This document shows, in pieces, positions 1 through 64,000 of a DNA stretch of 64,000 nucleotides. The notes below the pieces were generated by a model. It had not been told where the DNA came from and searched no databases. It was given only the letters and a program-made list of their open reading frames with translations. Origin of the DNA: an uncultured Actinomycetota bacterium (GTDB taxonomy: Bacteria > Actinomycetota > Actinomycetes > Mycobacteriales > Mycobacteriaceae). Location of the stretch: positions 192,053 through 256,052 of the forward strand of contig CAWDSB010000008.1 of the NCBI GenBank assembly GCA_963804905.1, in the 5' to 3' direction. The stretch's first letter is position 1; each line of letters opens with the position of its first letter. A program made the translations under genes and the position numbers.

Positions 1-737
1 TGGCCGGAGCAGTGCGGGCGGCGGAGGGGTCGAACATCCCTGTGACGGTGAAGTTCCGGATCGGCATCGACGACGCCCACCACACCCATCTGGATGCGGG
101 TCGCATCGCCGCCGAGGAGGGCGCTGCGGCGGTTGCGCTGCACGCCCGTACGGCGGCGCAGCGCTACTCCGGAACCGCGGACTGGAGCCAGATCGCCCAG
201 CTCAAAGCGCACGTCAAGGGCATCCCGGTGCTTGGCAACGGCGACATTTTCGAGGCCGAGGACGCGTTGGCCATGATGGCCGCCACCGGCTGCGACGGAG
301 TCGTCATCGGCCGCGGCTGTCTTGGCCGGCCCTGGCTGTTCGCCGAGCTGTCCGACGCCTTCGCCGGGCGGCAAAGTGTGACGTCGCCCACATTGGGTGA
401 GGTCGCGGCGATCATCCGCAGGCACGGCGGGCTCCTGACCGCCCACTTCGGTGAAGACAAGGGCATGCGCGAAATCCGCAAGCACATCGCCTGGTACCTG
501 CATGGTTTCCCGGCGGGAGCGGACCTCCGGCGGGCATTGGCGCTGGTCAAGACGTTAGGAGAGCTGGACATCCTGCTCGACAAGCTGGACCCTGATGTGC
601 CGTTCCCCGCGGCCGCCACCGGCCCCCGCGGGCGTCAGGGCTCGCCGGCTTCAGTGGCGCTACCGGACGGCTGGTTGGCCGACCCGGATGACTGCACGGT
701 GCCGGCCGGCGCCGATGTGATGCACTCCGGTGGGTGA
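1..737 (+). CDS. dus: tRNA-dihydrouridine synthase (Dus), 5' end cut by window edge
   Basis: Frame is open to position 1. TIM-barrel Dus signature is present (VKFRIGID, LHARTAAQ, VLGNGDIF). Position matches Rv0823c. Confidence 0.8.
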   Translation, partial: AGAVRAAEGSNIPVTVKFRIGIDDAHHTHLDAGRIAAEEGAAAVALHARTAAQRYSGTADWSQIAQLKAHVKGIPVLGNGDIFEAEDALAMMAATGCDGVVIGRGCLGRPWLFAELSDAFAGRQSVTSPTLGEVAAIIRRHGGLLTAHFGEDKGMREIRKHIAWYLHGFPAGADLRRALALVKTLGELDILLDKLDPDVPFPAAATGPRGRQGSPASVALPDGWLADPDDCTVPAGADVMHSGG

Positions 738-915
738 ACCGAGACCATCTCGACATTTCGTCTTTCAGGATCTCTCAGTACGATATGAATCTCCTCGTTA
801 TTGGCCCCAGTCGCGGGGCCACGGATATTGCCGCTACAAAGCAGGTGGCGGCAGGGCAGCCATCCACGCGCACCGACGCGCACGCTGCTGAAAAGGGTCG
901 GAGGCCGGTAGGGAC

Positions 916-2991
916 ATGAGTGACGGCGATAACGCCACTCCTGGCCGCCCGCGCGCGTCCGACTCGAACGGCGCTAACGAGTGGCTTACCCGAACTCCGC
1001 GGCCATCGCGAGCCGCCGCGCCGTGGGAGCGCGGATCTGGTCTCGAGCCCGACGATGACATGTCCCCGGCGACCGGCAACCACACCGACGGCGTCACCGT
1101 CGCCGACCTCATCGCGAAGATCACCGGCTCTGCGCCCTCGAATCTGCCGAGCCCGCACCACGGCGAGCCCGAGCCGGAACCTCCAGCACCGGCCCCGCCA
1201 CCGAGGAAGCCCCGGCAACTTCGGCCCCCGCGCCCCCGACCCGCGGATCTGTCCGACCCGGACACCGAGATCATCCCCGCGGTGTCCTACGCCGCCGAGC
1301 TGCCCGACCTGGCCGCGCTGCGGCGCGCACGCGCTGAGCGCATCGCTCCACAGCGGGTAGGCGAGCCCTCCGCCGACCCCGTCGACCCGCCGAAGAAACG
1401 CAAGTCGCGGCGCCGGGTCATGTTCGCCGGTCGCTCACTGGCCGCGATCTTCGCGGTGCTGGCGCTGGCGATGACCGGTGGGGCCTGGCAGTGGCAGTCG
1501 ACCAAGAACAGCATGCTCAATCGGGTCTCGGCGCTGGATCAGGGCTCGCGCGACATCATCGATCCCAACGCACAGTACGGCGACGAGAACTTCCTCATTG
1601 TCGGTGTGGACAGCCGCTACGGCCAGAATGCCGATATGGGCGCAGGTGACACGGCAGACGCGGGCGGCGCGCGCTCCGACACGATCATGCTGGTGAACAT
1701 CCCGGCAAACCGCGAACGCGTTGTGGCAGTGTCGTTTCCGCGTGACCTGAACATCGAACCGATGAAGTGCGAGTCGTGGAATCCCCAGACCGGTGAATAC
1801 GGTCCGCTGTATGACGAAGACACCGATAGCTACGGCCCCGACCAGGTTTACACCGAGACCAAGCTGAATTCGGCCTACTCCTTCGGCGGCCCAAAGTGTT
1901 TGGTCAAAGTCATCCAGAAGCTGTCCGGGTTGTCCATCAACCGGTTCATGGCCGTCGACTTCGCCGGGTTCTCCAAGATGGTCGACGCGCTCGGCGGCGT
2001 GGAGGTGTGCAGCACCACCCCACTGGAGGACTACGAACTCGGCACAGTGCTGCCCAACGCCGGCCGCCAGACCATCGACGGGCACACCGCGCTGAACTAC
2101 GTGCGCGCGCGGCAGGTGACCACAGAAACCAATGGTGACTACGGCCGCATCAAGCGCCAGCAGCTGTTCCTCTCATCGTTGTTGCGCTCGCTGATCTCCA
2201 AGGAGGTCTTCTTCTCGCTCAACAAGCTCAACAACGTCGTCAACCAGTTCATCGACGACAGCTTCGTCGACAACATCGACACCAAAGACCTGGTTGAGCT
2301 CGGTCAGTCACTGCAGAACATCGCCGCCGGGCGCATCACCTTCCTGACCGTCCCGACCACGGGATACATGGACGAGTGGGGCAACGAGCATCTGCGCGAG
2401 GAAGACAACCGGGCGATCTTCGACGCGATCATCAACGACGACCCGCTGCCGGAGGAGCGCAACGCCGACAACACTCCGGTACCCGGCACACCCGAGTCGA
2501 TGAAGAACACGACCGCAGAGTCGTCGACGGGCGAAACGCCAACGCCGGAGACGTCTTCCGACACGGGCGAGGTGGTCGACGCCGTCACCACCGACCCGAC
2601 CGCCGTAACCGTGCAGGTGTCGAATTCGACTGGCCAGGACGGGCTTGGCGCCACCGCCGTAACCGAACTGCAGCAGCACGGCTTCAACGTCGCAGCACCC
2701 GACGACTATCCGTCTGGCCCGCTGTCCTCGACCACCGTGTACTTCTCGCCGGGCAACGAGCAGGCCGCCGCCACGGTGGCATCGGCGTTCGCCGATCCGA
2801 CCATCGAGCGCGTCAGCGGCAAGGGCAACACCGTGCAGGTCGTGCTGGGGGCGGACTTCAATTCGGTCAAGCCCCCTCAACCAAGCGGGTCGTCGGTGCA
2901 GGTACACGTCCTCCATCACGACTCGGGCACCCCCACGCAACTGCCGCAGGATCTCTCCGTGACGAATGCCGCCGATACCAGGTGCGAGTAG
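916..2991 (+). CDS. LytR-CpsA-Psr (LCP) family cell-envelope protein with Pro-rich N-terminal region and C-terminal LytR_C domain (Rv0822c-like)
   Basis: 691-aa ORF. Pro/Ala-rich disordered N-terminus, one TM segment (LAAIFAVLALAMTGGAW), LCP core (LIVGVDSR, SDTIMLVNI) and a Ser/Thr-rich linker before the C-terminal LytR_C-like domain. Synteny with phoU. Confidence 0.75.
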   Translation: MSDGDNATPGRPRASDSNGANEWLTRTPRPSRAAAPWERGSGLEPDDDMSPATGNHTDGVTVADLIAKITGSAPSNLPSPHHGEPEPEPPAPAPPPRKPRQLRPPRPRPADLSDPDTEIIPAVSYAAELPDLAALRRARAERIAPQRVGEPSADPVDPPKKRKSRRRVMFAGRSLAAIFAVLALAMTGGAWQWQSTKNSMLNRVSALDQGSRDIIDPNAQYGDENFLIVGVDSRYGQNADMGAGDTADAGGARSDTIMLVNIPANRERVVAVSFPRDLNIEPMKCESWNPQTGEYGPLYDEDTDSYGPDQVYTETKLNSAYSFGGPKCLVKVIQKLSGLSINRFMAVDFAGFSKMVDALGGVEVCSTTPLEDYELGTVLPNAGRQTIDGHTALNYVRARQVTTETNGDYGRIKRQQLFLSSLLRSLISKEVFFSLNKLNNVVNQFIDDSFVDNIDTKDLVELGQSLQNIAAGRITFLTVPTTGYMDEWGNEHLREEDNRAIFDAIINDDPLPEERNADNTPVPGTPESMKNTTAESSTGETPTPETSSDTGEVVDAVTTDPTAVTVQVSNSTGQDGLGATAVTELQQHGFNVAAPDDYPSGPLSSTTVYFSPGNEQAAATVASAFADPTIERVSGKGNTVQVVLGADFNSVKPPQPSGSSVQVHVLHHDSGTPTQLPQDLSVTNAADTRCE

Positions 2992-3094
2992 CGGCTGCAT
3001 TAGCGGTGCTGGCAGCCGTTAGGCAGGCGGCATTCACCTTTCGTTCACTACGGACATCGTGACGATTCACAGGACTAGCCCTTAGGCTGGGCAT

Positions 3095-3763
3095 ATGCGA
3101 ACCGCGTACCACGAGCAACTCGACGCCCTGACCAATCAGCTCGGCGACATGTGCGGGCTGGCAGGTGTTGCGATGGAGCGCGCGACCCAGGCCCTCCTGC
3201 AGGCCGATCTGGTGCTGGCCGAGCAGGTGATCACCGACCACGAGCAAATCGCGGCGATGAGCGCCAAGGCCGAAGAGGCGGCGTTCGTGCTGCTGGCACT
3301 GCAGGCGCCGGTGGCAGGCGACCTGCGCGCGATCGTCAGCTCCATCCAGATCGTCGCCGATGTCGACCGGATGGGAGCCCTCGCGCTGCACGTCGCCAAG
3401 ATCGCCCGCCGCCGCCATCCGCAGCATGCGCTGCCCGAGGAGGTCAACGGATACTTCGCCGAAATGGGCCGGGTGGCAGTCGAACTCGGCAACAGCGCGC
3501 AAGAGGTCCTGCTGACGCGCGACCCCGAGAAGGCGGCACGCATCAGTGAGGAAGACGATGCGATGGACGACCTGCACCGCCACCTCTTCACCGTGTTGAT
3601 GGACAAGGAATGGAAGCACGGCGTCACCGCCGCTGTCGACGTGACGCTGCTGAGCCGGTTCTACGAGCGATTCGCCGACCACGCCGTCGAGGTGGCCCGC
3701 CGAGTCATCTTCCAGGCCACCGGCAAATTGCCGGACGAGGAACAGCTTCCAGCGCCGCGCTAG
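3095..3763 (+). CDS. phoU: PhoU-family phosphate signalling regulator (PhoY-like)
   Basis: 222-aa ORF with duplicated PhoU helical repeats. Rv0821c (phoY2) position. Confidence 0.85.
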
Positions 3764-3778
3764 CCGTTCACAGCGACG

Positions 3779-4705
3779 CTAGGGGCGGAGCACAATTTTT
3801 CCCTTCGTGTGCCGTTGCTCCAGCGTGCGGAACGCTTTTCGCACGTCATCGAGCGCGAACACCTCGGCGATCGGCACCTCCAGGCGGCCGTCGGCGACCA
3901 GCGCCGCCAGTCCGGCCAGCACGTCGGCGTTGGCGGCGTCGGCGTTACCCGCGGTCTGCACGTTGAACCGCTCGGCGCCGGCGAAGTCGATGATCGTGTC
4001 CACCCGTGTGGGAGCGATGCCCAATTCGTCGACCGCCAGCTCGACGTAGCCGCCGCCGAAGAAGTCCAGGAACGCGTCGATCCGGCCGGAGGGAGCGGCA
4101 GCCCGCAGCCGCCCGGCCAAGTCGTCGCCGTAGTTCACCGGGATGACACCATGCGCGCGCAGCCACTCGTCGTTCGACGGGCCTGCGATGCCCAGCACCC
4201 TGGCACCGGCCTCGGTCGCGAGCTGCACCGCGATCGAACCAACGCCCCCGGCGGCGCCCGCCACGGCCACCACGTCGCCTTCGGACAGGTCGACGGCACG
4301 TACGGCGGCGTAGGCGGTTGTGCCCGCCACATACAGCGCACCTGCCGCTTCCCACGTCACCGCTGCGGGTTTGGCCGTCAGATTCACCGCCGGTACGACG
4401 ACCAGTTCGGCGTGGCTCGACCGGTTCTCGGAGAAGCCCAGAACTTCATCGCCTGCGGTGAATTCGTCGACGCCCGGCCCTGTTTCGGCGACGACACCCG
4501 CGAGGTCGCTACCCTGTCCGGACGGAAAGGTCGTCGGGAAGATGTCCCGCATGAGCCCTTTGCGGATGGCCGCCTCGCCGGGGTTGATGCCTGCGGCCCT
4601 GACCTCGACGAGGACCTCGCCGGCCTTGGGTGCAGGTCGGTCGACGTCGCGCACGTCGAGCACGTCGATGTCGCCGAACTGATCGAATCGCACTGCCTTG
4701 GTCAT
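3779..4705 (-). CDS. Zn-dependent alcohol dehydrogenase / quinone oxidoreductase (MDR superfamily)
   Basis: ATG at 4705 begins MTKAVRFDQFGDIDVLDV, followed by a GAAGGVG Rossmann motif. The ORF-track frame continues upstream without a stop into a MarR-like sequence. Confidence 0.75.
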   Translation of the reverse strand: MTKAVRFDQFGDIDVLDVRDVDRPAPKAGEVLVEVRAAGINPGEAAIRKGLMRDIFPTTFPSGQGSDLAGVVAETGPGVDEFTAGDEVLGFSENRSSHAELVVVPAVNLTAKPAAVTWEAAGALYVAGTTAYAAVRAVDLSEGDVVAVAGAAGGVGSIAVQLATEAGARVLGIAGPSNDEWLRAHGVIPVNYGDDLAGRLRAAAPSGRIDAFLDFFGGGYVELAVDELGIAPTRVDTIIDFAGAERFNVQTAGNADAANADVLAGLAALVADGRLEVPIAEVFALDDVRKAFRTLEQRHTKGKIVLRP

Positions 4706-5117
4706 GACAGTTACCAACGGCACAGCCCTCGAGCTATTCCCCCGGGCTGATGCGCACACCGATTTTTTGCGCCGCCATGAGGTCCGCAGCACCTTGACCA
4801 GTACTTCCAACTCCGAATTCGGGTAACGCAGCAGGAAGTCGCGAAGCCCCTGAGCCATCTCGTCGTGCAGCTGACGGTGGGCTTCGGTGACGAGTTCACC
4901 GTCGGGGGTCAGCGTGAGTTCGATCTCCTTGCGGTTGCCCGGTATTGGTGAGCGCACCACCAGACCGGCCTCGACGACGCGTTGCACGTGTTTGGAGACG
5001 GTGCCCTTCAAGCTGCCCCGACCGCGATGCCAACCCGACCAGGCTGACGGGTCCGTCGGCGATGCCGGCCCGTAGATGCATCGACAGCGTCGGCAGGAAA
5101 CGCACGCCGTCGGGCAC
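4706..5117 (-). pseudogene. MarR-family transcriptional regulator, frameshifted, with no in-frame stop before the downstream oxidoreductase
   Basis: N-terminus lies in ORF 4896..5117 (…LVGLASRSGQ). Winged-HTH and C-terminus lie in another frame (KGTVSKHVQRVVEAGLVVRSPIPGNRKEIELTLTPDG…). Frames switch near a GGGG/CCCC run at about 5015. An alternative stop (tag) exists in the third frame after an A6 run at about 4765. Confidence 0.5.
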
Positions 5118-5135
5118 TCGAGTGGTGCTGACTCC

Positions 5136-5912
5136 TTAGCCGAAGCGACCCGAGATGTAATCCTCCGTCGCCTTCTCGGTCGGGTTGGAGAAGATCTTCT
5201 CGGTGTCGTCGATCTCGATGAGCCGACCGGGCTTGCCGGTCGCCTCGAGGTTGAAGAACGCGGTCTGGTCGCTCACCCGCGCGGCCTGCTGCATGTTGTG
5301 CGTGACGATCACGATGGTGTAGTCCTGCTTGAGCTCAGCGATCAGATCCTCGATCGCCAGCGTCGAGATCGGGTCCAGCGCCGAGCACGGCTCGTCCATC
5401 AGCAGCACGTCGGGCTGCACGGCGATCGCACGCGCGATGCACAGCCGCTGCTGCTGACCACCCGAGAGCCCGCCGCCGGGCTTGTCCAACCGGTCCTTGA
5501 CCTCGGTCCACAGGTTCGCGCCCTTGAGTGACTTCTCGGCGACCTCGTCGAGGGTCTTCCTGCTGCGCACGCCCTGCAGCTTCAGCCCTGCCACCACGTT
5601 GTCGCGAATCGACATGGTGGGGAACGGGTTTGGCCGCTGGAACACCATGCCGATGGTCTTGCGGACACCGACCGGGTCGACCCCGGCGCCGTAGACGTCC
5701 TCGCCGTCGAGCAGCACCGAACCGTCGACATGCGCACCGGGGATCACCTCGTGCATCCGGTTCAGGGTCCGCAACACCGTCGACTTTCCGCAGCCGGACG
5801 GACCGATGAACGCCGTAACGCTGCGCGGCGGGACCGACATCGACACGTCGGCAACCGCGTGGAACGACCCGTAGTAGATGTTGACGTCCTTGAGGTCAAG
5901 ACGCTTGGCCAT
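5136..5912 (-). CDS. pstB: Phosphate ABC transporter ATP-binding protein PstB
   Basis: Walker [13 protein letters not shown] signature LSGGQQQRL, Walker B LLMDEP. Last gene of the pstSCAB operon. Confidence 0.9.
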
Positions 5913-5924
5913 CTGCGTTGACTC

Positions 5925-6842
5925 CTAAACCTTCTTGGGGGCGAAGAACTTGGCGATGAACCGCGCGCCGATATTGAGCAACGCGATCAGCACGATGAGG
6001 GTGAACGCGGCGCCCCAAAGCCGGTCCGTGGGAACCGGATTGGCGCCTGCACCGGCCGACGTCTGGTCATACATCATGCCCGGCAGCGATCCCATGAATC
6101 CGTTGAACATGTCGAAGTTCATCGCCTGCGAGTAGCCGACCAAAATCAGCAGCGGCGCCGTCTCCCCCATCACGCGTGCCAGCGCAAGCAGAATCCCGGT
6201 GACGATGCCCGAAAGCGCGGTCGGAAGCACAATGGCGGAAATGGTTTTCCACTTCGGCACGCCGAGTGCGTAGCTTGCTTCGCGCAGGTCCATCGGGACG
6301 ATCCGAAGCATCTCCTCGGTGGAGCGCACGATCACCGGGATCATCAACAGCACCAGTGCCAGCGAGACTGCGAAACCCGACCGCTGGAAACCGAGCGTCG
6401 CCACCCACAGCGCGTAGATGAAAAGTGCGGCGACGATGGACGGCACACCGGTGAGGATGTCCACCATGAAGGTGGTCACCTTGCCGAGCCTGGTCCCGCC
6501 CCCGTACTCGACCAGGTAGATGCCGACGAACACGCCGATCGGGATCGAGATGATCGCACACACCAAGCCCTGCAACAGAGTTCCGATGATCGCGTGGTAC
6601 GCGCCGCCACCTGCCTGGAACGCCGTCATACCGGCCTGCGAGTGGAACCACCACTCGCTGGACGTGACGGCGCCGAAGCCCTTCACCAAGACGGTGTAGA
6701 GCACCCACACCAACGGCACCAACGCGATCGCCACGGACAGCGTCACCAAAACGGTCGCAATGTTGTTGGTGACCTTCCGGCGCAGGCTCAGCTTCTGAAA
6801 CGTCGGCGCCTTGACCGGCTGATCCAGAGTCGTGGCCGTCAT
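5925..6842 (-). CDS. pstA: Phosphate ABC transporter permease PstA
   Basis: Internal ATG (MTATTLDQ…) overlaps the pstC stop by 1 nt. Six TM helices and a permease EAA-like loop. The 170-aa N-terminal extension in the ORF track overlaps pstC out of frame and was discarded. Confidence 0.85.
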   Translation of the reverse strand: MTATTLDQPVKAPTFQKLSLRRKVTNNIATVLVTLSVAIALVPLVWVLYTVLVKGFGAVTSSEWWFHSQAGMTAFQAGGGAYHAIIGTLLQGLVCAIISIPIGVFVGIYLVEYGGGTRLGKVTTFMVDILTGVPSIVAALFIYALWVATLGFQRSGFAVSLALVLLMIPVIVRSTEEMLRIVPMDLREASYALGVPKWKTISAIVLPTALSGIVTGILLALARVMGETAPLLILVGYSQAMNFDMFNGFMGSLPGMMYDQTSAGAGANPVPTDRLWGAAFTLIVLIALLNIGARFIAKFFAPKKV

Positions 6843-7906
6843 CACTTGCTCCTTCCGGCGACAGCCGCCCGCGCCAGCGAGTTCACGACGAACGTCAGGA
6901 TGAAGAGGACGAGGCCGGCCGCAATGTAGGCGCCCGCCTTGTACTGGTCGTTGAATTCCGAAGCCGCAGCGGCGATCTTGCTCGCGAACGTGTAGCCGGC
7001 GTCGAACAGCGACCAGCCGAACGCCTGCTGCGTGCCGCGCAGGATGATCAGCAGGGCGATGGTCTCGCCGAGCGCGCGACCGAGGCCGAGCATCGCGCCG
7101 CTGATGTAGCCCGACAACCCAAACGGCAGCACAGTGGTCTTCACGACCTCCCAACGGGTCGCGCCGAGGGCCAGGGCCGCTTCGATATGGCCGCGCGGTG
7201 TCTGGATGAACACCTCGCGGGTGACCGCGGTGATGATCGGCAGGATCATCACCGCCAGCACGATCCCGGCGGTGAATATCGTGCCACCGCCGGCAACCGA
7301 GGCATTGCCCGTCTGGAACAGGAATAGCCAACTCAGGTTTCCGTTCAGCCACGTGGCGAACGGCTTGAGCACCGGGGCAAGCACGTAAAGCCCCCAGACG
7401 CCGTAGATGATCGACGGCACTGCGGCCAGCAGGTCCACCATGTACGCCAGCGGACCGGACACCCGGCGAGGCGCGTACTGCGTCAAAAAGATCGCGATCC
7501 CGAGCGCCACCGGCATCGCCAGCAGAAGCGCGAACACCGACACGAACACGGTGACCTGCAGCAGATCCAGGATGCCGAAATGCATAGCCGACGTGTCGGT
7601 GGTGACCCAGTTCCCGCCGAAGAGGAAGAAGTTCTCCTCGTTGCGTGCCAGCGCCGGGATGGCGCGCCAGAGCAGGAACGCACCGATCGCCGCGATGATG
7701 ACGACGATGAGAACACCGGACCCCTCGGCGAGGCCGCGGAAGATCCGGTCCCCGGGCAGCACCTTGGCGTTCTTCGACGGGTCGGTGGAGATGGGTGCCG
7801 GTTCGGGAAAGGGTGAAGCGATAACTTCACCCGAACCCGCGTCGGCTGGGTTGGGCAGCCCGCTAGATTCCGTCACATCGAGCCTATCGGTCATCGGTTC
7901 CGGCAC
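6842..7906 (-). CDS. pstC: Phosphate ABC transporter permease PstC
   Basis: 354-aa polytopic membrane protein between pstS and pstA. Overlapping stop/start implies translational coupling. Confidence 0.85.
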   Translation of the reverse strand: MPEPMTDRLDVTESSGLPNPADAGSGEVIASPFPEPAPISTDPSKNAKVLPGDRIFRGLAEGSGVLIVVIIAAIGAFLLWRAIPALARNEENFFLFGGNWVTTDTSAMHFGILDLLQVTVFVSVFALLLAMPVALGIAIFLTQYAPRRVSGPLAYMVDLLAAVPSIIYGVWGLYVLAPVLKPFATWLNGNLSWLFLFQTGNASVAGGGTIFTAGIVLAVMILPIITAVTREVFIQTPRGHIEAALALGATRWEVVKTTVLPFGLSGYISGAMLGLGRALGETIALLIILRGTQQAFGWSLFDAGYTFASKIAAAASEFNDQYKAGAYIAAGLVLFILTFVVNSLARAAVAGRSK

Positions 7907-7942
7907 CCATCCTCACCGCATTTGAGCTGTCGCGCCGGGTAA

Positions 7943-9073
7943 CTAGGCAATTGCGTCGACGGACTTCAGGAGTCGCTCCTTGAATGCGTCCGGCAGCGGA
8001 ACGTAACCCGCCGCAGAAAGGTTGGCCTGGCCCTGGTTGGCCGCGACCGTCACGAACGACTTCACGCCTGCGGCGGTGTCCGCGTCATAGCCTTTGGAGC
8101 AGACGATCTCGTAGGTCGCCAGCATCAGCGGGTAGACGCCGGCCTCCTTGCTCGCGTACAGCGCGTTCAGGTCGAGCGTCAGGTCCATGCCTTCGGCCTT
8201 GAACTTGGCGGTGTCGACGGCCTTCTGGGTCGACTCGTCGGTGAGCTCGACGGCCCCGCCCCCGCTGTCGATCTGAGCCATCTTCAGGCCGGCCTGCTGC
8301 GCGAAACCCTTCTCCACGTAGCCGATGGAACCCGGCGTGGCCTGGATGGCCTGCACGACACCGGCCGACTTCTGCGCACCCTCACCAGCGCCGCCCTGGA
8401 ACTCCTTGCCGGCGCCCTTGGTCCACGCCGGCGGTGCGGAAGCAGCCAGGTATTTCTGGAAGTTGTCCGTGGTGCCCGAGGAATCCGAACGGTAGATCGG
8501 CTTGATGTCGGCGTCGGGCAGGGTAGCGCCGGGGTTCAGCTCGGCGATCGCCGGGTCGTTCCACTTCTTGATCTGGCCCTGGAAGATCTTGGCCAGCACG
8601 TCACCGTTGACGACGAGCTTGTCGGCGCCCTCGACGTTGAAGGCCATCGCCACAGGCCCGAACACCAGCGGGAGGTTCCACGCCGGGTTGCCGCCGCAGC
8701 GTTCCGCGGCCTTTCCGTTCTGATCGTCCCTTAGCGCCGAGTCGGAGCCGGCGAAGTCGACCTGTTTGGCGATGAACTGGTCAACGCCTGCGCCGGAGCC
8801 GGTCGGGTTGTAGGCCAGCGTCTTGCCCGCGCAGACCTGACCCCAGACCTTGTTGAACTCCGCGATCGCGTTCTGCTGAGCCGTCGAACCCTCGGCGGTA
8901 AGCGAGTTCTTGCCGCCGCACTCGGCGGCGGACGATGCGGTGCCCGACGCACCGGAGGAACTGCTGCTCGTTCCGGCGTTGTTGTCGCTGCCGCATCCGG
9001 ACAGCGTCAGCGCGACAAGTGCCGTCGCAGAGAGTGTCGTACCGAACGCCTTGCCAATGCTGTTGAGCTTCAC
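7943..9073 (-). CDS. pstS: Phosphate-binding lipoprotein PstS
   Basis: Signal peptide plus lipobox LTLSGCGS. PBP-like fold motifs. First gene of the pst operon. Confidence 0.9.
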   Translation of the reverse strand: MKLNSIGKAFGTTLSATALVALTLSGCGSDNNAGTSSSSSGASGTASSAAECGGKNSLTAEGSTAQQNAIAEFNKVWGQVCAGKTLAYNPTGSGAGVDQFIAKQVDFAGSDSALRDDQNGKAAERCGGNPAWNLPLVFGPVAMAFNVEGADKLVVNGDVLAKIFQGQIKKWNDPAIAELNPGATLPDADIKPIYRSDSSGTTDNFQKYLAASAPPAWTKGAGKEFQGGAGEGAQKSAGVVQAIQATPGSIGYVEKGFAQQAGLKMAQIDSGGGAVELTDESTQKAVDTAKFKAEGMDLTLDLNALYASKEAGVYPLMLATYEIVCSKGYDADTAAGVKSFVTVAANQGQANLSAAGYVPLPDAFKERLLKSVDAIA

Positions 9074-9160
9074 TTAATCCCACTTTCCCTTGACGGCTTT
9101 TGACGGCTTCAGACTCTCCGGCAACGTATGCGGCCGCGGTGGACGCCCGAGGGATGGAAA

Positions 9161-9185
9161 GTGAACGAACGGTGAACACGTTCAG
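9161..9185 (-). promoter_or_regulatory. Candidate RegX3/Pho-box-like repeat about 90-110 bp upstream of pstS
   Basis: GTGAAC-n5-GTGAAC direct repeat with 11-bp periodicity, overlapping the TGAACACGTTCA inverted repeat. Confidence 0.35.
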
Positions 9186-9205
9186 CTAATTTCCAGCTCG
9201 TGCGG

Positions 9206-10902
<1,697 letters not shown>

Positions 10903-10933
10903 CGGGCCCTCCAGGCGCAGGTCAGATATTTAC

Positions 10934-10947
10934 GGACAGCTCTGTCC
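10934..10947. promoter_or_regulatory. 14-bp palindrome GGACAGCTCTGTCC in the glnR/lmeA divergent intergenic region
   Basis: Perfect 6-bp arms with a 2-bp spacer. Same half-site as the palindromes at 59338 and 59496. Confidence 0.25.
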
Positions 10948-11041
10948 GGGATACCTCCCAGATTCTTGGCCGACATCTGGCCGTTACCGGTGCCATAACG
11001 ATAACCCGTCACCTGCTGATTAGCCGCGCCGAGCGGGCGCA

Positions 11042-11866
11042 GTGGACGGGGTGGGCCAGAATGTCCGGGTGCGCAAGCTGCTTATTGGGTTGATATCGGC
11101 CGTGGCCGCGGTGGCGATCGCGGCGGTCGGTGTCGACTTCGGCGCGGCGATCTATGCCGAATACCGCCTGGCCAGGGCGGTTCGCAGCGAAGCGCAGCTC
11201 ACCTTCGATCCGTGGGTCGGCATTATCGGGTTCCCCTTCATTTCGCAGGCGAAGGATCGCCACTACGGCCAGATCGAGATTCGCGCCAATGGCGTCGATC
11301 ACCCCGTCGTGGGCAAGGCGTCGTATGAGGCCACCCTGTACTCGGTCGGCCTGCCCAAGAACTCCTGGCTGATCGACGCGAACACCGAACTGCCCGTGGG
11401 CAAGGCGGAAAGCCGCATCATCATCGACTCCACCCATGTCGGCCGCTTCATGGGCATCCCGGACCTGTTGGTAGAGGCACCGGCCAAAGAAACCAACAAC
11501 GCCACCGGCGGCACCACCGAGTCCGGTATCTCCGGCAACAAGGGACTGGTTTTCACCGGCACCCCGAAGGCCGCCGAGTACAACGAGAAAGTCAGCGTGT
11601 CAGTGGACCTCTCCGTATCAGGCCAGAACCAGACCACGCTCGTGTTCACCGCCACCGGCGTACTCACCGGCGCGGGCACCGCCGACCAGCAGGTGCCCGA
11701 GGACAAGACGGCCGCCGTGCTGGCCGCCTTCACCACCACCATGCCGGGGCTGAAGCTGCCCTTCGGCATCGCGCCGACCAGCGAGGGAGCGCGCGGATCC
11801 GACGTCATCATCGAGGGCATCGCCGAGGGAGTAACCATCACGCTGGATGAGTTCACTCAATCATGA
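11042..11866 (+). CDS. lmeA: DUF2993-family cell-envelope protein (LmeA/Rv0817c-like)
   Basis: N-terminal TM/signal anchor (LLIGLISAVAAVAIAAVGV). Conserved exported protein divergent from glnR, as in M. smegmatis and Mtb. Confidence 0.55.
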   Translation: MDGVGQNVRVRKLLIGLISAVAAVAIAAVGVDFGAAIYAEYRLARAVRSEAQLTFDPWVGIIGFPFISQAKDRHYGQIEIRANGVDHPVVGKASYEATLYSVGLPKNSWLIDANTELPVGKAESRIIIDSTHVGRFMGIPDLLVEAPAKETNNATGGTTESGISGNKGLVFTGTPKAAEYNEKVSVSVDLSVSGQNQTTLVFTATGVLTGAGTADQQVPEDKTAAVLAAFTTTMPGLKLPFGIAPTSEGARGSDVIIEGIAEGVTITLDEFTQS

Positions 11867-12294
11867 GCCCTTCGCTGGTTGCGGTCATCGCCGTGCTGAT
11901 CGCGGCGTTCGGGGTGGCGTACGTGATCAACAGGATGATCGCCCTGCGGGCCGGGCTGCTCAAGGAAACCCACGAGACGGCAGGCTCAGAACCCGTCGAC
12001 ACCTCCGATCTGGGCCTATCCGGGACGGGACCGACGATCGTGCATTTCAGCGCGGTGTGGTGCGGACCGTGTGCAGGGGTGCGGCGGATCGTCAATCAGG
12101 TATGCGGCGACCTGCCCGCGGTGGCGCATGTGGAGATCGACATGGACGCCAATCCGGCCGCGGCCCGGCGACTTTCGGTGCTGTCGCTACCGACGACGTT
12201 CATCTTCGACGCCGACGGCCGGCAGCGATACCGCACCACCGGCGTTCCGACCGCCGCTGACCTGCGGTCGGCGCTGGAACCGCTGTTGGCTTGA
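11863..12294 (+). CDS. Thioredoxin-like protein (ThiX-like)
   Basis: WCGPC active site. N-terminal TM helix. Rv0816c position. Confidence 0.7.
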   Translation: MSPSLVAVIAVLIAAFGVAYVINRMIALRAGLLKETHETAGSEPVDTSDLGLSGTGPTIVHFSAVWCGPCAGVRRIVNQVCGDLPAVAHVEIDMDANPAAARRLSVLSLPTTFIFDADGRQRYRTTGVPTAADLRSALEPLLA

Positions 12295-12498
12295 TCACCC
12301 TGTCATTGGGTAAGCTGTGCGGCGTGTCCGCCCGCCTCGTGGTGATGCTCACCAAGCGTCGCGCAGTAGATCTGTGCCGCGTCGCGGGTTCTTGCTGTTG
12401 TTGTTGTAGCTGCTGAGCGCAGCCGCGCGATCTGCGCGCGCTCGCTCGGAGCAGCCTGTTGGCCTGCTCGCAATCAGCCCTACCGACGCAACAGGAGT

Positions 12499-12978
12499 GT
12501 GACTTCCATGGGATCGCCCACCAAGACGATTGCCCCAGTCGACCAAGTCGACGTTCGGGGACCCCGATTCAGCGCGTGGGTGACGACAGCGGTTCTCGTG
12601 CTCACGCTTATCGTCTCCAGTTTCAGTCTCACTGCCGCCGCCGTGATCCTCGGGCTGCAAGCCGTCGTGTTCGCGATCGGCGCTTTCGGCGGTCCCCGTA
12701 AGCACCCGTACGGCGTAATTTTCGCGAGGCTCATCGCACCGCGGCTGGACCCGGTCACCAAACGCGAGCCGGTGCCCCCGTTGAAGTTCGCGCAGCTGGT
12801 CGGATTCGTGTTCGCCGTCGTCGGCGTCGTCGGCTTCGCCACCGGTGTCAGCGTGTTGGGTCTCATCGCCACCGGTTTCGCACTTGTCGCGGCGTTCCTC
12901 AACGCCGCGTTCGCGATCTGCCTTGGCTGCCAGCTCTACCCGTTAGTGGCCCGGCTGCGCTACCCCACTCCCGCGTAA
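12499..12978 (+). CDS. DUF4395 membrane protein, first gene of a rhodanese operon
   Basis: Four predicted TM helices. Typical partner directly upstream of cysA/sseC-type rhodanese genes. Confidence 0.6.
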   Translation: MTSMGSPTKTIAPVDQVDVRGPRFSAWVTTAVLVLTLIVSSFSLTAAAVILGLQAVVFAIGAFGGPRKHPYGVIFARLIAPRLDPVTKREPVPPLKFAQLVGFVFAVVGVVGFATGVSVLGLIATGFALVAAFLNAAFAICLGCQLYPLVARLRYPTPA

Positions 12979-13014
12979 TACCTCAAACACCAAGCAATCG
13001 AAAGGATTTCCTTT

Positions 13015-13848
13015 ATGGCTCGCTCCGACGTCCTGGTCTCGACCGACTGGGCCGAGAGCAATCTCGATGCGCCCAACACCGTCTTCGTCGAGGTCGACGA
13101 GGACACGTCCGCATACGACGGCGGACACATCGCCGGCGCGGTCAAGCTGGACTGGAAGACCGACCTGCAGGACCCGGTCAAGCGCGATTTCGTTGACGCG
13201 CAGCAGTTCTCAAAGCTGCTGTCCGACCGTGGCATCAGTAACGACGACACGGTGATCCTCTACGGCGGCAACAACAACTGGTTCGCCGCATACGCGTACT
13301 GGTACTTCAAGCTCTACGGCCACGACAAGGTCAAGCTGCTCGACGGCGGCCGCAAGAAGTGGGAGCTCGACGGCAGGTCGCTGTCTGCCGACACGGTGAG
13401 CCGGCCTGCGACCAGCTACACCGCCAAGCAGCCGGATAACACCATCCGGGCGTTCCGCGACGAAGTCATCGCCGCGATCGGTGAGAAGAACCTGGTCGAC
13501 GTGCGCTCGCCCGACGAGTTCTCCGGCAAGATCCTGGCTCCCGCCCACCTGCCACAGGAGCAGAGCCAGCGGCCCGGGCATATCCCCAGCGCCATCAACG
13601 TTCCGTGGAGCAAGGCGGCCAACGAGGACGGCACCTTCAAGTCCGACGAGGCGCTGGCCACGCTATATGCCGACGCAGGGCTCGACGGCGAGAAGGAGAC
13701 CATCGCGTACTGCCGGATCGGTGAGCGCTCATCGCACACCTGGTTCGTGCTGCAGGAGATTCTCGGTCACAAGAACGTCAAGAACTACGACGGCAGTTGG
13801 ACGGAATACGGCTCCCTGGTGGGTGCCCCGATTGAGTTGGGAAGTTGA
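13015..13848 (+). CDS. Thiosulfate sulfurtransferase (tandem rhodanese, CysA/SseA type)
   Basis: 277 aa. Active-site loop CRIGERSSHTW. Rv0815c-like. Confidence 0.85.
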   Translation: MARSDVLVSTDWAESNLDAPNTVFVEVDEDTSAYDGGHIAGAVKLDWKTDLQDPVKRDFVDAQQFSKLLSDRGISNDDTVILYGGNNNWFAAYAYWYFKLYGHDKVKLLDGGRKKWELDGRSLSADTVSRPATSYTAKQPDNTIRAFRDEVIAAIGEKNLVDVRSPDEFSGKILAPAHLPQEQSQRPGHIPSAINVPWSKAANEDGTFKSDEALATLYADAGLDGEKETIAYCRIGERSSHTWFVLQEILGHKNVKNYDGSWTEYGSLVGAPIELGS

Positions 13849-13849
13849 T

Positions 13850-14152
13850 ATGTGCTCTGCACCGAAGCAAGGACAGACGCTGCCGGCCGGCGTTGACCTG
13901 GAGAAGGAGACGGTGATCACCGGTCGCGTCGTGGACGGCTCCGGTCAGTCCGTCGGCGGGGCGTTCGTGCGCCTGCTGGACGCCTCCGACGAGTTCACCG
14001 CCGAGGTCGTCGCGTCGGCCACCGGTGACTTCCGGTTCTTCGCCGCACCCGGCACGTGGACGCTGCGTGCGCTGTCGCCTGCGGGCAACGGCGACGCCAG
14101 CGTGGCACCGTCGGGCGCGGGCATCCATGAGGTCGACGTCAAGGTCGCCTGA
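13850..14152 (+). CDS. SseC-like DUF1416 protein
   Basis: 100-aa ORF starting at ATG 13850, 1 nt after the rhodanese stop. Lies inside a longer out-of-frame ORF in the track. Rv0814c position. Confidence 0.65.
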   Translation: MCSAPKQGQTLPAGVDLEKETVITGRVVDGSGQSVGGAFVRLLDASDEFTAEVVASATGDFRFFAAPGTWTLRALSPAGNGDASVAPSGAGIHEVDVKVA

Positions 14153-14225
14153 CGACGAAGGCGGCGCGGCACGCGCCGACGAGGAGTCAGGCAATCGGGC
14201 CGCGCCTGACGACGAAGGCGGCGCC
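14148..14225. repeat. 21-bp direct repeat (cctgacgacgaaggcggcgcg/c) in two copies 57 bp apart, downstream of the sseC-like gene
   Basis: 20/21 identical copies at 14148-14168 and 14205-14225. First copy includes the sseC-like stop codon. Confidence 0.6.
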
Positions 14226-14362
14226 TAGCGACGCAGCAGCATTGGGCGGCGGACTAGACTCGCGGCCGTGGTGTTGTTCTACGAGATCCTGCTTGTGGCG
14301 ACCGTCGTGGTCATCACCTGGTTCGCGCTGTATGCACTATATCGGCTCATCACCGACGAATC

Positions 14363-15019
14363 GTGACCTCTGATCAAGGCCCCGTCGCCGGGCGTTCGGG
14401 CGACCAGGCGGTCGCCGCCGCGGCCGAACGGGCCAAGACGACGGCCGCGCGCAATATCCCGGTGTTCCCAGATCTTCCGGCACCTGCCGACACCGCAAAC
14501 CTGCGCGAAGGCGTCAACCTGAGCGATTCCCTGCTCGCGCTGCTGCCGCTGGTGGGAGTGTGGCGCGGCGAAGGTGAGGGGCGCGCAGCGAAGGGCGATT
14601 ACCGGTTCGGTCAGCAGATCGTGGTGTCCCACGACGGCGGCGACTATCTGATCTGGGAAGCGCGGTCGTGGCGGCTGACCGAATCCGGTGACTACGAGGA
14701 GCACGGCCTACGGGAGTCGGGGTTCTGGCGGTTCGTCAACGACCCGAACGACCCGACCGAGTCCCAGGCGATCGAATTGCTGTTGGCCCATTCCGCGGGC
14801 TATGTCGAGCTGTTCTACGGACAGCCGCTAAACCAGTCGTCGTGGGAACTGGTCACCGACGCGTTGGCCCGCAGCAAGTCCGGGATGCTCGTCGGTGGCG
14901 CGAAACGGTTGTACGGCATTGTCGAGGGGGGCGATTTGGCTTACGTCGAGGAGCGCGTCGACGCCGACGGCGGACTTGTCCCGCATCTGTCGGCCCGGCT
15001 GACGAGGTTTGTCGGCTGA
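14363..15019 (+). CDS. Nitrobindin/FABP-like DUF1794 protein (Rv0813c-like)
   Basis: 218-aa ORF with the conserved GVWRGEGEG…GDYRFGQ beta-barrel motif. GTG start overlaps the stop of a 33-codon hydrophobic ORF. Confidence 0.7.
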
Positions 15020-15276
15020 TGCGAAAGATGCGGTGGGCCACGGTGATCGCCGTGGCGCTGATAGTCGCGGGATGTTCGTCGAAGGGGGCGCCGCCAGAGC
15101 AATCGTCGACGCCGGCGCCGAGCGATCACGGCGCGTATGCCAAATGTCTTCAAGATCACGGTGTTTCGGCTCCGCCGGGACCCGTCGCCGGACCACCGCC
15201 TGGCACCGACCAGGGCGCCTGGCATCAGGCGACGGAGGCCTGCGCGTCACTGGCGCCCGGGCCGTCGGCCGGCTAG
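15019..15276 (+). CDS. Small putative lipoprotein
   Basis: [21 protein letters not shown]: signal peptide with lipobox LVAGC. Pro/Gly-rich mature part. ATG overlaps the upstream stop. Confidence 0.45.
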   Translation: MRKMRWATVIAVALIVAGCSSKGAPPEQSSTPAPSDHGAYAKCLQDHGVSAPPGPVAGPPPGTDQGAWHQATEACASLAPGPSAG

Positions 15277-15400
15277 GCCAGAACGGGCGCCTTCCCCACC
15301 TCAACGAGGCGCTTCTTCCGCGCCAGCACGATCACCGACCACGAACAGTGACGTGGCCCAGATATGGGTCGGCCCCCGAGCCGCTGTTCCTTGGTTGGAC

Positions 15401-15423
15401 AAAAACCGAGGGGCTCGGGGGCC
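15401..15423 (-). terminator. Rho-independent-type terminator on the minus strand, nested inside a 12-bp-stem hairpin (15371-15423)
   Basis: ccgag-ggg-ctcgg stem-loop followed on the minus strand by TTTTT. Outer arms ggcccccgagcc / ggctcgggggcc. Confidence 0.4.
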
Positions 15424-15792
15424 GGGTGACTGCGGGGAATTCGCCAGCGCGCGCAGGTGATCCCCTGGCGCTGCTAGCTCGCAGCCACCTCACATGTCCA
15501 TAAGTCAATCAATTTGTCGGACCACCTCCTTCCCTGTGTACGAGCGAGGTTATCACTGACTCTGAAGGGGCCGGTAGCGATTTATCACCGGTGTGGTGCG
15601 GTTGCAGGCCGGCCCTTTACGGGTCGCGCTCAGCCGGCCGGGCAGACCTCCTGGCCCTCACAGGTACCGCCGAATTCGGCGTCGACGCCTGGTCCTCGGC
15701 CTGGGCTGGCCGGAGCCGCGGGGCAGGTGGCGCTGGGTTGGCGCCCGGCGCACCTGGTTGCCCGACGCCTGTATTCGTCGGTCGTTACGTTG

Positions 15793-16677
15793 TCAGCGAT
15801 CGCTCACGATGGCGGCGTCTACGAGCTCGGACAGTTCTGCGGCCATCGGTGCGGGTCGCAGCGGCTTGCCGTCGAGGGTGTGCACCCGGGCCGCCAGCGT
15901 GATGCTCGATACCAGCCAAACACCTTGGGCAGCAATGAGATCAGTGGTCCGCAGTGCCCGATAGTCGCAGTCGTAGCCCTTGTTGCGTGCCACCTCGAAC
16001 AGGGCCTGCTGAGTGGTGCCGCGCAGGATGGGATACCACGGCGGCGGGGTGAGCAGCCCGAGCCTGCCGTCCATTTCCGTGGCGATCACCACCGTCGACC
16101 GCGGACCCTCCAGGACATAACCGTCGGAGCTGACGAAGATCACGTCGCCTGCGCCGTGACGCTCGGCGTGACGCAGCGCCGCCATGTTCACCGCGTAGGA
16201 CAGCGTCTTGGCGCCGGCCAACAGCCACGGCGTGTCGTCGGCACCGGCGGCGGGCAGGCCGCGGGCAAGCGTCAGCGCGGCGACCCCGTCCCTGCGGGCC
16301 GCGGCCACCCTGTCGGGCACTGCGCCGATCATCGCGAACCCCGTCGGGGGTGATCCGCTTTCGCGTCCCCGGCTGTAGATCAGCCGCAGCACTCCCTCTT
16401 GGCCCCCCTGGTCGGTCCAGCTCGCCGTCGCGGTGGCGACCGCTGCACGCCACCGCTCCAGGTCGGGTGCGGGTAGATCCATCAGCCGCGCCGATTGCGT
16501 CAACCGACCCAGGTGGGCCTCGAGCAGGCACGGGCGCCCGTCGCGCACCAGAAGCGAATCGAAGATCCCGTCGCCGCGCACCACGGCCAGATCGTCGGCG
16601 TGCAGGAGTGGTGTCTGCGGATCCTGCAACTGCCCGTCGAGCGTGACCACAATCCCCGGTTCGCCCGCCATGGCCAA
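15793..16677 (-). CDS. Class IV aminotransferase / aminodeoxychorismate lyase (PabC-like, Rv0812-like)
   Basis: 294 aa. Fold-type IV PLP enzyme motifs. Synteny with Rv0811c-like neighbour. Confidence 0.8.
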   Translation of the reverse strand: MAMAGEPGIVVTLDGQLQDPQTPLLHADDLAVVRGDGIFDSLLVRDGRPCLLEAHLGRLTQSARLMDLPAPDLERWRAAVATATASWTDQGGQEGVLRLIYSRGRESGSPPTGFAMIGAVPDRVAAARRDGVAALTLARGLPAAGADDTPWLLAGAKTLSYAVNMAALRHAERHGAGDVIFVSSDGYVLEGPRSTVVIATEMDGRLGLLTPPPWYPILRGTTQQALFEVARNKGYDCDYRALRTTDLIAAQGVWLVSSITLAARVHTLDGKPLRPAPMAAELSELVDAAIVSDR

Positions 16678-16704
16678 GAAGCGTAGCGCCGTACAGTTGG
16701 ACCT

Positions 16705-17778
16705 ATGTCAGCAGTTCCCGCCCCCGAGATGGGCCCCGACGCCGGCGCCGTCTGGCATTACGGCGACCCCCTCGGAGAGCAGCGCGCGGCAGGCGAGGAG
16801 GCCGTGGTGGTGGACCGCTCGCATCGCGCGGTGCTCGCCCTGACCGGCGGTGACCGAAAAAGCTGGCTGCACAACATCTCCACCCAGCACGTCAGCGAGC
16901 TGCCCGATGGCACCGTTACGCAGAATCTGAGCCTCGACGGCCAGGGCCGTGTCGAAGATCACTGGATCCAGACCGAGCTCGGCGATGTCACCTATCTCGA
17001 CACCGAACCGTGGCGGGGTGAGCCGCTGCTGACGTATCTACGCAAGATGGTGTTCTGGTCCGACGTCGCGATCGAGCCTGCCGATCTGGCCGTGCTGTCG
17101 CTGCTGGGTCCTCGGCTGGCCGAACAAGAGGTGCGCGGTGCCCTCGGCCTCGGTTCGCTACCGGCTGAAAACACCGCGGTGGCGCTTGCCGAGGGCGGTT
17201 TCGTCCGCCGAATCGGCTCACTGGACATCGAACTGGATCTCGTGGTGCCGCGGGCACGGGCCGCTGACTGGATGGACCGGCTGACTGCGGCAGGTGTGCG
17301 ACGGGCCGGGGTTTGGACCTACGAGGCACATCGAGTGGCGGCGCTGCGGCCGCGGCTCGGCGTCGACACCGACGAGCGGACGATCCCCCACGAGGTGGGC
17401 TGGATCGGCAGCGCAGTGCACCTGGAGAAGGGCTGCTACCGCGGGCAGGAAACCGTCGCGCGGGTACATAACCTGGGCAAACCGCCCCGGATGATGGTGC
17501 TGCTCCATCTGGACGGGTCGACGGAGCGGCCGTCGACCGGCGACTCGGTGCTCGCGGGCGGGCGTGCTGTCGGGCGCCTCGGCACCGTCGTCGACCACGT
17601 AGATCTCGGCCCGGTCAGCCTCGCGCTGGTGAAGCGCGGACTGCCCGCCGACACGGCGCTGACCACCGGCGGGGACGTCGAGGCGCCCGCAGTCATCGAC
17701 GCCGACTCGATGCCTGCCACCGACGGCGTCGGGGCGGGTCGGCTGGCGGTCGAACGGCTGCGGGGCGGCGCGCGGTGA
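16705..17778 (+). CDS. YgfZ-like folate-binding protein (GcvT domain, Rv0811c-like)
   Basis: 357 aa. GCV_T-like domain with the KGCYRGQE motif typical of YgfZ. Confidence 0.75.
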   Translation: MSAVPAPEMGPDAGAVWHYGDPLGEQRAAGEEAVVVDRSHRAVLALTGGDRKSWLHNISTQHVSELPDGTVTQNLSLDGQGRVEDHWIQTELGDVTYLDTEPWRGEPLLTYLRKMVFWSDVAIEPADLAVLSLLGPRLAEQEVRGALGLGSLPAENTAVALAEGGFVRRIGSLDIELDLVVPRARAADWMDRLTAAGVRRAGVWTYEAHRVAALRPRLGVDTDERTIPHEVGWIGSAVHLEKGCYRGQETVARVHNLGKPPRMMVLLHLDGSTERPSTGDSVLAGGRAVGRLGTVVDHVDLGPVSLALVKRGLPADTALTTGGDVEAPAVIDADSMPATDGVGAGRLAVERLRGGAR

Positions 17779-17913
17779 GCCGATGCGCGCACACAAGGGC
17801 CTGGCAGCAGAGCGCAGCCGGGCACGGTAAAGTGTTGGCAGGACAATAAAGACACACAGATCGGAGCCGCCTTCTAATCGGGCCGCTCCGTTATTGCGCG
17901 AGGGGGTCCCCCC

Positions 17914-18105
17914 ATGGGCCGCGGCCGGGCAAAGGCAAAGCAGACCAAGGTTGCTCGTGAGCTCAAATACAGCTCACCGCAGACTGACTTCGAGCGGCTT
18001 CAGCGCGAGCTGGCCGGCTCGGACGGCGCCGAGCCAGACGACGATCTGAACGGCGCCGAAGGGTCAGCCGATAACAGCTGGGCCGACGACGACTGGCGAC
18101 GCTAG
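17914..18105 (+). CDS. Small conserved DUF3073 protein (Rv0810c-like)
   Basis: 63 aa, Lys-rich N-terminus and acidic C-terminus. Conserved position between the ygfZ-like gene and purM. Confidence 0.5.
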   Translation: MGRGRAKAKQTKVARELKYSSPQTDFERLQRELAGSDGAEPDDDLNGAEGSADNSWADDDWRR

Positions 18106-18130
18106 TCCGTAGTCTTTTCGGGTTTCGTCT

Positions 18131-19237
18131 CTAAAAACGTGGGTGCTGACCCACGAGTCCGGCGCGTGGGCCGTCCTTGCTGCCCTTCTTGACGGTGCCA
18201 ACGATCCAGCAGTTCAGGTGCCGGGCGGTGAGGATCGCCAGCGCGCGGTCGGTGTCCTCGGGCGCGACGACGGCGACCATGCCGACACCCATGTTGAACG
18301 TCTTCTCCATCTCGGTGCGGTCGACGCGGCCGCGCTGGGCGATCATGCCGAACACCGGCGCAGGCGTCCAGGTGCCGCGATCGAGCTCGGCCATCAGCCC
18401 CGGAGGGATGACGCGTTCCAGGTTGCCGGCCAGGCCGCCGCCGGTGACGTGGCAGAAGGTGCGCACCTGGGTTTCGGCGGCCAGCGCCAGACAGTCCTTG
18501 GCGTAGATGCGGGTCGGCTCGAGGAGCTCTTCGCCCAGCGTGCGGCCGAATTCCTCGACGTGGCCGGCCAGGTTCATCCGGTCGATCTCCAGCAGCACCT
18601 TGCGCGCCAGCGAATAGCCGTTGGAATGCAGGCCGGTGGAGCCCATGCCGATGATCACGTCGCCGGGCTTGACCCGATCGGGGCCGAGCACGTCGTCGGC
18701 CTCGACGATGCCGACGCCGGTCGCGGAGATGTCGTAGTGGTCGGGCGCCATCAGCCCGGGATGTTCGGCGGTCTCCCCGCCGAGCAACGCGCAGCCGGCA
18801 ATGACGCACCCGTTGGCGATGCCGGACACCAATTGGCTGACCCGCTCCGGCACGGTGCGGCCGATGGCGATGTAGTCCTGAAGGAAGAGCGGCTCGGCCC
18901 CGCACACCACCAGGTCGTCGACGACCATAGCGACGAGGTCGAGCCCGACGGTGTCGTGTTTGTCCATCGCCTGAGCGACGGCCAGCTTGGTGCCGACCCC
19001 GTCGGTCGAGGACGCGAGCACCGGCTCGCGGTAGCCGCCCCGCAGCGCGAACAGCCCCGCGAAGCCGCCGAGGCCGCCGCGTACCTCGGGCCTGGTCGCC
19101 TTGCTCGCCAGCGGTTTGAAGAGTTCGACGGCGCGGTCACCAGCTTCGATGTCCACCCCGGCCGATGCATAGGAGATGCCGTGTTGTGCGGCGCGATCGG
19201 TCATCGCGACCAAATCTACCGGGCTGGACGACCGCAC
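18131..19237 (-). CDS. purM: Phosphoribosylformylglycinamidine cyclo-ligase (AIR synthetase)
   Basis: 368 aa. PurM N- and C-domain motifs (DGVGTK, GLHSNGYSL). Confidence 0.9.
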   Translation of the reverse strand: MRSSSPVDLVAMTDRAAQHGISYASAGVDIEAGDRAVELFKPLASKATRPEVRGGLGGFAGLFALRGGYREPVLASSTDGVGTKLAVAQAMDKHDTVGLDLVAMVVDDLVVCGAEPLFLQDYIAIGRTVPERVSQLVSGIANGCVIAGCALLGGETAEHPGLMAPDHYDISATGVGIVEADDVLGPDRVKPGDVIIGMGSTGLHSNGYSLARKVLLEIDRMNLAGHVEEFGRTLGEELLEPTRIYAKDCLALAAETQVRTFCHVTGGGLAGNLERVIPPGLMAELDRGTWTPAPVFGMIAQRGRVDRTEMEKTFNMGVGMVAVVAPEDTDRALAILTARHLNCWIVGTVKKGSKDGPRAGLVGQHPRF

Positions 19238-19334
19238 GGTACGTGTTGCTCACTGTGCGTTTTCTGTCCCACACCGAGTACGTCCAGCACGGTATGACAA
19301 CGTGAGCGATCATGACACCGCGCAGAAAGCAGAG

Positions 19335-19847
19335 ATGACCGCGGCTCGCTCGTTTGCGGTGGCCGCTGCCGCAATCGTGGCCGCATCGGTGGCCCTTCCC
19401 GGCACCGCGACCGCCACCCCACCGCGGGACGTGGACGGGACCGTCATCTGGCAAATGACCGACGACGGCAAGGACTACGTCTTCCGTGAGATCACCCGGA
19501 CGGTGGCAGCACCGGTTTGGCATTCGCATGACGGCCAGTTGTTCGGCGTCGTCAAGGATGGCACGTTGATGCACAACCGGTCCGACTGCTCGATGGACGG
19601 GCTGTACGTGGCCGGGCAGAGCATCGCGGAGAAAGGCGGACTGGACTACGTGCATATCGGCCGCAATGTCGGCCCGGCACCGCTGGTTTTGCAGATCCTC
19701 TACATCGATCCCGCGGGGGTCCGCTGTCCGACGACGCGCCCGATCCGGGTTGCGGGTTTGCCTGACGCCGGAAACGGTCATCCGCCCGGCTGTTGGCTCC
19801 GAATACTGATGAGGAGCGTCGATGAACGGAGGTGTTGTGCCGGCTGA
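19335..19847 (+). CDS. Hypothetical secreted protein
   Basis: ATG at 19335 followed by a signal peptide (AVAAAAIVAASVALPGTATA). No recognised domain. 3' end overlaps the next gene by 26 nt. Confidence 0.4.
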   Translation: MTAARSFAVAAAAIVAASVALPGTATATPPRDVDGTVIWQMTDDGKDYVFREITRTVAAPVWHSHDGQLFGVVKDGTLMHNRSDCSMDGLYVAGQSIAEKGGLDYVHIGRNVGPAPLVLQILYIDPAGVRCPTTRPIRVAGLPDAGNGHPPGCWLRILMRSVDERRCCAG

Positions 19848-20814
19848 GGAGATTCGCTGCGTGGTGACGGGTGCGACCGGCTATATCGGTGGCCGGCTGA
19901 TACCCCGACTGCTGGACGCCGGTCTGCGCGTGCGCGCCATGGCGCGCAACCCGGACAAACTCGCCGACGTGCCGTGGCGAAACGACGTGGAGATTGTTCG
20001 GGGTGACCTCACTGCGCCCGAGTCGCTGACCGAGGCTTTCGACGGCGCTGACGTCGTTTACTACCTGGTGCACTCGATGGGGACGTCGAAGGACTTCGTC
20101 GCCGAGGAGCGCGGGTCGGCACGCAATGTGGTCGAGGCGGCGCGACGGGCAGGGGTGCGGCGACTGGTGTACCTCAGCGGGCTCCATCCGGAAGGCACGG
20201 AGTTGTCGCGGCATCTGGCGTCGCGCACCGAGGTCGGCGAAATTCTGATCGACTCGGGTATCGAGACAGTCGTGCTGCAGGCCGGGATCGTCATCGGCTC
20301 GGGGTCCGCCTCGTTCGAGATGATCCGCCACCTCACCGACCGCCTTCCCGCGATGACGACGCCGAAGTGGGTGCACAACAAGATCCAGCCGATCGCGATC
20401 GATGACGTCCTGCACTACCTGGCCGAGGCCGCCACGGCCGACGTGTCCTCGTCGCGGACGTGGGACGTCGGCGGTCCCGACGTGATGGAGTACGGCGAGG
20501 CGATGCAGGGCTACGCCGACGTGGCCGGTCTCCGTCGTCGGCTCATCGTGGTGCTGCCGTTCCTGACCCCCACGATCGCCAGTTGGTGGGTGGGCCTGGT
20601 GACGCCGATCCCGTCGGGGCTGGCGCGGCCACTGGTGGAGTCCCTGGAATGCGATGCCGTGATGCTCGACCACGACATCGACAGCGTCATCGCACCGCCC
20701 GAGGGCGGGTTGACCGGCTACCGCGCCTCAGTGAGTCAAGCGCTGCAGCAGGACGGCACCGCCGGCGATGGAAGACGCCACCTGGTGAGATTCAGTTCGA
20801 CTGCGCCGCAGTAG
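19822..20814 (+). CDS. NAD(P)-binding NmrA/epimerase-like SDR protein
   Basis: N-terminal VTGATGYIGGRL Rossmann motif, 330 aa. Confidence 0.7.
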   Translation: MNGGVVPAEEIRCVVTGATGYIGGRLIPRLLDAGLRVRAMARNPDKLADVPWRNDVEIVRGDLTAPESLTEAFDGADVVYYLVHSMGTSKDFVAEERGSARNVVEAARRAGVRRLVYLSGLHPEGTELSRHLASRTEVGEILIDSGIETVVLQAGIVIGSGSASFEMIRHLTDRLPAMTTPKWVHNKIQPIAIDDVLHYLAEAATADVSSSRTWDVGGPDVMEYGEAMQGYADVAGLRRRLIVVLPFLTPTIASWWVGLVTPIPSGLARPLVESLECDAVMLDHDIDSVIAPPEGGLTGYRASVSQALQQDGTAGDGRRHLVRFSSTAPQ

Positions 20815-20817
20815 GTT

Positions 20818-22374
20818 TCAGGGACGCCGCAGCGCCGATACGTTGTCGTTATCGGCCTGCAACGGCAGGCCGGTCCGGGCGGCGGTCGCGAGCATCTGCT
20901 CGATGACGTTCTTGCCAAGCGCCGTCTCACCGGGCAGTTCGATCGGGTACTTGCCGTCGAAGCAGGCGGTGCACAACCGAGACGCGGGCTGCTCGGTGGC
21001 CGCGACCATTCCCTGCTGGGAGATGTAGCCGAGGGTATCGGCGCCGATGCCATGCCGGACCGCTTCGAGCATCTCCTCTTCGTTCTCCACCGCGTTGGCG
21101 ATCAATTCGGCCGGCGTGGCGAAGTCGATGCCGTAGAAGCACGGCCACTTCACCGGCGGCGACGCGATCCGCACGTGCACCTCGACCGCACCGGCCTCGC
21201 GCAGCATCCGCACAAGGGCGCGCTGCGTGTTGCCTCGAACGATGGAGTCGTCGACGACGATGAGCCGCTTGCCGCGGATTACCTCTCGCAGCGGGTTGAG
21301 TTTCAGCCGAATACCCAGCTGACGGATGGTCTGCGACGGCTGGATGAACGTGCGCCCGACGTAGGCGTTCTTGGTCAGGCCCTGCCCGTAGGGAATGCCC
21401 GACTCCTGCGCGTAGCCGACCGCGGCGGGGATACCGGACTCCGGAACGCCGATCACCAGGTCGGCGTCAACCGGCCGCTCCCTGGCCAGCCTGCGGCCGA
21501 TGTCGACGCGGGTCTTGTGCACCGACCGGCCTGCGATCGTGCTGTCGGGCCGCGCCAGGTACACGTACTCGAACACGCAGCCCTTCGGCGAGGGCGGGGC
21601 GAACCGGCTGGAGCGGACGCCGTCGGCGTCGATGGCCAGCAGCTCACCGGGCTCGATGTCGCGGACGAAGGAGGCGCCGACGATGTCCAGCGCGGCGGTC
21701 TCGGAGGCCACCACCCAGCCGCGGTCGAGACGCCCGAGCGACAGCGGCCGCACGCCGTAGGGGTCACGGGCCGCATAGAGGGTGTTCTCGTCCATGAACG
21801 TCAGGCAGAACGCACCACGCACGGTGGGCAGCAGCTCCAGAGCGGCCTGCTCCAGCGATGAGTCCGCCGCGCCGTCGGCCAGCAGGGCGCCGAGAATGTC
21901 GGAGTCGGTGGTTGCCGCGGTGCCTCCGCGGGTGTTGATCAAGCCTGCGTCGCGGGCACGGCCCGCCAGCTCGGTGGCGTTGACGAGGTTGCCGTTGTGT
22001 CCCAGCGCGACGCCGGTGCCCGCTGCCGTGTTGCGGAACACAGGCTGGGCGTTCTCCCACGTCGTGGATCCGCTGGTGGAGTAGCGGCAGTGCCCGATGG
22101 CGACGTGGCCCTCCATGGCGCCCAGCGTCTGCTCGTCGAAGACCTGGCTGACCAGCCCGAGGTCCTTGAACACCAGCACCTGGGAGCCGTCTGCGACCGC
22201 GATACCTGCGGCTTCCTGGCCGCGGTGCTGAAGGGCGTACAGGCCGTAATAGGTGAGCTTGGCGACCTCTTCGCCCGGCGCCCACACGCCGAATACGCCG
22301 CACTCTTCTTTTGGTTCGTCCGATGAGCCCGCTGGGCGACGAGGATCGATGGAGTCCGTCGGTATGGCGGTCAC
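20818..22374 (-). CDS. purF: Amidophosphoribosyltransferase
   Basis: 518 aa. N-terminal Cys nucleophile (ECGVFGVW), PRTase motif, C-terminal 4Fe-4S cysteines. Confidence 0.9.
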   Translation of the reverse strand: MTAIPTDSIDPRRPAGSSDEPKEECGVFGVWAPGEEVAKLTYYGLYALQHRGQEAAGIAVADGSQVLVFKDLGLVSQVFDEQTLGAMEGHVAIGHCRYSTSGSTTWENAQPVFRNTAAGTGVALGHNGNLVNATELAGRARDAGLINTRGGTAATTDSDILGALLADGAADSSLEQAALELLPTVRGAFCLTFMDENTLYAARDPYGVRPLSLGRLDRGWVVASETAALDIVGASFVRDIEPGELLAIDADGVRSSRFAPPSPKGCVFEYVYLARPDSTIAGRSVHKTRVDIGRRLARERPVDADLVIGVPESGIPAAVGYAQESGIPYGQGLTKNAYVGRTFIQPSQTIRQLGIRLKLNPLREVIRGKRLIVVDDSIVRGNTQRALVRMLREAGAVEVHVRIASPPVKWPCFYGIDFATPAELIANAVENEEEMLEAVRHGIGADTLGYISQQGMVAATEQPASRLCTACFDGKYPIELPGETALGKNVIEQMLATAARTGLPLQADNDNVSALRRP

Positions 22375-22513
22375 GATAGGGCTGCTCCCATGGGGCGGTG
22401 GGTGACGTGTTCAGTCTACGGTCATCGCTTGTTAATCACGGAATCGCGGGCGCTCATGTCGCCCACTTGTTCAATCGATCGGGGCCCCGTTTTCGATTCC
22501 CGGCGCGGGGCGG

Positions 22514-22906
22514 TCAGCCGTCGAGGGGCACGACGGGCAGGACCGTCGCGACCTCGGGAGCACGGGCGCCCGACAGTTGCAATGCCCCGCTGGATGCGGC
22601 ATCGGCGACGGTTCGCAGACCGGTGGCAAGCAGCAGCCAGGTTCTCGGATCGGTCTCGACGACGTTGGGTGGAGTGCCACGGGTATGCCTGGGCCCTGAA
22701 ATACATTGCACGGCAACGAATGGCGGCACACGGACCTCGACGCTGGCACCCGGCGCGGTCGCGGCGAGGGTGCGGGCGGTCAGCCGGACCGCGTCGGCGA
22801 GCGCGGATCGCTCAGGCGGAGGCCGATTCTCGTCGCGCAGCCAGTCGGCGACCGCGAGGACGGCGGCGCGCGTCTTCGCTGGATCGACGGTGCGAGAGCC
22901 GGGCAT
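22514..22906 (-). CDS. Conserved hypothetical protein (Rv0807-like, SCP2-like)
   Basis: 130-aa ORF immediately upstream of purF, as Rv0807 is in Mtb. Confidence 0.45.
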   Translation of the reverse strand: MPGSRTVDPAKTRAAVLAVADWLRDENRPPPERSALADAVRLTARTLAATAPGASVEVRVPPFVAVQCISGPRHTRGTPPNVVETDPRTWLLLATGLRTVADAASSGALQLSGARAPEVATVLPVVPLDG

Positions 22907-22922
22907 ACCTTAGTGTCTCAAG

Positions 22923-24119
22923 GTGTTTGTCGACCGCCACACGCCGCCCTACAAGGTTGCAGGGGCGGTGCTCATGGTGCTCGTTGCGGTAGTGGTGAGT
23001 TTCGTTTATTTGCAGTTCCGCGGCGAGTTGGGGTCGAAAACCCAGCTGACACTGTTGTCCTCGCGCGCCGGCCTCGTGGTGGATCCCGGCTCGAAGGTGA
23101 CCTACAACGGCGTTGAGATCGGCAAGGTGGCCGCCGTCGAGCACGTGAATGTCGACGACACGGCCAAGGCCGAGCTGACGCTGAACGTCGAACGCCGCTA
23201 CATCTCCTTGATTCCGGCCAATGTGATCGCCGACATCAGGGCGACGACGGTGTTCGGCAACAAGTACATCTCCTTCAGATCACCGAAAGACCCGACTTCA
23301 CGGCGGATTTCGAGCCGGGACTTGATCGAGGCGTCGTCGGTGACGACGGAGTTCAACACGCTGTTCGAAACCGTGATGTCGATCGCGGACCAGGTCGATC
23401 CGATCAAGCTCAACGCCACGTTGACCGCGACGGCCCAGGCGCTGACTGTGTGGGCGAGCGGTTCGGGAACTCGCTCATCGACGCGAACCGGATACTGGAC
23501 GATCTGAACCCGCGGATGCCACAGATCCGCGCCGCCACCGAGGGGGTGGCCGATCTCGCCGACGTGTACGCAGCCGCCTCCCCCGATCTGTGGGACGGCC
23601 TCGAGAACGCCGTGACCACCGCCCGCACGTTCAACGACCAGCGCGAAAACATCGACACGGCACTGATGGCGGCGATCGGTTTCAGCAACACGGCCGCCGA
23701 CAGCTTCGAACGCGGCGGCCCGTATCTCGTGCGCGGCAGCGAGGATCTGCTGCCGACGACGAAGCTGCTCGACGACTACCGGGACATGATCTTCTGCACC
23801 GCCCGCAACTACGCGGGTGGGCCGAGGATCGCCAAGGTGCTCGGCGGCGCAACGGCTACGCGCTGCACTCGTCGGGCACCATCCTCCCGCCGGGCAGCGT
23901 TCGTCTACCGACAACCTGCCGCGGGTGAACGCCAGGGGCGGACCAGAGGGTCGGCCCGGCTGCTGGAAGAAGGTCACCAAGTACCTGTATCCGTTCCTGT
24001 ATCTGGTGATGGACACCGGTGTCAGCATCGCCCCGTACAACCACTTGGAGATCGCGTCGCCGATCGCCACCGACTACGTCTGGGGCCGGCAGTTCGGCGA
24101 GCCCACAATCAACCCGTAA
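22923..24119 (+). pseudogene. Orphan Mce-family (MceA-like) gene disrupted by three frameshifts
   Basis: N-terminal MlaD domain in frame 0 (22923..about 23460). Middle section in frame 2 (…KLLDDYRDMIFCTARNY). NGYALHSSG in frame 1. C-terminal TDNLPRVNARGGP…YVWGRQFGEPTINP in frame 0. No yrbE or other mce genes adjacent. Confidence 0.6.
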
Positions 24120-24757
24120 CCGTTGGTCCACACACACCGGCGCGCCGCTGGACGACAGACGCGGCGACCGCACCCGCTTCGTTGATGGCGAGGTGCGCCA
24201 GCATCGGGGCCGCCAGGCTGCCGGAGCACTCGCGCAGCAGTGCGAAGAGCCAACCCGCGACGCCGGTGACCAATACGGTGCCGATCACCGGCTCATCGGT
24301 GCCACGGGCATCGGCGATGTGCGACAGGCCGAATGCCAACGACTGCACCAACCGGCCGACCGTCGACCCGAATGCGTCTGCCGCGACGGTGCCCAAGCGC
24401 CGCGCGGAACGCAGCCTCCTCCGACCACACCGTGCCGATAGGGATGCGCACCAGCAGCCACGGCGCCTGCGGGCGCGGCAGATCGCGGTCGGCCATCGCT
24501 ACCCGCACGGGCGGCGCCGCCGTCGACGCCGCCACCCCCAAAGCCACCGGCGCGGCCACCGCCAGCCCGAGTCGCAGACCCGACCACAATGCGGGTGGCC
24601 GCAGGCCGAGCGGCGCGCCGGTCGCTGCGACGAGTCCGGCACCGAGGAGCGCGTGGATGAGGGCGCGCAAGCGCAATGGTATCCGCGGACCGACAAGCCC
24701 GTTCCAGCCGACCAGCGCCGCTGCCAATGCGAGCGCCCGGATTCGCTTGGCGTGCAC
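24109..24757 (-). pseudogene. CPBP-family (CAAX-type) intramembrane metalloprotease with one frameshift
   Basis: Motif 1 EEAAFR in ORF 24293..24757. Motifs FGLSH and HLAIN in ORF 24109..24396 (+1 frame). Frame change at a GGG run near 24385. Confidence 0.5.
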
Positions 24758-26520
24758 TAATACTCGGGTCCGTCATCGGCTTCGGTCTTCTCCAGCGCCA
24801 ACCGAATGCGTTCGGTGTCCTCGGTGGTCCAGCCGTCGGGGGGCGCGACAGCGGCCCAGCCGTCGAGGACGTACTCGCCGTAGTTGTGGCCGTGCCCGCC
24901 GGGAACCGACGCCGCATTGGTCATGTCGGCGGCGACCTGCCAGAACGTGACGATGGGGTACCAGCGCATCAGTGGCGGCCGGTCCCTGCCCGGCGGTTCC
25001 TTCAGCCAGTCCGGCCGGGTGAACATCAGATCCTCCGACCACCAGACGATCGGGTCCGAAGAGTGCTGCAGGAACAGCACCCGCGTGCCATCCCATGGCG
25101 CATCCGTGTCGGACGCGATCTCTGCGGCGCCGGTGGCCTGCGAGAACCGGACGGTGCGTCCGTTGTCGTAGCGTGGCTCGACTTCGGGGGTCCCGGGGTC
25201 ACGCCGGACGGTGATCGCCCTCCACAGCGGGCTGGCGTTGGGCGGGCCCACCCAGAGCACGGACGAGAACCCCATCCGCGCGATGTCGGGCAGCCAGCTG
25301 AACGCACCCTGGCCTGCCATGGAGCCGAGGCTCTCGCCGTAGAGCATCAGCTTGGGCCGTCGGTCCGGCGATAGCCGCAGCCACCAGTCGTGGATCGCGT
25401 CGATCATCGTCCGGCCGGAGTCCATCGACTTCTCGCGGTCGCCCAAAAACGAAATCCAGCTCGGCAGATACGAGTACTGCGATCCGACCAGCGCGGTGTC
25501 ACCGTTGTACATCAACTCCAGCGCCCGGGCGGCGACGGGGTTGATCCACCCGGTGCCGGTCGTCGGAATGATGACCAGCACCTTGCGTTCGAACGCGCGC
25601 GTGCGGTCCAGCTCGCGAACCAGGATGTCCGCACGCTCCTGATCGGTGCCTGCGGTCTGCAGCCCCGCGTAGACCCGGATGGGCTCCTTGGCGGGGCCGC
25701 CGTTGAGCCGGGACAGCTCACTCGTGTGCGGGCCGGTGGCGACGAAGTTGCGGCCCTGAAACCCCAGCGTGTCCCACGGTGCGAAAGACATTGGGCTGCC
25801 GGATCGTTCGCGATCCATCGGTTGGATGATCCCGGCCCGGGTGGTGGTGTTCTGTGGTTGGAACACCCGGTTGGCGCCTGCCAGGAACCCGCGGATCGCC
25901 ACGCCGTTGATCAGTGTGATCGCCAGCACGACGACGATGGCGGTGCCGATGAACAGCGCAACCTCGTCATGCAGGTGCCAGCGCCGGATGAAGTACCGGG
26001 CCATCGTCTTGATCAGGTCGATGATCACTCGCGCAGCGGACACGCATATGCCTCCGGCGAGCACGGCGATGATCAGGGTGCGGAGATAGCCGGCAGTTCC
26101 CGGACCTTCCATTCCCGCTCACGGCGGACACCTGGCGCTGCCATGCCGCGGCCGGGATCAGCATCAGCACGCTCGCGGTCGCCGACAGCGCGACGGTGGC
26201 CGCCTTCAGCCAGTAGAGCACCCGCTTCGACGGAGGCCACCATTCCCGGCGTTGTAACACGAAGCGGCGCACCATTTTTCCGGAGAACACGCCGATCCCG
26301 TAGCCGATGGCCGCATTGAGCCCACCGATCAGACCCTGAAACAGCCAGTCGCGCGGCAGTAGTGACGGCGTCAGCGACAGGCAGAAGAACAGCGCGCCGA
26401 ACGCGACGCCGACGAAGTCGAGACGCACAAGCCTCCACGCCCATACCAGCAGCGGATGGCGTTGCTTGCGCTCGTGGGTTGCGGCGACCGGTTCGCCGGT
26501 GATGTCGTCGGTCGGAACAC

Positions 26521-26524
<4 letters not shown>
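24757..26524 (-). pseudogene. Abhydrolase_9-type membrane alpha/beta hydrolase split by one frameshift
   Basis: N-terminal membrane domain in ORF 25967..26524. Hydrolase body in ORF 24757..26112, in a different frame. Junction near 26110. Start overlaps the purL stop. Confidence 0.55.
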
Positions 26525-28827
<2,303 letters not shown>

Positions 28828-28898
28828 GCGGTCAGTCTAGTTTGCGACCGTCGGCACGTGTGTTTGGCGGCGGGCGCGCCGACGCCGCGCCCCGATGT

Positions 28899-29246
28899 TC
28901 AGCCCGCGGGCGCCACACAGAACGCGTGGCCGTCGGGGTCGGCGAGCACCACCCAGGCGAAATCGCCGAAGTTGTGCCTGCCGGTTTCGGTGGCGCCGAG
29001 CTCGACGAGCCGCTTGACCTCCGCCTCCACGTCGGCGGTGCTGAAGTCGATGTGCACCCGGTTCTTGCCGGGCGTGGGATCGTCGACCTTCTGGAATGCC
29101 AGCCCAGGACCGTCCGAGCGGGTCACGGTGACGAAAAACGGTGGTGCGACGGGGTTTACCTGCCCGCCGAGCGCGCGGGCCCACCAGTCGGCGAGCTTCT
29201 CGGGGTCGATGCAGTCGAACGTGATGTTTTCGGTCTTGAGCGCCAT
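28899..29246 (-). CDS. VOC/glyoxalase-family protein
   Basis: Start taken at internal MALKTENITF. Glyoxalase-like beta-alpha-beta-beta-beta fold sequence. Upstream in-frame extension lacks a plausible RBS. Confidence 0.55.
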   Translation of the reverse strand: MALKTENITFDCIDPEKLADWWARALGGQVNPVAPPFFVTVTRSDGPGLAFQKVDDPTPGKNRVHIDFSTADVEAEVKRLVELGATETGRHNFGDFAWVVLADPDGHAFCVAPAG

Positions 29247-29389
29247 GGGCCCGACCCTATGCCAGCCCGGTGACAAGTCAACGGGATCACAGCCGCCATT
29301 ACCTGCCACGTAATTGAGTGACATCGCAACAAGACGCAGGCTGGCCATAGCACGTCCCAGCAGGGGCGCACCCCAACCAAGGAGGAAGC

Positions 29390-29785
29390 ATGACCCACAC
29401 CCACACCACGCCGGCTTTCAGCGCCGAGATGTGGGCGGCCTTCTGGACGGCCCCTGACATGTCGCGGGTCGGCGACATTCTCGCCGATGACATCGTCGGC
29501 TACTGGCAGGGCGATCCGAAACCGGTACATGGACGCGAGGCCTACGTCGGCAAGATCGAGGACCTCGTCACGGCCGCTCCGGATCTTTCGCTTGAACTTG
29601 TCGACAGCGCGACAGTCGACGCCAGCACTCCGGGCGAGCGGCTCGTCTACCTGCACTACGTCGGGCGTGGCACCGGGCCGGACGGGCCGTTCGCGATCCG
29701 CGGGCTGGACAGGGTCCGCACCCGCGACGGAATGGTCGTCGAGAACGTCATCCGCTACGACCAGGTCGAGCCGGCCTCGATCTGA
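29390..29785 (+). CDS. SnoaL-like / NTF2-fold protein
   Basis: 131 aa. Pattern typical of SnoaL-like polyketide-cyclase-fold proteins. Confidence 0.55.
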   Translation: MTHTHTTPAFSAEMWAAFWTAPDMSRVGDILADDIVGYWQGDPKPVHGREAYVGKIEDLVTAAPDLSLELVDSATVDASTPGERLVYLHYVGRGTGPDGPFAIRGLDRVRTRDGMVVENVIRYDQVEPASI

Positions 29786-29791
29786 GGCTCG

Positions 29792-31045
29792 TCAGCTGGG
29801 AGACAGGAAGGCCGCCAGCGCAGCGAAGTAAGCGGCGACGTCGTCGGCGCCCATCACCTCGCGCGCCGAGTGCATGGCCAACTGGGCCGCGCCGACGTCG
29901 ACGGTGGGGATGCCGGTGCGCGCCGAGGTCATCGGCCCGATCGTCGACCCGCAGGGCAGGTCGGCCCGATGTTCGTAGCGCTGCAGCGGCACCCCCGCCT
30001 GCCGGCAGGCCAGCGCGAACGCGGCGGCGCTGCGGCCGTCGGTGGCGTAGCGCAGGTTCGGTTGCACCTTGAGCACCGGCCCGGCGTTCACCTCGATCAA
30101 GTGGCCCGGCTCGTGGCGCTCGGGGTAGTTCGGGTGGGTGGCGTGTGCCATGTCACCCGACGCCACCATGGATCCGGGTAGCCGACGCAGGAAATCCTCC
30201 CGGCCGCCGCCCGCGGCGAGCGTGATGCGTTCCAGCACGGTCGGCAACAGCTCGGACTGCGCGCCGTGATCCGACTGCGAACCCACTTCCTCGTGATCGA
30301 AAAGGGCGAGCACCGGCAGGTATTCGCTCGGTTGCGCGGCCAGGAATGCTTCCAGCCCTGCATAGCAGGTGGCCTGATTGTCCAGCCGCGGCGCGCTCAC
30401 CAGTTGCTTGTCGGCACCGACGAGTGTCGACGGCGTCAGGTCGTGTGTCATCAGTTCGGCGGCGAGTACGTCGTCGGCGTCGACCTCGGCGCGCTCGGCG
30501 ATGTAGCCGAGGAACGACCGCGGCCCGTCGCCCACTCCCCATACCGCGTTGACGTGCCGCTGAGGATCCAGGGCGACGGCCTTGCGGTCTTCGGCGAGAT
30601 GGATGGCCAGCTGCGGCACGCGCAGGATCGGCTCGTCGATGCGCAGCAGCCGGTGATTGACGGTGCCGCCGGTCCGGACCGACAGCCGGCCGCTTATCCC
30701 GAGATCGCGGTCCAGCCACGAGTTCAGCCACGCGCCGCCGTAGGGCTGCAGCGCGACGACCTGCCAACCCGACACGAACCGGTCGGGATGCTGCTTGACC
30801 CGCAGGTTGGGACTATCGGTGTGGGCACCGACGATCCGGAACGGCAGATGCTGCTCGGTGCTGTTCCACGCGACCAGTGAGCCGGCCCGCACGGTGAAGA
30901 AGCGGCCCGTTTCCGGCCAGGCGTCCCGCTCGGACAGTTCGGTGAAGCCTGCCGCGCTGAGCCGCTGCGCGGCGGTCACGCAGACGTGAAACGGCGACGG
31001 CGACGCGTCGACGAACTCGCACAGCCCGTGCGGAGTAGCTGGCAT
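29792..31045 (-). CDS. M18-family aspartyl aminopeptidase (PepC/ApeB-like)
   Basis: 417 aa. M18 metal-ligand motifs (GAHTDSP, DHEEVGS). Rv0800 position beside the DyP/encapsulin pair. Confidence 0.85.
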
Positions 31046-31085
31046 GGTTCACCATCATTGCCGACGATCTTGAAGCTAAGGTCAG

Positions 31086-32121
31086 ATGGTGCCCGATCCC
31101 CTGCCGCAGCCGGTTCTGGCGCCCTTGACACCCGCCGCCATCTTCCTGGTGGCCACGATCGACGACGACGGTGAATCAGCGGTCCACGATGCGTTGCCGG
31201 ACATCTCCGGGCTGGTGCGCTCGATCGGCTTCCGCGATCCGACCAAGCGGCTGTCGGTGGTCACGTCGATCGGCTCCGATGCGTGGGATCGGCTGTTCTC
31301 CGGACCACGCCCGGCCGAACTGCACCCGTTCATCGAAATCCAGGGCGGCCGCCATGACGCACCCGCGACGCCGGGTGATCTGCTGTTCCACATCAGGGCC
31401 GAGTCGATGGACGTCTGCTTCGAGCTGGCGTCCAAGCTCGTCGATGCGATCTCCGGAGCGATCACGGTCGTCGACGAAGTGCACGGCTTCAAGTTCTTCG
31501 ACAACCGCGACCTGATGGGTTTCGTCGACGGCACCGAGAACCCAGACGGCCCAATCGCGTTGTCCGCCACCCAGATCGGTGACGAGGACTCCGACTTCGC
31601 GGGCGGCAGCTACGTGCATGTCCAGAAATACGTGCACGATATGGAAACGTGGAACTCGCTGTCGACCGAGGAGCAGGAGCGGGTCATCGGGCGAACCAAG
31701 CTCGACGACATCGAACTCGACGACGCGGTCAAGCCGGCCAACTCGCACCTCGCGCTCAACGTCATCGAGGACGACGACGGCAACGAACTGAAGATCGTGC
31801 GCCACAACATGCCGTTCGGCGAGGTGGGCAAGGGCGAGTTCGGCACGTACTACATCGGTTACTCGCGCACCCCCGCGGTCACCGAGCGGATGTTGAACAA
31901 CATGTTCATCGGTGATCCACCGGGAAACACCGACCGAATCCTCGATTTCTCGACGGCCTTGACCGGCGGCATGTTCTTCACTCCCACCGTCGACTTCCTT
32001 GATGACCCACCGCCACTGGCGGGTTCGGGTCCCGAGGACGATGCCCCGGCCACCCCCACTCGTTTCCCCGTCCCGCGACGGATCACTCGGCATCGGCAGC
32101 CTGAAAGGAACTCACCGATGA
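31086..32121 (+). pseudogene. DyP-type peroxidase (encapsulin cargo); a single-base frameshift immediately upstream of its cargo-loading peptide fuses it in frame to encapsulin in this assembly
   Basis: DyP core down to …FFTPTVDFLDDPPPLAGSGPEDDAPATPTRFPVP. The canonical targeting peptide DGSLGIGSLKGTHR and a TGA (32119-32121) are in the +1 frame. The zero frame instead reads through into the encapsulin ATG. Confidence 0.75.
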
Positions 32122-32915
32122 ACAACCTTTACCGCGATCTAGCTCCGATCACCGAAGAGGCTTGGGCGGAAATCGAATTGGAGGCGACGCGGACTTTCAA
32201 GCGGAATATCGCCGGAAGGCGCGTCGTCGATGTCAGTGAGCCCGGTGGTCCCGTCACCGCGGCGATCAGCACCGGACACCTGCTCGATGTCGTCCCGCCC
32301 GGCGACGGCGTGGTGGCCCATCTGCGCGAAAGCAAGCCGCTGGTGCGGCTGCGGGTGCCGTTCACGGTGTCGCGGACCGACATCGACGACGTGGAGCGCG
32401 GTTCGCAGGACTCGAACTGGGATCCGGTCAAGGATGCCGCCAAGAAGCTGGCGTTCGTGGAGGACCGGGCCATCTTCGAGGGCTACGAGGCGGCGTCCAT
32501 CGACGGTATCCGCAATTGCAGCTCCAACCCGGCCCTCGCGTTGCCCGGCGATGCCCGCGAGATCCCCGACGTCATCGCGCAGGCGCTGTCCGAGCTTCGG
32601 CTCGCCGGTGTCGACGGCCCGTATTCGGTGCTGCTGTCTGCCGACGTGTACACCAAGGTCAGCGAGACCACCGAGCACGGCTATCCGATCCGCGAGCACC
32701 TCAACAGACTCGTGGACGGAGACATCATCTGGGCGCCCGCGATCGACGGCGCGTTCGTGCTGTCCACCCGCGGCGGTGATTTCGACCTGCAGCTGGGCAC
32801 CGACGTCTCGATCGGGTACCTGACGCACGACGCCGAGACGGTGCAGCTCTACCTGCAGGAGACGCTGACGTTCGTGTGCTACACCGCGGAAGCGTCGGTG
32901 GCGCTGACGCCCTGA
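32118..32915 (+). CDS. Family-1 encapsulin shell protein (Cfp29-like)
   Basis: 265 aa from ATG 32118 (MNNLYRDLAPITEEAWAEIE…), HK97-fold encapsulin. ATGA overlap with the frame-corrected DyP stop. Confidence 0.85.
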   Translation: MNNLYRDLAPITEEAWAEIELEATRTFKRNIAGRRVVDVSEPGGPVTAAISTGHLLDVVPPGDGVVAHLRESKPLVRLRVPFTVSRTDIDDVERGSQDSNWDPVKDAAKKLAFVEDRAIFEGYEAASIDGIRNCSSNPALALPGDAREIPDVIAQALSELRLAGVDGPYSVLLSADVYTKVSETTEHGYPIREHLNRLVDGDIIWAPAIDGAFVLSTRGGDFDLQLGTDVSIGYLTHDAETVQLYLQETLTFVCYTAEASVALTP

Positions 32916-33099
32916 CCCCATTCCCCCGCGAGCTGGGGGCACCTCCCCGCGTGCAAGGGGGAGCGTGTCTGCGACCGACACGCCGTGAGTTGGCCGGAGT
33001 TTGCGCACGCTCGCAGTGGATTCAGGGCGTGGAATATTTGGTCGGCAATCCGACTTCTCCTGGCATAGCTTCAACCATTCCCCCAGGGAGGCGGGTTTC

Positions 33100-33846
33100 A
33101 TGGCAAACTCATTCGACGGCAGCAAGGCGCTGGTCACCGGGGCCACTGCGGGCATCGGCAAGGCCATCGCCCTGCAACTTGCCCGCGAGGGCGCAGAAGT
33201 AATAGTGCACGGACGCAACGCCGAACGCGGCGCCAAAGCAGTCACAGACATCGAAAATGCCGGTGGCAAAGCCCAATTCATCCAGGCCGACCTGTCCAAG
33301 GCCGACGATGTGCGTCGGCTCGCGGCCGAAGCCGGCCAGGTGGACATCCTTGTCAACAACGCCGGTGTGTACAGCTTCGCTTCGACGTTCGAGACCGAAG
33401 AGGCCGACTTCGACGCCCACTTCGACACTAACCTGCGGGCGCCGTACATCCTGGTCCAGAAGCTCGTCCCCGGCATGATCGACCGCGGGCACGGCACCGT
33501 GGTCAACATCAGCACCGTCGCCGCGAGTACACCATCGGCGGACGCCGGCATCTACGGCGCCAGCAAGGCGGCGCTCGACCTGCTGACGAAGCTCTGGGCC
33601 GACGAGTTCGGCGGGGCGGGGATACGCGTGAATGCCATCGCACCCGGACCGGTCGAGACCGAAGGCACATCGGAAATACCCGACCTCGTCGAAGGCCTGG
33701 CTCGTACCAGGGCAATCGAGCGGATCGGTGAGCCCGAGGAGATCGCCCAAGCGGTCGCGTTCATAGCCTCACCCGCAGCGAGTTACATCAACGGCGTGGT
33801 TCTACCCGTGGACGGCGGCGCGAAGGCGCTTCGGCCGGTGGCCTAG
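33100..33846 (+). CDS. SDR-family oxidoreductase
   Basis: [10 protein letters not shown] Rossmann motif, catalytic YGASK. GGGAGG RBS 10 nt upstream of ATG 33100. Confidence 0.75.
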
Positions 33847-34517
33847 GCCGCCAGCACCAGATCGAGTGCGGAGTAGAACAGTCCGAGCCCGTCGTCGGAC
33901 GGCCCGGTGAGCGCCTCGGTGGCGTGCTCGGGGTGCGGCATCAGCCCGACCACTCGTCCATTGGCCGACGAGATGCCCGCGATGTCGCGCATGGAGCCGT
34001 TGGGATTGTCGCGGTAGCGGAACACCACCCGGCCGTCGCCTTCGAGCTTGTCCAGGACGTCCGCGGATGCGACGTAGCGGCCCTCGCCCGACTTCAGCGG
34101 CACCAGCAGGTCGGCGCCGAGCTCGTAGCGCGAGGTCCACGCGGCGGTGTTCGACGCCACTTCCAGCCAGACGTCGCGACATACGAAGTGCAGTCCCGCG
34201 TTGCGGGTGAGCGCGCCCGGCAGCAGCCCGGCCTCGCACAACACTTGAAACCCGTTGCAAATACCCAACACCGGCATTCCGCTGCTCGCCGCTTCGATGA
34301 CGGACTTCATCACCGGCGCGAATTTCGCGATCGCGCCACAGCGCAGGTAATCACCGTAGGAGAAGCCGCCGGGGACGACGACGGCGTCGACCCCCTTGAG
34401 GTCAGGATCGGCGTGCCAGAGGTTCACGGCCTGGGCGCCGGCTCGCCGGACCGCACGCGCGGCGTCGACGTCGTCGAGTGTGCCGGGGAACGTGATAACC
34501 CCCACCCGAGCGGTCAC
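33843..34517 (-). CDS. purQ: Phosphoribosylformylglycinamidine synthase glutaminase subunit
   Basis: 224 aa. Class I GATase triad context (GICNGFQ). Confidence 0.9.
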
Positions 34518-34762
34518 GATTGCTCCCTGCTGACCGACCAGTCCTCGATCACGATGTTCGCCAGTAGCGATTCGGCGATCTCGGCGACTGTCTCGTCGGC
34601 GATGCTGTCGTCGACCTCGAGCTCAAAACGCTTGCCCTGCCGGACATCTGATATGCCGTCGTAGCCGAGACGGCCAAGCGCGCCGACGATCGCCTGACCC
34701 TGCGGGTCGAGGATCTCGGCCTTCGGCATCACGTGCACCACCACCCTTGCCACGGCGATCAC
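34514..34762 (-). CDS. purS: Phosphoribosylformylglycinamidine synthase PurS subunit
   Basis: 82 aa. 4-nt overlap with purQ. Confidence 0.85.
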
Positions 34763-34789
34763 TCTACCGGCGGCCGTGGTCAGACCGTC

Positions 34790-35479
34790 TCACCGGCACG
34801 AATCGATATACGCCGTGCACAGTGGGGCCGTCATGGCGTCAAGGACCTGCGAGTCGGGCACCGCAGGCCAGTCGACCCGCGGCGGGGTGGTCGCCCACAT
34901 CGCCACCTCGACGAGGGTGCTGTTGTAGGGCTGGACCAGCAGGTATTCGTGTATCACCGGCTGGCCGGGAGGCGATCCGCTGATCACCGCGGCCATCCGG
35001 TCGGGCGCGTCGGTGGTGATCGATGGCGACGTCAGAGGAGAGGTCAACTGACAGCCGCGCAGCGCGCCAACCGCCTTGTCGAACACGGCCGATGCGAGCT
35101 GGCCGCCGCGCCACGTTTCCCCGCGCCAGTGGACGACCTGCACCTGGAGCTGCCACTGTCCTTCCGGCTGCGGGACGACGGCGCGCGCCGCGACCGCGAA
35201 CTGACGGGGATCGTCGGTACCGGGCGGGGTGCCGCAGGCCTCCTCGAACCGGAAGCGGGGGTTTGTCACGGTGACGGCGACTCCGGCCAGGCCGGCCCAG
35301 TGGTAGGTCGAGTACAACGGCAGCGCGGTCGGTTCGATCCATGCGGAGTCCGGGATGCGGTCACAATTCGGCGGGCAATCCATCGGGAGCGCATACGCAG
35401 GACCGACGGGGCTCGGCATTACGGCCATGCCACAGGCCGCCACCAGTGCCGCCAGCATCGTTCGCATCTCGTCCACCAC
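34790..35479 (-). CDS. Hypothetical secreted protein
   Basis: Signal peptide (MLAALVAACGMAVMPSPVGPAYA). No recognised domain. Confidence 0.4.
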   Translation of the reverse strand: MVDEMRTMLAALVAACGMAVMPSPVGPAYALPMDCPPNCDRIPDSAWIEPTALPLYSTYHWAGLAGVAVTVTNPRFRFEEACGTPPGTDDPRQFAVAARAVVPQPEGQWQLQVQVVHWRGETWRGGQLASAVFDKAVGALRGCQLTSPLTSPSITTDAPDRMAAVISGSPPGQPVIHEYLLVQPYNSTLVEVAMWATTPPRVDWPAVPDSQVLDAMTAPLCTAYIDSCR

Positions 35480-35499
35480 CCTGAGCGCACAATATAGGC

Positions 35500-36150
35500 A
35501 TGGAATTGACGCATTTCGGCCATTCGTGCCTACTCGCCGAGTTCAAAAATGATTCCGCGACGACAACGGTGCTCTTTGACCCCGGAAACTTCTCGCACGG
35601 CTTCGAGGGCATCACCGGCCTTTCGGCGATCCTGATCACGCATCAGCATCCCGACCACGCCGACACCGAGCGGCTTCCCGCGCTGGTAGCCGCCAACCCG
35701 CAGGCGGCGCTGTACGCCGACCCGCAAACCGCCGAACAACTGGGCGCGCCGTGGCAAGCCGTGCACGTCGGCGACGAATTCACGGTTGGCTCGTTGTCGG
35801 TGCGGGGCGTCGGCGGCAGGCACGCGGTCATCCATCCGGAGATCCCGGTGATCGACAACATTTCGTACCTCATCGGCGACGGCGATCACCCGGCCCGACT
35901 GATGCATCCCGGTGACGCGCTGTTCGCGCCGGGCGAACCGGTGGATGTGCTGGCCACTCCCGCGGCGGCGCCGTGGATGAAAATCTCTGAGGCCGTTGAC
36001 TATCTGCGTGCGGTGGCGCCGACGCGCGCGGTGCCGATCCACCAGGCGATCATCGACCCGAATGCACGCGGCATCTACTACGGGCGGCTCTCCGAGATGA
36101 CCGACGCCGACTTTCAGGTGCTCGAACCCGAAAACGGCACGGAGTTCTGA
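35500..36150 (+). CDS. MBL-fold metallo-hydrolase
   Basis: HQHPDH zinc-binding motif. 216 aa. Confidence 0.7.
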   Translation: MELTHFGHSCLLAEFKNDSATTTVLFDPGNFSHGFEGITGLSAILITHQHPDHADTERLPALVAANPQAALYADPQTAEQLGAPWQAVHVGDEFTVGSLSVRGVGGRHAVIHPEIPVIDNISYLIGDGDHPARLMHPGDALFAPGEPVDVLATPAAAPWMKISEAVDYLRAVAPTRAVPIHQAIIDPNARGIYYGRLSEMTDADFQVLEPENGTEF

Positions 36151-36171
36151 TTCGCGGCTCGGGGCGGCCTT

Positions 36172-37845
36172 CTAAGCGGTGTCCAGTGCGGCTGCCCGGC
36201 CTGCGGCGCGGCCGGAGAAGACGCAACCGCCGAGGAACGTGCCCTCCAGCGAGCGGTAGCCGTGCACGCCGCCGCCACCGAATCCGGCCGCCTCCCCCGC
36301 GGCGTAAAGGCCCGACAGCACGCTGCCGTCGCCTCGGAGCACCCGTGAGTCGAGATCGGTTTCCAAGCCGCCCAACGACTTCCGCGTCAGGATGTGCAGT
36401 TTGACGGCGATCAGCGGCCCGGCCTTCGGGTCGGTCAGCCGGTGCGGAGCGACGACGCGGGTAAACCGGTCGCCGAGGTAGCCGCGGGCCGCGCGGATCG
36501 CCATCACCTGGGTGTCCTTGGTGAACCGGTTGGCGACCTCCCGATCGCGGGAGGTGACTTCCTGCTCGACGGTGGCGTAGTCCAGGGGAATGACGTCGGG
36601 GACGTCGTTCATCGCGGACACCAAGTCCCGCAACGTGTCAGCGCTGGCGAAGTCGACACCCTTGTCGACGAAGGCCTGCACAGGCGCGGGCGCGCCCGGA
36701 CGCACCCGGGCCAGCACATCCCGGACGCTGCGCCCGGTGAGGTCGGGATTCTGCTCCTGCCCGGACAGCGCGAACTCCTTGGCGATGATGCGGGCGTTCA
36801 GCACGAACCAGGTGTAGTCCTGTCCGGTGCGCGCAATGTGTTCCAGCGTGCCGAGGGTGTCGAAGCCCGGATACAGCGGTGCGGGCAGTCGCTTCCCGCT
36901 GGCGTCCAGCCACAGCGACGACGGCGCAGGCAGGATGCGGATGCCGTGATCGGGCCAGATCGGATCGTAGTTAGTGATGCCCTCGGTGTAGTGCCACATC
37001 CGATCGCTGTTGATGACGTGCCCACCCGCCGACTCGCTGATGCCGATCATCCGGCCGTCGACGTGTGCGGGCACGCCGCTGAGCAGCTGCTCGGGCACTC
37101 TGCCCATCCGCTGCGGCCACTTCTGCCGCACCAATTCGTGGTTGCCGCCGATCCCGCCACTGGCCACGATCACCGCCTGCGCGCGGAACTCGAACTCGCC
37201 GATGACGTTTCGCGACGACGCCACCCCGCGCGCAGCATCGGTCGGCTCGAGCACCGCACCCCGCACGCCGACGACCGATCCGTCTTCGACGATCAGCTCG
37301 TCGACGCGGTGCCGATGTGCGAAGGCGACCCTGTCGGTGCCTTGCAGTCGGCGTGCGAACACCTCGACGATCGCGGGGCCGGTCCCCCAGGTGATATGGA
37401 AGCGCGGCACCGAGTTGCCATGTCCGCGTGCGTCATAGCCGCCCCGCTCGGCCCAGCCAACCAGCGGGAAGGTACGCAACCCGCGTTCCCGCAGCCAGCT
37501 GCGCTTCTCGCCCGCGGCGAAATCCACGTAGGCGTGGGCCCATTGCCGCGGCCAGTGATCCTCCGGCCGGTCGAATGCCGCGGTGCCCATCCAGTCCTGC
37601 AGCGCGAGTTCGTGACTGTCATGAATGCCCAGCCTGCGCTGTTCGGGACTGTTGACGAAGAACAGCCCGCCGAACGACCAGAACGCCTGCCCGCCGATGT
37701 TGGCGGCGTTCTCCTGGTCGACGATCAGGACGCGACGGCCGCGTTCGGCCAGCTCACACGCCGCGACCAGCCCCGCCAGACCAGCTCCGACCACGATGAC
37801 ATCGGCCTTTGATGTCGCCGCCTGAGCGGCTCCGGTGTCTCCCAT
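36172..37845 (-). CDS. FAD-dependent dehydrogenase (KstD/fumarate-reductase flavoprotein-like, Rv0785-like)
   Basis: N-terminal DVIVVGAGLAGLVAA FAD motif. 557 aa. Confidence 0.75.
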   Translation of the reverse strand: MGDTGAAQAATSKADVIVVGAGLAGLVAACELAERGRRVLIVDQENAANIGGQAFWSFGGLFFVNSPEQRRLGIHDSHELALQDWMGTAAFDRPEDHWPRQWAHAYVDFAAGEKRSWLRERGLRTFPLVGWAERGGYDARGHGNSVPRFHITWGTGPAIVEVFARRLQGTDRVAFAHRHRVDELIVEDGSVVGVRGAVLEPTDAARGVASSRNVIGEFEFRAQAVIVASGGIGGNHELVRQKWPQRMGRVPEQLLSGVPAHVDGRMIGISESAGGHVINSDRMWHYTEGITNYDPIWPDHGIRILPAPSSLWLDASGKRLPAPLYPGFDTLGTLEHIARTGQDYTWFVLNARIIAKEFALSGQEQNPDLTGRSVRDVLARVRPGAPAPVQAFVDKGVDFASADTLRDLVSAMNDVPDVIPLDYATVEQEVTSRDREVANRFTKDTQVMAIRAARGYLGDRFTRVVAPHRLTDPKAGPLIAVKLHILTRKSLGGLETDLDSRVLRGDGSVLSGLYAAGEAAGFGGGGVHGYRSLEGTFLGGCVFSGRAAGRAAALDTA

Positions 37846-37867
37846 GAGACGCCAATGTAGCGGTCGG

Positions 37868-38572
37868 TCAGGCGGCGTCGGTCAAGGCCGGATAGGGCCG
37901 CCACTCGTAGACCCCGGGCACGCACTGGTGCATCAACGCCAGGTCGATGCAGTCGAGCATTGCCTGGCGCGGCCCGGGCCTGTGCAGGTGGCGTGCTGCC
38001 ACCGCGACGCGCACGATGCCCGACCGGCGCGCGGTGCGGTCAGCGGACATCACCAGCGTGCGACACCACCACGGCTCCGACAGGAAGCCCTCGCCGATAC
38101 CGAGTACCCGCGCCCTCATCGTCGCTTTCCGCACCAGGTCGGTGATTCCGCTCAGTTCGGCCAGCAGTCGGAAGCCGTTGCGCGGCAACGCATTGATCGT
38201 TCCCTGTGACACCGTCCAGCCCGGCGCGGCGAACAGCCGAGTGCGCAAACCGAGATGCTCGAGCACCCGGTCGGCGCCCATCAGCCGAAGGTTGGCTTCA
38301 TGGGCGGGCAACGTCGCGAACTCGCCACGCCGTTTCTTGGTCGCGGCCTCGTCGAAGCCGTGAAGAACGATGGCGTCGCCGCGACTTCGCCGCGCGGCAA
38401 GCCATTCCACCGTCGACGGATCCCGGTCGAGTCGGTAACCGCCCTTCAGCCTCGGCGCGACGAGGAACGACGACGGCACCCCTCGCTCTTCCAGTTGCGC
38501 GCAAAACGCCTCGACGTCGGACAGCGTCTGCTCACTGATCCCGGAAATCGAGACGATCAGTTGTCCAGCCAC
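37868..38572 (-). CDS. DUF2334-like (polysaccharide deacetylase-fold) hypothetical protein
   Basis: Start set at the internal GTG (VAGQLIVSISG…). The upstream 69 codons of the track ORF are Arg/Ser/Cys-rich and look non-coding. Confidence 0.4.
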   Translation of the reverse strand: MAGQLIVSISGISEQTLSDVEAFCAQLEERGVPSSFLVAPRLKGGYRLDRDPSTVEWLAARRSRGDAIVLHGFDEAATKKRRGEFATLPAHEANLRLMGADRVLEHLGLRTRLFAAPGWTVSQGTINALPRNGFRLLAELSGITDLVRKATMRARVLGIGEGFLSEPWWCRTLVMSADRTARRSGIVRVAVAARHLHRPGPRQAMLDCIDLALMHQCVPGVYEWRPYPALTDAA

Positions 38573-38639
38573 ACTCGTATTGTCGCAACACCAGGTGTCG
38601 CAACGGTTTCCGACACCCTTCCAGAAGTTGTCTATTCGG

Positions 38640-39137
38640 CTATCGCGGCAGAACCGCCTCGATGGCCTCGATGACCTCAGGCGCGTCCGGTTCTGTGCGC
38701 GGCCGGAACCGCCTGACCACCTCGCCACCCGGCGCGAGCAGGAACTTTTCGAAGTTCCACTGCACGTCACCGGCCTCACCGACAGCGTCGACCGTCTTCG
38801 TCAGCTCGGCGAACAGCGGGTGACGCTCCGGCCCGTTCACATCGGTCTTGGCCAGTAGCGGAAAGGTGACACCGTAGGTGGAGGAGCAGAACGTCTGGAT
38901 CTCCTCGGCGCTGCCGGGCTCCTGTCCCATGAACTGATTGCACGGCACCCCGATCACCGTCAGCCCCCGAGCGCCGTATTCCTTGGCGAGCTTCTCCAGG
39001 GCGCTGTATTGCGGCGTAAGACCGCATTTCGAGGCGACGTTGACGACCAGCACTGCGCCGTCGGTGAGTTCGGCGAGCGACGTCGGCTTGCCGTCGAGAG
39101 TGGTGAGGGCGATGTCGGTGAGCGGCGTGTCCGTCAT
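38640..39137 (-). CDS. gpx: Glutathione peroxidase
   Basis: Start at MTDTPLTDI. Catalytic VNVASKCGLT motif and WNFEKF motif. Confidence 0.85.
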   Translation of the reverse strand: MTDTPLTDIALTTLDGKPTSLAELTDGAVLVVNVASKCGLTPQYSALEKLAKEYGARGLTVIGVPCNQFMGQEPGSAEEIQTFCSSTYGVTFPLLAKTDVNGPERHPLFAELTKTVDAVGEAGDVQWNFEKFLLAPGGEVVRRFRPRTEPDAPEVIEAIEAVLPR

Positions 39138-39224
39138 GTCCCGCACACTACCGGTAGCCTGGCTAAGCGGTTCTCCGCGCGGACAATCCCAAGCCGCGCG
39201 CAAGGCGGTGCCCGCGATGGCTGG

Positions 39225-39782
39225 CTAGGTTCCGAAGAGCATTCCCGCTACCCGATGGACGGTCGCGATCGGATCGGGTTCGTTGTCGATGGCCTTGTTG
39301 AGCCACAGCATTGAAAAGCCGTGCACCAGAGACCATGCCGCGAGTGCGGCCGCCTGAGGGTCGTCCTTGGCTCGTGGATCGTCGAGGCTGCCGACACCCG
39401 CGGCCAGCTCCGCGCCCGCGGCCGTTTCGGCGGCGACGAGATCGGGGTCGGTGGCGTCGTAGAGCGACTTGTCGAACATCACCTCGTAGTGACCGGGGTG
39501 ATCGATCGCGAAGCGCACATAGGCCAGCGCGGCTTCGAGGAAGTCGGGCCGCGCGCCGGCGAGCGCGTCGGCCAGCATGCCGAATCCCTCGGTCGCCAGC
39601 GCGGTGAACAGGCCGCGGCGGTCGGTGAAGTGATGGGCCGGCGCCGCGTGAGAGACACCCGCCGCGCGCGCCAGCTCCCGTAGCGAAAGGCCGTCGGCGC
39701 CGCGCTCGCTGACCAGGGCGGCCGCCTCGGCCAGGATGGTGGCCTTCAGATCGCCGTGGTGGTAGGTGTCCCTGCTGCTCAT
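39225..39782 (-). CDS. TetR-family transcriptional regulator
   Basis: N-terminal HTH (GADGLSLRELARAAGVSHAAPAHHF). Confidence 0.8.
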   Translation of the reverse strand: MSSRDTYHHGDLKATILAEAAALVSERGADGLSLRELARAAGVSHAAPAHHFTDRRGLFTALATEGFGMLADALAGARPDFLEAALAYVRFAIDHPGHYEVMFDKSLYDATDPDLVAAETAAGAELAAGVGSLDDPRAKDDPQAAALAAWSLVHGFSMLWLNKAIDNEPDPIATVHRVAGMLFGT

Positions 39783-39842
39783 GAGGCCATCATAGCGTGG
39801 AATCTTGACAGTGCCTAGATTGTTGCCTAGCGTGCGTGTATC

Positions 39843-40319
39843 TTGTCACTGTCTAGATTGGAGTTCGAAATGGCCGTCATCGTCACACTCGTCCTGGGCA
39901 CGCTCGGAGCGCGCCTGGCCGGCTGGCTGGGCGTCGATTACGTCGACGGCTGGCCCGCAGCGATCGCCGTCGGACTGGCCGCGATGTTCGTGGTGACCGG
40001 CGTCGCGCACTTCGTCAATCCTCTGCGCCGGGACATGATCGCGATCGTGCCGCCCCGACTCCCCGCGCCCGCCCTGCTGGTCACCATCACCGGCGTGCTT
40101 GAACTGCTCGGCGCCGTCGGGTTGCTCTATCCGCCCACCCGGGTGGCGGCTGCCGTGTGCCTGTTCGTGCTGATGCTGGTGATGTTCCCGGCCAACGTCT
40201 ACGCGTCGCGGATGCCGAACCCGCCGAAGTCGATGAACACCCGGCTGCCGCTACGGACGGTCGAGCAGATCGTCTTCGTAGGCGCCGCCCTCGTGGTTGG
40301 CCTTGGCGGCATCCAGTAG
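39843..40319 (+). CDS. DoxX-family membrane protein
   Basis: Four TM helices. Divergent from a TetR, a common pairing. Confidence 0.55.
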   Translation: MSLSRLEFEMAVIVTLVLGTLGARLAGWLGVDYVDGWPAAIAVGLAAMFVVTGVAHFVNPLRRDMIAIVPPRLPAPALLVTITGVLELLGAVGLLYPPTRVAAAVCLFVLMLVMFPANVYASRMPNPPKSMNTRLPLRTVEQIVFVGAALVVGLGGIQ

Positions 40320-42396
40320 CCACGCGTATTGGAAGGCCGCCTCTTTCCAGCGCTCGTATCGACCGCTGATGCCACCATGGCCGGCGCTCATCTCGGTCTT
40401 CAACAGCACCGGATGGGCGTCGGCCTTGGTGTGCCGAAGCGCTGCAACCCATTTCGCGGGTTCGACGTAAAGCACGCGGGTGTCGTTGAGCGACGTCATC
40501 GCCAGGATCGGCGGGTATTCCTTGGCTGTGACGTTCTCGTACGGCGAGTAGGCCTTCATGTACTGATAGACGTCTGCGTCCGCCAATGGGTTTCCCCACT
40601 CGTCCCATTCGGTGACGGTGAGAGGAAGCGACGGGTCGAGGATCGTCGTGAGCGGGTCGACGAACGGCACCTGGGCCAGGAATCCGGCGAACAACTGCGG
40701 CGCCATGTTGGCCACCGCACCGATCAACAGGCCGCCCGCACTGCCGCCGAGTGCAACGAGATTCTCAGGGCGTGTCACATCGGTCTCCACGAGATGCCTT
40801 GCGACAGCGATGAAGTCGGTGAACGTGTTCATCTTCTCGAGCATCTTGCCGTGCTCGTACCACGGCCGGCCCAGCTCGCCGCCGCCACGCACGTGCGCGA
40901 TGACGAACACCATTCCACGGTCAAGCAGTGACAAGCGTGCGATCGAGAACCGCGGGTCCTCGCACGATTCGTAGGCTCCGTAGCCGTAGAGCATCGTCGG
41001 CGCCGGGAACTGGAGCCCGGCGCGGTGGATGATCGACACCGGCACACGAGCGCCGTCGTAGGCCAGCGCCCAGTCGCGCCGTTCGACGTAGTCCTCGGGT
41101 CGGTAGTCGCCGAGCACCGGCTGCTCGCGCAGCAGCGTCCGCTCGCCGGTGGCGAGATCGACGTCGTAAATGCGCACCGGTGTGACGAACGACGTGGAAC
41201 CGATCCGCAACTTGGGCGCGTCCCAGTTCGGGTTCCCGCTGAGGCCCGCCGACGTCAGCTCGGATTCGAACGTGAACTCCTCCGGGACGGCCGTAGTCGC
41301 CGTCGGCGTAGAGCGGCCAGAGCTGGATCCGCGGCAGCGCCTCGCGACGGTAGCTGACCACCAGGTGTCCGACGAACGCGTCGACGGCGTCGAGGCGGAC
41401 ATCGTCGCGGTGCTCGATGAGCGTGCGGGTGGCCGTGGGGTCGCTCACTGGCGCCTCGACGAGGGTGAAGTTCTCCGCGCCGTCGTTGTGCAGGATGAGA
41501 AAGCGGTCTTCGCCGCCGACGACGGCATGTTCTACGGAGTACTCGACGAGCTCGCGGCGCGGCCACACGGGAACGAACTCGGCGTCCGCGTCGGTGGCGT
41601 CGCCATACCGGATCTCCGATGTCACGGAACTGCCTGCGGCGATGATCACGTACTTGTCGCTGCGGGTGCGGCCGACGGCGAGCCAGAACCGCTCGTCGGG
41701 TTCGTGATAGGTCTTCTCGGCCGGCAGACCCGAACCGATGCGATGCCGCCATACGGTGTCCGGCCGCCACGCCTCGTCGACGGTTGTGTAGTAGATGGTG
41801 CGGTTGTCGGCGGCCCATGTCGCGCCTGCGCCGATGCCGACGATCTCGTCGTCGTAGAGCTGGTTGGTTCGCAAGTCCTTGAACCGTAACGTGTATCGCT
41901 CGTCACCGAGGACGTCGACCGAATAGGCCAGCGTGTGGGCATCGACGCTGACAGTGGCGGCGCCGAGCGCGAAGTAGCTGTGGCCCTGGGCCTCCACGTT
42001 CTCATCGAGCAACACCTGTTCGCCGGGGACTTGGGTGTCCTCGTCGAACTTCGGCGGCGTCCAGTCGTCAGGATGGCTGATCGGGCAACGGCAGTGCACG
42101 CTGTACTGCTTGCCCTCGAAGCTGCGGCTGTAGTACCACCAGTCATCTCGGCGGGTGGGCACCGAAAGGTCGGTCTCCTTGGTGCGGGCCTTGATTTCGT
42201 CGAAGATCTTCTGCCGCAGCGGCGCAAGGTGATCGGTGACCTGCTGCGTGTAGGAGTTCTCGGCCTCCAGGTGTGCGATCACCGCGGGGTCGGACTTATC
42301 GCGCATCCACTCGTACGGGTCGGCGAAGACGTCGCCGTGATACTCGCGGCGGTGCTCGACCCGTTTCGGGCTGGGCGGTATGAGTGATTCGGTCAC
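40251..42396 (-). pseudogene. ptrB: Oligopeptidase B / protease II (S9A prolyl oligopeptidase family), split by one frameshift
   Basis: Beta-propeller N-terminus in ORF 40921..42396 (real to about …LYADGDYGRP). Catalytic domain with GGSAGG in ORF 40251..41402 from …EEFTFESELTS. Extra C in a CCC run near 41290. Confidence 0.7.
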
Positions 42397-43286
42397 GCGG
42401 CGGGGCCGATCCAGTCCGCGAACCGCTTGCCCGAAATGCGTTCGTAGGCATTGATATAGCGCTCTCGGGTGGCATCCACGATGGTGGGCGGCAGCGGGGG
42501 CGGCCGCTTGTCGCCGTCGCGGTCCCAGCCGGATTCCGGACTTGTCAGCCAGTTGCGGACGAACTGTTTGTCGAAGCTTGGCTGGACGACACCCTCCCGA
42601 TAAGTGTCGACGGCCCAGTACCGCGACGAGTCGGGAGTGAAGATCTCGTCGGCCAGCACCAGGTCGCCGTTCTCGTCGACGCCGAACTCGAACTTGGTGT
42701 CGGCGATGATGATTCCCTTCGTCAAGGCGTGCTCGGCGGCGCGGTCATAGGTCTGCAGGGTGAGATCGCGTAGCTGGTTGGCGCGGTCGGCGCCGACCAT
42801 GTCGATCACATCGGCGAACGAGATGTTCTCGTCGTGCTGGCCAAGCTCGGCCTTGGTGGCCGGCGTGAACAGCGGGGTGTCGAACTTGCTGGCCTCAGTG
42901 AGACCGGACGGCAGGGCGATACCGCTGACCTGCCCCGTCTTCTGGTAGTCCAGCAACCCGGAACCGGTCAGGTAGCCGCGGGCGACGCACTCGACCGGAA
43001 TCATGTCGAGCTTGCGCACCACCAGTGCGCGGCCCAGCACGTCCTCGGGGATGCGCGGGTCGTCCGGTGGACCCGCGAGGTGGTTGGGCGCCTGCACGTA
43101 GTCGAAGAAGAACACGCTCATCGCGGTCAGGATGCGCCCCTTGTCGGGTATTTGGTTGTCCAGGATGAAGTCGAAAGCCGAGATGCGATCGCTGGCGACG
43201 AACAGCAGGTGGTCCTCGTCGATGCAATAGAGCTCGCGAACTTTGCCACTGGCCAGATGCTGATAGTCGGACAGAGCGGGGCGCAT
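42393..43286 (-). CDS. purC: SAICAR synthetase
   Basis: 297 aa. PurC motifs ([15 protein letters not shown]). Confidence 0.9.
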
Positions 43287-43326
43287 CGGGTCAGCCTAAC
43301 GGTCAATCTGTGCTGGGATCGACGGC

Positions 43327-43947
43327 ATGAGATCGAGGTTTGTGCCCTACGCCACCACGCCCGCGCGGCTCCTCACGCAGTTGATCAGCGACTTCGTCGT
43401 CGCAGTCTGGACCGCTATCTGGGTCCTGGTCGGAATGGCCGTGCACTCGGCCATCGCCAGCATCGCCGACTTCGGCAGAGATGTCGAGAGCGGCTCCAAT
43501 GGGATCGCGGGCAACCTCGATCACGCAGGCGAGAACGCCGACAAAATCCCACTGATCGGGGACGCGCTCAGCAAGCCGCTGGCAGCGGCGGGAGGTTTCG
43601 CGCGCGACCTCGCCGGAGCGGGCTCACAATTGAACTCGACGGCGACCTGGCTGGCGTGGCTGCTGGCGCTGGCGGTGGCCGCGCCGCCGATCATGGCGAT
43701 CGCTGGGCCGTGGCTAGTGCTGCGGCTGCGGTTCTTCCGGCGCAAGTGGGTGGCGTTGACGCTGGCCGCGACGCCTGCGGGCGAGCAGCTGCTCGCGCTG
43801 CGGGCGTTGGCCAACCGCCCGCTGGCCAAGCTTGCGGCGATCAACCCGGATCCAGTAGGCGCCTGGCGCATCCAGGACGCGGGCGCGATAAGCGGCCTGG
43901 CCGCACTCGAACTGCGGGCCGCCGGCGTCGCCCGCCATCGCACCTAG
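43327..43947 (+). CDS. Conserved membrane protein (Rv0779c-like)
   Basis: 206 aa, at least three TM helices. Confidence 0.45.
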   Translation: MRSRFVPYATTPARLLTQLISDFVVAVWTAIWVLVGMAVHSAIASIADFGRDVESGSNGIAGNLDHAGENADKIPLIGDALSKPLAAAGGFARDLAGAGSQLNSTATWLAWLLALAVAAPPIMAIAGPWLVLRLRFFRRKWVALTLAATPAGEQLLALRALANRPLAKLAAINPDPVGAWRIQDAGAISGLAALELRAAGVARHRT

Positions 43948-43951
43948 CGAT

Positions 43952-44491
43952 TTGTGTGCGTTTAGGAGCGCTCAGCGCTCTGTTCTGTTTCGGGACATCG
44001 CTGACGGTGATCGAGGCTGCTGTGCGACGGAGCGGCGGTTCACAGTTGATGGACTCTGCGCTGCAGCATCGGATCGAGTTGCGCGGCCATGGCACGCGCA
44101 CCTCCGCAGTACGGGCCGATGGGGCTCACCCGCAGCGCGCCTCCTACTGCAGGCTGCTTCAGACGGCGCGCGGTCAGAGGAGCGACTGCTTATCCGGCTG
44201 CTGAAGGCCGCGCGCATCACGGGCTGGCGTGCGAATTTCCCGCTGACCGGTTAACGGATCGACGTGGCGTTCCCGAAGCAGAAAATAGCGATCGAGGTCG
44301 ACGGCTGGGCCTTCCACTGGGGGCACCCTCCGCTTGCGGGGGACGATCAGGAGAACTTCCAGAATGACCGTGAGCGGCAGAACAACATCGCGCTGAATGG
44401 CTGGCAAGTGCTGCGCTTCACCTGGCTGGACCTGACGGAGCATCCACAGCGTGTGATCGCCGAGATCAAGTTCGCGATCGGCTCGCGATGA
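43952..44491 (+). pseudogene. DUF559-family protein remnant (N-terminally truncated, at least two frameshifts)
   Basis: Pieces …QLMDSALQHRIELRG… in frame of ORF 42834..44204, …EERLLIRLLKAARITGWRANFPLTG in 43952..44254, and FPKQKIAIEVDGWAFHW…NGWQVLRFTW in 44264..44491. Confidence 0.5.
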
Positions 44492-45389
44492 GCCGCAACA
44501 GGCCGGCGACGGTGACGATGGCCCATGTGGTGAACGCGATCCAGAAGAACACCAGCGAGATCGTCGCCAGCGACCGCCAGCCCGTTTCGATCGACATCGC
44601 GTACGTCGCCGACGAGTACATCCCCAGCGGGAACACCGCCGCCCACCACACGCCCGCGAAGGTCAGCGCTCCAGGCTGCCCGTTGATTCGCCGCAATCCG
44701 ACATAGATCAGCGGCGGGATCCACAGCGTCGCCACGATCCAGGTAGCGATCGTCACATCACGGACAGCGTCGACGCCGGCGCGGTGAATGTGGTCGCCGG
44801 CCAGCGTCGCGATCGCCACGCCACCCATCAGAATCCAGTTGTCCGGCTCGAAACCCTCTGGCGCCGACGGATCGTGCACGGCCCGCCACAGAATCAGCGA
44901 CGACATCAGACCATAGACACAGATCGCCAGCACCCAGAACCCCACCGCGACGGGCAACAGCCCGAGGTCGGCTGAGACGATTGCCAATCCGGACGTCGCA
45001 ACGCTCGCCAGCTCCCAGGCACCGTGTGCGCGATCGCGCAGCCCCGTCCACCGATGACACCACATCCGGTGAGCCACCAATGGCGACAGCAGCAACCACG
45101 CCGCGAGCGCCGTCGCGCCGAGCACCCACAGCAGCGGCCGGTGACCGGCCAGCCGCGCTCCCAGCACCGCGCACGCCGCGACAAACGTGAACAGCCGAAT
45201 CGGGACATCCGGGTTGGAAAAGTCCAATGGTGCACGGCGCCAGGCGAACACGGCCACCACAACCAGTACCGCCAGGCCTGCGGCCGCCAGCACGACCAGG
45301 ATGTCGCTGATGACGTGATAGCCGTGGTCGGCTGCGGCGATCGACACGATGCCGGTCGCCATCACCGCAGCGAATGCGTCAGGCTTCAC
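44466..45389 (-). CDS. TDT (TehA/Mae1) family transporter
   Basis: 307 aa, ten predicted TM helices. Confidence 0.65.
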   Translation of the reverse strand: MKPDAFAAVMATGIVSIAAADHGYHVISDILVVLAAAGLAVLVVVAVFAWRRAPLDFSNPDVPIRLFTFVAACAVLGARLAGHRPLLWVLGATALAAWLLLSPLVAHRMWCHRWTGLRDRAHGAWELASVATSGLAIVSADLGLLPVAVGFWVLAICVYGLMSSLILWRAVHDPSAPEGFEPDNWILMGGVAIATLAGDHIHRAGVDAVRDVTIATWIVATLWIPPLIYVGLRRINGQPGALTFAGVWWAAVFPLGMYSSATYAMSIETGWRSLATISLVFFWIAFTTWAIVTVAGLLRLIASRSRT

Positions 45390-45865
45390 GGTGCGATGAG
45401 CAGTTCGGCCGACATCACCACCGGCAGGTTCAGTGGCAGTGCGGCCACTCCGATCGCCGTGCGCGCATGCCGTCCGTGCACGCCGAACACCTCGATCAGC
45501 AGGTCTGAGACCGGATTGAGAACCGCGGTCGTCTGCGGGTAACCGGGGTCCGCATTGACGAAGCCGCTCACCATCACCCAGTCGCGGATGCGGTCGAGTG
45601 ATCCCAGCGTGCTGCGTAGCGCGCCCAACATGGCAAGCAAAGCCGCACGGGCCGATTGTTGAGCCTGCTCCAGCGACACTTCACTCGGCACCCGTCCGAA
45701 CGGCCCCGCTGGGGCACCGTCGGCCCGGAGAGGGCCATGGCCGCTGAGCACGCACCGATCCCCGACGACCCGCGCCCAGTCGAACGGAATCCGAACACCG
45801 CTGGGCAGCAATGGTTCCGGTGGCAACTGCAGCCCTATCTCGGCAACCCGCTGCTCGAAGGTCAT
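45386..45865 (-). CDS. RidA/YjgF-family protein
   Basis: Start at [12 protein letters not shown]. Confidence 0.7.
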
Positions 45866-47097
45866 GCGCCCAGTTCGACGATCAGATGGCGGATGCCGGT
45901 GTGCCTGTTGCTCCGCGTCCACTCCACCGGCTTGACCACCCGGGCCGACGAGAACCTGCCGAGCAGTTCCTCGAACAGCACCCGCAGCTCCAGCCGGGCA
46001 AGGTTAGCCCCAAGGCAATAGTGAATGCCCTGTCCGAAACCCAAGTGCGGGTTGGGCTTCCGGGCGACATCGAAGCGATCGGCATTGTCGAACGCAGCGG
46101 CATCGCGATTGGCCGAACCCTCCCAGATCTGCACTTTCTGTCCGGCCTTGATTGCGCATCCGCCCAACTCGACATCACGGGTCGCCGTGCGCCGCTTCGA
46201 CGGCGACGGCGACGTCCAGCGCACCATCTCCTCGACGGTGGTCGACAGCAGCGACAAGTCGGCACGCAACAGCGCGAGCTGATCGGGATGGTCGGCGAGC
46301 GCGAGCAGCCCACCCGCAACCGCATTGCGCGTTGTCTCCGCACCCGCGCTGAACAGCAAGCTGAAGAACAGATACAGCTCCATTTCCGAAAGGGGGGACG
46401 GGGCCAGTCCGTCCTCATTGAGAGTCGCGTTCGCGAGGACTGACAGCATGTCGTCGGTCGGCTCGGACCGCTTTGCGGAGATAAGCTCCTGCCCGTAGGC
46501 GTACATCCGCGTTCCGGCCTCCTCGGCCGACAACTGCCCCACCGCCGCCTTGCGGGAGCCGCCGAAGTCGAACTGCGGCTCGATGGCCTCGAACAGCCAA
46601 TGCCGTTCGGAATCAGGCACTCCCAGCAGAATGCAGATCATCTGCATCGGCAGCTCGGCGGCCACGTCGACCACGAAGTCGATCGGCTCGCCGGGCTCGA
46701 CCGCATCCAGCAGCCGGCTGGCGCGGGCACGCAGATCGTCCTCGACACGGCGGATCATCCGCGGTGTCAGCCCGGAGCTCACCAGTCGCCGAATCTGCGA
46801 ATGCCGCGGGTCGTCCATCATGTTGAGCACCTGGCCCGCGATCGCCAGGTCCTGCAGCAGCGTTCCACCGTACGGGCGCTCACCGCCGGTCACCGACGAA
46901 TATGTCTCCGGATCACGAAGCACCGCAAGAGTTTCGGCATGGGTGGCGACCGACCAGAAGCCCTCGCCGTCGGGAGTGTTGTCGGTGGGCTCATGCCAGT
47001 ACACCGGCGCCTCGCGGCGGTGCACCTCGAACAGGTCGTGCGGAAAACCGTTGGCGAAGTTGTCCAGATCGGTGAAGTCGATTTTCGCCAGCGTCAC
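45862..47097 (-). CDS. Cytochrome P450 (cyp126-like, adjacent to purB)
   Basis: ExxR and heme loop [10 protein letters not shown]. 411 aa. Confidence 0.85.
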
Positions 47098-48512
47098 AGG
47101 ATCGCACCCGAGGTGTACTTCGCCGCCTCGGGATAGCGGCTGACCAGTTCGTCGACCGCGGCGACGACAGCGTCGATTTGACTGCCCGCCGCACCGGTGA
47201 AAGCTTGCCTGTCCGCCAGCGCCGCATCCAGCGCGGGCCGGTCCAGCGGCAGCCGCCGGTCAGCGGCCAGCCGGTCCAGCAGGTTGGGCTCGGCGCCCTT
47301 CTCCCGCATCGCCAGCGCGACCGCGACGGCGTTCTCCTTGATGACTTCGTGCGCCGTCTCGCGCCCCATCCCTGCGCGCACCGCCGCGATCAGGATCCGC
47401 GTGGTCGCCAGGAACGGCAGATAGCGGTCGAGCTCACGCTGAATCACCGCCGGATACGCCCCGAACTCGTCGAGCACCGTCAAGAAAGTCTCGGTCTGCC
47501 CGTCGATCGCGAAGAACGCGTCCGGCAGCGCCACCCGACGCACCACCGAGCAGAACACGTCGCCCTCGTTCCATTGCGCCCCTGCGAGTTCGGCCGCCAT
47601 CGACGCGTAGCCGCGCAAGACCACCTGCAACCCGTTGACGCGCTCACATGACCGCGTGTTCATCTTGTGCGGCATCGCCGACGACCCGACCTGGCCGGGC
47701 GCGAACCCCTCGGTCACCAGCTCGTGACCCGCCATCAGCCGGATGGTGTGCGCCAGCGATGACGGCCCGGCGCCAACCTGCACCAGCGCCGAAACGACCT
47801 CATGGTCAAGCGAACGCGGGTAGACCTGCCCGACACTGGTCAGAACCTCCGTGAAGCCCAGGAATTCGGCTACTCGGCGCTCGAGTTCGGCCAGCCGCGC
47901 GGTGTCACCGTCGAACAGGTCGAGCATGTCCTGCGCGGTGCCCATCGGGCCCTTGATCCCGCGCAGCGGATACCGGTCGATCAGCTCGCGCAACCGCGTC
48001 AGAGCGATCAGCAGCTCCTCGGCGGCCGACGCGAACCGCTTGCCCAACGTGGTCGCCTGCGCGGCGACGTTGTGACTGCGGCCCGCCATCACCAGGTCTC
48101 GGTAGCTCATCGCACGCTCGGCCAGCCGCGCCACCACCGCAACGCCATGCGTGAAAACGAGTTCCAGGGAATAGCGAATCTGCAGCTGCTCAACGTTTTC
48201 CGTCAGGTCCCGACTCGTCATGCCCTTGTGCACATGCTCGTGACCGGCCAGCGCGTTGAACTCCTCGATGCGGGCCTTGACGTCATGCCGCAGCACCCGC
48301 TCGCGCTCGGCAATCGAGGAAAGATCGACATCGTCGATCACCCGCTGGTAGTCCTCCACCACGCCGGAAGGAACACCGACACCCAAATCGGCCTGCGCGC
48401 GCAGCACCGCCAGCCACAGCCGGCGCTCGGCGACGATCTTTGCCTCCGGCGACCAAATCGCCACCATCTCGTCGCCGGCATACCTGCTGGCCAGCACGTT
48501 GGGAATCGTCAC
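47094..48512 (-). CDS. purB: Adenylosuccinate lyase
   Basis: Start at GTG ([25 protein letters not shown]…) gives 472 aa. The 169-codon upstream extension in the track is antisense to the DUF429 gene and was discarded. Confidence 0.9.
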
Positions 48513-48552
48513 AACCTCACAGCTTACGGCTCGAATGGGGCAGGGTAGCTGC

Positions 48553-49410
48553 ATGTACTTCGTTGGACTGGACCTGGCGTGGGGCGAGAAAAACCAGACC
48601 GGTGTCGCGGCGATCGACTCGGACGGCCGCCTACACCATGTCGGTACCGCACAGGATGACACCAGCATCATCGACGCCATCGCGCCGTTCACCAGCGATG
48701 ACTGCCTGATCGCCATCGACGCGCCGCTGATTGTGAACAACCCGACTGGCTTCCGGCCGTGCGAGACCGCACTGAACCGGGACTTCCACGCATTCGAGGC
48801 CGGCGCGCGCCCGGCATTCACCGACAAGCCGGAATTCAAGGAGCCGCGCGGTGCCCGATTGGTAAAGGCGCTCGGTCTCGACATCAACCCTGCCTCGACC
48901 GCGAGTCGGCGGGCCATCGAGGTGTTCCCGCACCCGGCCACCATCGTTTTGTTCGAGCTGCAGAAGAGTCTCAAGTACAAGAGAGGTGATTTCGGCGACC
49001 GCCAGCGCGACCTGCTCAAGTTGATGACGCTGATCGAGGGACTCGACGACGCAACACCACGGCTTCGAGCGAATCGCAGTGCGGCGTGGGTGGAATTGCG
49101 AAAGCGGGTGGAGGTCGCGAGCCGGCCCGTACATCTCGACCGGGACGAGGATCCCGTCGACGCGGTCCTGTGCGCCTATGTCGCGTTGTACTGGTACCAG
49201 AGACCAGACGACGTGACCATCTACGGTGATTTCGAGACGGGCTACATCGTCACGCCGAGCCTTCCACCCGACGTGTCGGCCACACCCCGCCGCCGTGTGG
49301 TGCCGCCGCCCACCGACGAACTCCACGAACGACTCACCCGCTTGACGGTGTTGCTCGAGGAGGCGCAGATCGAGTTGAGAACGATCCGCGAACGGCTCTA
49401 CCGATTGTGA
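48553..49410 (+). CDS. DUF429-family protein (predicted RNase H-like nuclease fold)
   Basis: Start at MYFVGLDLAWGEKNQTG. Divergent from purB. Confidence 0.55.
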   Translation: MYFVGLDLAWGEKNQTGVAAIDSDGRLHHVGTAQDDTSIIDAIAPFTSDDCLIAIDAPLIVNNPTGFRPCETALNRDFHAFEAGARPAFTDKPEFKEPRGARLVKALGLDINPASTASRRAIEVFPHPATIVLFELQKSLKYKRGDFGDRQRDLLKLMTLIEGLDDATPRLRANRSAAWVELRKRVEVASRPVHLDRDEDPVDAVLCAYVALYWYQRPDDVTIYGDFETGYIVTPSLPPDVSATPRRRVVPPPTDELHERLTRLTVLLEEAQIELRTIRERLYRL

Positions 49411-49558
49411 GGTAGCCGGGCACGACGGCGAACACCGCAAGCAGCAGAAGGGATGTCGTCCCGGCCAGAACACTGATCGCTTTTTCGTTGGCGAAGGCCG
49501 TCACGTAGATGATCAGCCCGAAGGCGATGGCGGTGGTGAATGCAAGCCGCACCCGCAA
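49334..49558 (-). CDS. Possible small two-TM membrane protein
   Basis: 74-aa ORF with two hydrophobic helices. Overlaps the DUF429 3' end. Confidence 0.2.
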   Translation of the reverse strand: MRVRLAFTTAIAFGLIIYVTAFANEKAISVLAGTTSLLLLAVFAVVPGYLTIGRAVRGSFSTRSAPPRATPSSG

Positions 49559-49591
49559 TGGCGCGAACAGGAGCCGGTCCCGAAAGGAGGG

Positions 49592-50242
49592 TCAGCCAGG
49601 TGCTGCGGTCAGCAGCGGCGCGCTGATCGGCGCCGTGATCGGCGCCAGCACATCGATGACGTCGATCAACGTCGCGCGGGCGACACTGCGCGGACCGTCG
49701 CCGTCATCGACGAGCGACGCCACCACCGCACCGTCGACGGCACAGACCAGCGCGGCGACCAGCTCGGCGCGCACCGACCGGCCCGACCGCTCGACGACCC
49801 GGACCACCGCGTCGGTTCGCTGCTGCAGAATCCGCCGCTGCACCTCACGCAGAGCCGGTTGCCGTGCGCACGCGATGTAGCGCTCATACCGTGAAATCAA
49901 TTGCTCGGTGGCCTGCGTACGAGGATCGTCACCGACGAGTAGATCCACCAACACGTCGACTGTCGATTCGGCGCCGCGCCGCCGCCGCGACAGCGCAGCC
50001 ACCCTCTCGCGCATCTGCTGCGCTTCGAGCGCGCCGACATGCTCGACGGCCTTGACGATCAGATCGTCGAGGGAGGAAAAGTAGTAGGTCGTGGCGGCCA
50101 GTGGCAGACCGGCGCGGCGCGCAACGGCGCGATGACGGACTGCGTCGAACCCGCCTTCGCACAGCAGCTCGGCAGCCGCGCTGACGAGCGCATACTGCCT
50201 CCGCACTCCCTTGGGAGTCACTGCTGCGGTCACGCCTAGCAT
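49592..50242 (-). CDS. TetR-family transcriptional regulator
   Basis: HTH (AVARRAGLPLAATTYYFSSLDDL). Confidence 0.75.
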   Translation of the reverse strand: MLGVTAAVTPKGVRRQYALVSAAAELLCEGGFDAVRHRAVARRAGLPLAATTYYFSSLDDLIVKAVEHVGALEAQQMRERVAALSRRRRGAESTVDVLVDLLVGDDPRTQATEQLISRYERYIACARQPALREVQRRILQQRTDAVVRVVERSGRSVRAELVAALVCAVDGAVVASLVDDGDGPRSVARATLIDVIDVLAPITAPISAPLLTAAPG

Positions 50243-50371
50243 GCTGCCAGCAGTCCAAGGTCAAGATGGCTCTTTCGGCCAAAGCTAAGCCTTTACTCAG
50301 GAAGTCGGAACGCCAATCGATTTGGATGCATTGCCCAAACGCCGCCCGACGGTCAGCCAACCGCCAATGGC

Positions 50372-51289
50372 ATGATGGCGCGCATGCCAGAACTGAGCCG
50401 TCGGGCGATGATGCGTCTCGGTGTCAGCGCGGCCGCAGGCGCCGTCGGCGCCTTCGCACTGGGCACAATGCGTGAACCGGGTCCATCGACAGCTGGCCCG
50501 CCGGTGGCGATGACGAGCGCAGGCGCCCCACTCGCACCGTTGGCCCCGCCCGCGCCATTGGAGCCCGCACCGACGGCGGCGCCGACTTTCGTCAGTGGCT
50601 CGTTCGTGTCTACGGCCCGCGGCGGCGTCGACACCAATTGGTCGATCGCGCGACCGCCCGGCCAGACCGGCTCGCTGCGGCCCGTCATCGCCCTGCATGG
50701 CAAGGGCGCCGACGCGGCCCAGGTGATGGCGGGCGGTGTGGAGCAGGGTTTGGCTCAGGCGGTCGCCGCCGGCCTTCCGCCGTTCGCGGTGGTCGCGGTC
50801 GACGGCGGTGGGAGCTATTGGCACAAGCGCGCGTCCGGTGAGGATTCCGGCGCGATGGTCCTGGACGAACTGATTCCGATTCTCGGCTCGCAGGGTCTGG
50901 ACACCTCGCGGGTAGCCTTCCTCGGCTGGTCGATGGGCGGCTATGGCGCGTTGCTGCTGGGCGCCCGGCTCGGCCCGGCGCGCACCGCCGCGATCTGTGC
51001 GGTCAGCCCGGCGTTGTGGACGTCGTCGGGTTCGACCGCGCCAGGCGCGTTCGACGGTGCAGACGACTACGCGGCCAACAGCGTGTGGGGTCTATCGGCT
51101 CTCGGGTCGATACCGATCCGGATCGACTGCGGCAACAGCGATCCCTTCTACTCGGCGACCCAGCAGTTCATCGCGCAGCTTCCGAATCGGCCCGCGGGCG
51201 GCTTCTCCCCCGGGGGGCACGACGGCGGCTTCTGGAGTTCGCAGTTGCCCGCCGAACTGGAGTGGATCGCGCCGCTGTTGACGGCCTAG
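50372..51289 (+). CDS. Tat-secreted esterase (esterase D/Ag85-like fold, Rv0774c-like)
   Basis: Twin-arginine signal (SRRAMMRLGVSAAAGAVGA), nucleophile elbow GWSMGG. Confidence 0.7.
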   Translation: MMARMPELSRRAMMRLGVSAAAGAVGAFALGTMREPGPSTAGPPVAMTSAGAPLAPLAPPAPLEPAPTAAPTFVSGSFVSTARGGVDTNWSIARPPGQTGSLRPVIALHGKGADAAQVMAGGVEQGLAQAVAAGLPPFAVVAVDGGGSYWHKRASGEDSGAMVLDELIPILGSQGLDTSRVAFLGWSMGGYGALLLGARLGPARTAAICAVSPALWTSSGSTAPGAFDGADDYAANSVWGLSALGSIPIRIDCGNSDPFYSATQQFIAQLPNRPAGGFSPGGHDGGFWSSQLPAELEWIAPLLTA

Positions 51290-51294
51290 CCGGC

Positions 51295-52563
51295 CTAGAC
51301 CGTGATCTGGCCCTCGGCCGCAGCCAGCCCGATATCGGTACGAAAATGGCTGCCCGGCAACCGAATCGACTTGATCAGGTGGTAGGCGTCCTCGCGGGCC
51401 GATGACAGGTCGGGCCCCATCCCGACCACCGAAAGCACCCGCCCTCCCGAGGAGACGATGGCGCCGTCATCGCGTCGCGTGGTGCCCGCGTGCAGCACAC
51501 CGTCAGCTTCTGCGCCGACAATGACGTCGCCGACTCTCGGCCGTCCCGGATAGTTCTCGGCTGCCAGCACGACTGTCACGGCGGCACCGTCGCGCCAGCG
51601 CGGCGGTGGCTGGTCGGCGAGTCGACCGGTGGCCGCGGCGTGCAGCAGTTGGCCAAGTGGTGATTCGATGAGGGCCAGCACCGACTGCGTCTCCGGATCA
51701 CCGAACCGGCAGTTGAATTCGACCACCGCCGGGCCCTGCGACGTGACAGCCAACCCCGCGTACAGCAGGCCCTGGAACGAGCTGTCACGGCGAACAAGCT
51801 CTGCGGCAACGGGTTTGACGATATCATTGACGATCTGGTCGGTCACTTCGTCGGGCAGCCACGGCACCGGTGCGTAGGCGCCCATCCCGCCGGTATTGGG
51901 TCCACTGTCGCCGTCGCCGACCCTCTTGAAGTCCTGTGCGGGCAGCAGCGGCACCACGGTCACCCCGTCGACCACGCAGAACAGCGATACCTCCGGCCCG
52001 TCGAGGAACGACTCGAGCAGCACAGGATGCCCCGCGTCGAGCAGGCTCGCCGCATGCGCCCGCGCGGTGTCCCGGTCGGCCGTCACCACTACGCCCTTGC
52101 CCGCGGCCAGACCGTCGTCCTTGACCACCCATGCCACGTCGCCACCGCCCGGCCCGAACCGGTCCAACGCCGCGTCGAGGCGAGCCGGGTTGTCGACGAT
52201 CTCGCTCGTAGCGGTGCGAACCCCCGCCGCGGTCATCACGTCCTTGGCGAACGACTTCGATCCTTCGATGCGGGAGGCCTCCTTGGTCGGCCCGAAGCAG
52301 GCGATCCCGGCGGCACGCACCGCGTCGGCCACTCCGAGCACCAGGGGTACCTCCGGGCCGATCACAACAAGCTCCGCGCCGATCTTCTGGGCCAACGCCA
52401 CAACCGCGTCGCCGGCGGTGATGTCGACCTCGTGTTGATCTGCGATCGCCGCGGTGCCTGCGTTGCCGGGCGCGATCGCCAGGCTCTTCACCTCTGGGTC
52501 GTTGCGCAGAGCCAGCAGCAGCGCATGTTCACGGGCTCCGGATCCGATCACGAGCACTCGCAC
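51295..52563 (-). CDS. purD: Phosphoribosylamine--glycine ligase
   Basis: Start at GTG ([15 protein letters not shown]) gives 422 aa. ATP-grasp. Confidence 0.9.
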
Positions 52564-52639
52564 GGTTGCCAACCCTAATCGCACCTCGGCTCGACGGTCA
52601 GCCATGTCCATTTAGTTAGGCCATACACTTGACACCGCA

Positions 52640-53884
52640 ATGTATGGTCTAAAGATGGCGACGACGCAGACCTGTCCATTCGGCGACGGATTCGACTTCA
52701 CCGACCCCGATGTTCTCGAACACGGCATACCGGTTGCCCAGTTCGCCGAACTGCGCAAGACCGCTCCTGTGTGGTGGAACGAGCAGCCGGAGTCGATCTT
52801 CAACGACGGCGGTTACTGGGTGATCAGCCGCCACGAAGACATCAAGGCCATCTCCCGCGACGGCGACCTGTGGTCGACGAATCGCAAGGGCGTCGTGATG
52901 CGCATGCCCGACGGCACCACGCCCGATCAACTCGAGCTGACCAAGGCGCTGTTGATCAATCACGACGCGCCGGCTCACACCCGGTTGCGAAAGCTGGTGT
53001 CGCGGTTGTTCACGCCGAGGGCGGTGGCCACGCTCGAAGAGAAGCTCGCAATCGCGGCGCGTGAGATCGTCGCCGCCGCACGGCAGAAGGAGAGCGGGAA
53101 CTTCGTCGACGACATCGCGATGAGCCTGCCGCTGCTGGCGATCGCGGACCTGCTCGGTGTGCCCGAGGCGGACCGGGAAAAGCTGTTCCACTGGACGAAC
53201 TCGATCATGAACACCGACGATCCCGACTTCCAGACGGACTACGCGGCCGCGAACGCCGAGCTGATGGGCTACGCCTACAGCATGGCCGAGGAGCGCCGCC
53301 GTTGCCCGGCCGACGACATCGTCACCCGGCTGATCGAGGCAGACCTGGACGGGGAATCGCTCGACGATGTCGAGTTCGCGTTCTTCGTGATCCTGCTCGC
53401 GGTCGCGGGCAACGAGACAACCCGCAACGCGATGACGCACGGCATGAACGCGTTCTTCGAGAACCCGGAGCAATGGGAGCTTTTCAAGCGCGAGCGACCC
53501 GACACCGCCGCCGACGAGATCGTGCGTTGGGCGACGCCGGTGCACTGCTTCCAGCGCACCGCGTTAGCCGACACCGAACTCGGCGGCGTGACCATTCGCG
53601 AGGGACAGCGCGTCGGCTTGTTCTACAGCTCCGCGAACTATGACGACGCCGTCTTCGACCGGCCCTTCGAGTTCAACATCCTGCGGGACCCCAACCCGCA
53701 TCTCGGATTCGGTGGCAACGGCGCGCACTTCTGCATCGGCGCCAACCTGGCCCGGATGGAGATCAAGCTCATCTTCAACGAGATCGCCGACCAGATCCCG
53801 AACATCTCGAAAACCGCGGAGCCGCAACGGCTTCGGTCGGGGTGGCTCAACGGCGTCAAGCGGCTCGCGGTCTCCTACCAGTAA
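52640..53884 (+). CDS. Cytochrome P450
   Basis: Heme loop FGGNGAHFCIGANLAR, ETTRN I-helix region. Alternative start at 52655 (MATTQ). Confidence 0.85.
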   Translation: MYGLKMATTQTCPFGDGFDFTDPDVLEHGIPVAQFAELRKTAPVWWNEQPESIFNDGGYWVISRHEDIKAISRDGDLWSTNRKGVVMRMPDGTTPDQLELTKALLINHDAPAHTRLRKLVSRLFTPRAVATLEEKLAIAAREIVAAARQKESGNFVDDIAMSLPLLAIADLLGVPEADREKLFHWTNSIMNTDDPDFQTDYAAANAELMGYAYSMAEERRRCPADDIVTRLIEADLDGESLDDVEFAFFVILLAVAGNETTRNAMTHGMNAFFENPEQWELFKRERPDTAADEIVRWATPVHCFQRTALADTELGGVTIREGQRVGLFYSSANYDDAVFDRPFEFNILRDPNPHLGFGGNGAHFCIGANLARMEIKLIFNEIADQIPNISKTAEPQRLRSGWLNGVKRLAVSYQ

Positions 53885-53909
53885 TAGTCGCCAAGTAAGA
53901 TCTGTCACC

Positions 53910-54551
53910 GTGCGCACCCACGGCTGGTCCGGCTCCGCGCCCGCCAGCGACGAAGAGGCCATCGCGCGGATCCTCGACGCGGCCGGCAAGGCCATCGACG
54001 CCCGCGGCGCGGACTTCTCCATCGCCGACGTGGCCCGCACGCTCGGCGTGACCCGGCAGACGGTGTACCGGTACTTTCCCAGCACCGAAGCCTTGCTCGT
54101 GGCGGGGGCGGTACACGCGGCCACCAACTTCCTCGACCGACTGGCCTCCCATCTGCAGGGCATCTCGGATCCGGTGGAAGCGGTCTCCGAGGCGATCGCC
54201 ACAGCACTCGAGTGGCTGCCGAAGGACAAGCACATTGGTCTGTTGATCGCTCCTGGCAGCGCCACCGCACACACCGAGTCGGTGACGTCGGACGTCGCGC
54301 TGCGATTCGCCAACTCCATGCTGCGGCGCTTCGACGTCGACTGGGCCGCACTCGGTTACACCGACGACGATCTCGACGAACTGGCAGAGCACCTGTTGCG
54401 GATCATCCAGTCATTCGTCATCGATCCCGGCCGGCCGCCGCGGCGTGGCGACGAACTGCGCAGCTACCTACGGCGGTGGGTGGGCGCGGCTATACGACCG
54501 TCAGAGGAAGCGACTTCCTCGGCTCGAACACGAACGTCGAGCCGCCGCTGA
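53910..54551 (+). CDS. TetR-family transcriptional regulator
   Basis: GTG start 25 nt after the P450 stop. HTH FSIADVARTLGVTRQTVYRYF. 3' end overlaps the convergent gene by about 60 nt. Confidence 0.6.
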   Translation: MRTHGWSGSAPASDEEAIARILDAAGKAIDARGADFSIADVARTLGVTRQTVYRYFPSTEALLVAGAVHAATNFLDRLASHLQGISDPVEAVSEAIATALEWLPKDKHIGLLIAPGSATAHTESVTSDVALRFANSMLRRFDVDWAALGYTDDDLDELAEHLLRIIQSFVIDPGRPPRRGDELRSYLRRWVGAAIRPSEEATSSARTRTSSRR

Positions 54552-55716
54552 TCCTGGTCAACGAGACCTCACGTAATTCCTTTGCGGCCGTGTCGGTCTC
54601 GATCACCTGTGCCGTCCAGTCGGTGTCCGTACCTGTCATCTCGACGTCAAGGTGTGGATCCACGGCGGCGACGATCGCCTGGAGCGGGCGTTTCTCGAAG
54701 GGACCCGCCAGCGACACCCATGCCCCGTCCTCATGCGCGGCTGACCTGCGCACCTTGACGGTGTCCGGTCCGAACTCGGCGGTCACGTATGCGGCAGGGT
54801 TGAACATCGGATGCAACTCGAGTGTACGAATCGCACCCTCGATCCCGCCCGGCAGCCCGAGTGCACGATGTATGCGCTCGGCAGCGATGCCCGCAATGCC
54901 GACCAGCTGTTTCGTGCAGATCTCCTTCGCAAGATCGGTGGTGGTGCCCGCACGCTTGCCCACGGCGATGACAAAGGAGAGGTTCAGCAGGTGCATCTGC
55001 AGACAGACCTCGCCGGCCATGCGCACGAGAGCAGAGTGCGAAAACGCACCGAAGTCGAGATCCGACACCAGTTCGCCCGAGTAGTCCGATTGGCCCTCGT
55101 CATCCGCGTCGATAGACTCGAGTTCAGTTGTCGCCGCATGGGTTCGGCGCACTACGTCGAGTGAGGGGTGGTCGGCGACCTCAGGATACGACTCGTCGAT
55201 GATCACGGTCCACGCGCAGTGCGGATGCCGGTCGGCCGGAGCGCGCGGCGGCCGGTGGATCGGCCGGATCTGTGCCTTGCGGTTGGTCGCGACGGCGGTG
55301 GCGTCGAAGGTTGGATCCTCGATGTCGTGGCACATGCCGCGGACGTAGTCCTCGCCCATCGGCTCGACGTCCAGCAGCGCGCCGCAATGGTCGAGATGGA
55401 ACTCCCCGTGCCACCGGTCATGTACGTCGTAGCGGAAGTCCATGAACTGCGGCGGGGCGCCGATGTCGAGCTGCAAACCCTTGAAGATCGTGATGACGTC
55501 GACGCCCTCATACTTGAGGGCCTTCTGCATCCGCCTGGTGTAGATGGGGCTTGCGGCCATCCACTCCTCGATCGCGATCTGCAGCATCTCCGGATGGCCG
55601 AAATGCTTGATGCACCAGGCCATTCCGGAGCGGTCGATCAATTGCCCGATCAGCAGCAGCTCCGGCACCAGGATGGCGAGCTGCTCACGCGAAAGGTCGG
55701 CGTACCTACTTGTCAT
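54490..55716 (-). CDS. Uncharacterised 408-aa protein, first gene of an oxidoreductase cluster
   Basis: Start at ATG 55716 (MTSRYADLSREQLAILVPELL) with an AGGAA RBS. No domain recognised by eye. The upstream 38 codons in the track overlap the CMD gene. Confidence 0.45.
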   Translation of the reverse strand: MTSRYADLSREQLAILVPELLLIGQLIDRSGMAWCIKHFGHPEMLQIAIEEWMAASPIYTRRMQKALKYEGVDVITIFKGLQLDIGAPPQFMDFRYDVHDRWHGEFHLDHCGALLDVEPMGEDYVRGMCHDIEDPTFDATAVATNRKAQIRPIHRPPRAPADRHPHCAWTVIIDESYPEVADHPSLDVVRRTHAATTELESIDADDEGQSDYSGELVSDLDFGAFSHSALVRMAGEVCLQMHLLNLSFVIAVGKRAGTTTDLAKEICTKQLVGIAGIAAERIHRALGLPGGIEGAIRTLELHPMFNPAAYVTAEFGPDTVKVRRSAAHEDGAWVSLAGPFEKRPLQAIVAAVDPHLDVEMTGTDTDWTAQVIETDTAAKELREVSLTRISGGSTFVFEPRKSLPLTVV

Positions 55717-56146
55717 GGATATTCCTGCCGACATGCATCTGGACCGCGTCGTTGACGTTGTCCTTGCTGTCTCTGGCTGTGCCCTTCTCTTCAGCCTTCT
55801 TGCGCTTGGCCACCACGCGTTTGAACGCACCGTCGACCTTGGAGCCCAGCGGGAAGCCGACGTAGTGGGTGAGGAAGATCGCGATCTCGCGCAGTTCCTC
55901 CCGCGTCATCTCCTGGTTGTGCAGGATCGCATTGCCCTGAACTTCCAGCAGTTCGTCCATGCCCTGGGCGGCCAGCACCCCGAGCAGCATCATCCTCCGG
56001 TCCCGCATCGACAACCCTGGGCGACTCCAGATGGTGCCGAAGAGGTGATCGACGGTCAGTGCGAAGTATTCGCCTGGCATGTCCGGCATTTCCCAGCCGT
56101 AGACCTCGTTCATCTTCTCGAGGCCCTTCTTACGCAGTTCGTCCAT
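55706..56146 (-). CDS. Carboxymuconolactone decarboxylase (AhpD-like) family protein
   Basis: Start at MDELRKKGLEK. CMD-family helical fold. Rv0771-like. Confidence 0.7.
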   Translation of the reverse strand: MDELRKKGLEKMNEVYGWEMPDMPGEYFALTVDHLFGTIWSRPGLSMRDRRMMLLGVLAAQGMDELLEVQGNAILHNQEMTREELREIAIFLTHYVGFPLGSKVDGAFKRVVAKRKKAEEKGTARDSKDNVNDAVQMHVGRNIHDK

Positions 56147-56175
56147 TGCTCTTTCTCCTCCTCGCGTGCGGAGAC

Positions 56176-57054
56176 TCAATCCTTTGTGGTCGATGCGCTG
56201 TGTGGCACGCCGAGGCCCGCCGCAAGGTTCCGCAATGCAACTTCGGCCAGCGGCAGGTCGACGCCCGTCGCCTCGCCGAGCGCCAGGGCCAGGCCGAGGT
56301 CCTTCTCCGCCAGCCCGCGAGTGTGGACGAACATGTCGTGCAGGAAGTGATCCGGCGTAAGCGGTTTCATATCGTCGCGGAACATGATCGCGCCGGGGCC
56401 TCCGCTGAGCGAGTCGCTGTGCCGCACGACCTTACCCAGATCCTGCAGGTTGATTCCGCTGGCCTCAGCGAGCTGCTGCGCCTCGCACGCGGCGGCGAAC
56501 CCGATGAATGTCAACATGTTGCGCGCCAGCTTCATCCGGGTGCCGGCGCCAGGCTCGCCTGCGTGCACGATCAGCGTCGCCCATTTCTCGAACACCGGCT
56601 TGACCTTCTGGAAGGCCTCGTCGTCGGCGCCGACCATGACCGCGAGTTCACCCTTCTTCGCCGCTCCTGCACCGCCACTGACGGGAGCATCGACGATGTG
56701 GATGCCCTCCGGCTCGAGCTGTCGAGCCAACTCGGCGGCGGTGGTGTCACCGATCGTGGAGTGGATCGCGATCACGGTGCCCGGCTTGGCAAAACGGGCC
56801 AACCCCTGTTCGCCGGCAATGACATCTCGGACCTGTTCGTCGTTGAGTACCGTCACGCTGATGACGTCGGCTGTCGCCACATCGGCGACGCTGTCGGCGA
56901 GAATGGCTCCTTTTTCGGCGAGCGGTGTCATGGCCTCGAGTCGGACGTCGAAAACCACGAGCCCACCGGGCCAGTCGACAAGGCGCTTGGCCATGGGCTT
57001 GCCCTGATTGCCCAGGCCGATATAGCCGAGCTTGACGTCTTTGTCACTCATCAA
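56176..57054 (-). CDS. 3-hydroxyisobutyrate dehydrogenase-like NAD(P)-dependent oxidoreductase
   Basis: GYIGLGNQG Rossmann motif, 6-PGDH-type NAD-binding domain. Rv0770-like. Confidence 0.8.
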   Translation of the reverse strand: MMSDKDVKLGYIGLGNQGKPMAKRLVDWPGGLVVFDVRLEAMTPLAEKGAILADSVADVATADVISVTVLNDEQVRDVIAGEQGLARFAKPGTVIAIHSTIGDTTAAELARQLEPEGIHIVDAPVSGGAGAAKKGELAVMVGADDEAFQKVKPVFEKWATLIVHAGEPGAGTRMKLARNMLTFIGFAAACEAQQLAEASGINLQDLGKVVRHSDSLSGGPGAIMFRDDMKPLTPDHFLHDMFVHTRGLAEKDLGLALALGEATGVDLPLAEVALRNLAAGLGVPHSASTTKD

Positions 57055-57066
57055 AAGCCAACTTCC

Positions 57067-57831
57067 TCAGGACCGGATGATCTGGCCGCCGTCGACATTG
57101 AAGATCTGTCCGGTGATCCACTTCGCCTGATCCGACAACAGAAACAGGCACATACCCACCAGATCCTCGGGTTCTCCCATGCGGGACAACGGAATCCTCT
57201 TCACGATGTCGTCGACCATCTCCTTGGGAGTGGTCGTTCGGTTGGCCTCCGTGTCGATCGGCCCCGGCGCGATCGCGTTGACCCGGATGTTCTGGCCGCC
57301 GAGTTCGGTTGCCAGCTGCTGGGTCAGACCGTTGATGCCGACCTTGGCGAGCCCGTAGAAGTTCGCGTACAGCCACGCCGCGGTCGACGACTGGTTCACG
57401 ATCGCGCCGCCACCGCGCTTGGCCATCTTGCGGTAGACCGCGCGCGTGCACACCAGCGCGCCGTCGAGGTTCACGCTCATGAACTTCTTGTAGTAGTCCC
57501 AGTCGACGGTGATGAGGAAGTCGAGCTTCATGCCGCCGAAGATCGCCGCGTTGTTGACCAGGTAGTCGATGCCACCGAATTCGGCCAGCGTCTGGGCGGC
57601 CATCTCCTTGGCGGAGTCGGGATCGGACACGTCGACCCGCACCGCCAGCGCCGTGCCGCCGTCGCCCTTGATGCCGTCGGCGACCTTCTGGGCACCCTCG
57701 GTGTTGATATCGGCGACGACCACGGCCGCGCCCTCACGGGCGAGTGCCTCGGCATACGCCTGGCCGATCCCGCCGCCGGCGCCGGTGACGATCGCCACCT
57801 TCTCCTTGAACTGATCTCCATAAAGTCCCAC
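57067..57831 (-). CDS. SDR-family oxidoreductase
   Basis: Start at GTG 57831 (VGLYGDQFKEKVAIVTGAGGGIGQ) preceded by GAGGAG. Catalytic YGLAK. Confidence 0.8.
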   Translation of the reverse strand: MGLYGDQFKEKVAIVTGAGGGIGQAYAEALAREGAAVVVADINTEGAQKVADGIKGDGGTALAVRVDVSDPDSAKEMAAQTLAEFGGIDYLVNNAAIFGGMKLDFLITVDWDYYKKFMSVNLDGALVCTRAVYRKMAKRGGGAIVNQSSTAAWLYANFYGLAKVGINGLTQQLATELGGQNIRVNAIAPGPIDTEANRTTTPKEMVDDIVKRIPLSRMGEPEDLVGMCLFLLSDQAKWITGQIFNVDGGQIIRS

Positions 57832-57844
57832 TGTGGTCCACTCC

Positions 57845-59315
57845 TCAATCAGCTGCTGTGGCAATGGCTTTGGTTTCCAGGTATTCCTCGAAACCGGCGA
57901 GCCCCATCTCCCGGCCGATGCCGGACTGCTTGTAACCGCCGAACGGCATGTCGGCCGAGTACCAGACCCCGCCGTTGACGTTGACGGTGCCGACCCGCAT
58001 CCGCGCAGCGACGCCCGCCGCGCGCTCGGGATCGCCGCTGAACACCGTGCCCGACAAGCCGTAAGGCGAGTCGTTGGCGATCCGGACCGCGTCATCGTCG
58101 CCGTCGTGCGCGATCACGGTCAGCACGGGACCGAAGATCTCCTCACGCGCGACCTTGGCGGTGTTGTCCAGTCCCACAATGACTGTCGGCTCGATGAAGA
58201 ATCCGGTATCGCGGTCCGCGGGACGTCCTCCGCCGCAGGCGAACTTGCCACCCTCGTCGACGGCCGAATCCAGATAGCTCTGCACTCGGTCGCGCTGCCG
58301 CGACGAGATGAGTGGCCCGCAGATCGTGCGGGCATCTGTAGGGTCGCCGGGTTTCAGTGATCGCATGGTGCCCGCGGCAAGCTCGACAGCCTCGTCGTAG
58401 CGCGCGCGTGGCACGACCAGTCGGGTGGTGATCGCACAACCCTGCCCGGCGTGCGTCGACGCCGTGAACGCCGAAATCGCACAAGCACCCGCGAAGTCCG
58501 CGTCGTCCAGCACGAGGAAGGCCGACTTTCCGCCCAGCTCGAGGAATACCTTCTTCAGCGTTGCCGCGCCATCGGACATCACGGCGCGACCCGTCGCTGT
58601 CGAACCGGTGAACGAAACCATGTCCACCCGTGGATCTTTCGACAGCAGCGCACCGACGCCGTGGTCGCTGGAGGTGATGATGTTGACCACACCGGGCGGG
58701 ATGCCGGTGTGCTCGGTGATGAGCTCGCCGAGGATGGCCGCGCACCACGGAGTGTCCGGCGCCGGCTTGAGGACAACGGTGTTGCCCGCGGCCAGCGCGG
58801 GCCCGATCTTGGCGAGGTTGATCTGATGCGGGAAGTTCCACGGGGTGATCGGCGCCGACGACCCCGACCGCCTCGCGCGCGATGGTGCGGTGGGTCTTGA
58901 TTCCCAGCGGCGAGGCGATGCCGAGATCGGTGGTCCATTGATACGACGCGGCGGTGTCGGCGCAAAAGCTGAGGTCCTCCACCGGACCCTCGAGCTGGGC
59001 GGCGGCGGTCAGCATCCGGGGAGCGCCCACTTCGGCGATGGTCAGGTCGCGGAGCTCGTCGACGTGGTCGCGCATGGCGGACTGCAGCTGCCGAATGCAG
59101 CGCACCCGCAGCTCGGTGTTGGTGGACCAGTCGGTGTCGTCGAATGCGCGGCGGGCGGCCTCGATCGCTCGGCCCATGTCGTCGGCGCTCGCGTCGGCGG
59201 CGGCACCGAGCACCTCCTCGGTAGCCGGGTTCAGCGTCGGGAACGTCCCCGCGCCGCCGGCGACGAGTTTCCCGTCGATGAGCAATTGGCTCTGGCGATC
59301 GGCCAGCATCCCCAT
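57845..59315 (-). pseudogene. NAD-dependent aldehyde dehydrogenase (aldA-like) with a single-base insertion frameshift
   Basis: N-terminal 150 aa in ORF 58143..59315. Remainder, including the catalytic Cys region (AGQGCAITTR) and ELGGKSA, in frame of ORF 57845..58690. Shift at about 58855 (GA|D observed where GAITPWNFP is expected). Confidence 0.7.
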
Positions 59316-59337
59316 TCCGACTCCCGTTTTGATTGCT

Positions 59338-59349
59338 GGACAGCTGTCC
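59338..59349. promoter_or_regulatory. 12-bp perfect palindrome GGACAGCTGTCC in the aldA/TetR divergent region
   Basis: Perfect inverted repeat. The related GGACATGTGTCC lies at 59496-59507, overlapping the TetR start codon. Confidence 0.3.
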
Positions 59350-59495
59350 GACTATGTTCACTCGAACGATAGCCGCAGACGGGTGCCAGAAGCAAGGTCG
59401 GGCGGCGCTGCCGTGCACATCCGGTCCGGGATATCCGGTCTGCACAGGCCCTTTAGGATCCGCACTTGCTTGCCGTGGTCTGCGTCCGATAACTT

Positions 59496-59507
59496 GGACA
59501 TGTGTCC
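59496..59507. promoter_or_regulatory. 12-bp palindrome GGACATGTGTCC overlapping the TetR GTG start
   Basis: Perfect inverted repeat. Candidate autoregulatory operator. Confidence 0.3.
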
Positions 59508-60098
59508 AGTGATGCGGTGGTCGCCGTCACAGAGCAGACCGGTGAAACCCCGCGCAACCGTCGGCAGGAAGAGACGTTCCGCAAGGTCCTCGCCGCGGGC
59601 GTGGAGATGCTGCGGGAGTCGTCGTATGCCGACCTGACGGTGCGCGCGGTCGCCGCCCGCGCCAAGGTCGCGCCTGCGACGGCCTATACCTACTTCTCGT
59701 CGAAGAACCACCTGATCGCCGAGGTGTATCTGGACCTGATGCGCGAGGTGCCCTACTTCACCGATGTCAACGACGGCACGGCGGCGCGGGTCGAGAAGGC
59801 GTTGCGCGCCATGACGCTGATGATCGCCGACGAGCCCGAAGTGGCGGCCGCCTGCACGACGGCCCTGCTCAGCGGCAACGACCCTGCGGTGAACACCGCC
59901 CGTGACCGCATCGGCGCAGAAATCCACCGCCGCATCCGGTCCTCGATGGGCCCTGACGCCGATGCTCGAACCGTGTCGGCGCTCGAGATGACGTACTTCG
60001 GAGCACTCGTCCACGCAGGCAGCGGCTATGTGAGCTACCGCGAGATCGCCGATCGACTCAGCTACGTGGTCGGCCTGATCCTCGAAGAGGATAAATGA
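59502..60098 (+). CDS. TetR-family transcriptional regulator (Rv0767c-like)
   Basis: HTH YADLTVRAVAARAKVAPATAYTYFSSKNHL. Confidence 0.8.
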   Translation: MSSDAVVAVTEQTGETPRNRRQEETFRKVLAAGVEMLRESSYADLTVRAVAARAKVAPATAYTYFSSKNHLIAEVYLDLMREVPYFTDVNDGTAARVEKALRAMTLMIADEPEVAAACTTALLSGNDPAVNTARDRIGAEIHRRIRSSMGPDADARTVSALEMTYFGALVHAGSGYVSYREIADRLSYVVGLILEEDK

Positions 60099-60120
60099 GA
60101 CCGAGCCTCGGAGAGCAACA

Positions 60121-61335
60121 GTGACCGTTCCCACCAGCGGCGTGATCCTCGACCCGTACGACTACGACTTTCACGAGGATCCGTATCCCTACTACAAGCG
60201 GCTGCGCGACGAGGCTCCGCTCTACCACAACGAGGAGCTCGGTTTCTGGGCGCTGTCGCGGCACCAGGACGTGCTGCAGGGGTTCCGCAACAGCACAACG
60301 CTTTCCAATCGCGACGGCGTGTCACTCGATCCCATCTCCCGCGGACCGCACGCCAGCAAGACGATGTCCTTCCTGGCGATGGACGACCCCGCCCATCTGC
60401 GTCTGCGCACCCTGGTATCGAAAGGCTTCACGCCGCGCCGGATCCGGGAGCTCGAACCACGGGTCACCGAGCTGGCCGTGCAGCATCTCGACGTGATGCT
60501 GGAGAAGGCACGAACCGACTCAACCGTCGACTACGTCGCGGAATTCGCGGGCAAGCTGCCGATGGATGTCATCTCCGAGCTGATGGGCGTGCCCGTGGAG
60601 GATCGCGATCGCATCCGCGCCATGGCCGACGGCGTCATGCATCGCGAGGACGGCGTCAATGACGTGCCCAAGTCCGCGATCGAGGCGTCGATCAACCTGA
60701 TGGTCTACTACCAGGACATGATCGCCGAACGCCGGAAGAGGCCGGCCGACGACCTCACGACGGCGCTGCTGGAGGCCGAGATCGACGGCGACCGGCTGAC
60801 CGACGAGGAAGTGCTGGGGTTCTTGTTCCTGATGGTGATCGCAGGCAACGAGACCACCACCAAACTGCTTGCCAATGCAGCATTTTGGGGCCACAGGAAC
60901 CCCGACCAGCTGACCCCGATCTATTCCGACCTGCAGCGGATCCCGCTGTGGGTCGAGGAGACGCTGCGCTACGACACGTCCAGTCAGCTCTTGGCGCGCG
61001 TGGTCTCCGGCGAGCTGAACCTCTACGACACCACCGTTCCCGAGGGTGACGTGCTGCTGCTGCTGCCCGGCTCCGCGCACCGCGACGAGCGGGTGTTCGA
61101 CGATCCCGACGCTTTTGTCATCGGACGTGAGATCGGCTCGAAGCTCATGAGTTTCGGTAGCGGAGCCCACTTCTGCCTCGGCGCGCACCTGGCACGGATG
61201 GAAGCCCGGGTGGCGCTGGCCGAACTGTTCAAGCGAATCCGCGGTTATGAGGTCGACGAGGCCAACGCTGTCCGCGTCCACTCCAGCAGCGTCCGCGGAT
61301 TCGCCCACCTGCCCATGGCAGTGGAGGTCGTGTAA
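60121..61335 (+). CDS. Cytochrome P450 (cyp123-like)
   Basis: Heme loop FGSGAHFCLGAHLAR. 404 aa. Confidence 0.85.
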   Translation: MTVPTSGVILDPYDYDFHEDPYPYYKRLRDEAPLYHNEELGFWALSRHQDVLQGFRNSTTLSNRDGVSLDPISRGPHASKTMSFLAMDDPAHLRLRTLVSKGFTPRRIRELEPRVTELAVQHLDVMLEKARTDSTVDYVAEFAGKLPMDVISELMGVPVEDRDRIRAMADGVMHREDGVNDVPKSAIEASINLMVYYQDMIAERRKRPADDLTTALLEAEIDGDRLTDEEVLGFLFLMVIAGNETTTKLLANAAFWGHRNPDQLTPIYSDLQRIPLWVEETLRYDTSSQLLARVVSGELNLYDTTVPEGDVLLLLPGSAHRDERVFDDPDAFVIGREIGSKLMSFGSGAHFCLGAHLARMEARVALAELFKRIRGYEVDEANAVRVHSSSVRGFAHLPMAVEVV

Positions 61336-62162
61336 TGCCGCGCTTCAAACCACTGCCCGAGCGCAGGCCCGCGATCGTCGCAGGCGCCTCGTCGGGCATC
61401 GGCGCCGCCACCGCCACCGAGCTCGCCGCACGCGGTTTTCCGGTTGCACTGGGGGCGCGCCGCGTCGAGAAGCTCGACGATCTCGTCGGCAAGATCCAGG
61501 CCGAAGGTGGCGAGGCTGTCGGCTTCCACCTCGACGTGACCGATCCCAACTCGGTCGAATCCTTTGTCTCGCAATCGGTCGACGCACTCGGCGATATCGA
61601 GATACTGGTCGCAGGAGCGGGTGACACCTACTTCGGCAAGCTGGCCGACATCACCACCGACGAGTTCGAGTCGCAGCTGCAGATTCACCTGGTTGGGGCC
61701 AACCGGCTGGCCGCCGCCGTGCTGCCCGGCATGATCGAGCGGCAACGTGGTGACCTCATCTTCGTCGGCTCCGATGTGGCGCTGCGCCAGCGCCCGCACA
61801 TGGGCGCCTACGGCGCCGCGAAGGCTGCCCTCGTCGCCATGGTGACCAATCTGCAGATGGAACTGGAGGGCACCGGCGTCAGGGCGTCTATCGTGCACCC
61901 CGGCCCGACGAAGACGAACATGGGTTGGAGCCTGCCCGCCGAACTGATCGGCCCGGCGCTCGAGGACTGGGCCAAGTGGGGACAGGCCCGTCACGATTAC
62001 TTCTTGCGCGCATCGGATCTCGCGCGCGCGATCGCGTTCGTCGCCGAGACGCCGCGAGGCGGCTACATCGCCAACATGGAACTTCAGCCGGAAGCGCCGC
62101 TGGCGACCGCGCCGAAAGAACGTCAGCAACTCAAGCTTGGAGAGGAGGGGATGCCGTCATGA
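61335..62162 (+). CDS. SDR-family oxidoreductase (Rv0765c-like)
   Basis: AGASSGIGAATA Rossmann motif. YGAAK. ATGA overlaps on both sides. Confidence 0.8.
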   Translation: MPRFKPLPERRPAIVAGASSGIGAATATELAARGFPVALGARRVEKLDDLVGKIQAEGGEAVGFHLDVTDPNSVESFVSQSVDALGDIEILVAGAGDTYFGKLADITTDEFESQLQIHLVGANRLAAAVLPGMIERQRGDLIFVGSDVALRQRPHMGAYGAAKAALVAMVTNLQMELEGTGVRASIVHPGPTKTNMGWSLPAELIGPALEDWAKWGQARHDYFLRASDLARAIAFVAETPRGGYIANMELQPEAPLATAPKERQQLKLGEEGMPS

Positions 62163-63511
62163 CCACCGCGATCGTTCCCCGCGTTTCGGGTGGCGAAGAG
62201 GAACACGGCCACCTCGAAGAGTTCCGCACCGACCCGATCGGGCTGATGCAGCGCATCCGCGACGAATGCGGCGACGTCGGATGGTTCCAGCTGGTCGACA
62301 AGCACGTCATCTTCCTGTCGGGCGCCAACGCGAACGAGTTCTTCTTCCGTTCCGCCGACGAGGATCTCGACCAGGCCGAGGCCTACCCGTTCATGACGCC
62401 GATCTTCGGCAAGGGTGTGGTGTTCGACGCCAGCCCGGAACGGCGCAAGGAGATGTTGCACAACTCGGCGCTGCGCGGTGAGCAGATGAAGGGCCACGCC
62501 GCCACCATCGAGGGCGAAGTCAAGAAGATGATCGCCAACTGGGGAGACCAGGGCGAGATCGACCTTCTCGACTTCTTCGCCGAGTTGACCATCTACACCT
62601 CGACGGCGTGCCTGATCGGGCTGAAGTTCCGCGAGCAGCTCGACCACCGGTTCGCGGAGTACTACCACGAACTCGAACGCGGCACCGATCCCCTCTGCTA
62701 CGTCGACCCGTACCTGCCGATCGAGAGCTTCCAGCGCCGCGACGAGGCACGCGTGAAACTCGTTGCGCTGGTGCAAGAGATCATGGACGGCCGCCTTGCC
62801 AACCCGCCGAAGGACAAGGGCGACCGCGACATGCTCGATGTGCTCGTGTCGATCAAGGACGACGACGGCAACCCTCGCTTTTCAGCAGACGAAGTCACCG
62901 GGATGTTCATCTCGCTGATGTTCGCGGGCCACCACACCAGCTCGGGCACATCGGCATGGACGCTCATCGAGCTGATCCGACACCCGGAGATCTACGCCGA
63001 GGTGCTCGCCGAGCTGGAGGAGCTCTACGCCGACGGCCAAGAGGTCAGTTTCCATGCGCTGCGGCAGATTCCGAAGCTCGAGAACGTCCTGAAGGAGACC
63101 TTGCGACTGCACCCGCCGCTGATCATCCTGATGCGGGTCGCCAAGGGCGAGTTCGAGGTCGAGGGCTTCCCGATCCACGACGGTGACTTCGTCGCCGCCT
63201 CTCCGGCGATCAGCAACCGTATTCCCGAAGACTTCCCCGACCCCGACGCGTTCAATCCCGACCGCTACGATAAGCCGGACCAGGCCGACATCGTCAATCG
63301 GTGGACGTGGATCCCGTTCGGCGCGGGTCGACACCGGTGCGTCGGTGCCGCGTTCGCGACCATGCAGATCAAGGCGATCTTCTCGGTTCTGTTGCGCGAG
63401 TATGAGTTCGAGATGGCGCAGCCGTCCGACAGCTACCGCAACGACCATTCGAAGATGGTGGTGCAGCTGGCCCAGCCCGCCAAGGTGCGCTACCGCAGGC
63501 GAACCACCTAG
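62159..63511 (+). CDS. cyp51: Sterol 14-alpha demethylase CYP51
   Basis: Start at ATG 62159 (MTTAIVPRVSGGEEEHGHLEEFRTDPIGLMQRIRDECGDVG…). Near-collinear with Mtb CYP51 including heme loop FGAGRHRCVGAAFA. The 78-codon upstream extension in the track was discarded. Confidence 0.9.
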   Translation: MTTAIVPRVSGGEEEHGHLEEFRTDPIGLMQRIRDECGDVGWFQLVDKHVIFLSGANANEFFFRSADEDLDQAEAYPFMTPIFGKGVVFDASPERRKEMLHNSALRGEQMKGHAATIEGEVKKMIANWGDQGEIDLLDFFAELTIYTSTACLIGLKFREQLDHRFAEYYHELERGTDPLCYVDPYLPIESFQRRDEARVKLVALVQEIMDGRLANPPKDKGDRDMLDVLVSIKDDDGNPRFSADEVTGMFISLMFAGHHTSSGTSAWTLIELIRHPEIYAEVLAELEELYADGQEVSFHALRQIPKLENVLKETLRLHPPLIILMRVAKGEFEVEGFPIHDGDFVAASPAISNRIPEDFPDPDAFNPDRYDKPDQADIVNRWTWIPFGAGRHRCVGAAFATMQIKAIFSVLLREYEFEMAQPSDSYRNDHSKMVVQLAQPAKVRYRRRTT

Positions 63512-63727
<216 letters not shown>

Positions 63728-64000
63728 ACATGCCGGCATTCGCGCGCAAGGATCTCGACGACTGGGTTGAACGGTGGCTGGAGGCCAACCGTGAAGCCGA
63801 GCGTGCGGGTGACTGGAAGCCACTCGCCGACTTCTACACCGACGACGCCACGTACGGCTGGAACATCGGTCCCAAAGAAGACGTGATGTGCGTCGGCCGC
63901 GACGAAATCCGCGATGTCGCGCTGGGGCTGGAGATGGAGGGCCTGGAAAACTGGGTGTACGAGTACCAGAAGGTGCTCATCGACGAGAAACTCGGTGAGA
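63728..64000 (+). CDS. Conserved hypothetical protein (Rv0762c-like), 3' end cut by window edge
   Basis: ATG 63728 starts 1 nt after the fdx stop. Frame open to the window end. Confidence 0.45.

Follow-up and report, generated by a model that had tools for sequence, protein, structure and literature searches.

The question raised by this locus is whether its many broken reading frames are the remains of dead genes or errors in the sequence that we read. It concerns the window, as we call the whole stretch of 64,000 nucleotides that was analysed. The window has 11–12 frame-breaking indels spread over eight genes (Table 1), so that about 12% of its genes are broken and the apparent density of pseudogenes is about one per 7–8 kb. 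The window belongs to a soil Mycobacterium, and we will show that most of its broken frames are probably single-base errors of a long-read metagenome assembly.

Frame-broken genes

Frame breaks were established by blastx against the orthologues of relatives, by nucleotide alignments and by Pfam. These methods agree with the first-pass annotation on the identity of the broken genes: all eight that it named are disrupted at or near the positions it gave. It counted at least nine, but its own list holds eight. It also described every lesion as a 1-nt indel, which does not apply to its third mce shift: this consists of two 2-nt deletions. All the other genes with an orthologue in the relatives compared are uninterrupted, as had been said of the core genes.

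Table 1. Genes with broken reading frames in the window (positions are those of the window; inserted bases in square brackets)
Gene	Position	Strand	Frame break or basis
MarR-family regulator	4735..5132	-	read in three frame segments (three-frame translation)
orphan mce (MlaD + Mce4_CUP1)	22914..24119	+	frames run 3, 2, 1, 3
CPBP / Rce1-like membrane protease	24109..24763	-	one +1 at about 24396 (GCG[C]TTGGGC)
Abhydrolase_9 membrane hydrolase (about 580 aa)	24757..26518	-	one +1 at 26116-26118 (GTGA[G]CGGG)
DyP peroxidase	31086..32118	+	+1 at 32059-32061 in C-terminal linker
ptrB (oligopeptidase B, 714 aa)	40251..42396	-	one +1 at 41282 (+ strand CTCCT[C]CGGG)
DUF559 gene remnant	43998..44488	+	tblastn with the DUF559 proteins of L081 and L082
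aldA (aldehyde dehydrogenase, 489 aa)	57845..59315	-	one inserted G at about 58850, inside GVVGA/ITPWNFP

Genes with a single insertion

Five genes (CPBP, Abhydrolase_9, DyP, ptrB and aldA) have exactly one 1-nt insertion each and are otherwise full length. In the CPBP gene the reading frame switches from -1 to -2 when it is compared with seven relatives; the insertion is the sole out-of-frame indel in the nucleotide alignment, and the Rce1-like profile of Pfam matches the 3' piece. The Abhydrolase_9 gene shows the same switch against eight relatives, with which the nucleotide alignment agrees, and positions 1–80 and 82–208 of the Abhydrolase_9_N profile are split between its two pieces. The frame of ptrB switches from -2 to -3; once rebuilt, the protein has its full length and is 90–95% identical to its intact relatives. 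In aldA the frames differ on either side of 58850, where the context is GCC[G]ATC. This G is the sole indel across 1470 nt in comparison with two relatives (L083 and L084). Rebuilding restores a protein of full length, which keeps the ELGGKS and GQGC motifs and shows about 90% identity with over 100 intact homologues. The CPBP, Abhydrolase_9 and aldA insertions are absent from all outgroups compared. Products of these frameshifts are already on record in NCBI and ENA, all on a single unannotated contig of 333,349 bp: an N-terminal fragment of ptrB (491 aa), a DyP-encapsulin protein (609 aa) and a C-terminal fragment of Abhydrolase_9 (451 aa).

The DyP gene had been correctly reported as broken, although its insertion is found in the linker and not at about 32075. 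The encapsulin-targeting peptide SRDGSLGIGSLKG is still encoded, but out of the DyP frame, which continues into the encapsulin gene (32118–32915) as a single ORF of 609 aa. Dyp_perox_N, Dyp_perox_C and Linocin_M18 are all found by Pfam in this ORF. In the outgroup L081 DyP (341 aa) and encapsulin (265 aa) are separate, and they are also separate genes in L001.

Such an uninterrupted product, with the DyP frame going straight into the encapsulin ORF, could be taken as a functional fusion, and the other shifts as programmed recoding sites or otherwise tolerated. Fusions of cargo and shell are known from other encapsulin systems, which counts in favour of this idea. However, at each site every relative has the unshifted sequence, those of the same species included, and a conserved slippery site is thus lacking. 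The targeting peptide persists in another frame, and the DyP-encapsulin fusion of a same-species assembly (L087) is due to a different inserted base, beside the stop codon. We have rejected both programmed frameshifting and a functional fusion because the arrangement is common to no relative; the probability that we leave to them is close to nil.

Assemblies of the same species

We have found three assemblies of the same species, with neighbouring ENA accessions: L087 (ERZ25039584), L209 (ERZ25039575) and L208 (ERZ25039579). Their nucleotide identity to the window is 96.3%, 96.4% and 91–95% respectively. Several genes are fragmented in these siblings, among them purC, purQ, purB, ptrB and DyP. 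Private indels amount to 1.8 per kb in L087 (a contig of 124 kb), 2.4 in L209 (26 kb) and 4.9 in L208 (19 kb). In the same comparison the window has about 0.5 per kb (10 events, of which just 2 fall in coding sequence); its background rate is about 0.1–0.5 per kb. The siblings have 130 private 1-nt indels, 91 of which are insertions (70%). The inserted base is C or G in 76 of these 91 cases (84%), and only 27 of them are adjoined by the same base: most insertions lie outside homopolymers. The five isolated shifts of the window are all +1 and match this type. A shared motif, [G]CG or CG[C], was also considered at the insertion sites; CG is common anyway at 66% GC.

The siblings cover three of the broken genes: DUF559, DyP and ptrB. 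Only DUF559 has lesions that are common to the species. The window alone has the insertions of DyP (32059) and ptrB (41282); they are found neither in the three siblings nor in the outgroup L081. The sibling ptrB reads through the 41282 site; its own breaks are near codon 137 and some 20 codons downstream of that site. A comparison of orthologous loci, which the first-pass annotation had proposed, thus finds relatives with a single frame at the broken genes, and siblings free of the DyP and ptrB insertions.

Two further relatives come from short reads, L085 (94.4% identity over 8.8 kb) and L110 (95.6% over 5.5 kb). Neither differs from the window by any coding indel; therefore natural coding indels are rare at this divergence. 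L110 is the single close locus (95–96%) among 120 with a degenerate lactB pattern, and it covers no frameshift site. A search of genome contigs with purL gave no genome of the same species among the matches listed, the best of which had 93% amino acid and 82% nucleotide identity. The ptrB site was also looked for in metagenomes in both states, with the added C and lacking it, and gave no match.

The contig names of the siblings are in the Flye style (contig_NNNNN). Nanopore-only assembly with Flye and one round of Medaka is the published recipe of a large set of soil MAGs, whose GTDB records have the same contig naming as the siblings (PMC12313526). Bins below about 40x coverage retain frameshift errors (PMC9262707). 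We infer that the contig of the window comes from the same project, of Nanopore/Flye type, as its siblings. The source would then be a Mycobacterium genome assembled from a long-read metagenome, with a consensus that keeps about one wrong base per 10 kb. The insertions of CPBP (24396), Abhydrolase_9 (26118), DyP (32059), ptrB (41282) and aldA (58850) would have been introduced when the consensus was built and would not be mutations; the organism itself most likely has intact copies of the genes that carry them. CPBP, Abhydrolase_9 and aldA presumably behave like the two checked sites, DyP and ptrB. Together with MarR and mce they lie outside the sibling loci and are thus classed by analogy (type of indel and isolation) or by clustering. 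A point against assembly error is the profile of the insertions, which is biased to insertion, lies outside homopolymers and differs from the textbook profile of Nanopore.

Homopolymers can be discussed directly. The first-pass annotation placed the frameshifts mostly at homopolymer runs, as if they were length miscalls of 454, Ion Torrent or old Nanopore data. Systematic indel error is indeed what most sites suggest, but the 454/Ion-type mechanism does not agree with C/G insertions outside homopolymers. The window contains 64 runs of five bases, seven of six and one of seven, and no frameshift is found at any of the eight runs of at least six bases. Short runs are involved only in MarR, at 5012–5021 (G4) and at a second site (G2–3), and perhaps in DyP, which has C5 and C4 nearby. 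The lesions of CPBP, Abhydrolase_9, ptrB, aldA and mce are no homopolymer slips, and in the siblings few insertions have a neighbour of the same base. Classic miscalls of homopolymer length are therefore an extremely unlikely explanation.

There is another way to read the five isolated insertions. Their absence from siblings with 96% identity is compatible with genuine, strain-specific mutations, in which case this strain would very recently have begun to lose accessory functions. The rate of loss would correspond to several hundred genes in the whole genome. The functions lost would be oligopeptidase B, aldehyde dehydrogenase, the CPBP protease, the Abhydrolase_9 hydrolase and the packaging of DyP into encapsulin, while the DyP-encapsulin fusion would be a by-product. 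We would then see reductive evolution at an early stage in an organism with no known association with a host. We find this very improbable. Our preferred reading, which we hold to be likely, is that the five isolated insertions are consensus errors, that the DUF559 remnant and probably the mce gene are genuine pseudogenes, and that MarR may be either.

Genuine and possible pseudogenes

Alongside the errors the window would contain ordinary pseudogenes, of which the DUF559 remnant is certain, the orphan mce gene is probable and MarR could be one or the other. The DUF559 gene has lost its 5' end (about 420 nt, which correspond to about 140 N-terminal codons). It has further lesions: a -1 shift at 44088, an in-frame TAA at 44252–44254, a deletion of one codon and an insertion of eight codons. 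The 5' deletion is common to all four assemblies of the species (the window, L209, L087 and L208) and the -1 shift to three of them (the window, L209 and L208); only the window has the TAA. As its lesions are common to several assemblies of the same species, the remnant is a real pseudogene. It had been recognized as broken, but the loss of its N-terminal codons and the in-frame TAA had been omitted.

The orphan mce gene is different. It has -1 deletions at 23447 and 23849 (GAC to GC), -2 deletions at 23896 and 23909, and also an in-frame deletion of 3 nt near 23815–23821, found by pairwise alignment with L001. Intact orthologues of 400–437 aa are found by blastx in eight relatives, and the Pfam profile coordinates are continuous across the mce pieces. 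At the background rate of the window, four deletions would fall within 460 nt with a chance of 1.5e-7. It is the clustering of four deletions, two of them of 2 nt, within this short distance which leads us to call the gene probably a genuine pseudogene.

The MarR gene has a +1 shift in a G-run (GGG to GGGG) at 5012–5021 and a -1 shift in another (GGG to GG) at 4779–4789. The former was known, at about 5015, and was taken as the only one; the latter had not been listed. The middle segment continues, without a change of frame, into the zinc-ADH gene downstream (3779–4705). The rebuilt protein matches the MarR profile (PF01047) across the 5015 junction with 27.3 bits, the cut-off being 24.6. Its C-terminal peptide DLMxAxKxGVRISPGE* is conserved in the MarR remnant of L086, which fixes the original 3' frame. 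L086 has a deletion of most of the gene, and in L085 the locus has been replaced, hence MarR is expendable in the clade. Its lesions could be either those of a genuine pseudogene or assembly errors.

It might also be thought that everything except DUF559 is assembly error, the mce cluster and both MarR shifts being due to a poor local consensus, from a dip in coverage or a mixture of strains. The worst sibling has 4.9 indels per kb, a rate at which at least four events in 460 nt have p = 0.19. The mce segments between the shifts are 72–80% identical to L001, as are the flanks, and both MarR shifts are found in G-runs. But the background rate of the window is just about 0.1–0.5 per kb, the mce lesions are all deletions whereas the errors of the siblings are chiefly 1-nt insertions, and MarR is expendable in the clade. 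We consider this explanation rather unlikely, and keep mce as a probable pseudogene.

Tests of gene decay

The opposite explanation is that all lesions are genuine and mark the onset of decay in a lineage that is losing accessory functions, by analogy with Mycobacterium ulcerans or M. leprae. The fraction of broken genes, the sparing of all eight pur genes and the presence of a demonstrably real pseudogene (DUF559) speak for it. The first-pass annotation gave the restriction to dispensable genes as an argument for decay, which is statistically weak. The chance that 5–8 random hits miss the pur genes is 0.18–0.34; that they miss the whole core set of that annotation is 0.04–0.13. With p from 0.04 to 0.34, finding all hits in non-essential genes is only mildly unexpected under random error, and the avoidance of core genes is not significant.

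Other features also speak against a general decay. Three assemblies of the same species are intact at the DyP and ptrB sites. Amino acid changes specific to the window and to its relatives are in a ratio of 119:109 in the broken genes and 411:445 in the intact ones (odds ratio 1.18, p = 0.26). This gives no sign of accelerated protein evolution in the broken genes, in a test that uses relatives with 82–86% nucleotide identity as the closest ones and is blind to very recent events. Annotation by way of relatives and Pfam yields no transposase or IS in the window, and no transposase in its syntenic relatives. The close relatives are environmental metagenome assemblies, not derived from hosts. 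The proposal of gene decay thus holds locally, for DUF559 and probably for mce; lineage-wide decay is not supported, and that all lesions are genuine is in our opinion very unlikely. With one or two ordinary dead genes only, nothing indicates that the genome is decaying.

Comparison with known systems

The value of this case is practical rather than biological. For annotation, CPBP, Abhydrolase_9, DyP, ptrB and aldA should be treated as probably intact genes, and the ORFs which appear as a DyP-encapsulin fusion of 609 aa and as a MarR-ADH fusion as artefacts of frame errors. Counts of pseudogenes from unpolished MAGs are not to be taken as genome decay. Independent assemblies of the same species offer an internal control: a lesion which they have in common, as in DUF559, is real, whereas a +1 insertion private to one of them should be distrusted. 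Were the insertions genuine, the window would show us gene loss at an early stage in a mycobacterium from the environment, but the data favour the opposite view.

The apparent density of pseudogenes resembles the reductive evolution of M. leprae and M. ulcerans. Unlike these species, the DyP and ptrB lesions are not species-wide, the window has no IS among its annotated genes and no signal of relaxed selection, and the organism is environmental. In M. tuberculosis H37Rv, too, ptrB is split (ptrBa/ptrBb), at a different position. The DUF559 remnant, with truncation, frameshift and nonsense inherited across strains, is like the unitary pseudogenes of free-living bacteria, for example decayed endonuclease genes of the DUF559/Vsr-like type. 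The mce gene, with several independent deletions, also looks like an ordinary unitary pseudogene. One or two of them in 64 kb are a normal background, not reductive evolution.

The closest likeness of the isolated insertions is with the residual indels of long-read MAGs (Nanopore, Flye, Medaka), which are measured by IDEEL as truncated ORFs. The usual errors of such MAGs are homopolymer deletions; here we find mostly C/G insertions outside homopolymers, and the platform is deduced. In other respects they agree: isolated single-base indels split well-conserved genes, their density rises in shorter contigs (which we take as a proxy for lower coverage), their positions differ among assemblies of one species, and relatives based on short reads are clean.

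Frame-breaking lesions in the window

The window has a uniform composition, with 66% G+C, and it matches the gene order of the Mycobacterium purine/pst region: pstSCAB, mshD, glnR, purM, purF, purL, pepC, DyP-encapsulin, purQ, purS, ptrB, purC, purB, purD, several P450 genes and aldA. Among the matches listed for purL, the closest genomes have 82% nucleotide identity. Queries with pstS and with the rebuilt ptrB and aldA find intact full-length homologues at 90–96% identity; one pstS homologue is the same as in the window except for a GTG start codon.

Altogether 11–12 frame-breaking events are found in eight genes. The first-pass annotation had named these broken genes correctly, but had counted at least nine. 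It had also described each event as a 1-nt indel, mostly at homopolymer runs: in fact two of the mce deletions are of 2 nt, homopolymer slips are few, and the eight runs of at least six bases in the window are free of frameshifts. Core genes with an orthologue in the relatives compared are uninterrupted, as it had stated; blastx against orthologues of relatives gives split-frame adjacent matches only in mce, CPBP, Abhydrolase_9, ptrB and aldA. Pfam profile coordinates are unbroken across the frame breaks. Three open reading frames are due solely to frameshifts: an N-terminal ptrB fragment (491 aa), DyP-encapsulin (609 aa) and a C-terminal Abhydrolase_9 fragment (451 aa). Together with other proteins of the window they are recorded for a single NCBI+ENA contig of 333,349 bp, hence an unannotated source of MAG type. 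Programmed frameshifting is unsupported. The frameshifts are present in the record and the biology is ordinary; the lesions probably divide into one certain genuine pseudogene, one probable one, five probable consensus errors and a small regulator which may be either.

Positions of lesions and other features in the window and in relatives (changes in CPBP, Abhydrolase_9, DyP, ptrB, aldA and mce are from nucleotide alignment)
Feature	Position	Description
MarR, second shift	4779-4789 (-)	-1, GGG to GG
MarR-ADH read-through	3779-5011	spurious ORF, 410 aa
Locus downstream of pstB	4400-5106	L085 8804-9531; L086 13943-14104
Ms_IGR-5 (Rfam RF02471)	15364-15539 (-)	177 bits, full length
Remnant of L086 467-3112	15541-15793	about 250 nt left
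mce	23447; 23849; 23896; 23909	-1; -1; -2; -2
CPBP	24396	+1
Abhydrolase_9	26116-26118	+1
DyP	32059-32061	+1
DyP-encapsulin ORF	31086-32915 (+)	609 aa
Non-coding stretch	37812-37847	28-31 nt
ptrB	41282	+1
DUF559 in-frame TAA	44252-44254	TAC in all three siblings
P450 genes	45865-47097; 52640-53881; 60121-61332; 62162-63508	all four intact
aldA		+1, a G within GVVGA/ITPWNFP; sole indel in 1470 nt
M. aurum purL (LT549889)	about 9962-11935	apparent frameshift near 3' end

Sibling assemblies and isolated insertions

Three assemblies of the same species cover parts of the window. L087 (ERZ25039584 contig_35415, 124 kb) has 96.3% identity over 18.5 kb; L209 (ERZ25039575) and L208 (ERZ25039579), from neighbouring ENA accessions, were reached through an identical purS protein and have 96.4% and 91–95% identity. 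The protein cluster of the truncated ptrB fragment also contains a 361-aa ptrB fragment from L087. This gene reads unbroken through the frameshift site of the window and is broken elsewhere, about 20 codons downstream of that site and near codon 137. Gene calls are shattered in all three siblings, including purC, purQ, purB and the FAD oxidoreductase. In the multiple alignment, indels private to one assembly amount to about 0.5 per kb in the window (10 events, only two coding), 1.8 in L087, 2.4 in L209 and 4.9 in L208: the rate is higher in the shorter contigs. Insertions make up 91 of the 130 private 1-nt indels of the siblings; the inserted base is C or G in 76 of these 91, and is next to the same base in only 27. 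Two short-read-style relatives have no coding indel with respect to the window (L085, 94.4% identity over 8.8 kb; L110, 95.6% over 5.5 kb). Natural coding indels are thus rare at this divergence, so the indels of the siblings are errors.

The window has five isolated frameshifts, and each of them is a +1 insertion like those seen in the siblings, in a gene which is otherwise full length and well conserved. The extra bases at DyP 32059 and ptrB 41282 are private to the window, being missing in the three siblings and in the outgroup L081. These five shifts are probably consensus errors; to this extent the error reading of the first-pass annotation survives, though not as homopolymer slippage.

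A genuine and a probable pseudogene

In the DUF559 remnant about 140 codons are gone from the N-terminal end, and it also carries a -1 shift and an in-frame TAA. The 5' deletion is common to all four assemblies and the -1 shift to three of them, the exception being L087, with its own inserted base there; the TAA is private to the window. Lesions found across assemblies are the pattern of a real lesion in these data. The remnant is certainly a genuine pseudogene. The mce lesions are all deletions, at a density of about 10 per kb, unlike the error profile of the siblings. Such a cluster has p = 1.5e-7 at the background rate of the window and p = 0.19 at the rate of the worst sibling; mce is probably a genuine pseudogene.

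DyP-encapsulin and MarR

The DyP shift falls in the C-terminal linker, which is variable. A different frame still encodes the targeting peptide SRDGSLGIGSLKG, and the reading frame of DyP continues into encapsulin. L087 has a similar fused ORF of 478 aa, due to an extra T adjoining the DyP stop codon. As the cause is different, the fused calls are a recurrent artefact; a functional fusion is without support.

MarR is indeed frame-broken, as the match of the rebuilt protein to PF01047 across the junction confirms, but a second shift had been overlooked. A C-terminal peptide conserved in L086 places the 3' end back in the original frame. Because of the second shift the middle segment is in frame with the downstream zinc-ADH gene, hence the read-through. 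The two changes in G-run length are less than 240 nt apart. The locus downstream of pstB differs among close relatives: the window has MarR and ADH; in L086 MarR is mostly deleted, with only scraps of its N- and C-terminal parts left ahead of ADH; and in L085 (94% identical) MarR is replaced by an unrelated convergent gene. The MarR breaks may be either a genuine lesion or a consensus error.

Other features of the region

The four P450 genes lie within 18 kb and alternate with TetR regulators and short-chain dehydrogenases. The actinobacterial small RNA Ms_IGR-5, between the THAP4-haem-binding gene cluster and a class-IV aminotransferase gene, has 93% identity with L086, with only about 84% in the flanking DNA. 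Genes for DUF885 (585 aa) and a methyltransferase (225 aa) are present at this position in L086 (84% identical) and missing in the window. Directly upstream of the FAD-binding oxidoreductase gene there is a short stretch, classed as non-coding, not found in L087, L110 and L081. The purL frameshift of Mycobacterium aurum is apparent in comparison with the window and other relatives.

Gene decay and error profile

In a three-taxon relative-rate count, broken genes have 119 window-specific and 109 relative-specific amino-acid changes, intact genes 411 and 445 (odds ratio 1.18, p = 0.26). No IS element appears among the annotated genes of the window. Lineage-wide decay, one of the two readings which had been proposed, is without support. 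The argument that only dispensable genes were hit is weak: for 5–8 random hits, all pur genes escape with probability 0.18–0.34 and the whole core set of the first-pass annotation with probability 0.04–0.13.

A large soil MAG catalogue was built from Nanopore data alone, with Flye and one round of Medaka, and its authors examined the low-coverage MAGs for errors of Nanopore origin (PMC12313526); its genome records share the contig_NNNNN naming of the sibling contigs. In Nanopore R10.4 bins with less than about 40x coverage, frameshift errors still have to be polished out (PMC9262707). From the naming and this literature we infer a Nanopore project of this type as the origin of the window. The basecaller, the polisher or a strain mixture may be the cause of the siblings' profile, mainly single C/G insertions not beside an identical base, which is unlike the homopolymer deletions of the usual Nanopore consensus.

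Follow-up and report, generated by a model that had tools for sequence, protein, structure and literature searches.

The 516-bp stretch between a small lipoprotein-like open reading frame (ORF) and a pabC-like gene (positions 15277-15792) very probably contains an ortholog of the actinobacterial small RNA (sRNA) Ms_IGR-5, and the evidence strongly supports that the rest of the stretch consists of a promoter and unconserved spacer. The window, by which we mean the whole 64,000-nt stretch of DNA that was analysed, is high-GC actinobacterial DNA. An earlier note on its sequence had suspected an independent minus-strand small RNA here and had proposed an Rfam search as a check. This search returned a single significant match, to RF02471 (Ms_IGR-5, "Actinobacteria sRNA"), running on the minus strand from 15539 to 15364 over 176 nt, with 177.4 bits against a gathering score of 45, an E value of 5e-43 and coverage of model positions 1-184 of 184 without truncation. 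It is the sole gathering-level Rfam match in the whole 64-kb window; the other matches (HBV epsilon, Actino-ugpB, Clostridiales-2) fell far under their gathering scores, with E >1. The suspected RNA is thus a full-length member of the family, preceded by a conserved promoter of its own, and its strand and approximate 5' region had been correctly recognized. The Shine-Dalgarno (SD)-like motif, both micro-ORFs and the long hairpin that had drawn attention to the site all lie within the 176-nt match.

Ms_IGR-5 was reportedly first described in Mycobacterium smegmatis by Li et al. in 2013 (RNA 19:74), and Rfam classes the family as 'Gene; sRNA'. RNA-seq-validated Rfam matches of the family exist in Streptomyces lividans and S. 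avermitilis (PMC8079986, PMC8780764), and significant ribosome footprints are reported on the MS_IGR-5 homologs of M. abscessus and M. smegmatis (PMC4974804). A discrete small transcript is predicted in the window from the conserved promoter and from this published RNA-seq and Ribo-seq detection in other species, which lend it indirect support. The family is conserved from mycobacteria to Streptomyces, yet no function is reported in the literature searched, where we found passing mentions only and no functional study. The element is already catalogued in Rfam, its novelty is therefore low, and an Rfam search alone would annotate it automatically; the unexplained biology is that of the whole family and not of the window. 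Concrete hypotheses can be drawn from its exceptionally long complement to the anti-SD sequence, from a reading frame preserved through indels and from a long-range helix, backed by covariation, that a translating ribosome would open.

Locus and flanking genes

The stretch and its neighbours are organized as follows, the two ends of the RNA being inferred from the boundaries of the Rfam model.

14363-15019, nitrobindin-like gene (PF08768)
15019-15276, plus strand, small ORF of 85 aa with a lipoprotein-like N-terminus (…LIVAGCSS…), without Pfam match
15277-15363, 87-nt spacer between the stop of the convergent lipoprotein-like ORF and the 3' end of the sRNA, without detected feature
15364-15539, minus strand, Ms_IGR-5 family small RNA, with 5' end ACACAGGG at 15539 and 3' end 6 nt past the terminal hairpin
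15547-15555, minus strand, -10 element TAACCT (15552-15547) with an extended -10 TGn motif (TGA, 15555-15553), 7 nt upstream of the RNA 5' end
15571-15584, minus strand, weak -35-like hexamer (TACCGG/CTACCG) with a conserved A-rich AAATCG box just upstream
15591-15792, species-specific non-coding spacer of about 200 nt, from the pabC stop to the sRNA promoter
15793-16677, minus strand, class IV aminotransferase gene, pabC-like (PF01063)

No coding signal was detected in 15277-15792, where the three codon phases differ little in GC content (0.67/0.71/0.68 in 15540-15792), as opposed to the strong periodicity of the flanking genes; the statement of the earlier note that no plausible protein is encoded here therefore holds. 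A protein gene in the gap is ruled out by this flat profile together with the lack of conservation of 15591-15792, and the long plus-strand ORFs of the gap are antisense, running into pabC. Weak similarity to the spacer 15277-15363 was seen in a few close relatives, confined to the first ~50 nt beside the ORF stop codon. The start codon of the 85-aa ORF overlaps the stop of the nitrobindin-like gene (TGATG), and its conservation at the DNA level is limited to a subset of the related loci.

Homologs and synteny

A pattern scan of one genome per species gave at least 119 related loci in Mycobacterium, Mycolicibacterium, Rhodococcus, Williamsia and a few metagenome-assembled genomes (MAGs) labelled otherwise, including slow-growing mycobacteria such as M. 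gastri, M. triplex and M. colombiense. The pattern imposed the motifs GGAAGGA, AAATTGA, GGACA and GTGAGG, and the invariance of the last three in the homolog set is therefore not independent evidence. Six divergent homologs re-checked against RF02471 all scored above the gathering score, at 86-150 bits.

Within these loci, the RNA is convergent with the nitrobindin-like gene in all informative cases, including those of Rhodococcus and Williamsia, and a same-strand gene directly downstream of the RNA was found neither in the window nor in any of the at least 119 related loci. Both the window and some of its close relatives have the lipoprotein-like ORF placed between the RNA and the nitrobindin-like gene. 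The end of pabC is 50-70 nt away from GGAAGGA in most mycobacteria, with ~45-60 nt left before the RNA; in Rhodococcus and Williamsia, pabC is not adjacent to the RNA. The window differs from its relatives by the ~200 extra bases (15591-15792) that separate pabC from the RNA, for which a search of the at least 119 related loci and of the rest of the window gave no similarity. The gap from the pabC stop to the promoter is below 20 nt in most relatives and 0.8-2.6 kb in a few; the site looks like an insertion or a variable hotspot.

Promoter and independent transcription

When 116 distinct upstream sequences were anchored on the first base of the RNA, a TANNNT -10 box located 7 nt before the 5' end was found to be nearly universal, with T-13 kept in 114, A-12 in 114 and T-8 in 115 of them. 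G-14 is kept in 113 of the 116, and the window carries TGn in place of this usual G; its hexamer TAACCT is unique in the set. In most homologs, AAATCG is followed by TTGTCG, TTGCCG or TTGGCA ~17 nt before the -10 box, and the -35 hexamer of the window is degenerate. A generic sigma-70 scan, which demanded at least 4 of 6 matches to each of TTGACA and TATAAT and 9 of 12 overall, found no promoter here, the site falling short of this threshold. The conservation strongly supports a SigA-type promoter belonging to the RNA itself, for which the window would use the extended -10 TGA-TAACCT. Because the -10 box is present whatever the upstream gene, the RNA is better regarded as an independent transcription unit than as a part of the pabC 3' UTR.

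The direct repeat GTGATAA pointed out in the earlier note does exist, a few bases away from the reported place, with copies of the heptamer (TTATCAC) at 15550-15556 and 15582-15588. Its candidacy as an operator was rejected, since its copies share bases with the extended -10 and the AAATCG box, and none of the other 115 upstream sequences contains it; it is not seen in other species, and we read it as a chance match between the extended -10 and the A-rich box that precedes the -35.

Secondary structure and the 3' end

Combining RNAalifold with explicit counting of pairs on an alignment of 117 sequences, we found a conserved fold in which 93% of cells are paired, against 32-42% when the partners are slid by 1-3 columns. 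Compensatory (double) changes occur in 22 pairs, and none of 500 shuffles reached the observed values. These data strongly support the following order: a single-stranded 5' segment, P1, P2 enclosing P3 and a linker, and finally P4/P5. The elements of the RNA, all on the minus strand, are the following.

15519-15534, GGGAAGGAGGUGGUCC, extended Shine-Dalgarno-like 5' segment, complement of the 16S tail
15496-15522, P1 hairpin (RNAalifold consensus), GUCC (15522-15519) with GGAC (15499-15496), UUG start codon in the loop
15474-15512, short ORF (sORF) of 12 codons with UUG start (M/L-IDLWTCEVAAS) and stop UAG, 12 nt after GGAGG
15425-15489, P2 long-range helix, GGUGGCUGCG (15489-15480) with CGCAGUCACC (15434-15425), enclosing P3 and the linker
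about 15478-15444, P3, variable hairpin inside P2
15443-15435, unpaired C-rich linker CGAAUUCCC inside P2
15370-15424, P4/P5, terminal GC-rich hairpin with UGUCC (15401-15397) in its loop, presumed 3'-end structure
15401-15418, 5-bp hairpin CCGAG-CCC-CUCGG followed by UUUUU (pattern scan), an alternative, non-conserved fold inside P4/P5

P1 is paired in 99% of cells, with one-sided changes only. P2, formed by GGUGGCUGC(G) with (C)GCAGUCACC (columns 55-64 and 165-174 of alignment A1), shows compensatory changes in 4 of its 10 pairs, for instance GC in 95 and AU in 18 sequences at one pair, or GC in 62, CG in 20 and UA in 4 at another. The Rfam consensus of Ms_IGR-5 draws the first helix differently, as gGugGu with gCugCc, and our comparative data support P2 instead. 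The linker has a mean unpaired probability of 0.77 over the 117 homologs (RNA positions 97-105), rising to ~0.9 per base for GAAUUCCC (98-105).

The arms of P4/P5 (15370-15385 and 15409-15424) are 16 nt long and 94% complementary; the hairpin is paired in 97% of cells and has a predicted energy of -37.7 kcal/mol. In Williamsia and in the divergent copy on contig L023 the stem sequences are other and the pairing is maintained. The UGUCC of the P5 loop is strongly conserved, its G, U and first C being invariant and the second C present in at least 90% of the 117 homologs. It is perfectly complementary to the invariant GGACA (15495-15499) just past the P1 loop, which is also able to pair locally with GUCC at 15519-15522; UGUCC and GGACA may form a pseudoknot or a switch, about which covariation gives no signal as neither side varies.

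The earlier note had described a 12-bp-stem hairpin at 15371-15423 with a 5-bp terminator nested inside it, ending the transcript near 15400. Both hairpins are present: the long one has the more extended 16-nt arms given above, and the small one, at 15418-15401, is not nested in it, its CCGAG (15418-15414) belonging to the 5' arm of P4, so that the two are mutually exclusive. We do not regard the small hairpin as an intrinsic terminator: its 5-bp stem is weak (-4.8 kcal/mol) and competes with P4/P5 at -37.7 kcal/mol, its U5 run is part of the P5 loop, and a U-run of at least four occurs there in 26 of the 117 homologs, thus mostly lacking conservation. Because the hairpin is weak and its U-run unconserved, we place the 3' end not at about 15400 but at the model boundary, ~15364, to which the conserved structure also extends; going by the model, the RNA probably ends just past P4/P5. 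The upper length of 400 nt envisaged previously does not hold either, 15591-15792 being unconserved spacer. No U-tract follows the P4 hairpin in the window, and the 3' end could therefore arise by processing or Rho. A minor shorter isoform is conceivable in the window species.

Complementarity of the 5' end to 16S rRNA

The near-perfect SD sequence announced on the minus strand is present, at 15521-15533 rather than at 15516-15528. This 13-mer, GGAAGGAGGTGGT, occurs exactly once in the window; a 13-mer with at most two mismatches is not rare, 1.33 being expected. For the 16S 3' tail we used GGAUCACCUCCUUUCU, which we take from general knowledge of actinobacterial rRNA. With this assumed tail, the extended segment GGGAAGGAGGUGGUCC forms 16 contiguous pairs (13 Watson-Crick and 3 G-U) with a predicted energy of -29.3 kcal/mol, ranking first among 127,960 20-nt windows taken on both strands, for which the next value is -22.7, the mean -6.0 and the standard deviation 2.8. 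Across the 117 homologs, G7-G17 are invariant and positions 18-20 nearly so, GGAAGGA being the only part of this run that the search pattern had fixed. On average, the SD segment is unpaired with a probability of 0.45. Engagement of ribosomes by the 5' end of the RNA is likely; with an SD of this kind, the footprints may come from ribosomes that bind but do not translate.

The second-strongest predicted complement of the tail, GGGGGTGATCC at 16339-16358 on the plus strand (-22.7 kcal/mol), lies antisense inside pabC and is probably due to chance in GC-rich DNA.

The short open reading frame

The TTG ORF noticed 12 nt past the SD was recovered at 15512-15474, with 12 sense codons and TAG. It is open in 122 of 122 homologs, has 11-13 codons and ends with TAG or TAA at a fixed position of the alignment. 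Indels inside the ORF are of -3 or +3 only, with a variable stretch of 6, 9 or 12 nt that reflects two independent events; the spacer from GGAGG to UUG, on the other hand, varies by single nucleotides (10, 11, 12 or 13 nt, with 12 nt in 105 of the 122). The UUG has a mean unpaired probability of 0.79. We also scanned metagenomes with a pattern that forbade T at the first base of the start codon, and the only variants found under it were on two contigs of one Rhodococcus-like lineage, both with GUG (sRNA copies at L120 4891-5102 and L121 1298-1510). That the frame is kept translatable is favoured by a rough combined p of about 0.03-0.06, an estimate based on 0 in-frame stops versus about 2.8 expected from column frequencies and on the two 3n indels, and only suggestive.

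The SD, the start codon and the ORF are maintained across species, as is expected of a dual-function sRNA, the start context being partly imposed by the search pattern. Signs of purifying selection on the peptide were not seen, variation affecting all codon positions without concentration at the third. Residues 2-5 vary freely and the N-terminal half is unconserved at the amino-acid level, while the conserved C-terminal part (T-C-E-V-A-A) coincides with RNA elements, namely GGACA and a strand of P2; these patterns suggest that the peptide itself is probably not the functional product. In M. smegmatis genes, AGGAGG is centred 9-10 nt upstream of the starts (PMC4633059). For the UUG of the sORF, the centre of the AGGAGG core lies about 15 nt before the codon, and initiation there may be inefficient because this spacing exceeds the mycobacterial norm.

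The 3-codon ATG ORF mentioned nearby is also present, at 15501-15490 on the minus strand (ATG-GAC-ATG-TGA). It was discarded, as Rhodococcus, Williamsia and several mycobacteria lack its start codon and have CGG, AGG or UUG in place of AUG.

Possible modes of action

We tentatively propose a translation-coupled mechanism, to which we give somewhat less than an even chance. The invariant 5' segment GGAAGGAGGUGGUC would recruit the 30S subunit through its unusually long pairing with the 16S 3' tail, the 12-codon UUG sORF would then be translated, and the ribosome on it would occupy or unwind the 5' strand of P2, freeing the 3' strand and the linker. Translation would thus reshape the RNA and alter how available its linker is. 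In a more general form, Ms_IGR-5 would be a ribosome-engaging riboregulator instead of a plain base-pairing sRNA, catching the small subunit with its invariant 14-16-nt complement of the 16S 3' tail, and would act either as a translation-sensing sRNA, switched when translation of the sORF melts P2, or as an RNA whose sequestration of the anti-SD biases the choice between leadered and leaderless translation, leaderless mRNAs being abundant in actinobacteria; this broader view we consider doubtful.

The RNA could also act as a conventional base-pairing sRNA, in which the linker CGAAUUCCCCGCAG or the G-rich 5' end pairs with target mRNAs and the SD and ORF are by-products of constraints acting on the RNA. 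This reading, quite possible if clearly short of an even chance, agrees with the status of the linker as the most accessible conserved segment (0.77 mean unpaired), with substitutions in the sORF that follow no coding pattern, with the overlap of its conserved half with P1 and P2, with an SD-to-start spacing above the mycobacterial norm and with the Rfam class 'Gene; sRNA'. It leaves unexplained, however, why indels are multiples of three inside the ORF and of any length before it, why GUG is the only variant at the start position, and why ribosome footprints have been reported on the RNA (PMC4974804).

A ribosome decoy, whose 14-16-nt anti-anti-SD would hold 30S or 70S particles by their 16S tail with no productive translation ensuing, and so titrate or mark ribosomes, for example shifting the balance of leadered versus leaderless mRNAs, seems improbable to us. 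The duplex with the 16S tail, far stronger than that of any other site in the 64 kb, the invariance of the motif well beyond a normal SD core, the sub-optimal distance to the start codon and the footprints reported on the RNA would all suit such a decoy, but the proposal is purely inferential, the SD segment has a mean unpaired probability of only 0.45, and the preserved reading frame would lack an explanation. What is left of the probability falls to other mechanisms.

It is very improbable that the structured region is the 3' UTR of pabC, which the earlier note had also envisaged, and that the sRNA is no more than a fragment processed from the pabC mRNA or the site where this mRNA terminates. 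The RNA does lie on the strand of pabC, no terminator-like site was found from the pabC stop to 15540, and most mycobacteria have only about 45-60 nt between the end of pabC and the RNA. A reading as 3' UTR only nevertheless fails because of the conservation of the promoter: the -10 box hardly varies, keeps a fixed distance to the RNA 5' end and is retained in Rhodococcus and Williamsia, whose RNA has no pabC beside it, and in the relatives with a gap of 0.8-2.6 kb. In the window, moreover, the distance from pabC to the RNA is 253 nt, of which about 200 are unconserved. Finally, a leader-peptide attenuator, also raised previously, in which the sORF and alternative hairpins (the 5-bp terminator versus the long hairpin) control a downstream gene, would fit the succession of an sORF and mutually exclusive hairpins, one of them with U5 in the window, but can practically be dismissed because of the gene arrangement, the next genes being convergent in the window and in all informative loci with no minus-strand gene downstream; besides, the small hairpin is worth only -4.8 kcal/mol, most homologs lack its U-run, and no amino acid is encoded by a series of consecutive codons in the sORF.

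Comparison with known RNAs

The window copy shares with Ms_IGR-5 (RF02471) the full-length model match, the 5' ACACA-GGAAGGAGG motif, the terminal hairpin and an intergenic actinobacterial location. It differs in nothing essential, its peculiarities being the unique -10 hexamer with TGn, the degenerate -35 and the ~200 extra bases between pabC and the promoter.

Dual-function sRNAs that encode peptides include SR1/SR1P in Bacillus, RNAIII/delta-hemolysin in Staphylococcus and SgrS/SgrT in enterobacteria. Like them, the RNA described here is a structured stand-alone sRNA that has an SD and a start codon for a short ORF, open across species, whereas its peptide is poorly conserved, has 11-13 residues and comes from putative translation; what counts may be that the sORF is translated, and not which peptide results.

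C-rich loops are a feature of 6C RNA and of other actinobacterial sRNAs. Both 6C RNA and Ms_IGR-5 are conserved across Actinobacteria, including Streptomyces, and have an unpaired C-rich segment that could pair with purine-rich ribosome-binding sites. In contrast, the fold of Ms_IGR-5 is another one, and it adds a G-rich anti-anti-SD 5' end, whose polarity is opposite to that of the 6C loops.

Additional observations

A poly-cysteine leader was looked for upstream of the cysA-like gene at 13015 in the window, and none was seen. The linkage of the RNA to the nitrobindin-like gene persists in Rhodococcus and Williamsia, and in several slow-growing mycobacteria (loci L008, L011, L021, L022, L042 and L062) this gene ends only ~0-25 nt from the 3' end of the sRNA; there, the GC-rich terminal hairpin could serve both transcripts, or their 3' ends could overlap in antisense. 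Copies of Ms_IGR-5 are also carried by two contigs binned as Micrococcales, L118 (labelled Mycetocola MAG) and L023 (labelled Pseudactinotalea MAG). The former hardly differs from one of the Rhodococcus copies (L063), which points to mis-binning; the latter is divergent and, among the matches listed, is the only copy seen with a clear U-tract past the terminal hairpin.

Follow-up and report, generated by a model that had tools for sequence, protein, structure and literature searches.

The ATG-to-stop open reading frame at 31086..32915 on the + strand raises the question of whether a DyP-type peroxidase is covalently joined to an encapsulin shell protein, or whether two ordinary adjacent genes appear joined through a single extra base. 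This ORF encodes 609 aa with no intervening stop, and lies within the stretch of 64,000 nucleotides that was analysed as a whole (hereafter the window). Pfam analysis of the 609-aa product identified Dyp_perox_N at aa 8-136 and Dyp_perox_C at aa 139-303 (PF04261 and PF20628), followed by Linocin_M18 (encapsulin) at aa 345-595, the last covering the full profile (PF04454, positions 1-253 of 253, E=3.4e-94) as in family-1 encapsulin shell proteins. The GXXDG motif is present in the DyP translation as 'GFVDG', and this motif together with both Dyp_perox domains is that of an encapsulated B-class DyP. A preceding examination without database search (the sequence-only reading) had proposed that the 609-aa ORF includes a whole DyP and a whole 265-aa family-1 encapsulin starting at 32118, and both the ORF and the Pfam assignments agree with this proposal.

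In the supplied sequence, DyP and the encapsulin ATG at 32118 (MNNLYRDL...) share one frame. The +1 frame at the DyP 3' end reads ...VSPSRDGSLGIGSLKGTHR and a stop, of which the TGA at 32119-32121 overlaps the encapsulin ATG as ATGA, and VSPSRDGSLGIGSLKGTHR is the canonical cargo-loading (targeting) peptide of family-1 systems; the same arrangement had been described by the sequence-only reading and is seen in the translation. A cargo gene is thus located directly upstream of the shell gene and DGSLGIGSLKGTHR is present, though as supplied only in the +1 frame. The C-terminal peptide and stop expected of an encapsulated DyP are offset by +1 from 32062, and both come into frame once one base is removed.

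The position of the extra base was determined by comparison with related loci. The closest retrieved sequence is L088, a JGI metagenome contig with 94% nucleotide identity over 4.8 kb, of which the intact DyP ends in ...DDASATPAVSPSRDGSLGIGSLKGTHR and stop (the ending being also given as ...ATPAVSPSRDGSLGIGSLKGTHR and stop) with the identical ATGA overlap and with one base fewer at the extra-base site. The DNA alignment includes a single 1-nt gap, CCCCC-ACTCG-TT in the window against CCCCC-GC-CG-TC in L088, and 'ACTC' of the window corresponds to 'GC-C' in L088 and to 'G-TC' in L018 and L016. The gap stands at the same place in the alignments with L018, L016, others and the isolate locus L161, and the comparison with orthologues in close relatives, which had been recommended beforehand, thus found these loci to be one base shorter here. 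Since the homology of the +1 frame to the relatives starts already at Val (GTT 32062; V-S-P-S-R) and extends to the identical DyP C-terminus of L088 (19 of 19 residues), the extra base must be within 32058-32061. The indel had previously been placed near 32070-32080, and the alignments move it about 15 nt upstream.

Removal of any single base of 32058-32061 gives a DyP of 344 aa ending in ...TP, then L, I or T, then VSPSRDGSLGIGSLKGTHR and stop, and the DyP proteins of the relatives range from 339 to 347 aa. From 32062 to the stop, the stretch aligned with L088 contains a single synonymous difference, GTT against GTC, and the out-of-frame targeting peptide and its stop are free of decay. The 20 residues that connect DyP and encapsulin in the supplied frame, TRFPVPRRITRHRQPERNSP, are an Arg-rich out-of-frame translation and use rare codons (ACT twice, CGT and CGA). 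Expansion of the C5 run at 32053-32057 was considered as the cause and rejected, because L088 carries the identical C5 run, and the extra base is therefore not a homopolymer expansion.

The junction is also organized for translation of the shell gene. Within the targeting-peptide coding sequence, the codons CTG AAA GGA for Leu-Lys-Gly form GAAAGGAA at 8 nt 5' of the encapsulin ATG, and its sequence and spacing suggest that it acts as the encapsulin Shine-Dalgarno. Among 24 aligned junctions, CTGAAAGGAA is kept in nearly all; L023 and L011 share a TTG variant. A scan for promoter and terminator consensus around the operon gave nothing useful, and no canonical terminator was detected 3' of encapsulin; two GC-rich hairpins after the encapsulin stop may form a terminator that lacks a U-tract. 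The neighbourhood is that of the isolate locus, with a short-chain dehydrogenase (SDR) gene and purQ and purS downstream as in L161. It also matches the Rv0798c-Rv0800 region of M. tuberculosis. Mycobacterial DyP-encapsulin operons usually have an SDR as their accessory gene, and short-chain oxidoreductases have been recorded as accessory genes (PMC8346489). The features of the locus and of the frameshifted genes elsewhere in the window are listed in the table.

Table. Features of the DyP-encapsulin locus and frameshifted genes in the window
Feature	Position	Strand	Remarks
mce gene, three breaks	22923..24119	+	1-nt deletions after 23445 and 23849; two 2-nt deletions at ~23896 and ~23909
Rce1-like protease, frameshifted	24142-24757	-	Break at ~24382-24398; tblastn of L161 protein switches frame at aa 122
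Abhydrolase_9 gene, frameshifted	24760-26524	-	1-nt insertion at ~26118; tblastn of L161 protein switches frame at aa 137
M18 aspartyl aminopeptidase (pepC-like)	29792..31045	-	Divergent, conserved upstream neighbour; syntenic with Peptidase_M18 gene in L161 and L164
DyP-type peroxidase (B-class, encapsulated subgroup), correctly framed part	31086..32057	+	Core and Pro/Ala/Asp-rich linker up to ...DDAPATP; PF04261, PF20628
Site of one extra base (ACTC)	32058..32061	+	Shifts the DyP frame; single 1-nt gap in nucleotide alignments
Predicted true DyP 3' end, targeting peptide VSPSRDGSLGIGSLKGTHR and TGA	32062..32121	+	+1-frame reading; matches relatives
Putative Shine-Dalgarno GAAAGGAA of encapsulin gene	32103..32110	+	Within Leu-Lys-Gly codons, 8 nt before ATG; from sequence and spacing
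Family-1 (T=1 type) encapsulin shell protein, 265 aa	32118..32915	+	Cfp29 orthologue; PF04454 full profile
Two GC-rich hairpins after encapsulin stop	32922..32983	+	Fold energy -37.4 kcal/mol, z=-2.5
Short-chain dehydrogenase (SDR)	33100..33846	+	Matches adh_short gene after encapsulin in L161
S9 oligopeptidase (ptrB-like), split	40260..42396	-	1-nt insertion A41287
Aldehyde dehydrogenase, split	57845..59315	-	1-nt insertion at ~58850, inside GVVGA/ITPWNFP

The rate of frame breaks in different types of assembly was calibrated with probes for six genes of the neighbourhood (SnoaL-like, pepC, DyP, encapsulin, SDR and purQ) against 160 retrieved loci. Among these, 22 loci from Nanopore-only MFD MAGs included 16 frame switches in 94 kb of coding sequence (0.17 per kb), while the other 138 loci (isolates, Illumina MAGs and metagenomes) included none in 451 kb. 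In the window, about 8-9 frame breaks were found in about 58 kb of coding sequence (about 0.15 per kb). The DyP/encapsulin junction itself is intact with the peptide in frame in 155 of the 159 informative related loci, and the four broken junctions (L009, L011, L012 and L021), with lesions at differing places, all belong to the 22 MFD loci, against none in the 137 others (hypergeometric probability about 3e-4, calculated by hand). One of the four, the MFD MAG locus L011, yields a DyP-encapsulin read-through ORF similar to that of the window. The relatives nearest to the window in the genome collection by nucleotide identity are also MFD MAGs (L018 and L016; L018 with at most 89%), and over the genome-collection and metagenome scans the best relatives were L018 with 89% and L088 with 94%, neither being the species or strain of the window. 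By exact-sequence look-up, no identical copy of the 609-aa ORF, the 265-aa encapsulin, pepC or purQ was found in another assembly.

The conservation of the junction also bears on programmed +1 frameshifting at CCC-ACU (32055-32060), in which the P-site tRNA-Pro would slip from CCC to CCA before the rare ACU, and a single mRNA would give both a peptide-bearing DyP (...TPLVSPSRDGSLGIGSLKGTHR) and the read-through fusion. CCC-N sites are known for +1 slippage, of the Thr codons in the window ACT is used least (1.6 per 1000), and a slip at this codon gives a sensible product, the same as that of the variant from which A32058 is removed. The two-frame layout, however, is not conserved, as 155 of 159 relatives are in frame and the four breaks are located elsewhere; no stimulatory element was identified, and the eight other frameshifts of the window, in unrelated contexts, need no such cause. 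Programmed frameshifting is thus considered to be extremely unlikely.

At least 8-9 further indels are present in the window, in five other conserved genes. The frame breaks were mapped by codon-usage Viterbi segmentation, which superseded an initial GC3 sliding-window gene map that was too noisy for frameshift calling, and then by homology to the syntenic locus L161 from the isolate Mycolicibacterium sp. 120270, in which all genes of the compared locus are intact. In the mce gene, the Pfam Mce4_CUP1 profile is divided between positions 53 and 56 over two ORFs, and tblastn with the intact 401-aa gene of L161 changes frame three times. In the ptrB-like gene, one ORF covers Peptidase_S9_N positions 1-360 and the following one 361-413, while the L161 gene is a single one of 714 aa; in the aldehyde dehydrogenase, the Aldedh profile is divided between two ORFs, with positions 6-135 and 186-461. 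The fragments of those broken genes for which L161 offers an orthologue (all except the aldehyde dehydrogenase) are 69-92% identical to it in protein sequence, no worse than the intact neighbours, and the lesions thus appear to be fresh and not accompanied by decay. Altogether the window includes many fresh breaks in conserved genes, at a rate as in error-prone assemblies and with none in the accurate ones.

Two further regions, 13.8-15.1 kb and 49.3-50.3 kb, were examined as additional frameshifts and rejected, both being ordinary small adjacent genes. Near 29780, where the SnoaL-like gene has its 3' end, the window and L088 differ by 1 nt; the window here agrees with most relatives (...PASI and stop), and the indel was therefore assigned to L088. 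None of the window indels is located at a long homopolymer. Nanopore errors are classically concentrated in homopolymers, and in this respect the window indels count against an assembly artefact. Between 23.4 and 26.1 kb there is a cluster of five indel sites, which could instead reflect a genuinely decaying region. The genes purL, purQ, purS and purC are intact and no broken gene is obviously essential; a certain burden of real pseudogenes in the window is therefore conceivable.

The extra base was also considered as a real and very recent 1-nt insertion, which is a minor possibility in our estimate. DyP would then lose the targeting peptide, and read-through via TRFPVPRRITRHRQPERNSP would give a fusion of about 66 kDa, while free encapsulin would still be formed from the internal Shine-Dalgarno and ATG. 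The system would be partly disabled, with shells unloaded or mis-assembled, or the shells would carry a few tethered DyP subunits. Such an insertion agrees with the supplied sequence, which encodes the fusion product and keeps both GAAAGGAA and the encapsulin ATG intact, with the lumen-facing encapsulin N-terminus of the natural Flp- and cytochrome-fusion encapsulins (PMC8346489), and with the broken genes of the window being all of a dispensable type, the mce gene carrying multiple lesions like real pseudogenes. It is, however, difficult to reconcile with the lack of any junction lesion in the 137 orthologous loci derived from isolates and Illumina data, with a frameshift density in the window equal to that of Nanopore-only MAGs, and with an undecayed +1-frame peptide and broken genes without excess divergence. 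The context of the base is in addition non-homopolymeric, and spontaneous indels outside homopolymers are unusual in bacteria. Furthermore, a 36-kDa hexamer-forming enzyme attached to all 60 subunits would probably overfill a T=1 shell, so that only mixed shells could function. A real base leading to such shells, in which a DyP-encapsulin fusion without targeting peptide is formed beside free encapsulin and a minority of the subunits carry a tethered DyP in the lumen, is quite unlikely.

Fusion ORFs of this type were also searched for in a collection of 5.8 billion proteins, and 14 DyP+encapsulin ORFs were found, each a singleton on a single contig, with 55-78% identity to the query in the best local alignment; the best full-length match to the 609-aa ORF is a singleton with 64% identity. 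In most of the 14 the junction peptides are Arg-rich and unrelated, in three the targeting peptide remains in frame, and in several there are garbled internal stretches, indicating further frameshifts. Two of them, P0006 and P0014, were traced to MFD-style contigs, on which either the encapsulin or the genes beside it are in fragments. No orthologue shares the fusion junction of the window, and no clean conserved fusion was found in the 159 related loci.

These results bear on the possibility that the DyP-encapsulin fusion evolved as a functional protein and represents a new class of family 1, analogous to the Flp- and cytochrome-fusion encapsulins. Apart from the ORF itself, such a class would be represented by the about 14 database ORFs, but these are singletons with mostly unrelated Arg-rich junctions and several with more frameshifts, and both of the traced ones derive from error-prone MAG contigs. 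In a natural fusion, the junction would be conserved across independent genomes and no relic would be left of the stop and targeting peptide, but the junction of the window is without any match in orthologues and a perfect targeting peptide with its TGA, unexpected for an evolved fusion, is kept in the +1 frame. The only fusion classes described in the survey of family-1 systems, which includes 1,505 DyP operons, are those with Flp and with diheme cytochrome, and a DyP fusion is absent from it (PMC8346489). An evolved fusion is thus very unlikely, and the main proposal of the sequence-only reading, a genuine covalent DyP-encapsulin fusion, is not supported, given the absence of conserved fusions from the 159 loci, the singleton nature of the database ORFs and the undecayed peptide. 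Its other branch, a canonical pair with an assembly error, is favoured, as the one-base repair gives the 344-aa DyP with peptide and ATGA overlap, and the frameshift density of the window is Nanopore-like.

With a probability of about 0.88, the locus is an ordinary mycobacterial DyP-encapsulin operon with an assembly indel, and the 609-aa fusion is not a new type of nanocompartment. The operon is orthologous to Rv0799c/Rv0798c (Cfp29) of M. tuberculosis and to the DyP/encapsulin pair of M. smegmatis. The extra base, which is present in the window and missing from its relatives, most likely remained as an indel in the consensus of a long-read (Nanopore-type) assembly; from the other frameshifts, the intact peptide in the +1 frame and the calibrated error rates, we infer both that the organism's DNA lacks it and which sequencing technology is behind the window. 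In the organism, DyP would be a protein of 344 aa ending in ...VSPSRDGSLGIGSLKGTHR, with its TGA overlapping the encapsulin ATG, and encapsulin would be translated from its own Shine-Dalgarno, located inside the stretch that codes for Leu-Lys-Gly of the targeting peptide. Judged by homology, hexamers of DyP would be loaded non-covalently via the targeting peptide into a shell of 60 subunits, and the system probably contributes to oxidative-stress defence. One spurious base at 32058-32061 would throw the DyP frame into the encapsulin gene: because the ATGA overlap puts encapsulin in the -1 frame of DyP, the linker, being GC-rich and poor in stops, yields an apparent fusion ORF after any +1 insertion.

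The main import of this locus is in quality control, as a single base inserted in the cargo linker makes a convincing but false cargo-shell fusion. Given the ATGA overlap and the nearly stop-free alternative frames of GC-rich DNA, false fusion ORFs should arise readily in long-read assemblies; at least 14 singleton DyP+encapsulin proteins are already present in a large protein collection, and encapsulin surveys should filter these. A real DyP-encapsulin fusion at this locus is unlikely, but if the base were real it would represent the first natural DyP-encapsulin fusion and the first natural covalent-loading variant of the DyP nanocompartment, and would show how peptide-mediated cargo loading can evolve into covalent loading in one step, owing to the ATGA overlap that places the shell gene in the -1 frame.

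On paper, the window ORF resembles the archaeal Flp-fusion encapsulins, such as that of Pyrococcus furiosus, and the diheme cytochrome c-fusion encapsulins of anammox bacteria, in which the cargo is located N-terminal to the HK97-fold shell domain and so would point into the lumen. Within their lineages these natural fusions are conserved; their shells are T=3 and they carry no separate targeting peptide, whereas the window ORF has a 20-residue out-of-frame junction over an intact peptide, is unique to this sequence, and includes a shell protein of the small T=1 type. The window also resembles the frameshift artefacts of Nanopore-only MAGs (such as those of Microflora Danica, PMC12313526), which show a similar density of fresh breaks (0.15-0.17 per kb) and in which the same junction is hit; the error signature and the nearest relatives suggest that the window belongs with this group.

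The known systems to which the locus corresponds are those of mycobacteria. The window encapsulin aligns over 1-265 with the M. smegmatis shell 7BOJ (E=3e-157), and also with M. tuberculosis Cfp29 (7P1T). The best PDB matches of the repaired DyP are 7BOK, 9BKX and DyPs of the 'encapsulated subgroup', and its alignment with the M. smegmatis DyP 7BOK extends end to end over 3-342 (E=4.9e-194) and includes the targeting peptide DGSLGIGSLKGT of 7BOK. One or two DyP hexamers are the normal load of the T=1 shell of M. smegmatis (PMC8346489). In M. smegmatis and M. tuberculosis (Rv0798c/Rv0799c; 7P1T, 7PHM and 9BKX), as in the window, DyP is followed by encapsulin with stop and start overlapping or abutting, the M18 aminopeptidase, SDR, purQ and purS are neighbours, and the linker sequence of the window is species-specific as in all relatives. 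The sole difference of the window from these systems is the extra base at 32058-32061, by which the last 19 codons and the stop of DyP are out of frame.

The predicted Shine-Dalgarno sequence of encapsulin (GAAAGGAA) would coincide with the Leu-Lys-Gly codons of the C-terminal targeting peptide of DyP. At the nucleotide level, CTGAAAGGAA is retained by almost every one of the 24 relatives in the alignment, a single TTG variant occurring in two loci, and this conservation suggests that the stretch is under dual constraint, both coding and translational. The junction between the DyP stop and the encapsulin start is laid out differently among close relatives (L001-L008 and other retrieved loci), as the ATGA overlap, a TGATG-type overlap, a 7-nt spacer, or TAGATG, in which the stop abuts the ATG in the same frame. 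From this same-frame layout, a single substitution in the stop codon would likewise yield a fusion ORF. Downstream of the encapsulin stop, GC-rich hairpins were identified (-37.4 kcal/mol, z=-2.5), and the GCTGGGGGCACCTCCCCGCG unit of these hairpins is in tandem duplicate at about 3330-3400 of L088, the metagenome contig of the nearest relative. The hairpins and their unit may represent a terminator lacking a U-tract or a small repeat element.

Features of the window, among them genes with frame breaks (L161, the syntenic Mycolicibacterium sp. 120270 locus)
Feature	Position	Strand	Basis
Orphan mce gene (MlaD + Mce4_CUP1), disrupted	22923-24119	+	comparison with L161 orthologue
Rce1-like CPBP protease, one frameshift at about 24382-24398	24142-24757	-	versus L161
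Abhydrolase_9 gene, one frameshift at about 26118	24760-26524	-	versus L161
Encapsulin Shine-Dalgarno sequence (predicted)	32103-32110	+	
Hairpins 3' of encapsulin	32922-32983	+	
ORF with good coding signal, between FAD-dependent oxidoreductase and glutathione peroxidase genes	37868-38800	-	
S9 oligopeptidase (ptrB-like), in two parts through one inserted base, A41287	40260-42396	-	
Aldehyde dehydrogenase, in two parts through one inserted base at about 58850	57845-59315	-	

Within the window, lesions are most tightly clustered in the mce gene, where four small deletions lead to three breaks relative to the intact 401-aa orthologue. The SnoaL-like gene ends in the window (PASI and stop, about 29780) as in most relatives, and L088 carries at the corresponding position (about 183-200) its own 1-nt deletion right before the stop, leading to a longer ORF. 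A counterpart of the ORF at 37868-38800 is absent from L161, which is otherwise syntenic and in which the two flanking genes are separated by 4 nt.

The insertion in the aldehyde dehydrogenase gene falls within the conserved GVVGAITPWNFP motif. As to the split ptrB-like gene, the annotation of M. tuberculosis H37Rv also divides ptrB in two, as ptrBa and ptrBb, a similarity that we take to be a coincidence.
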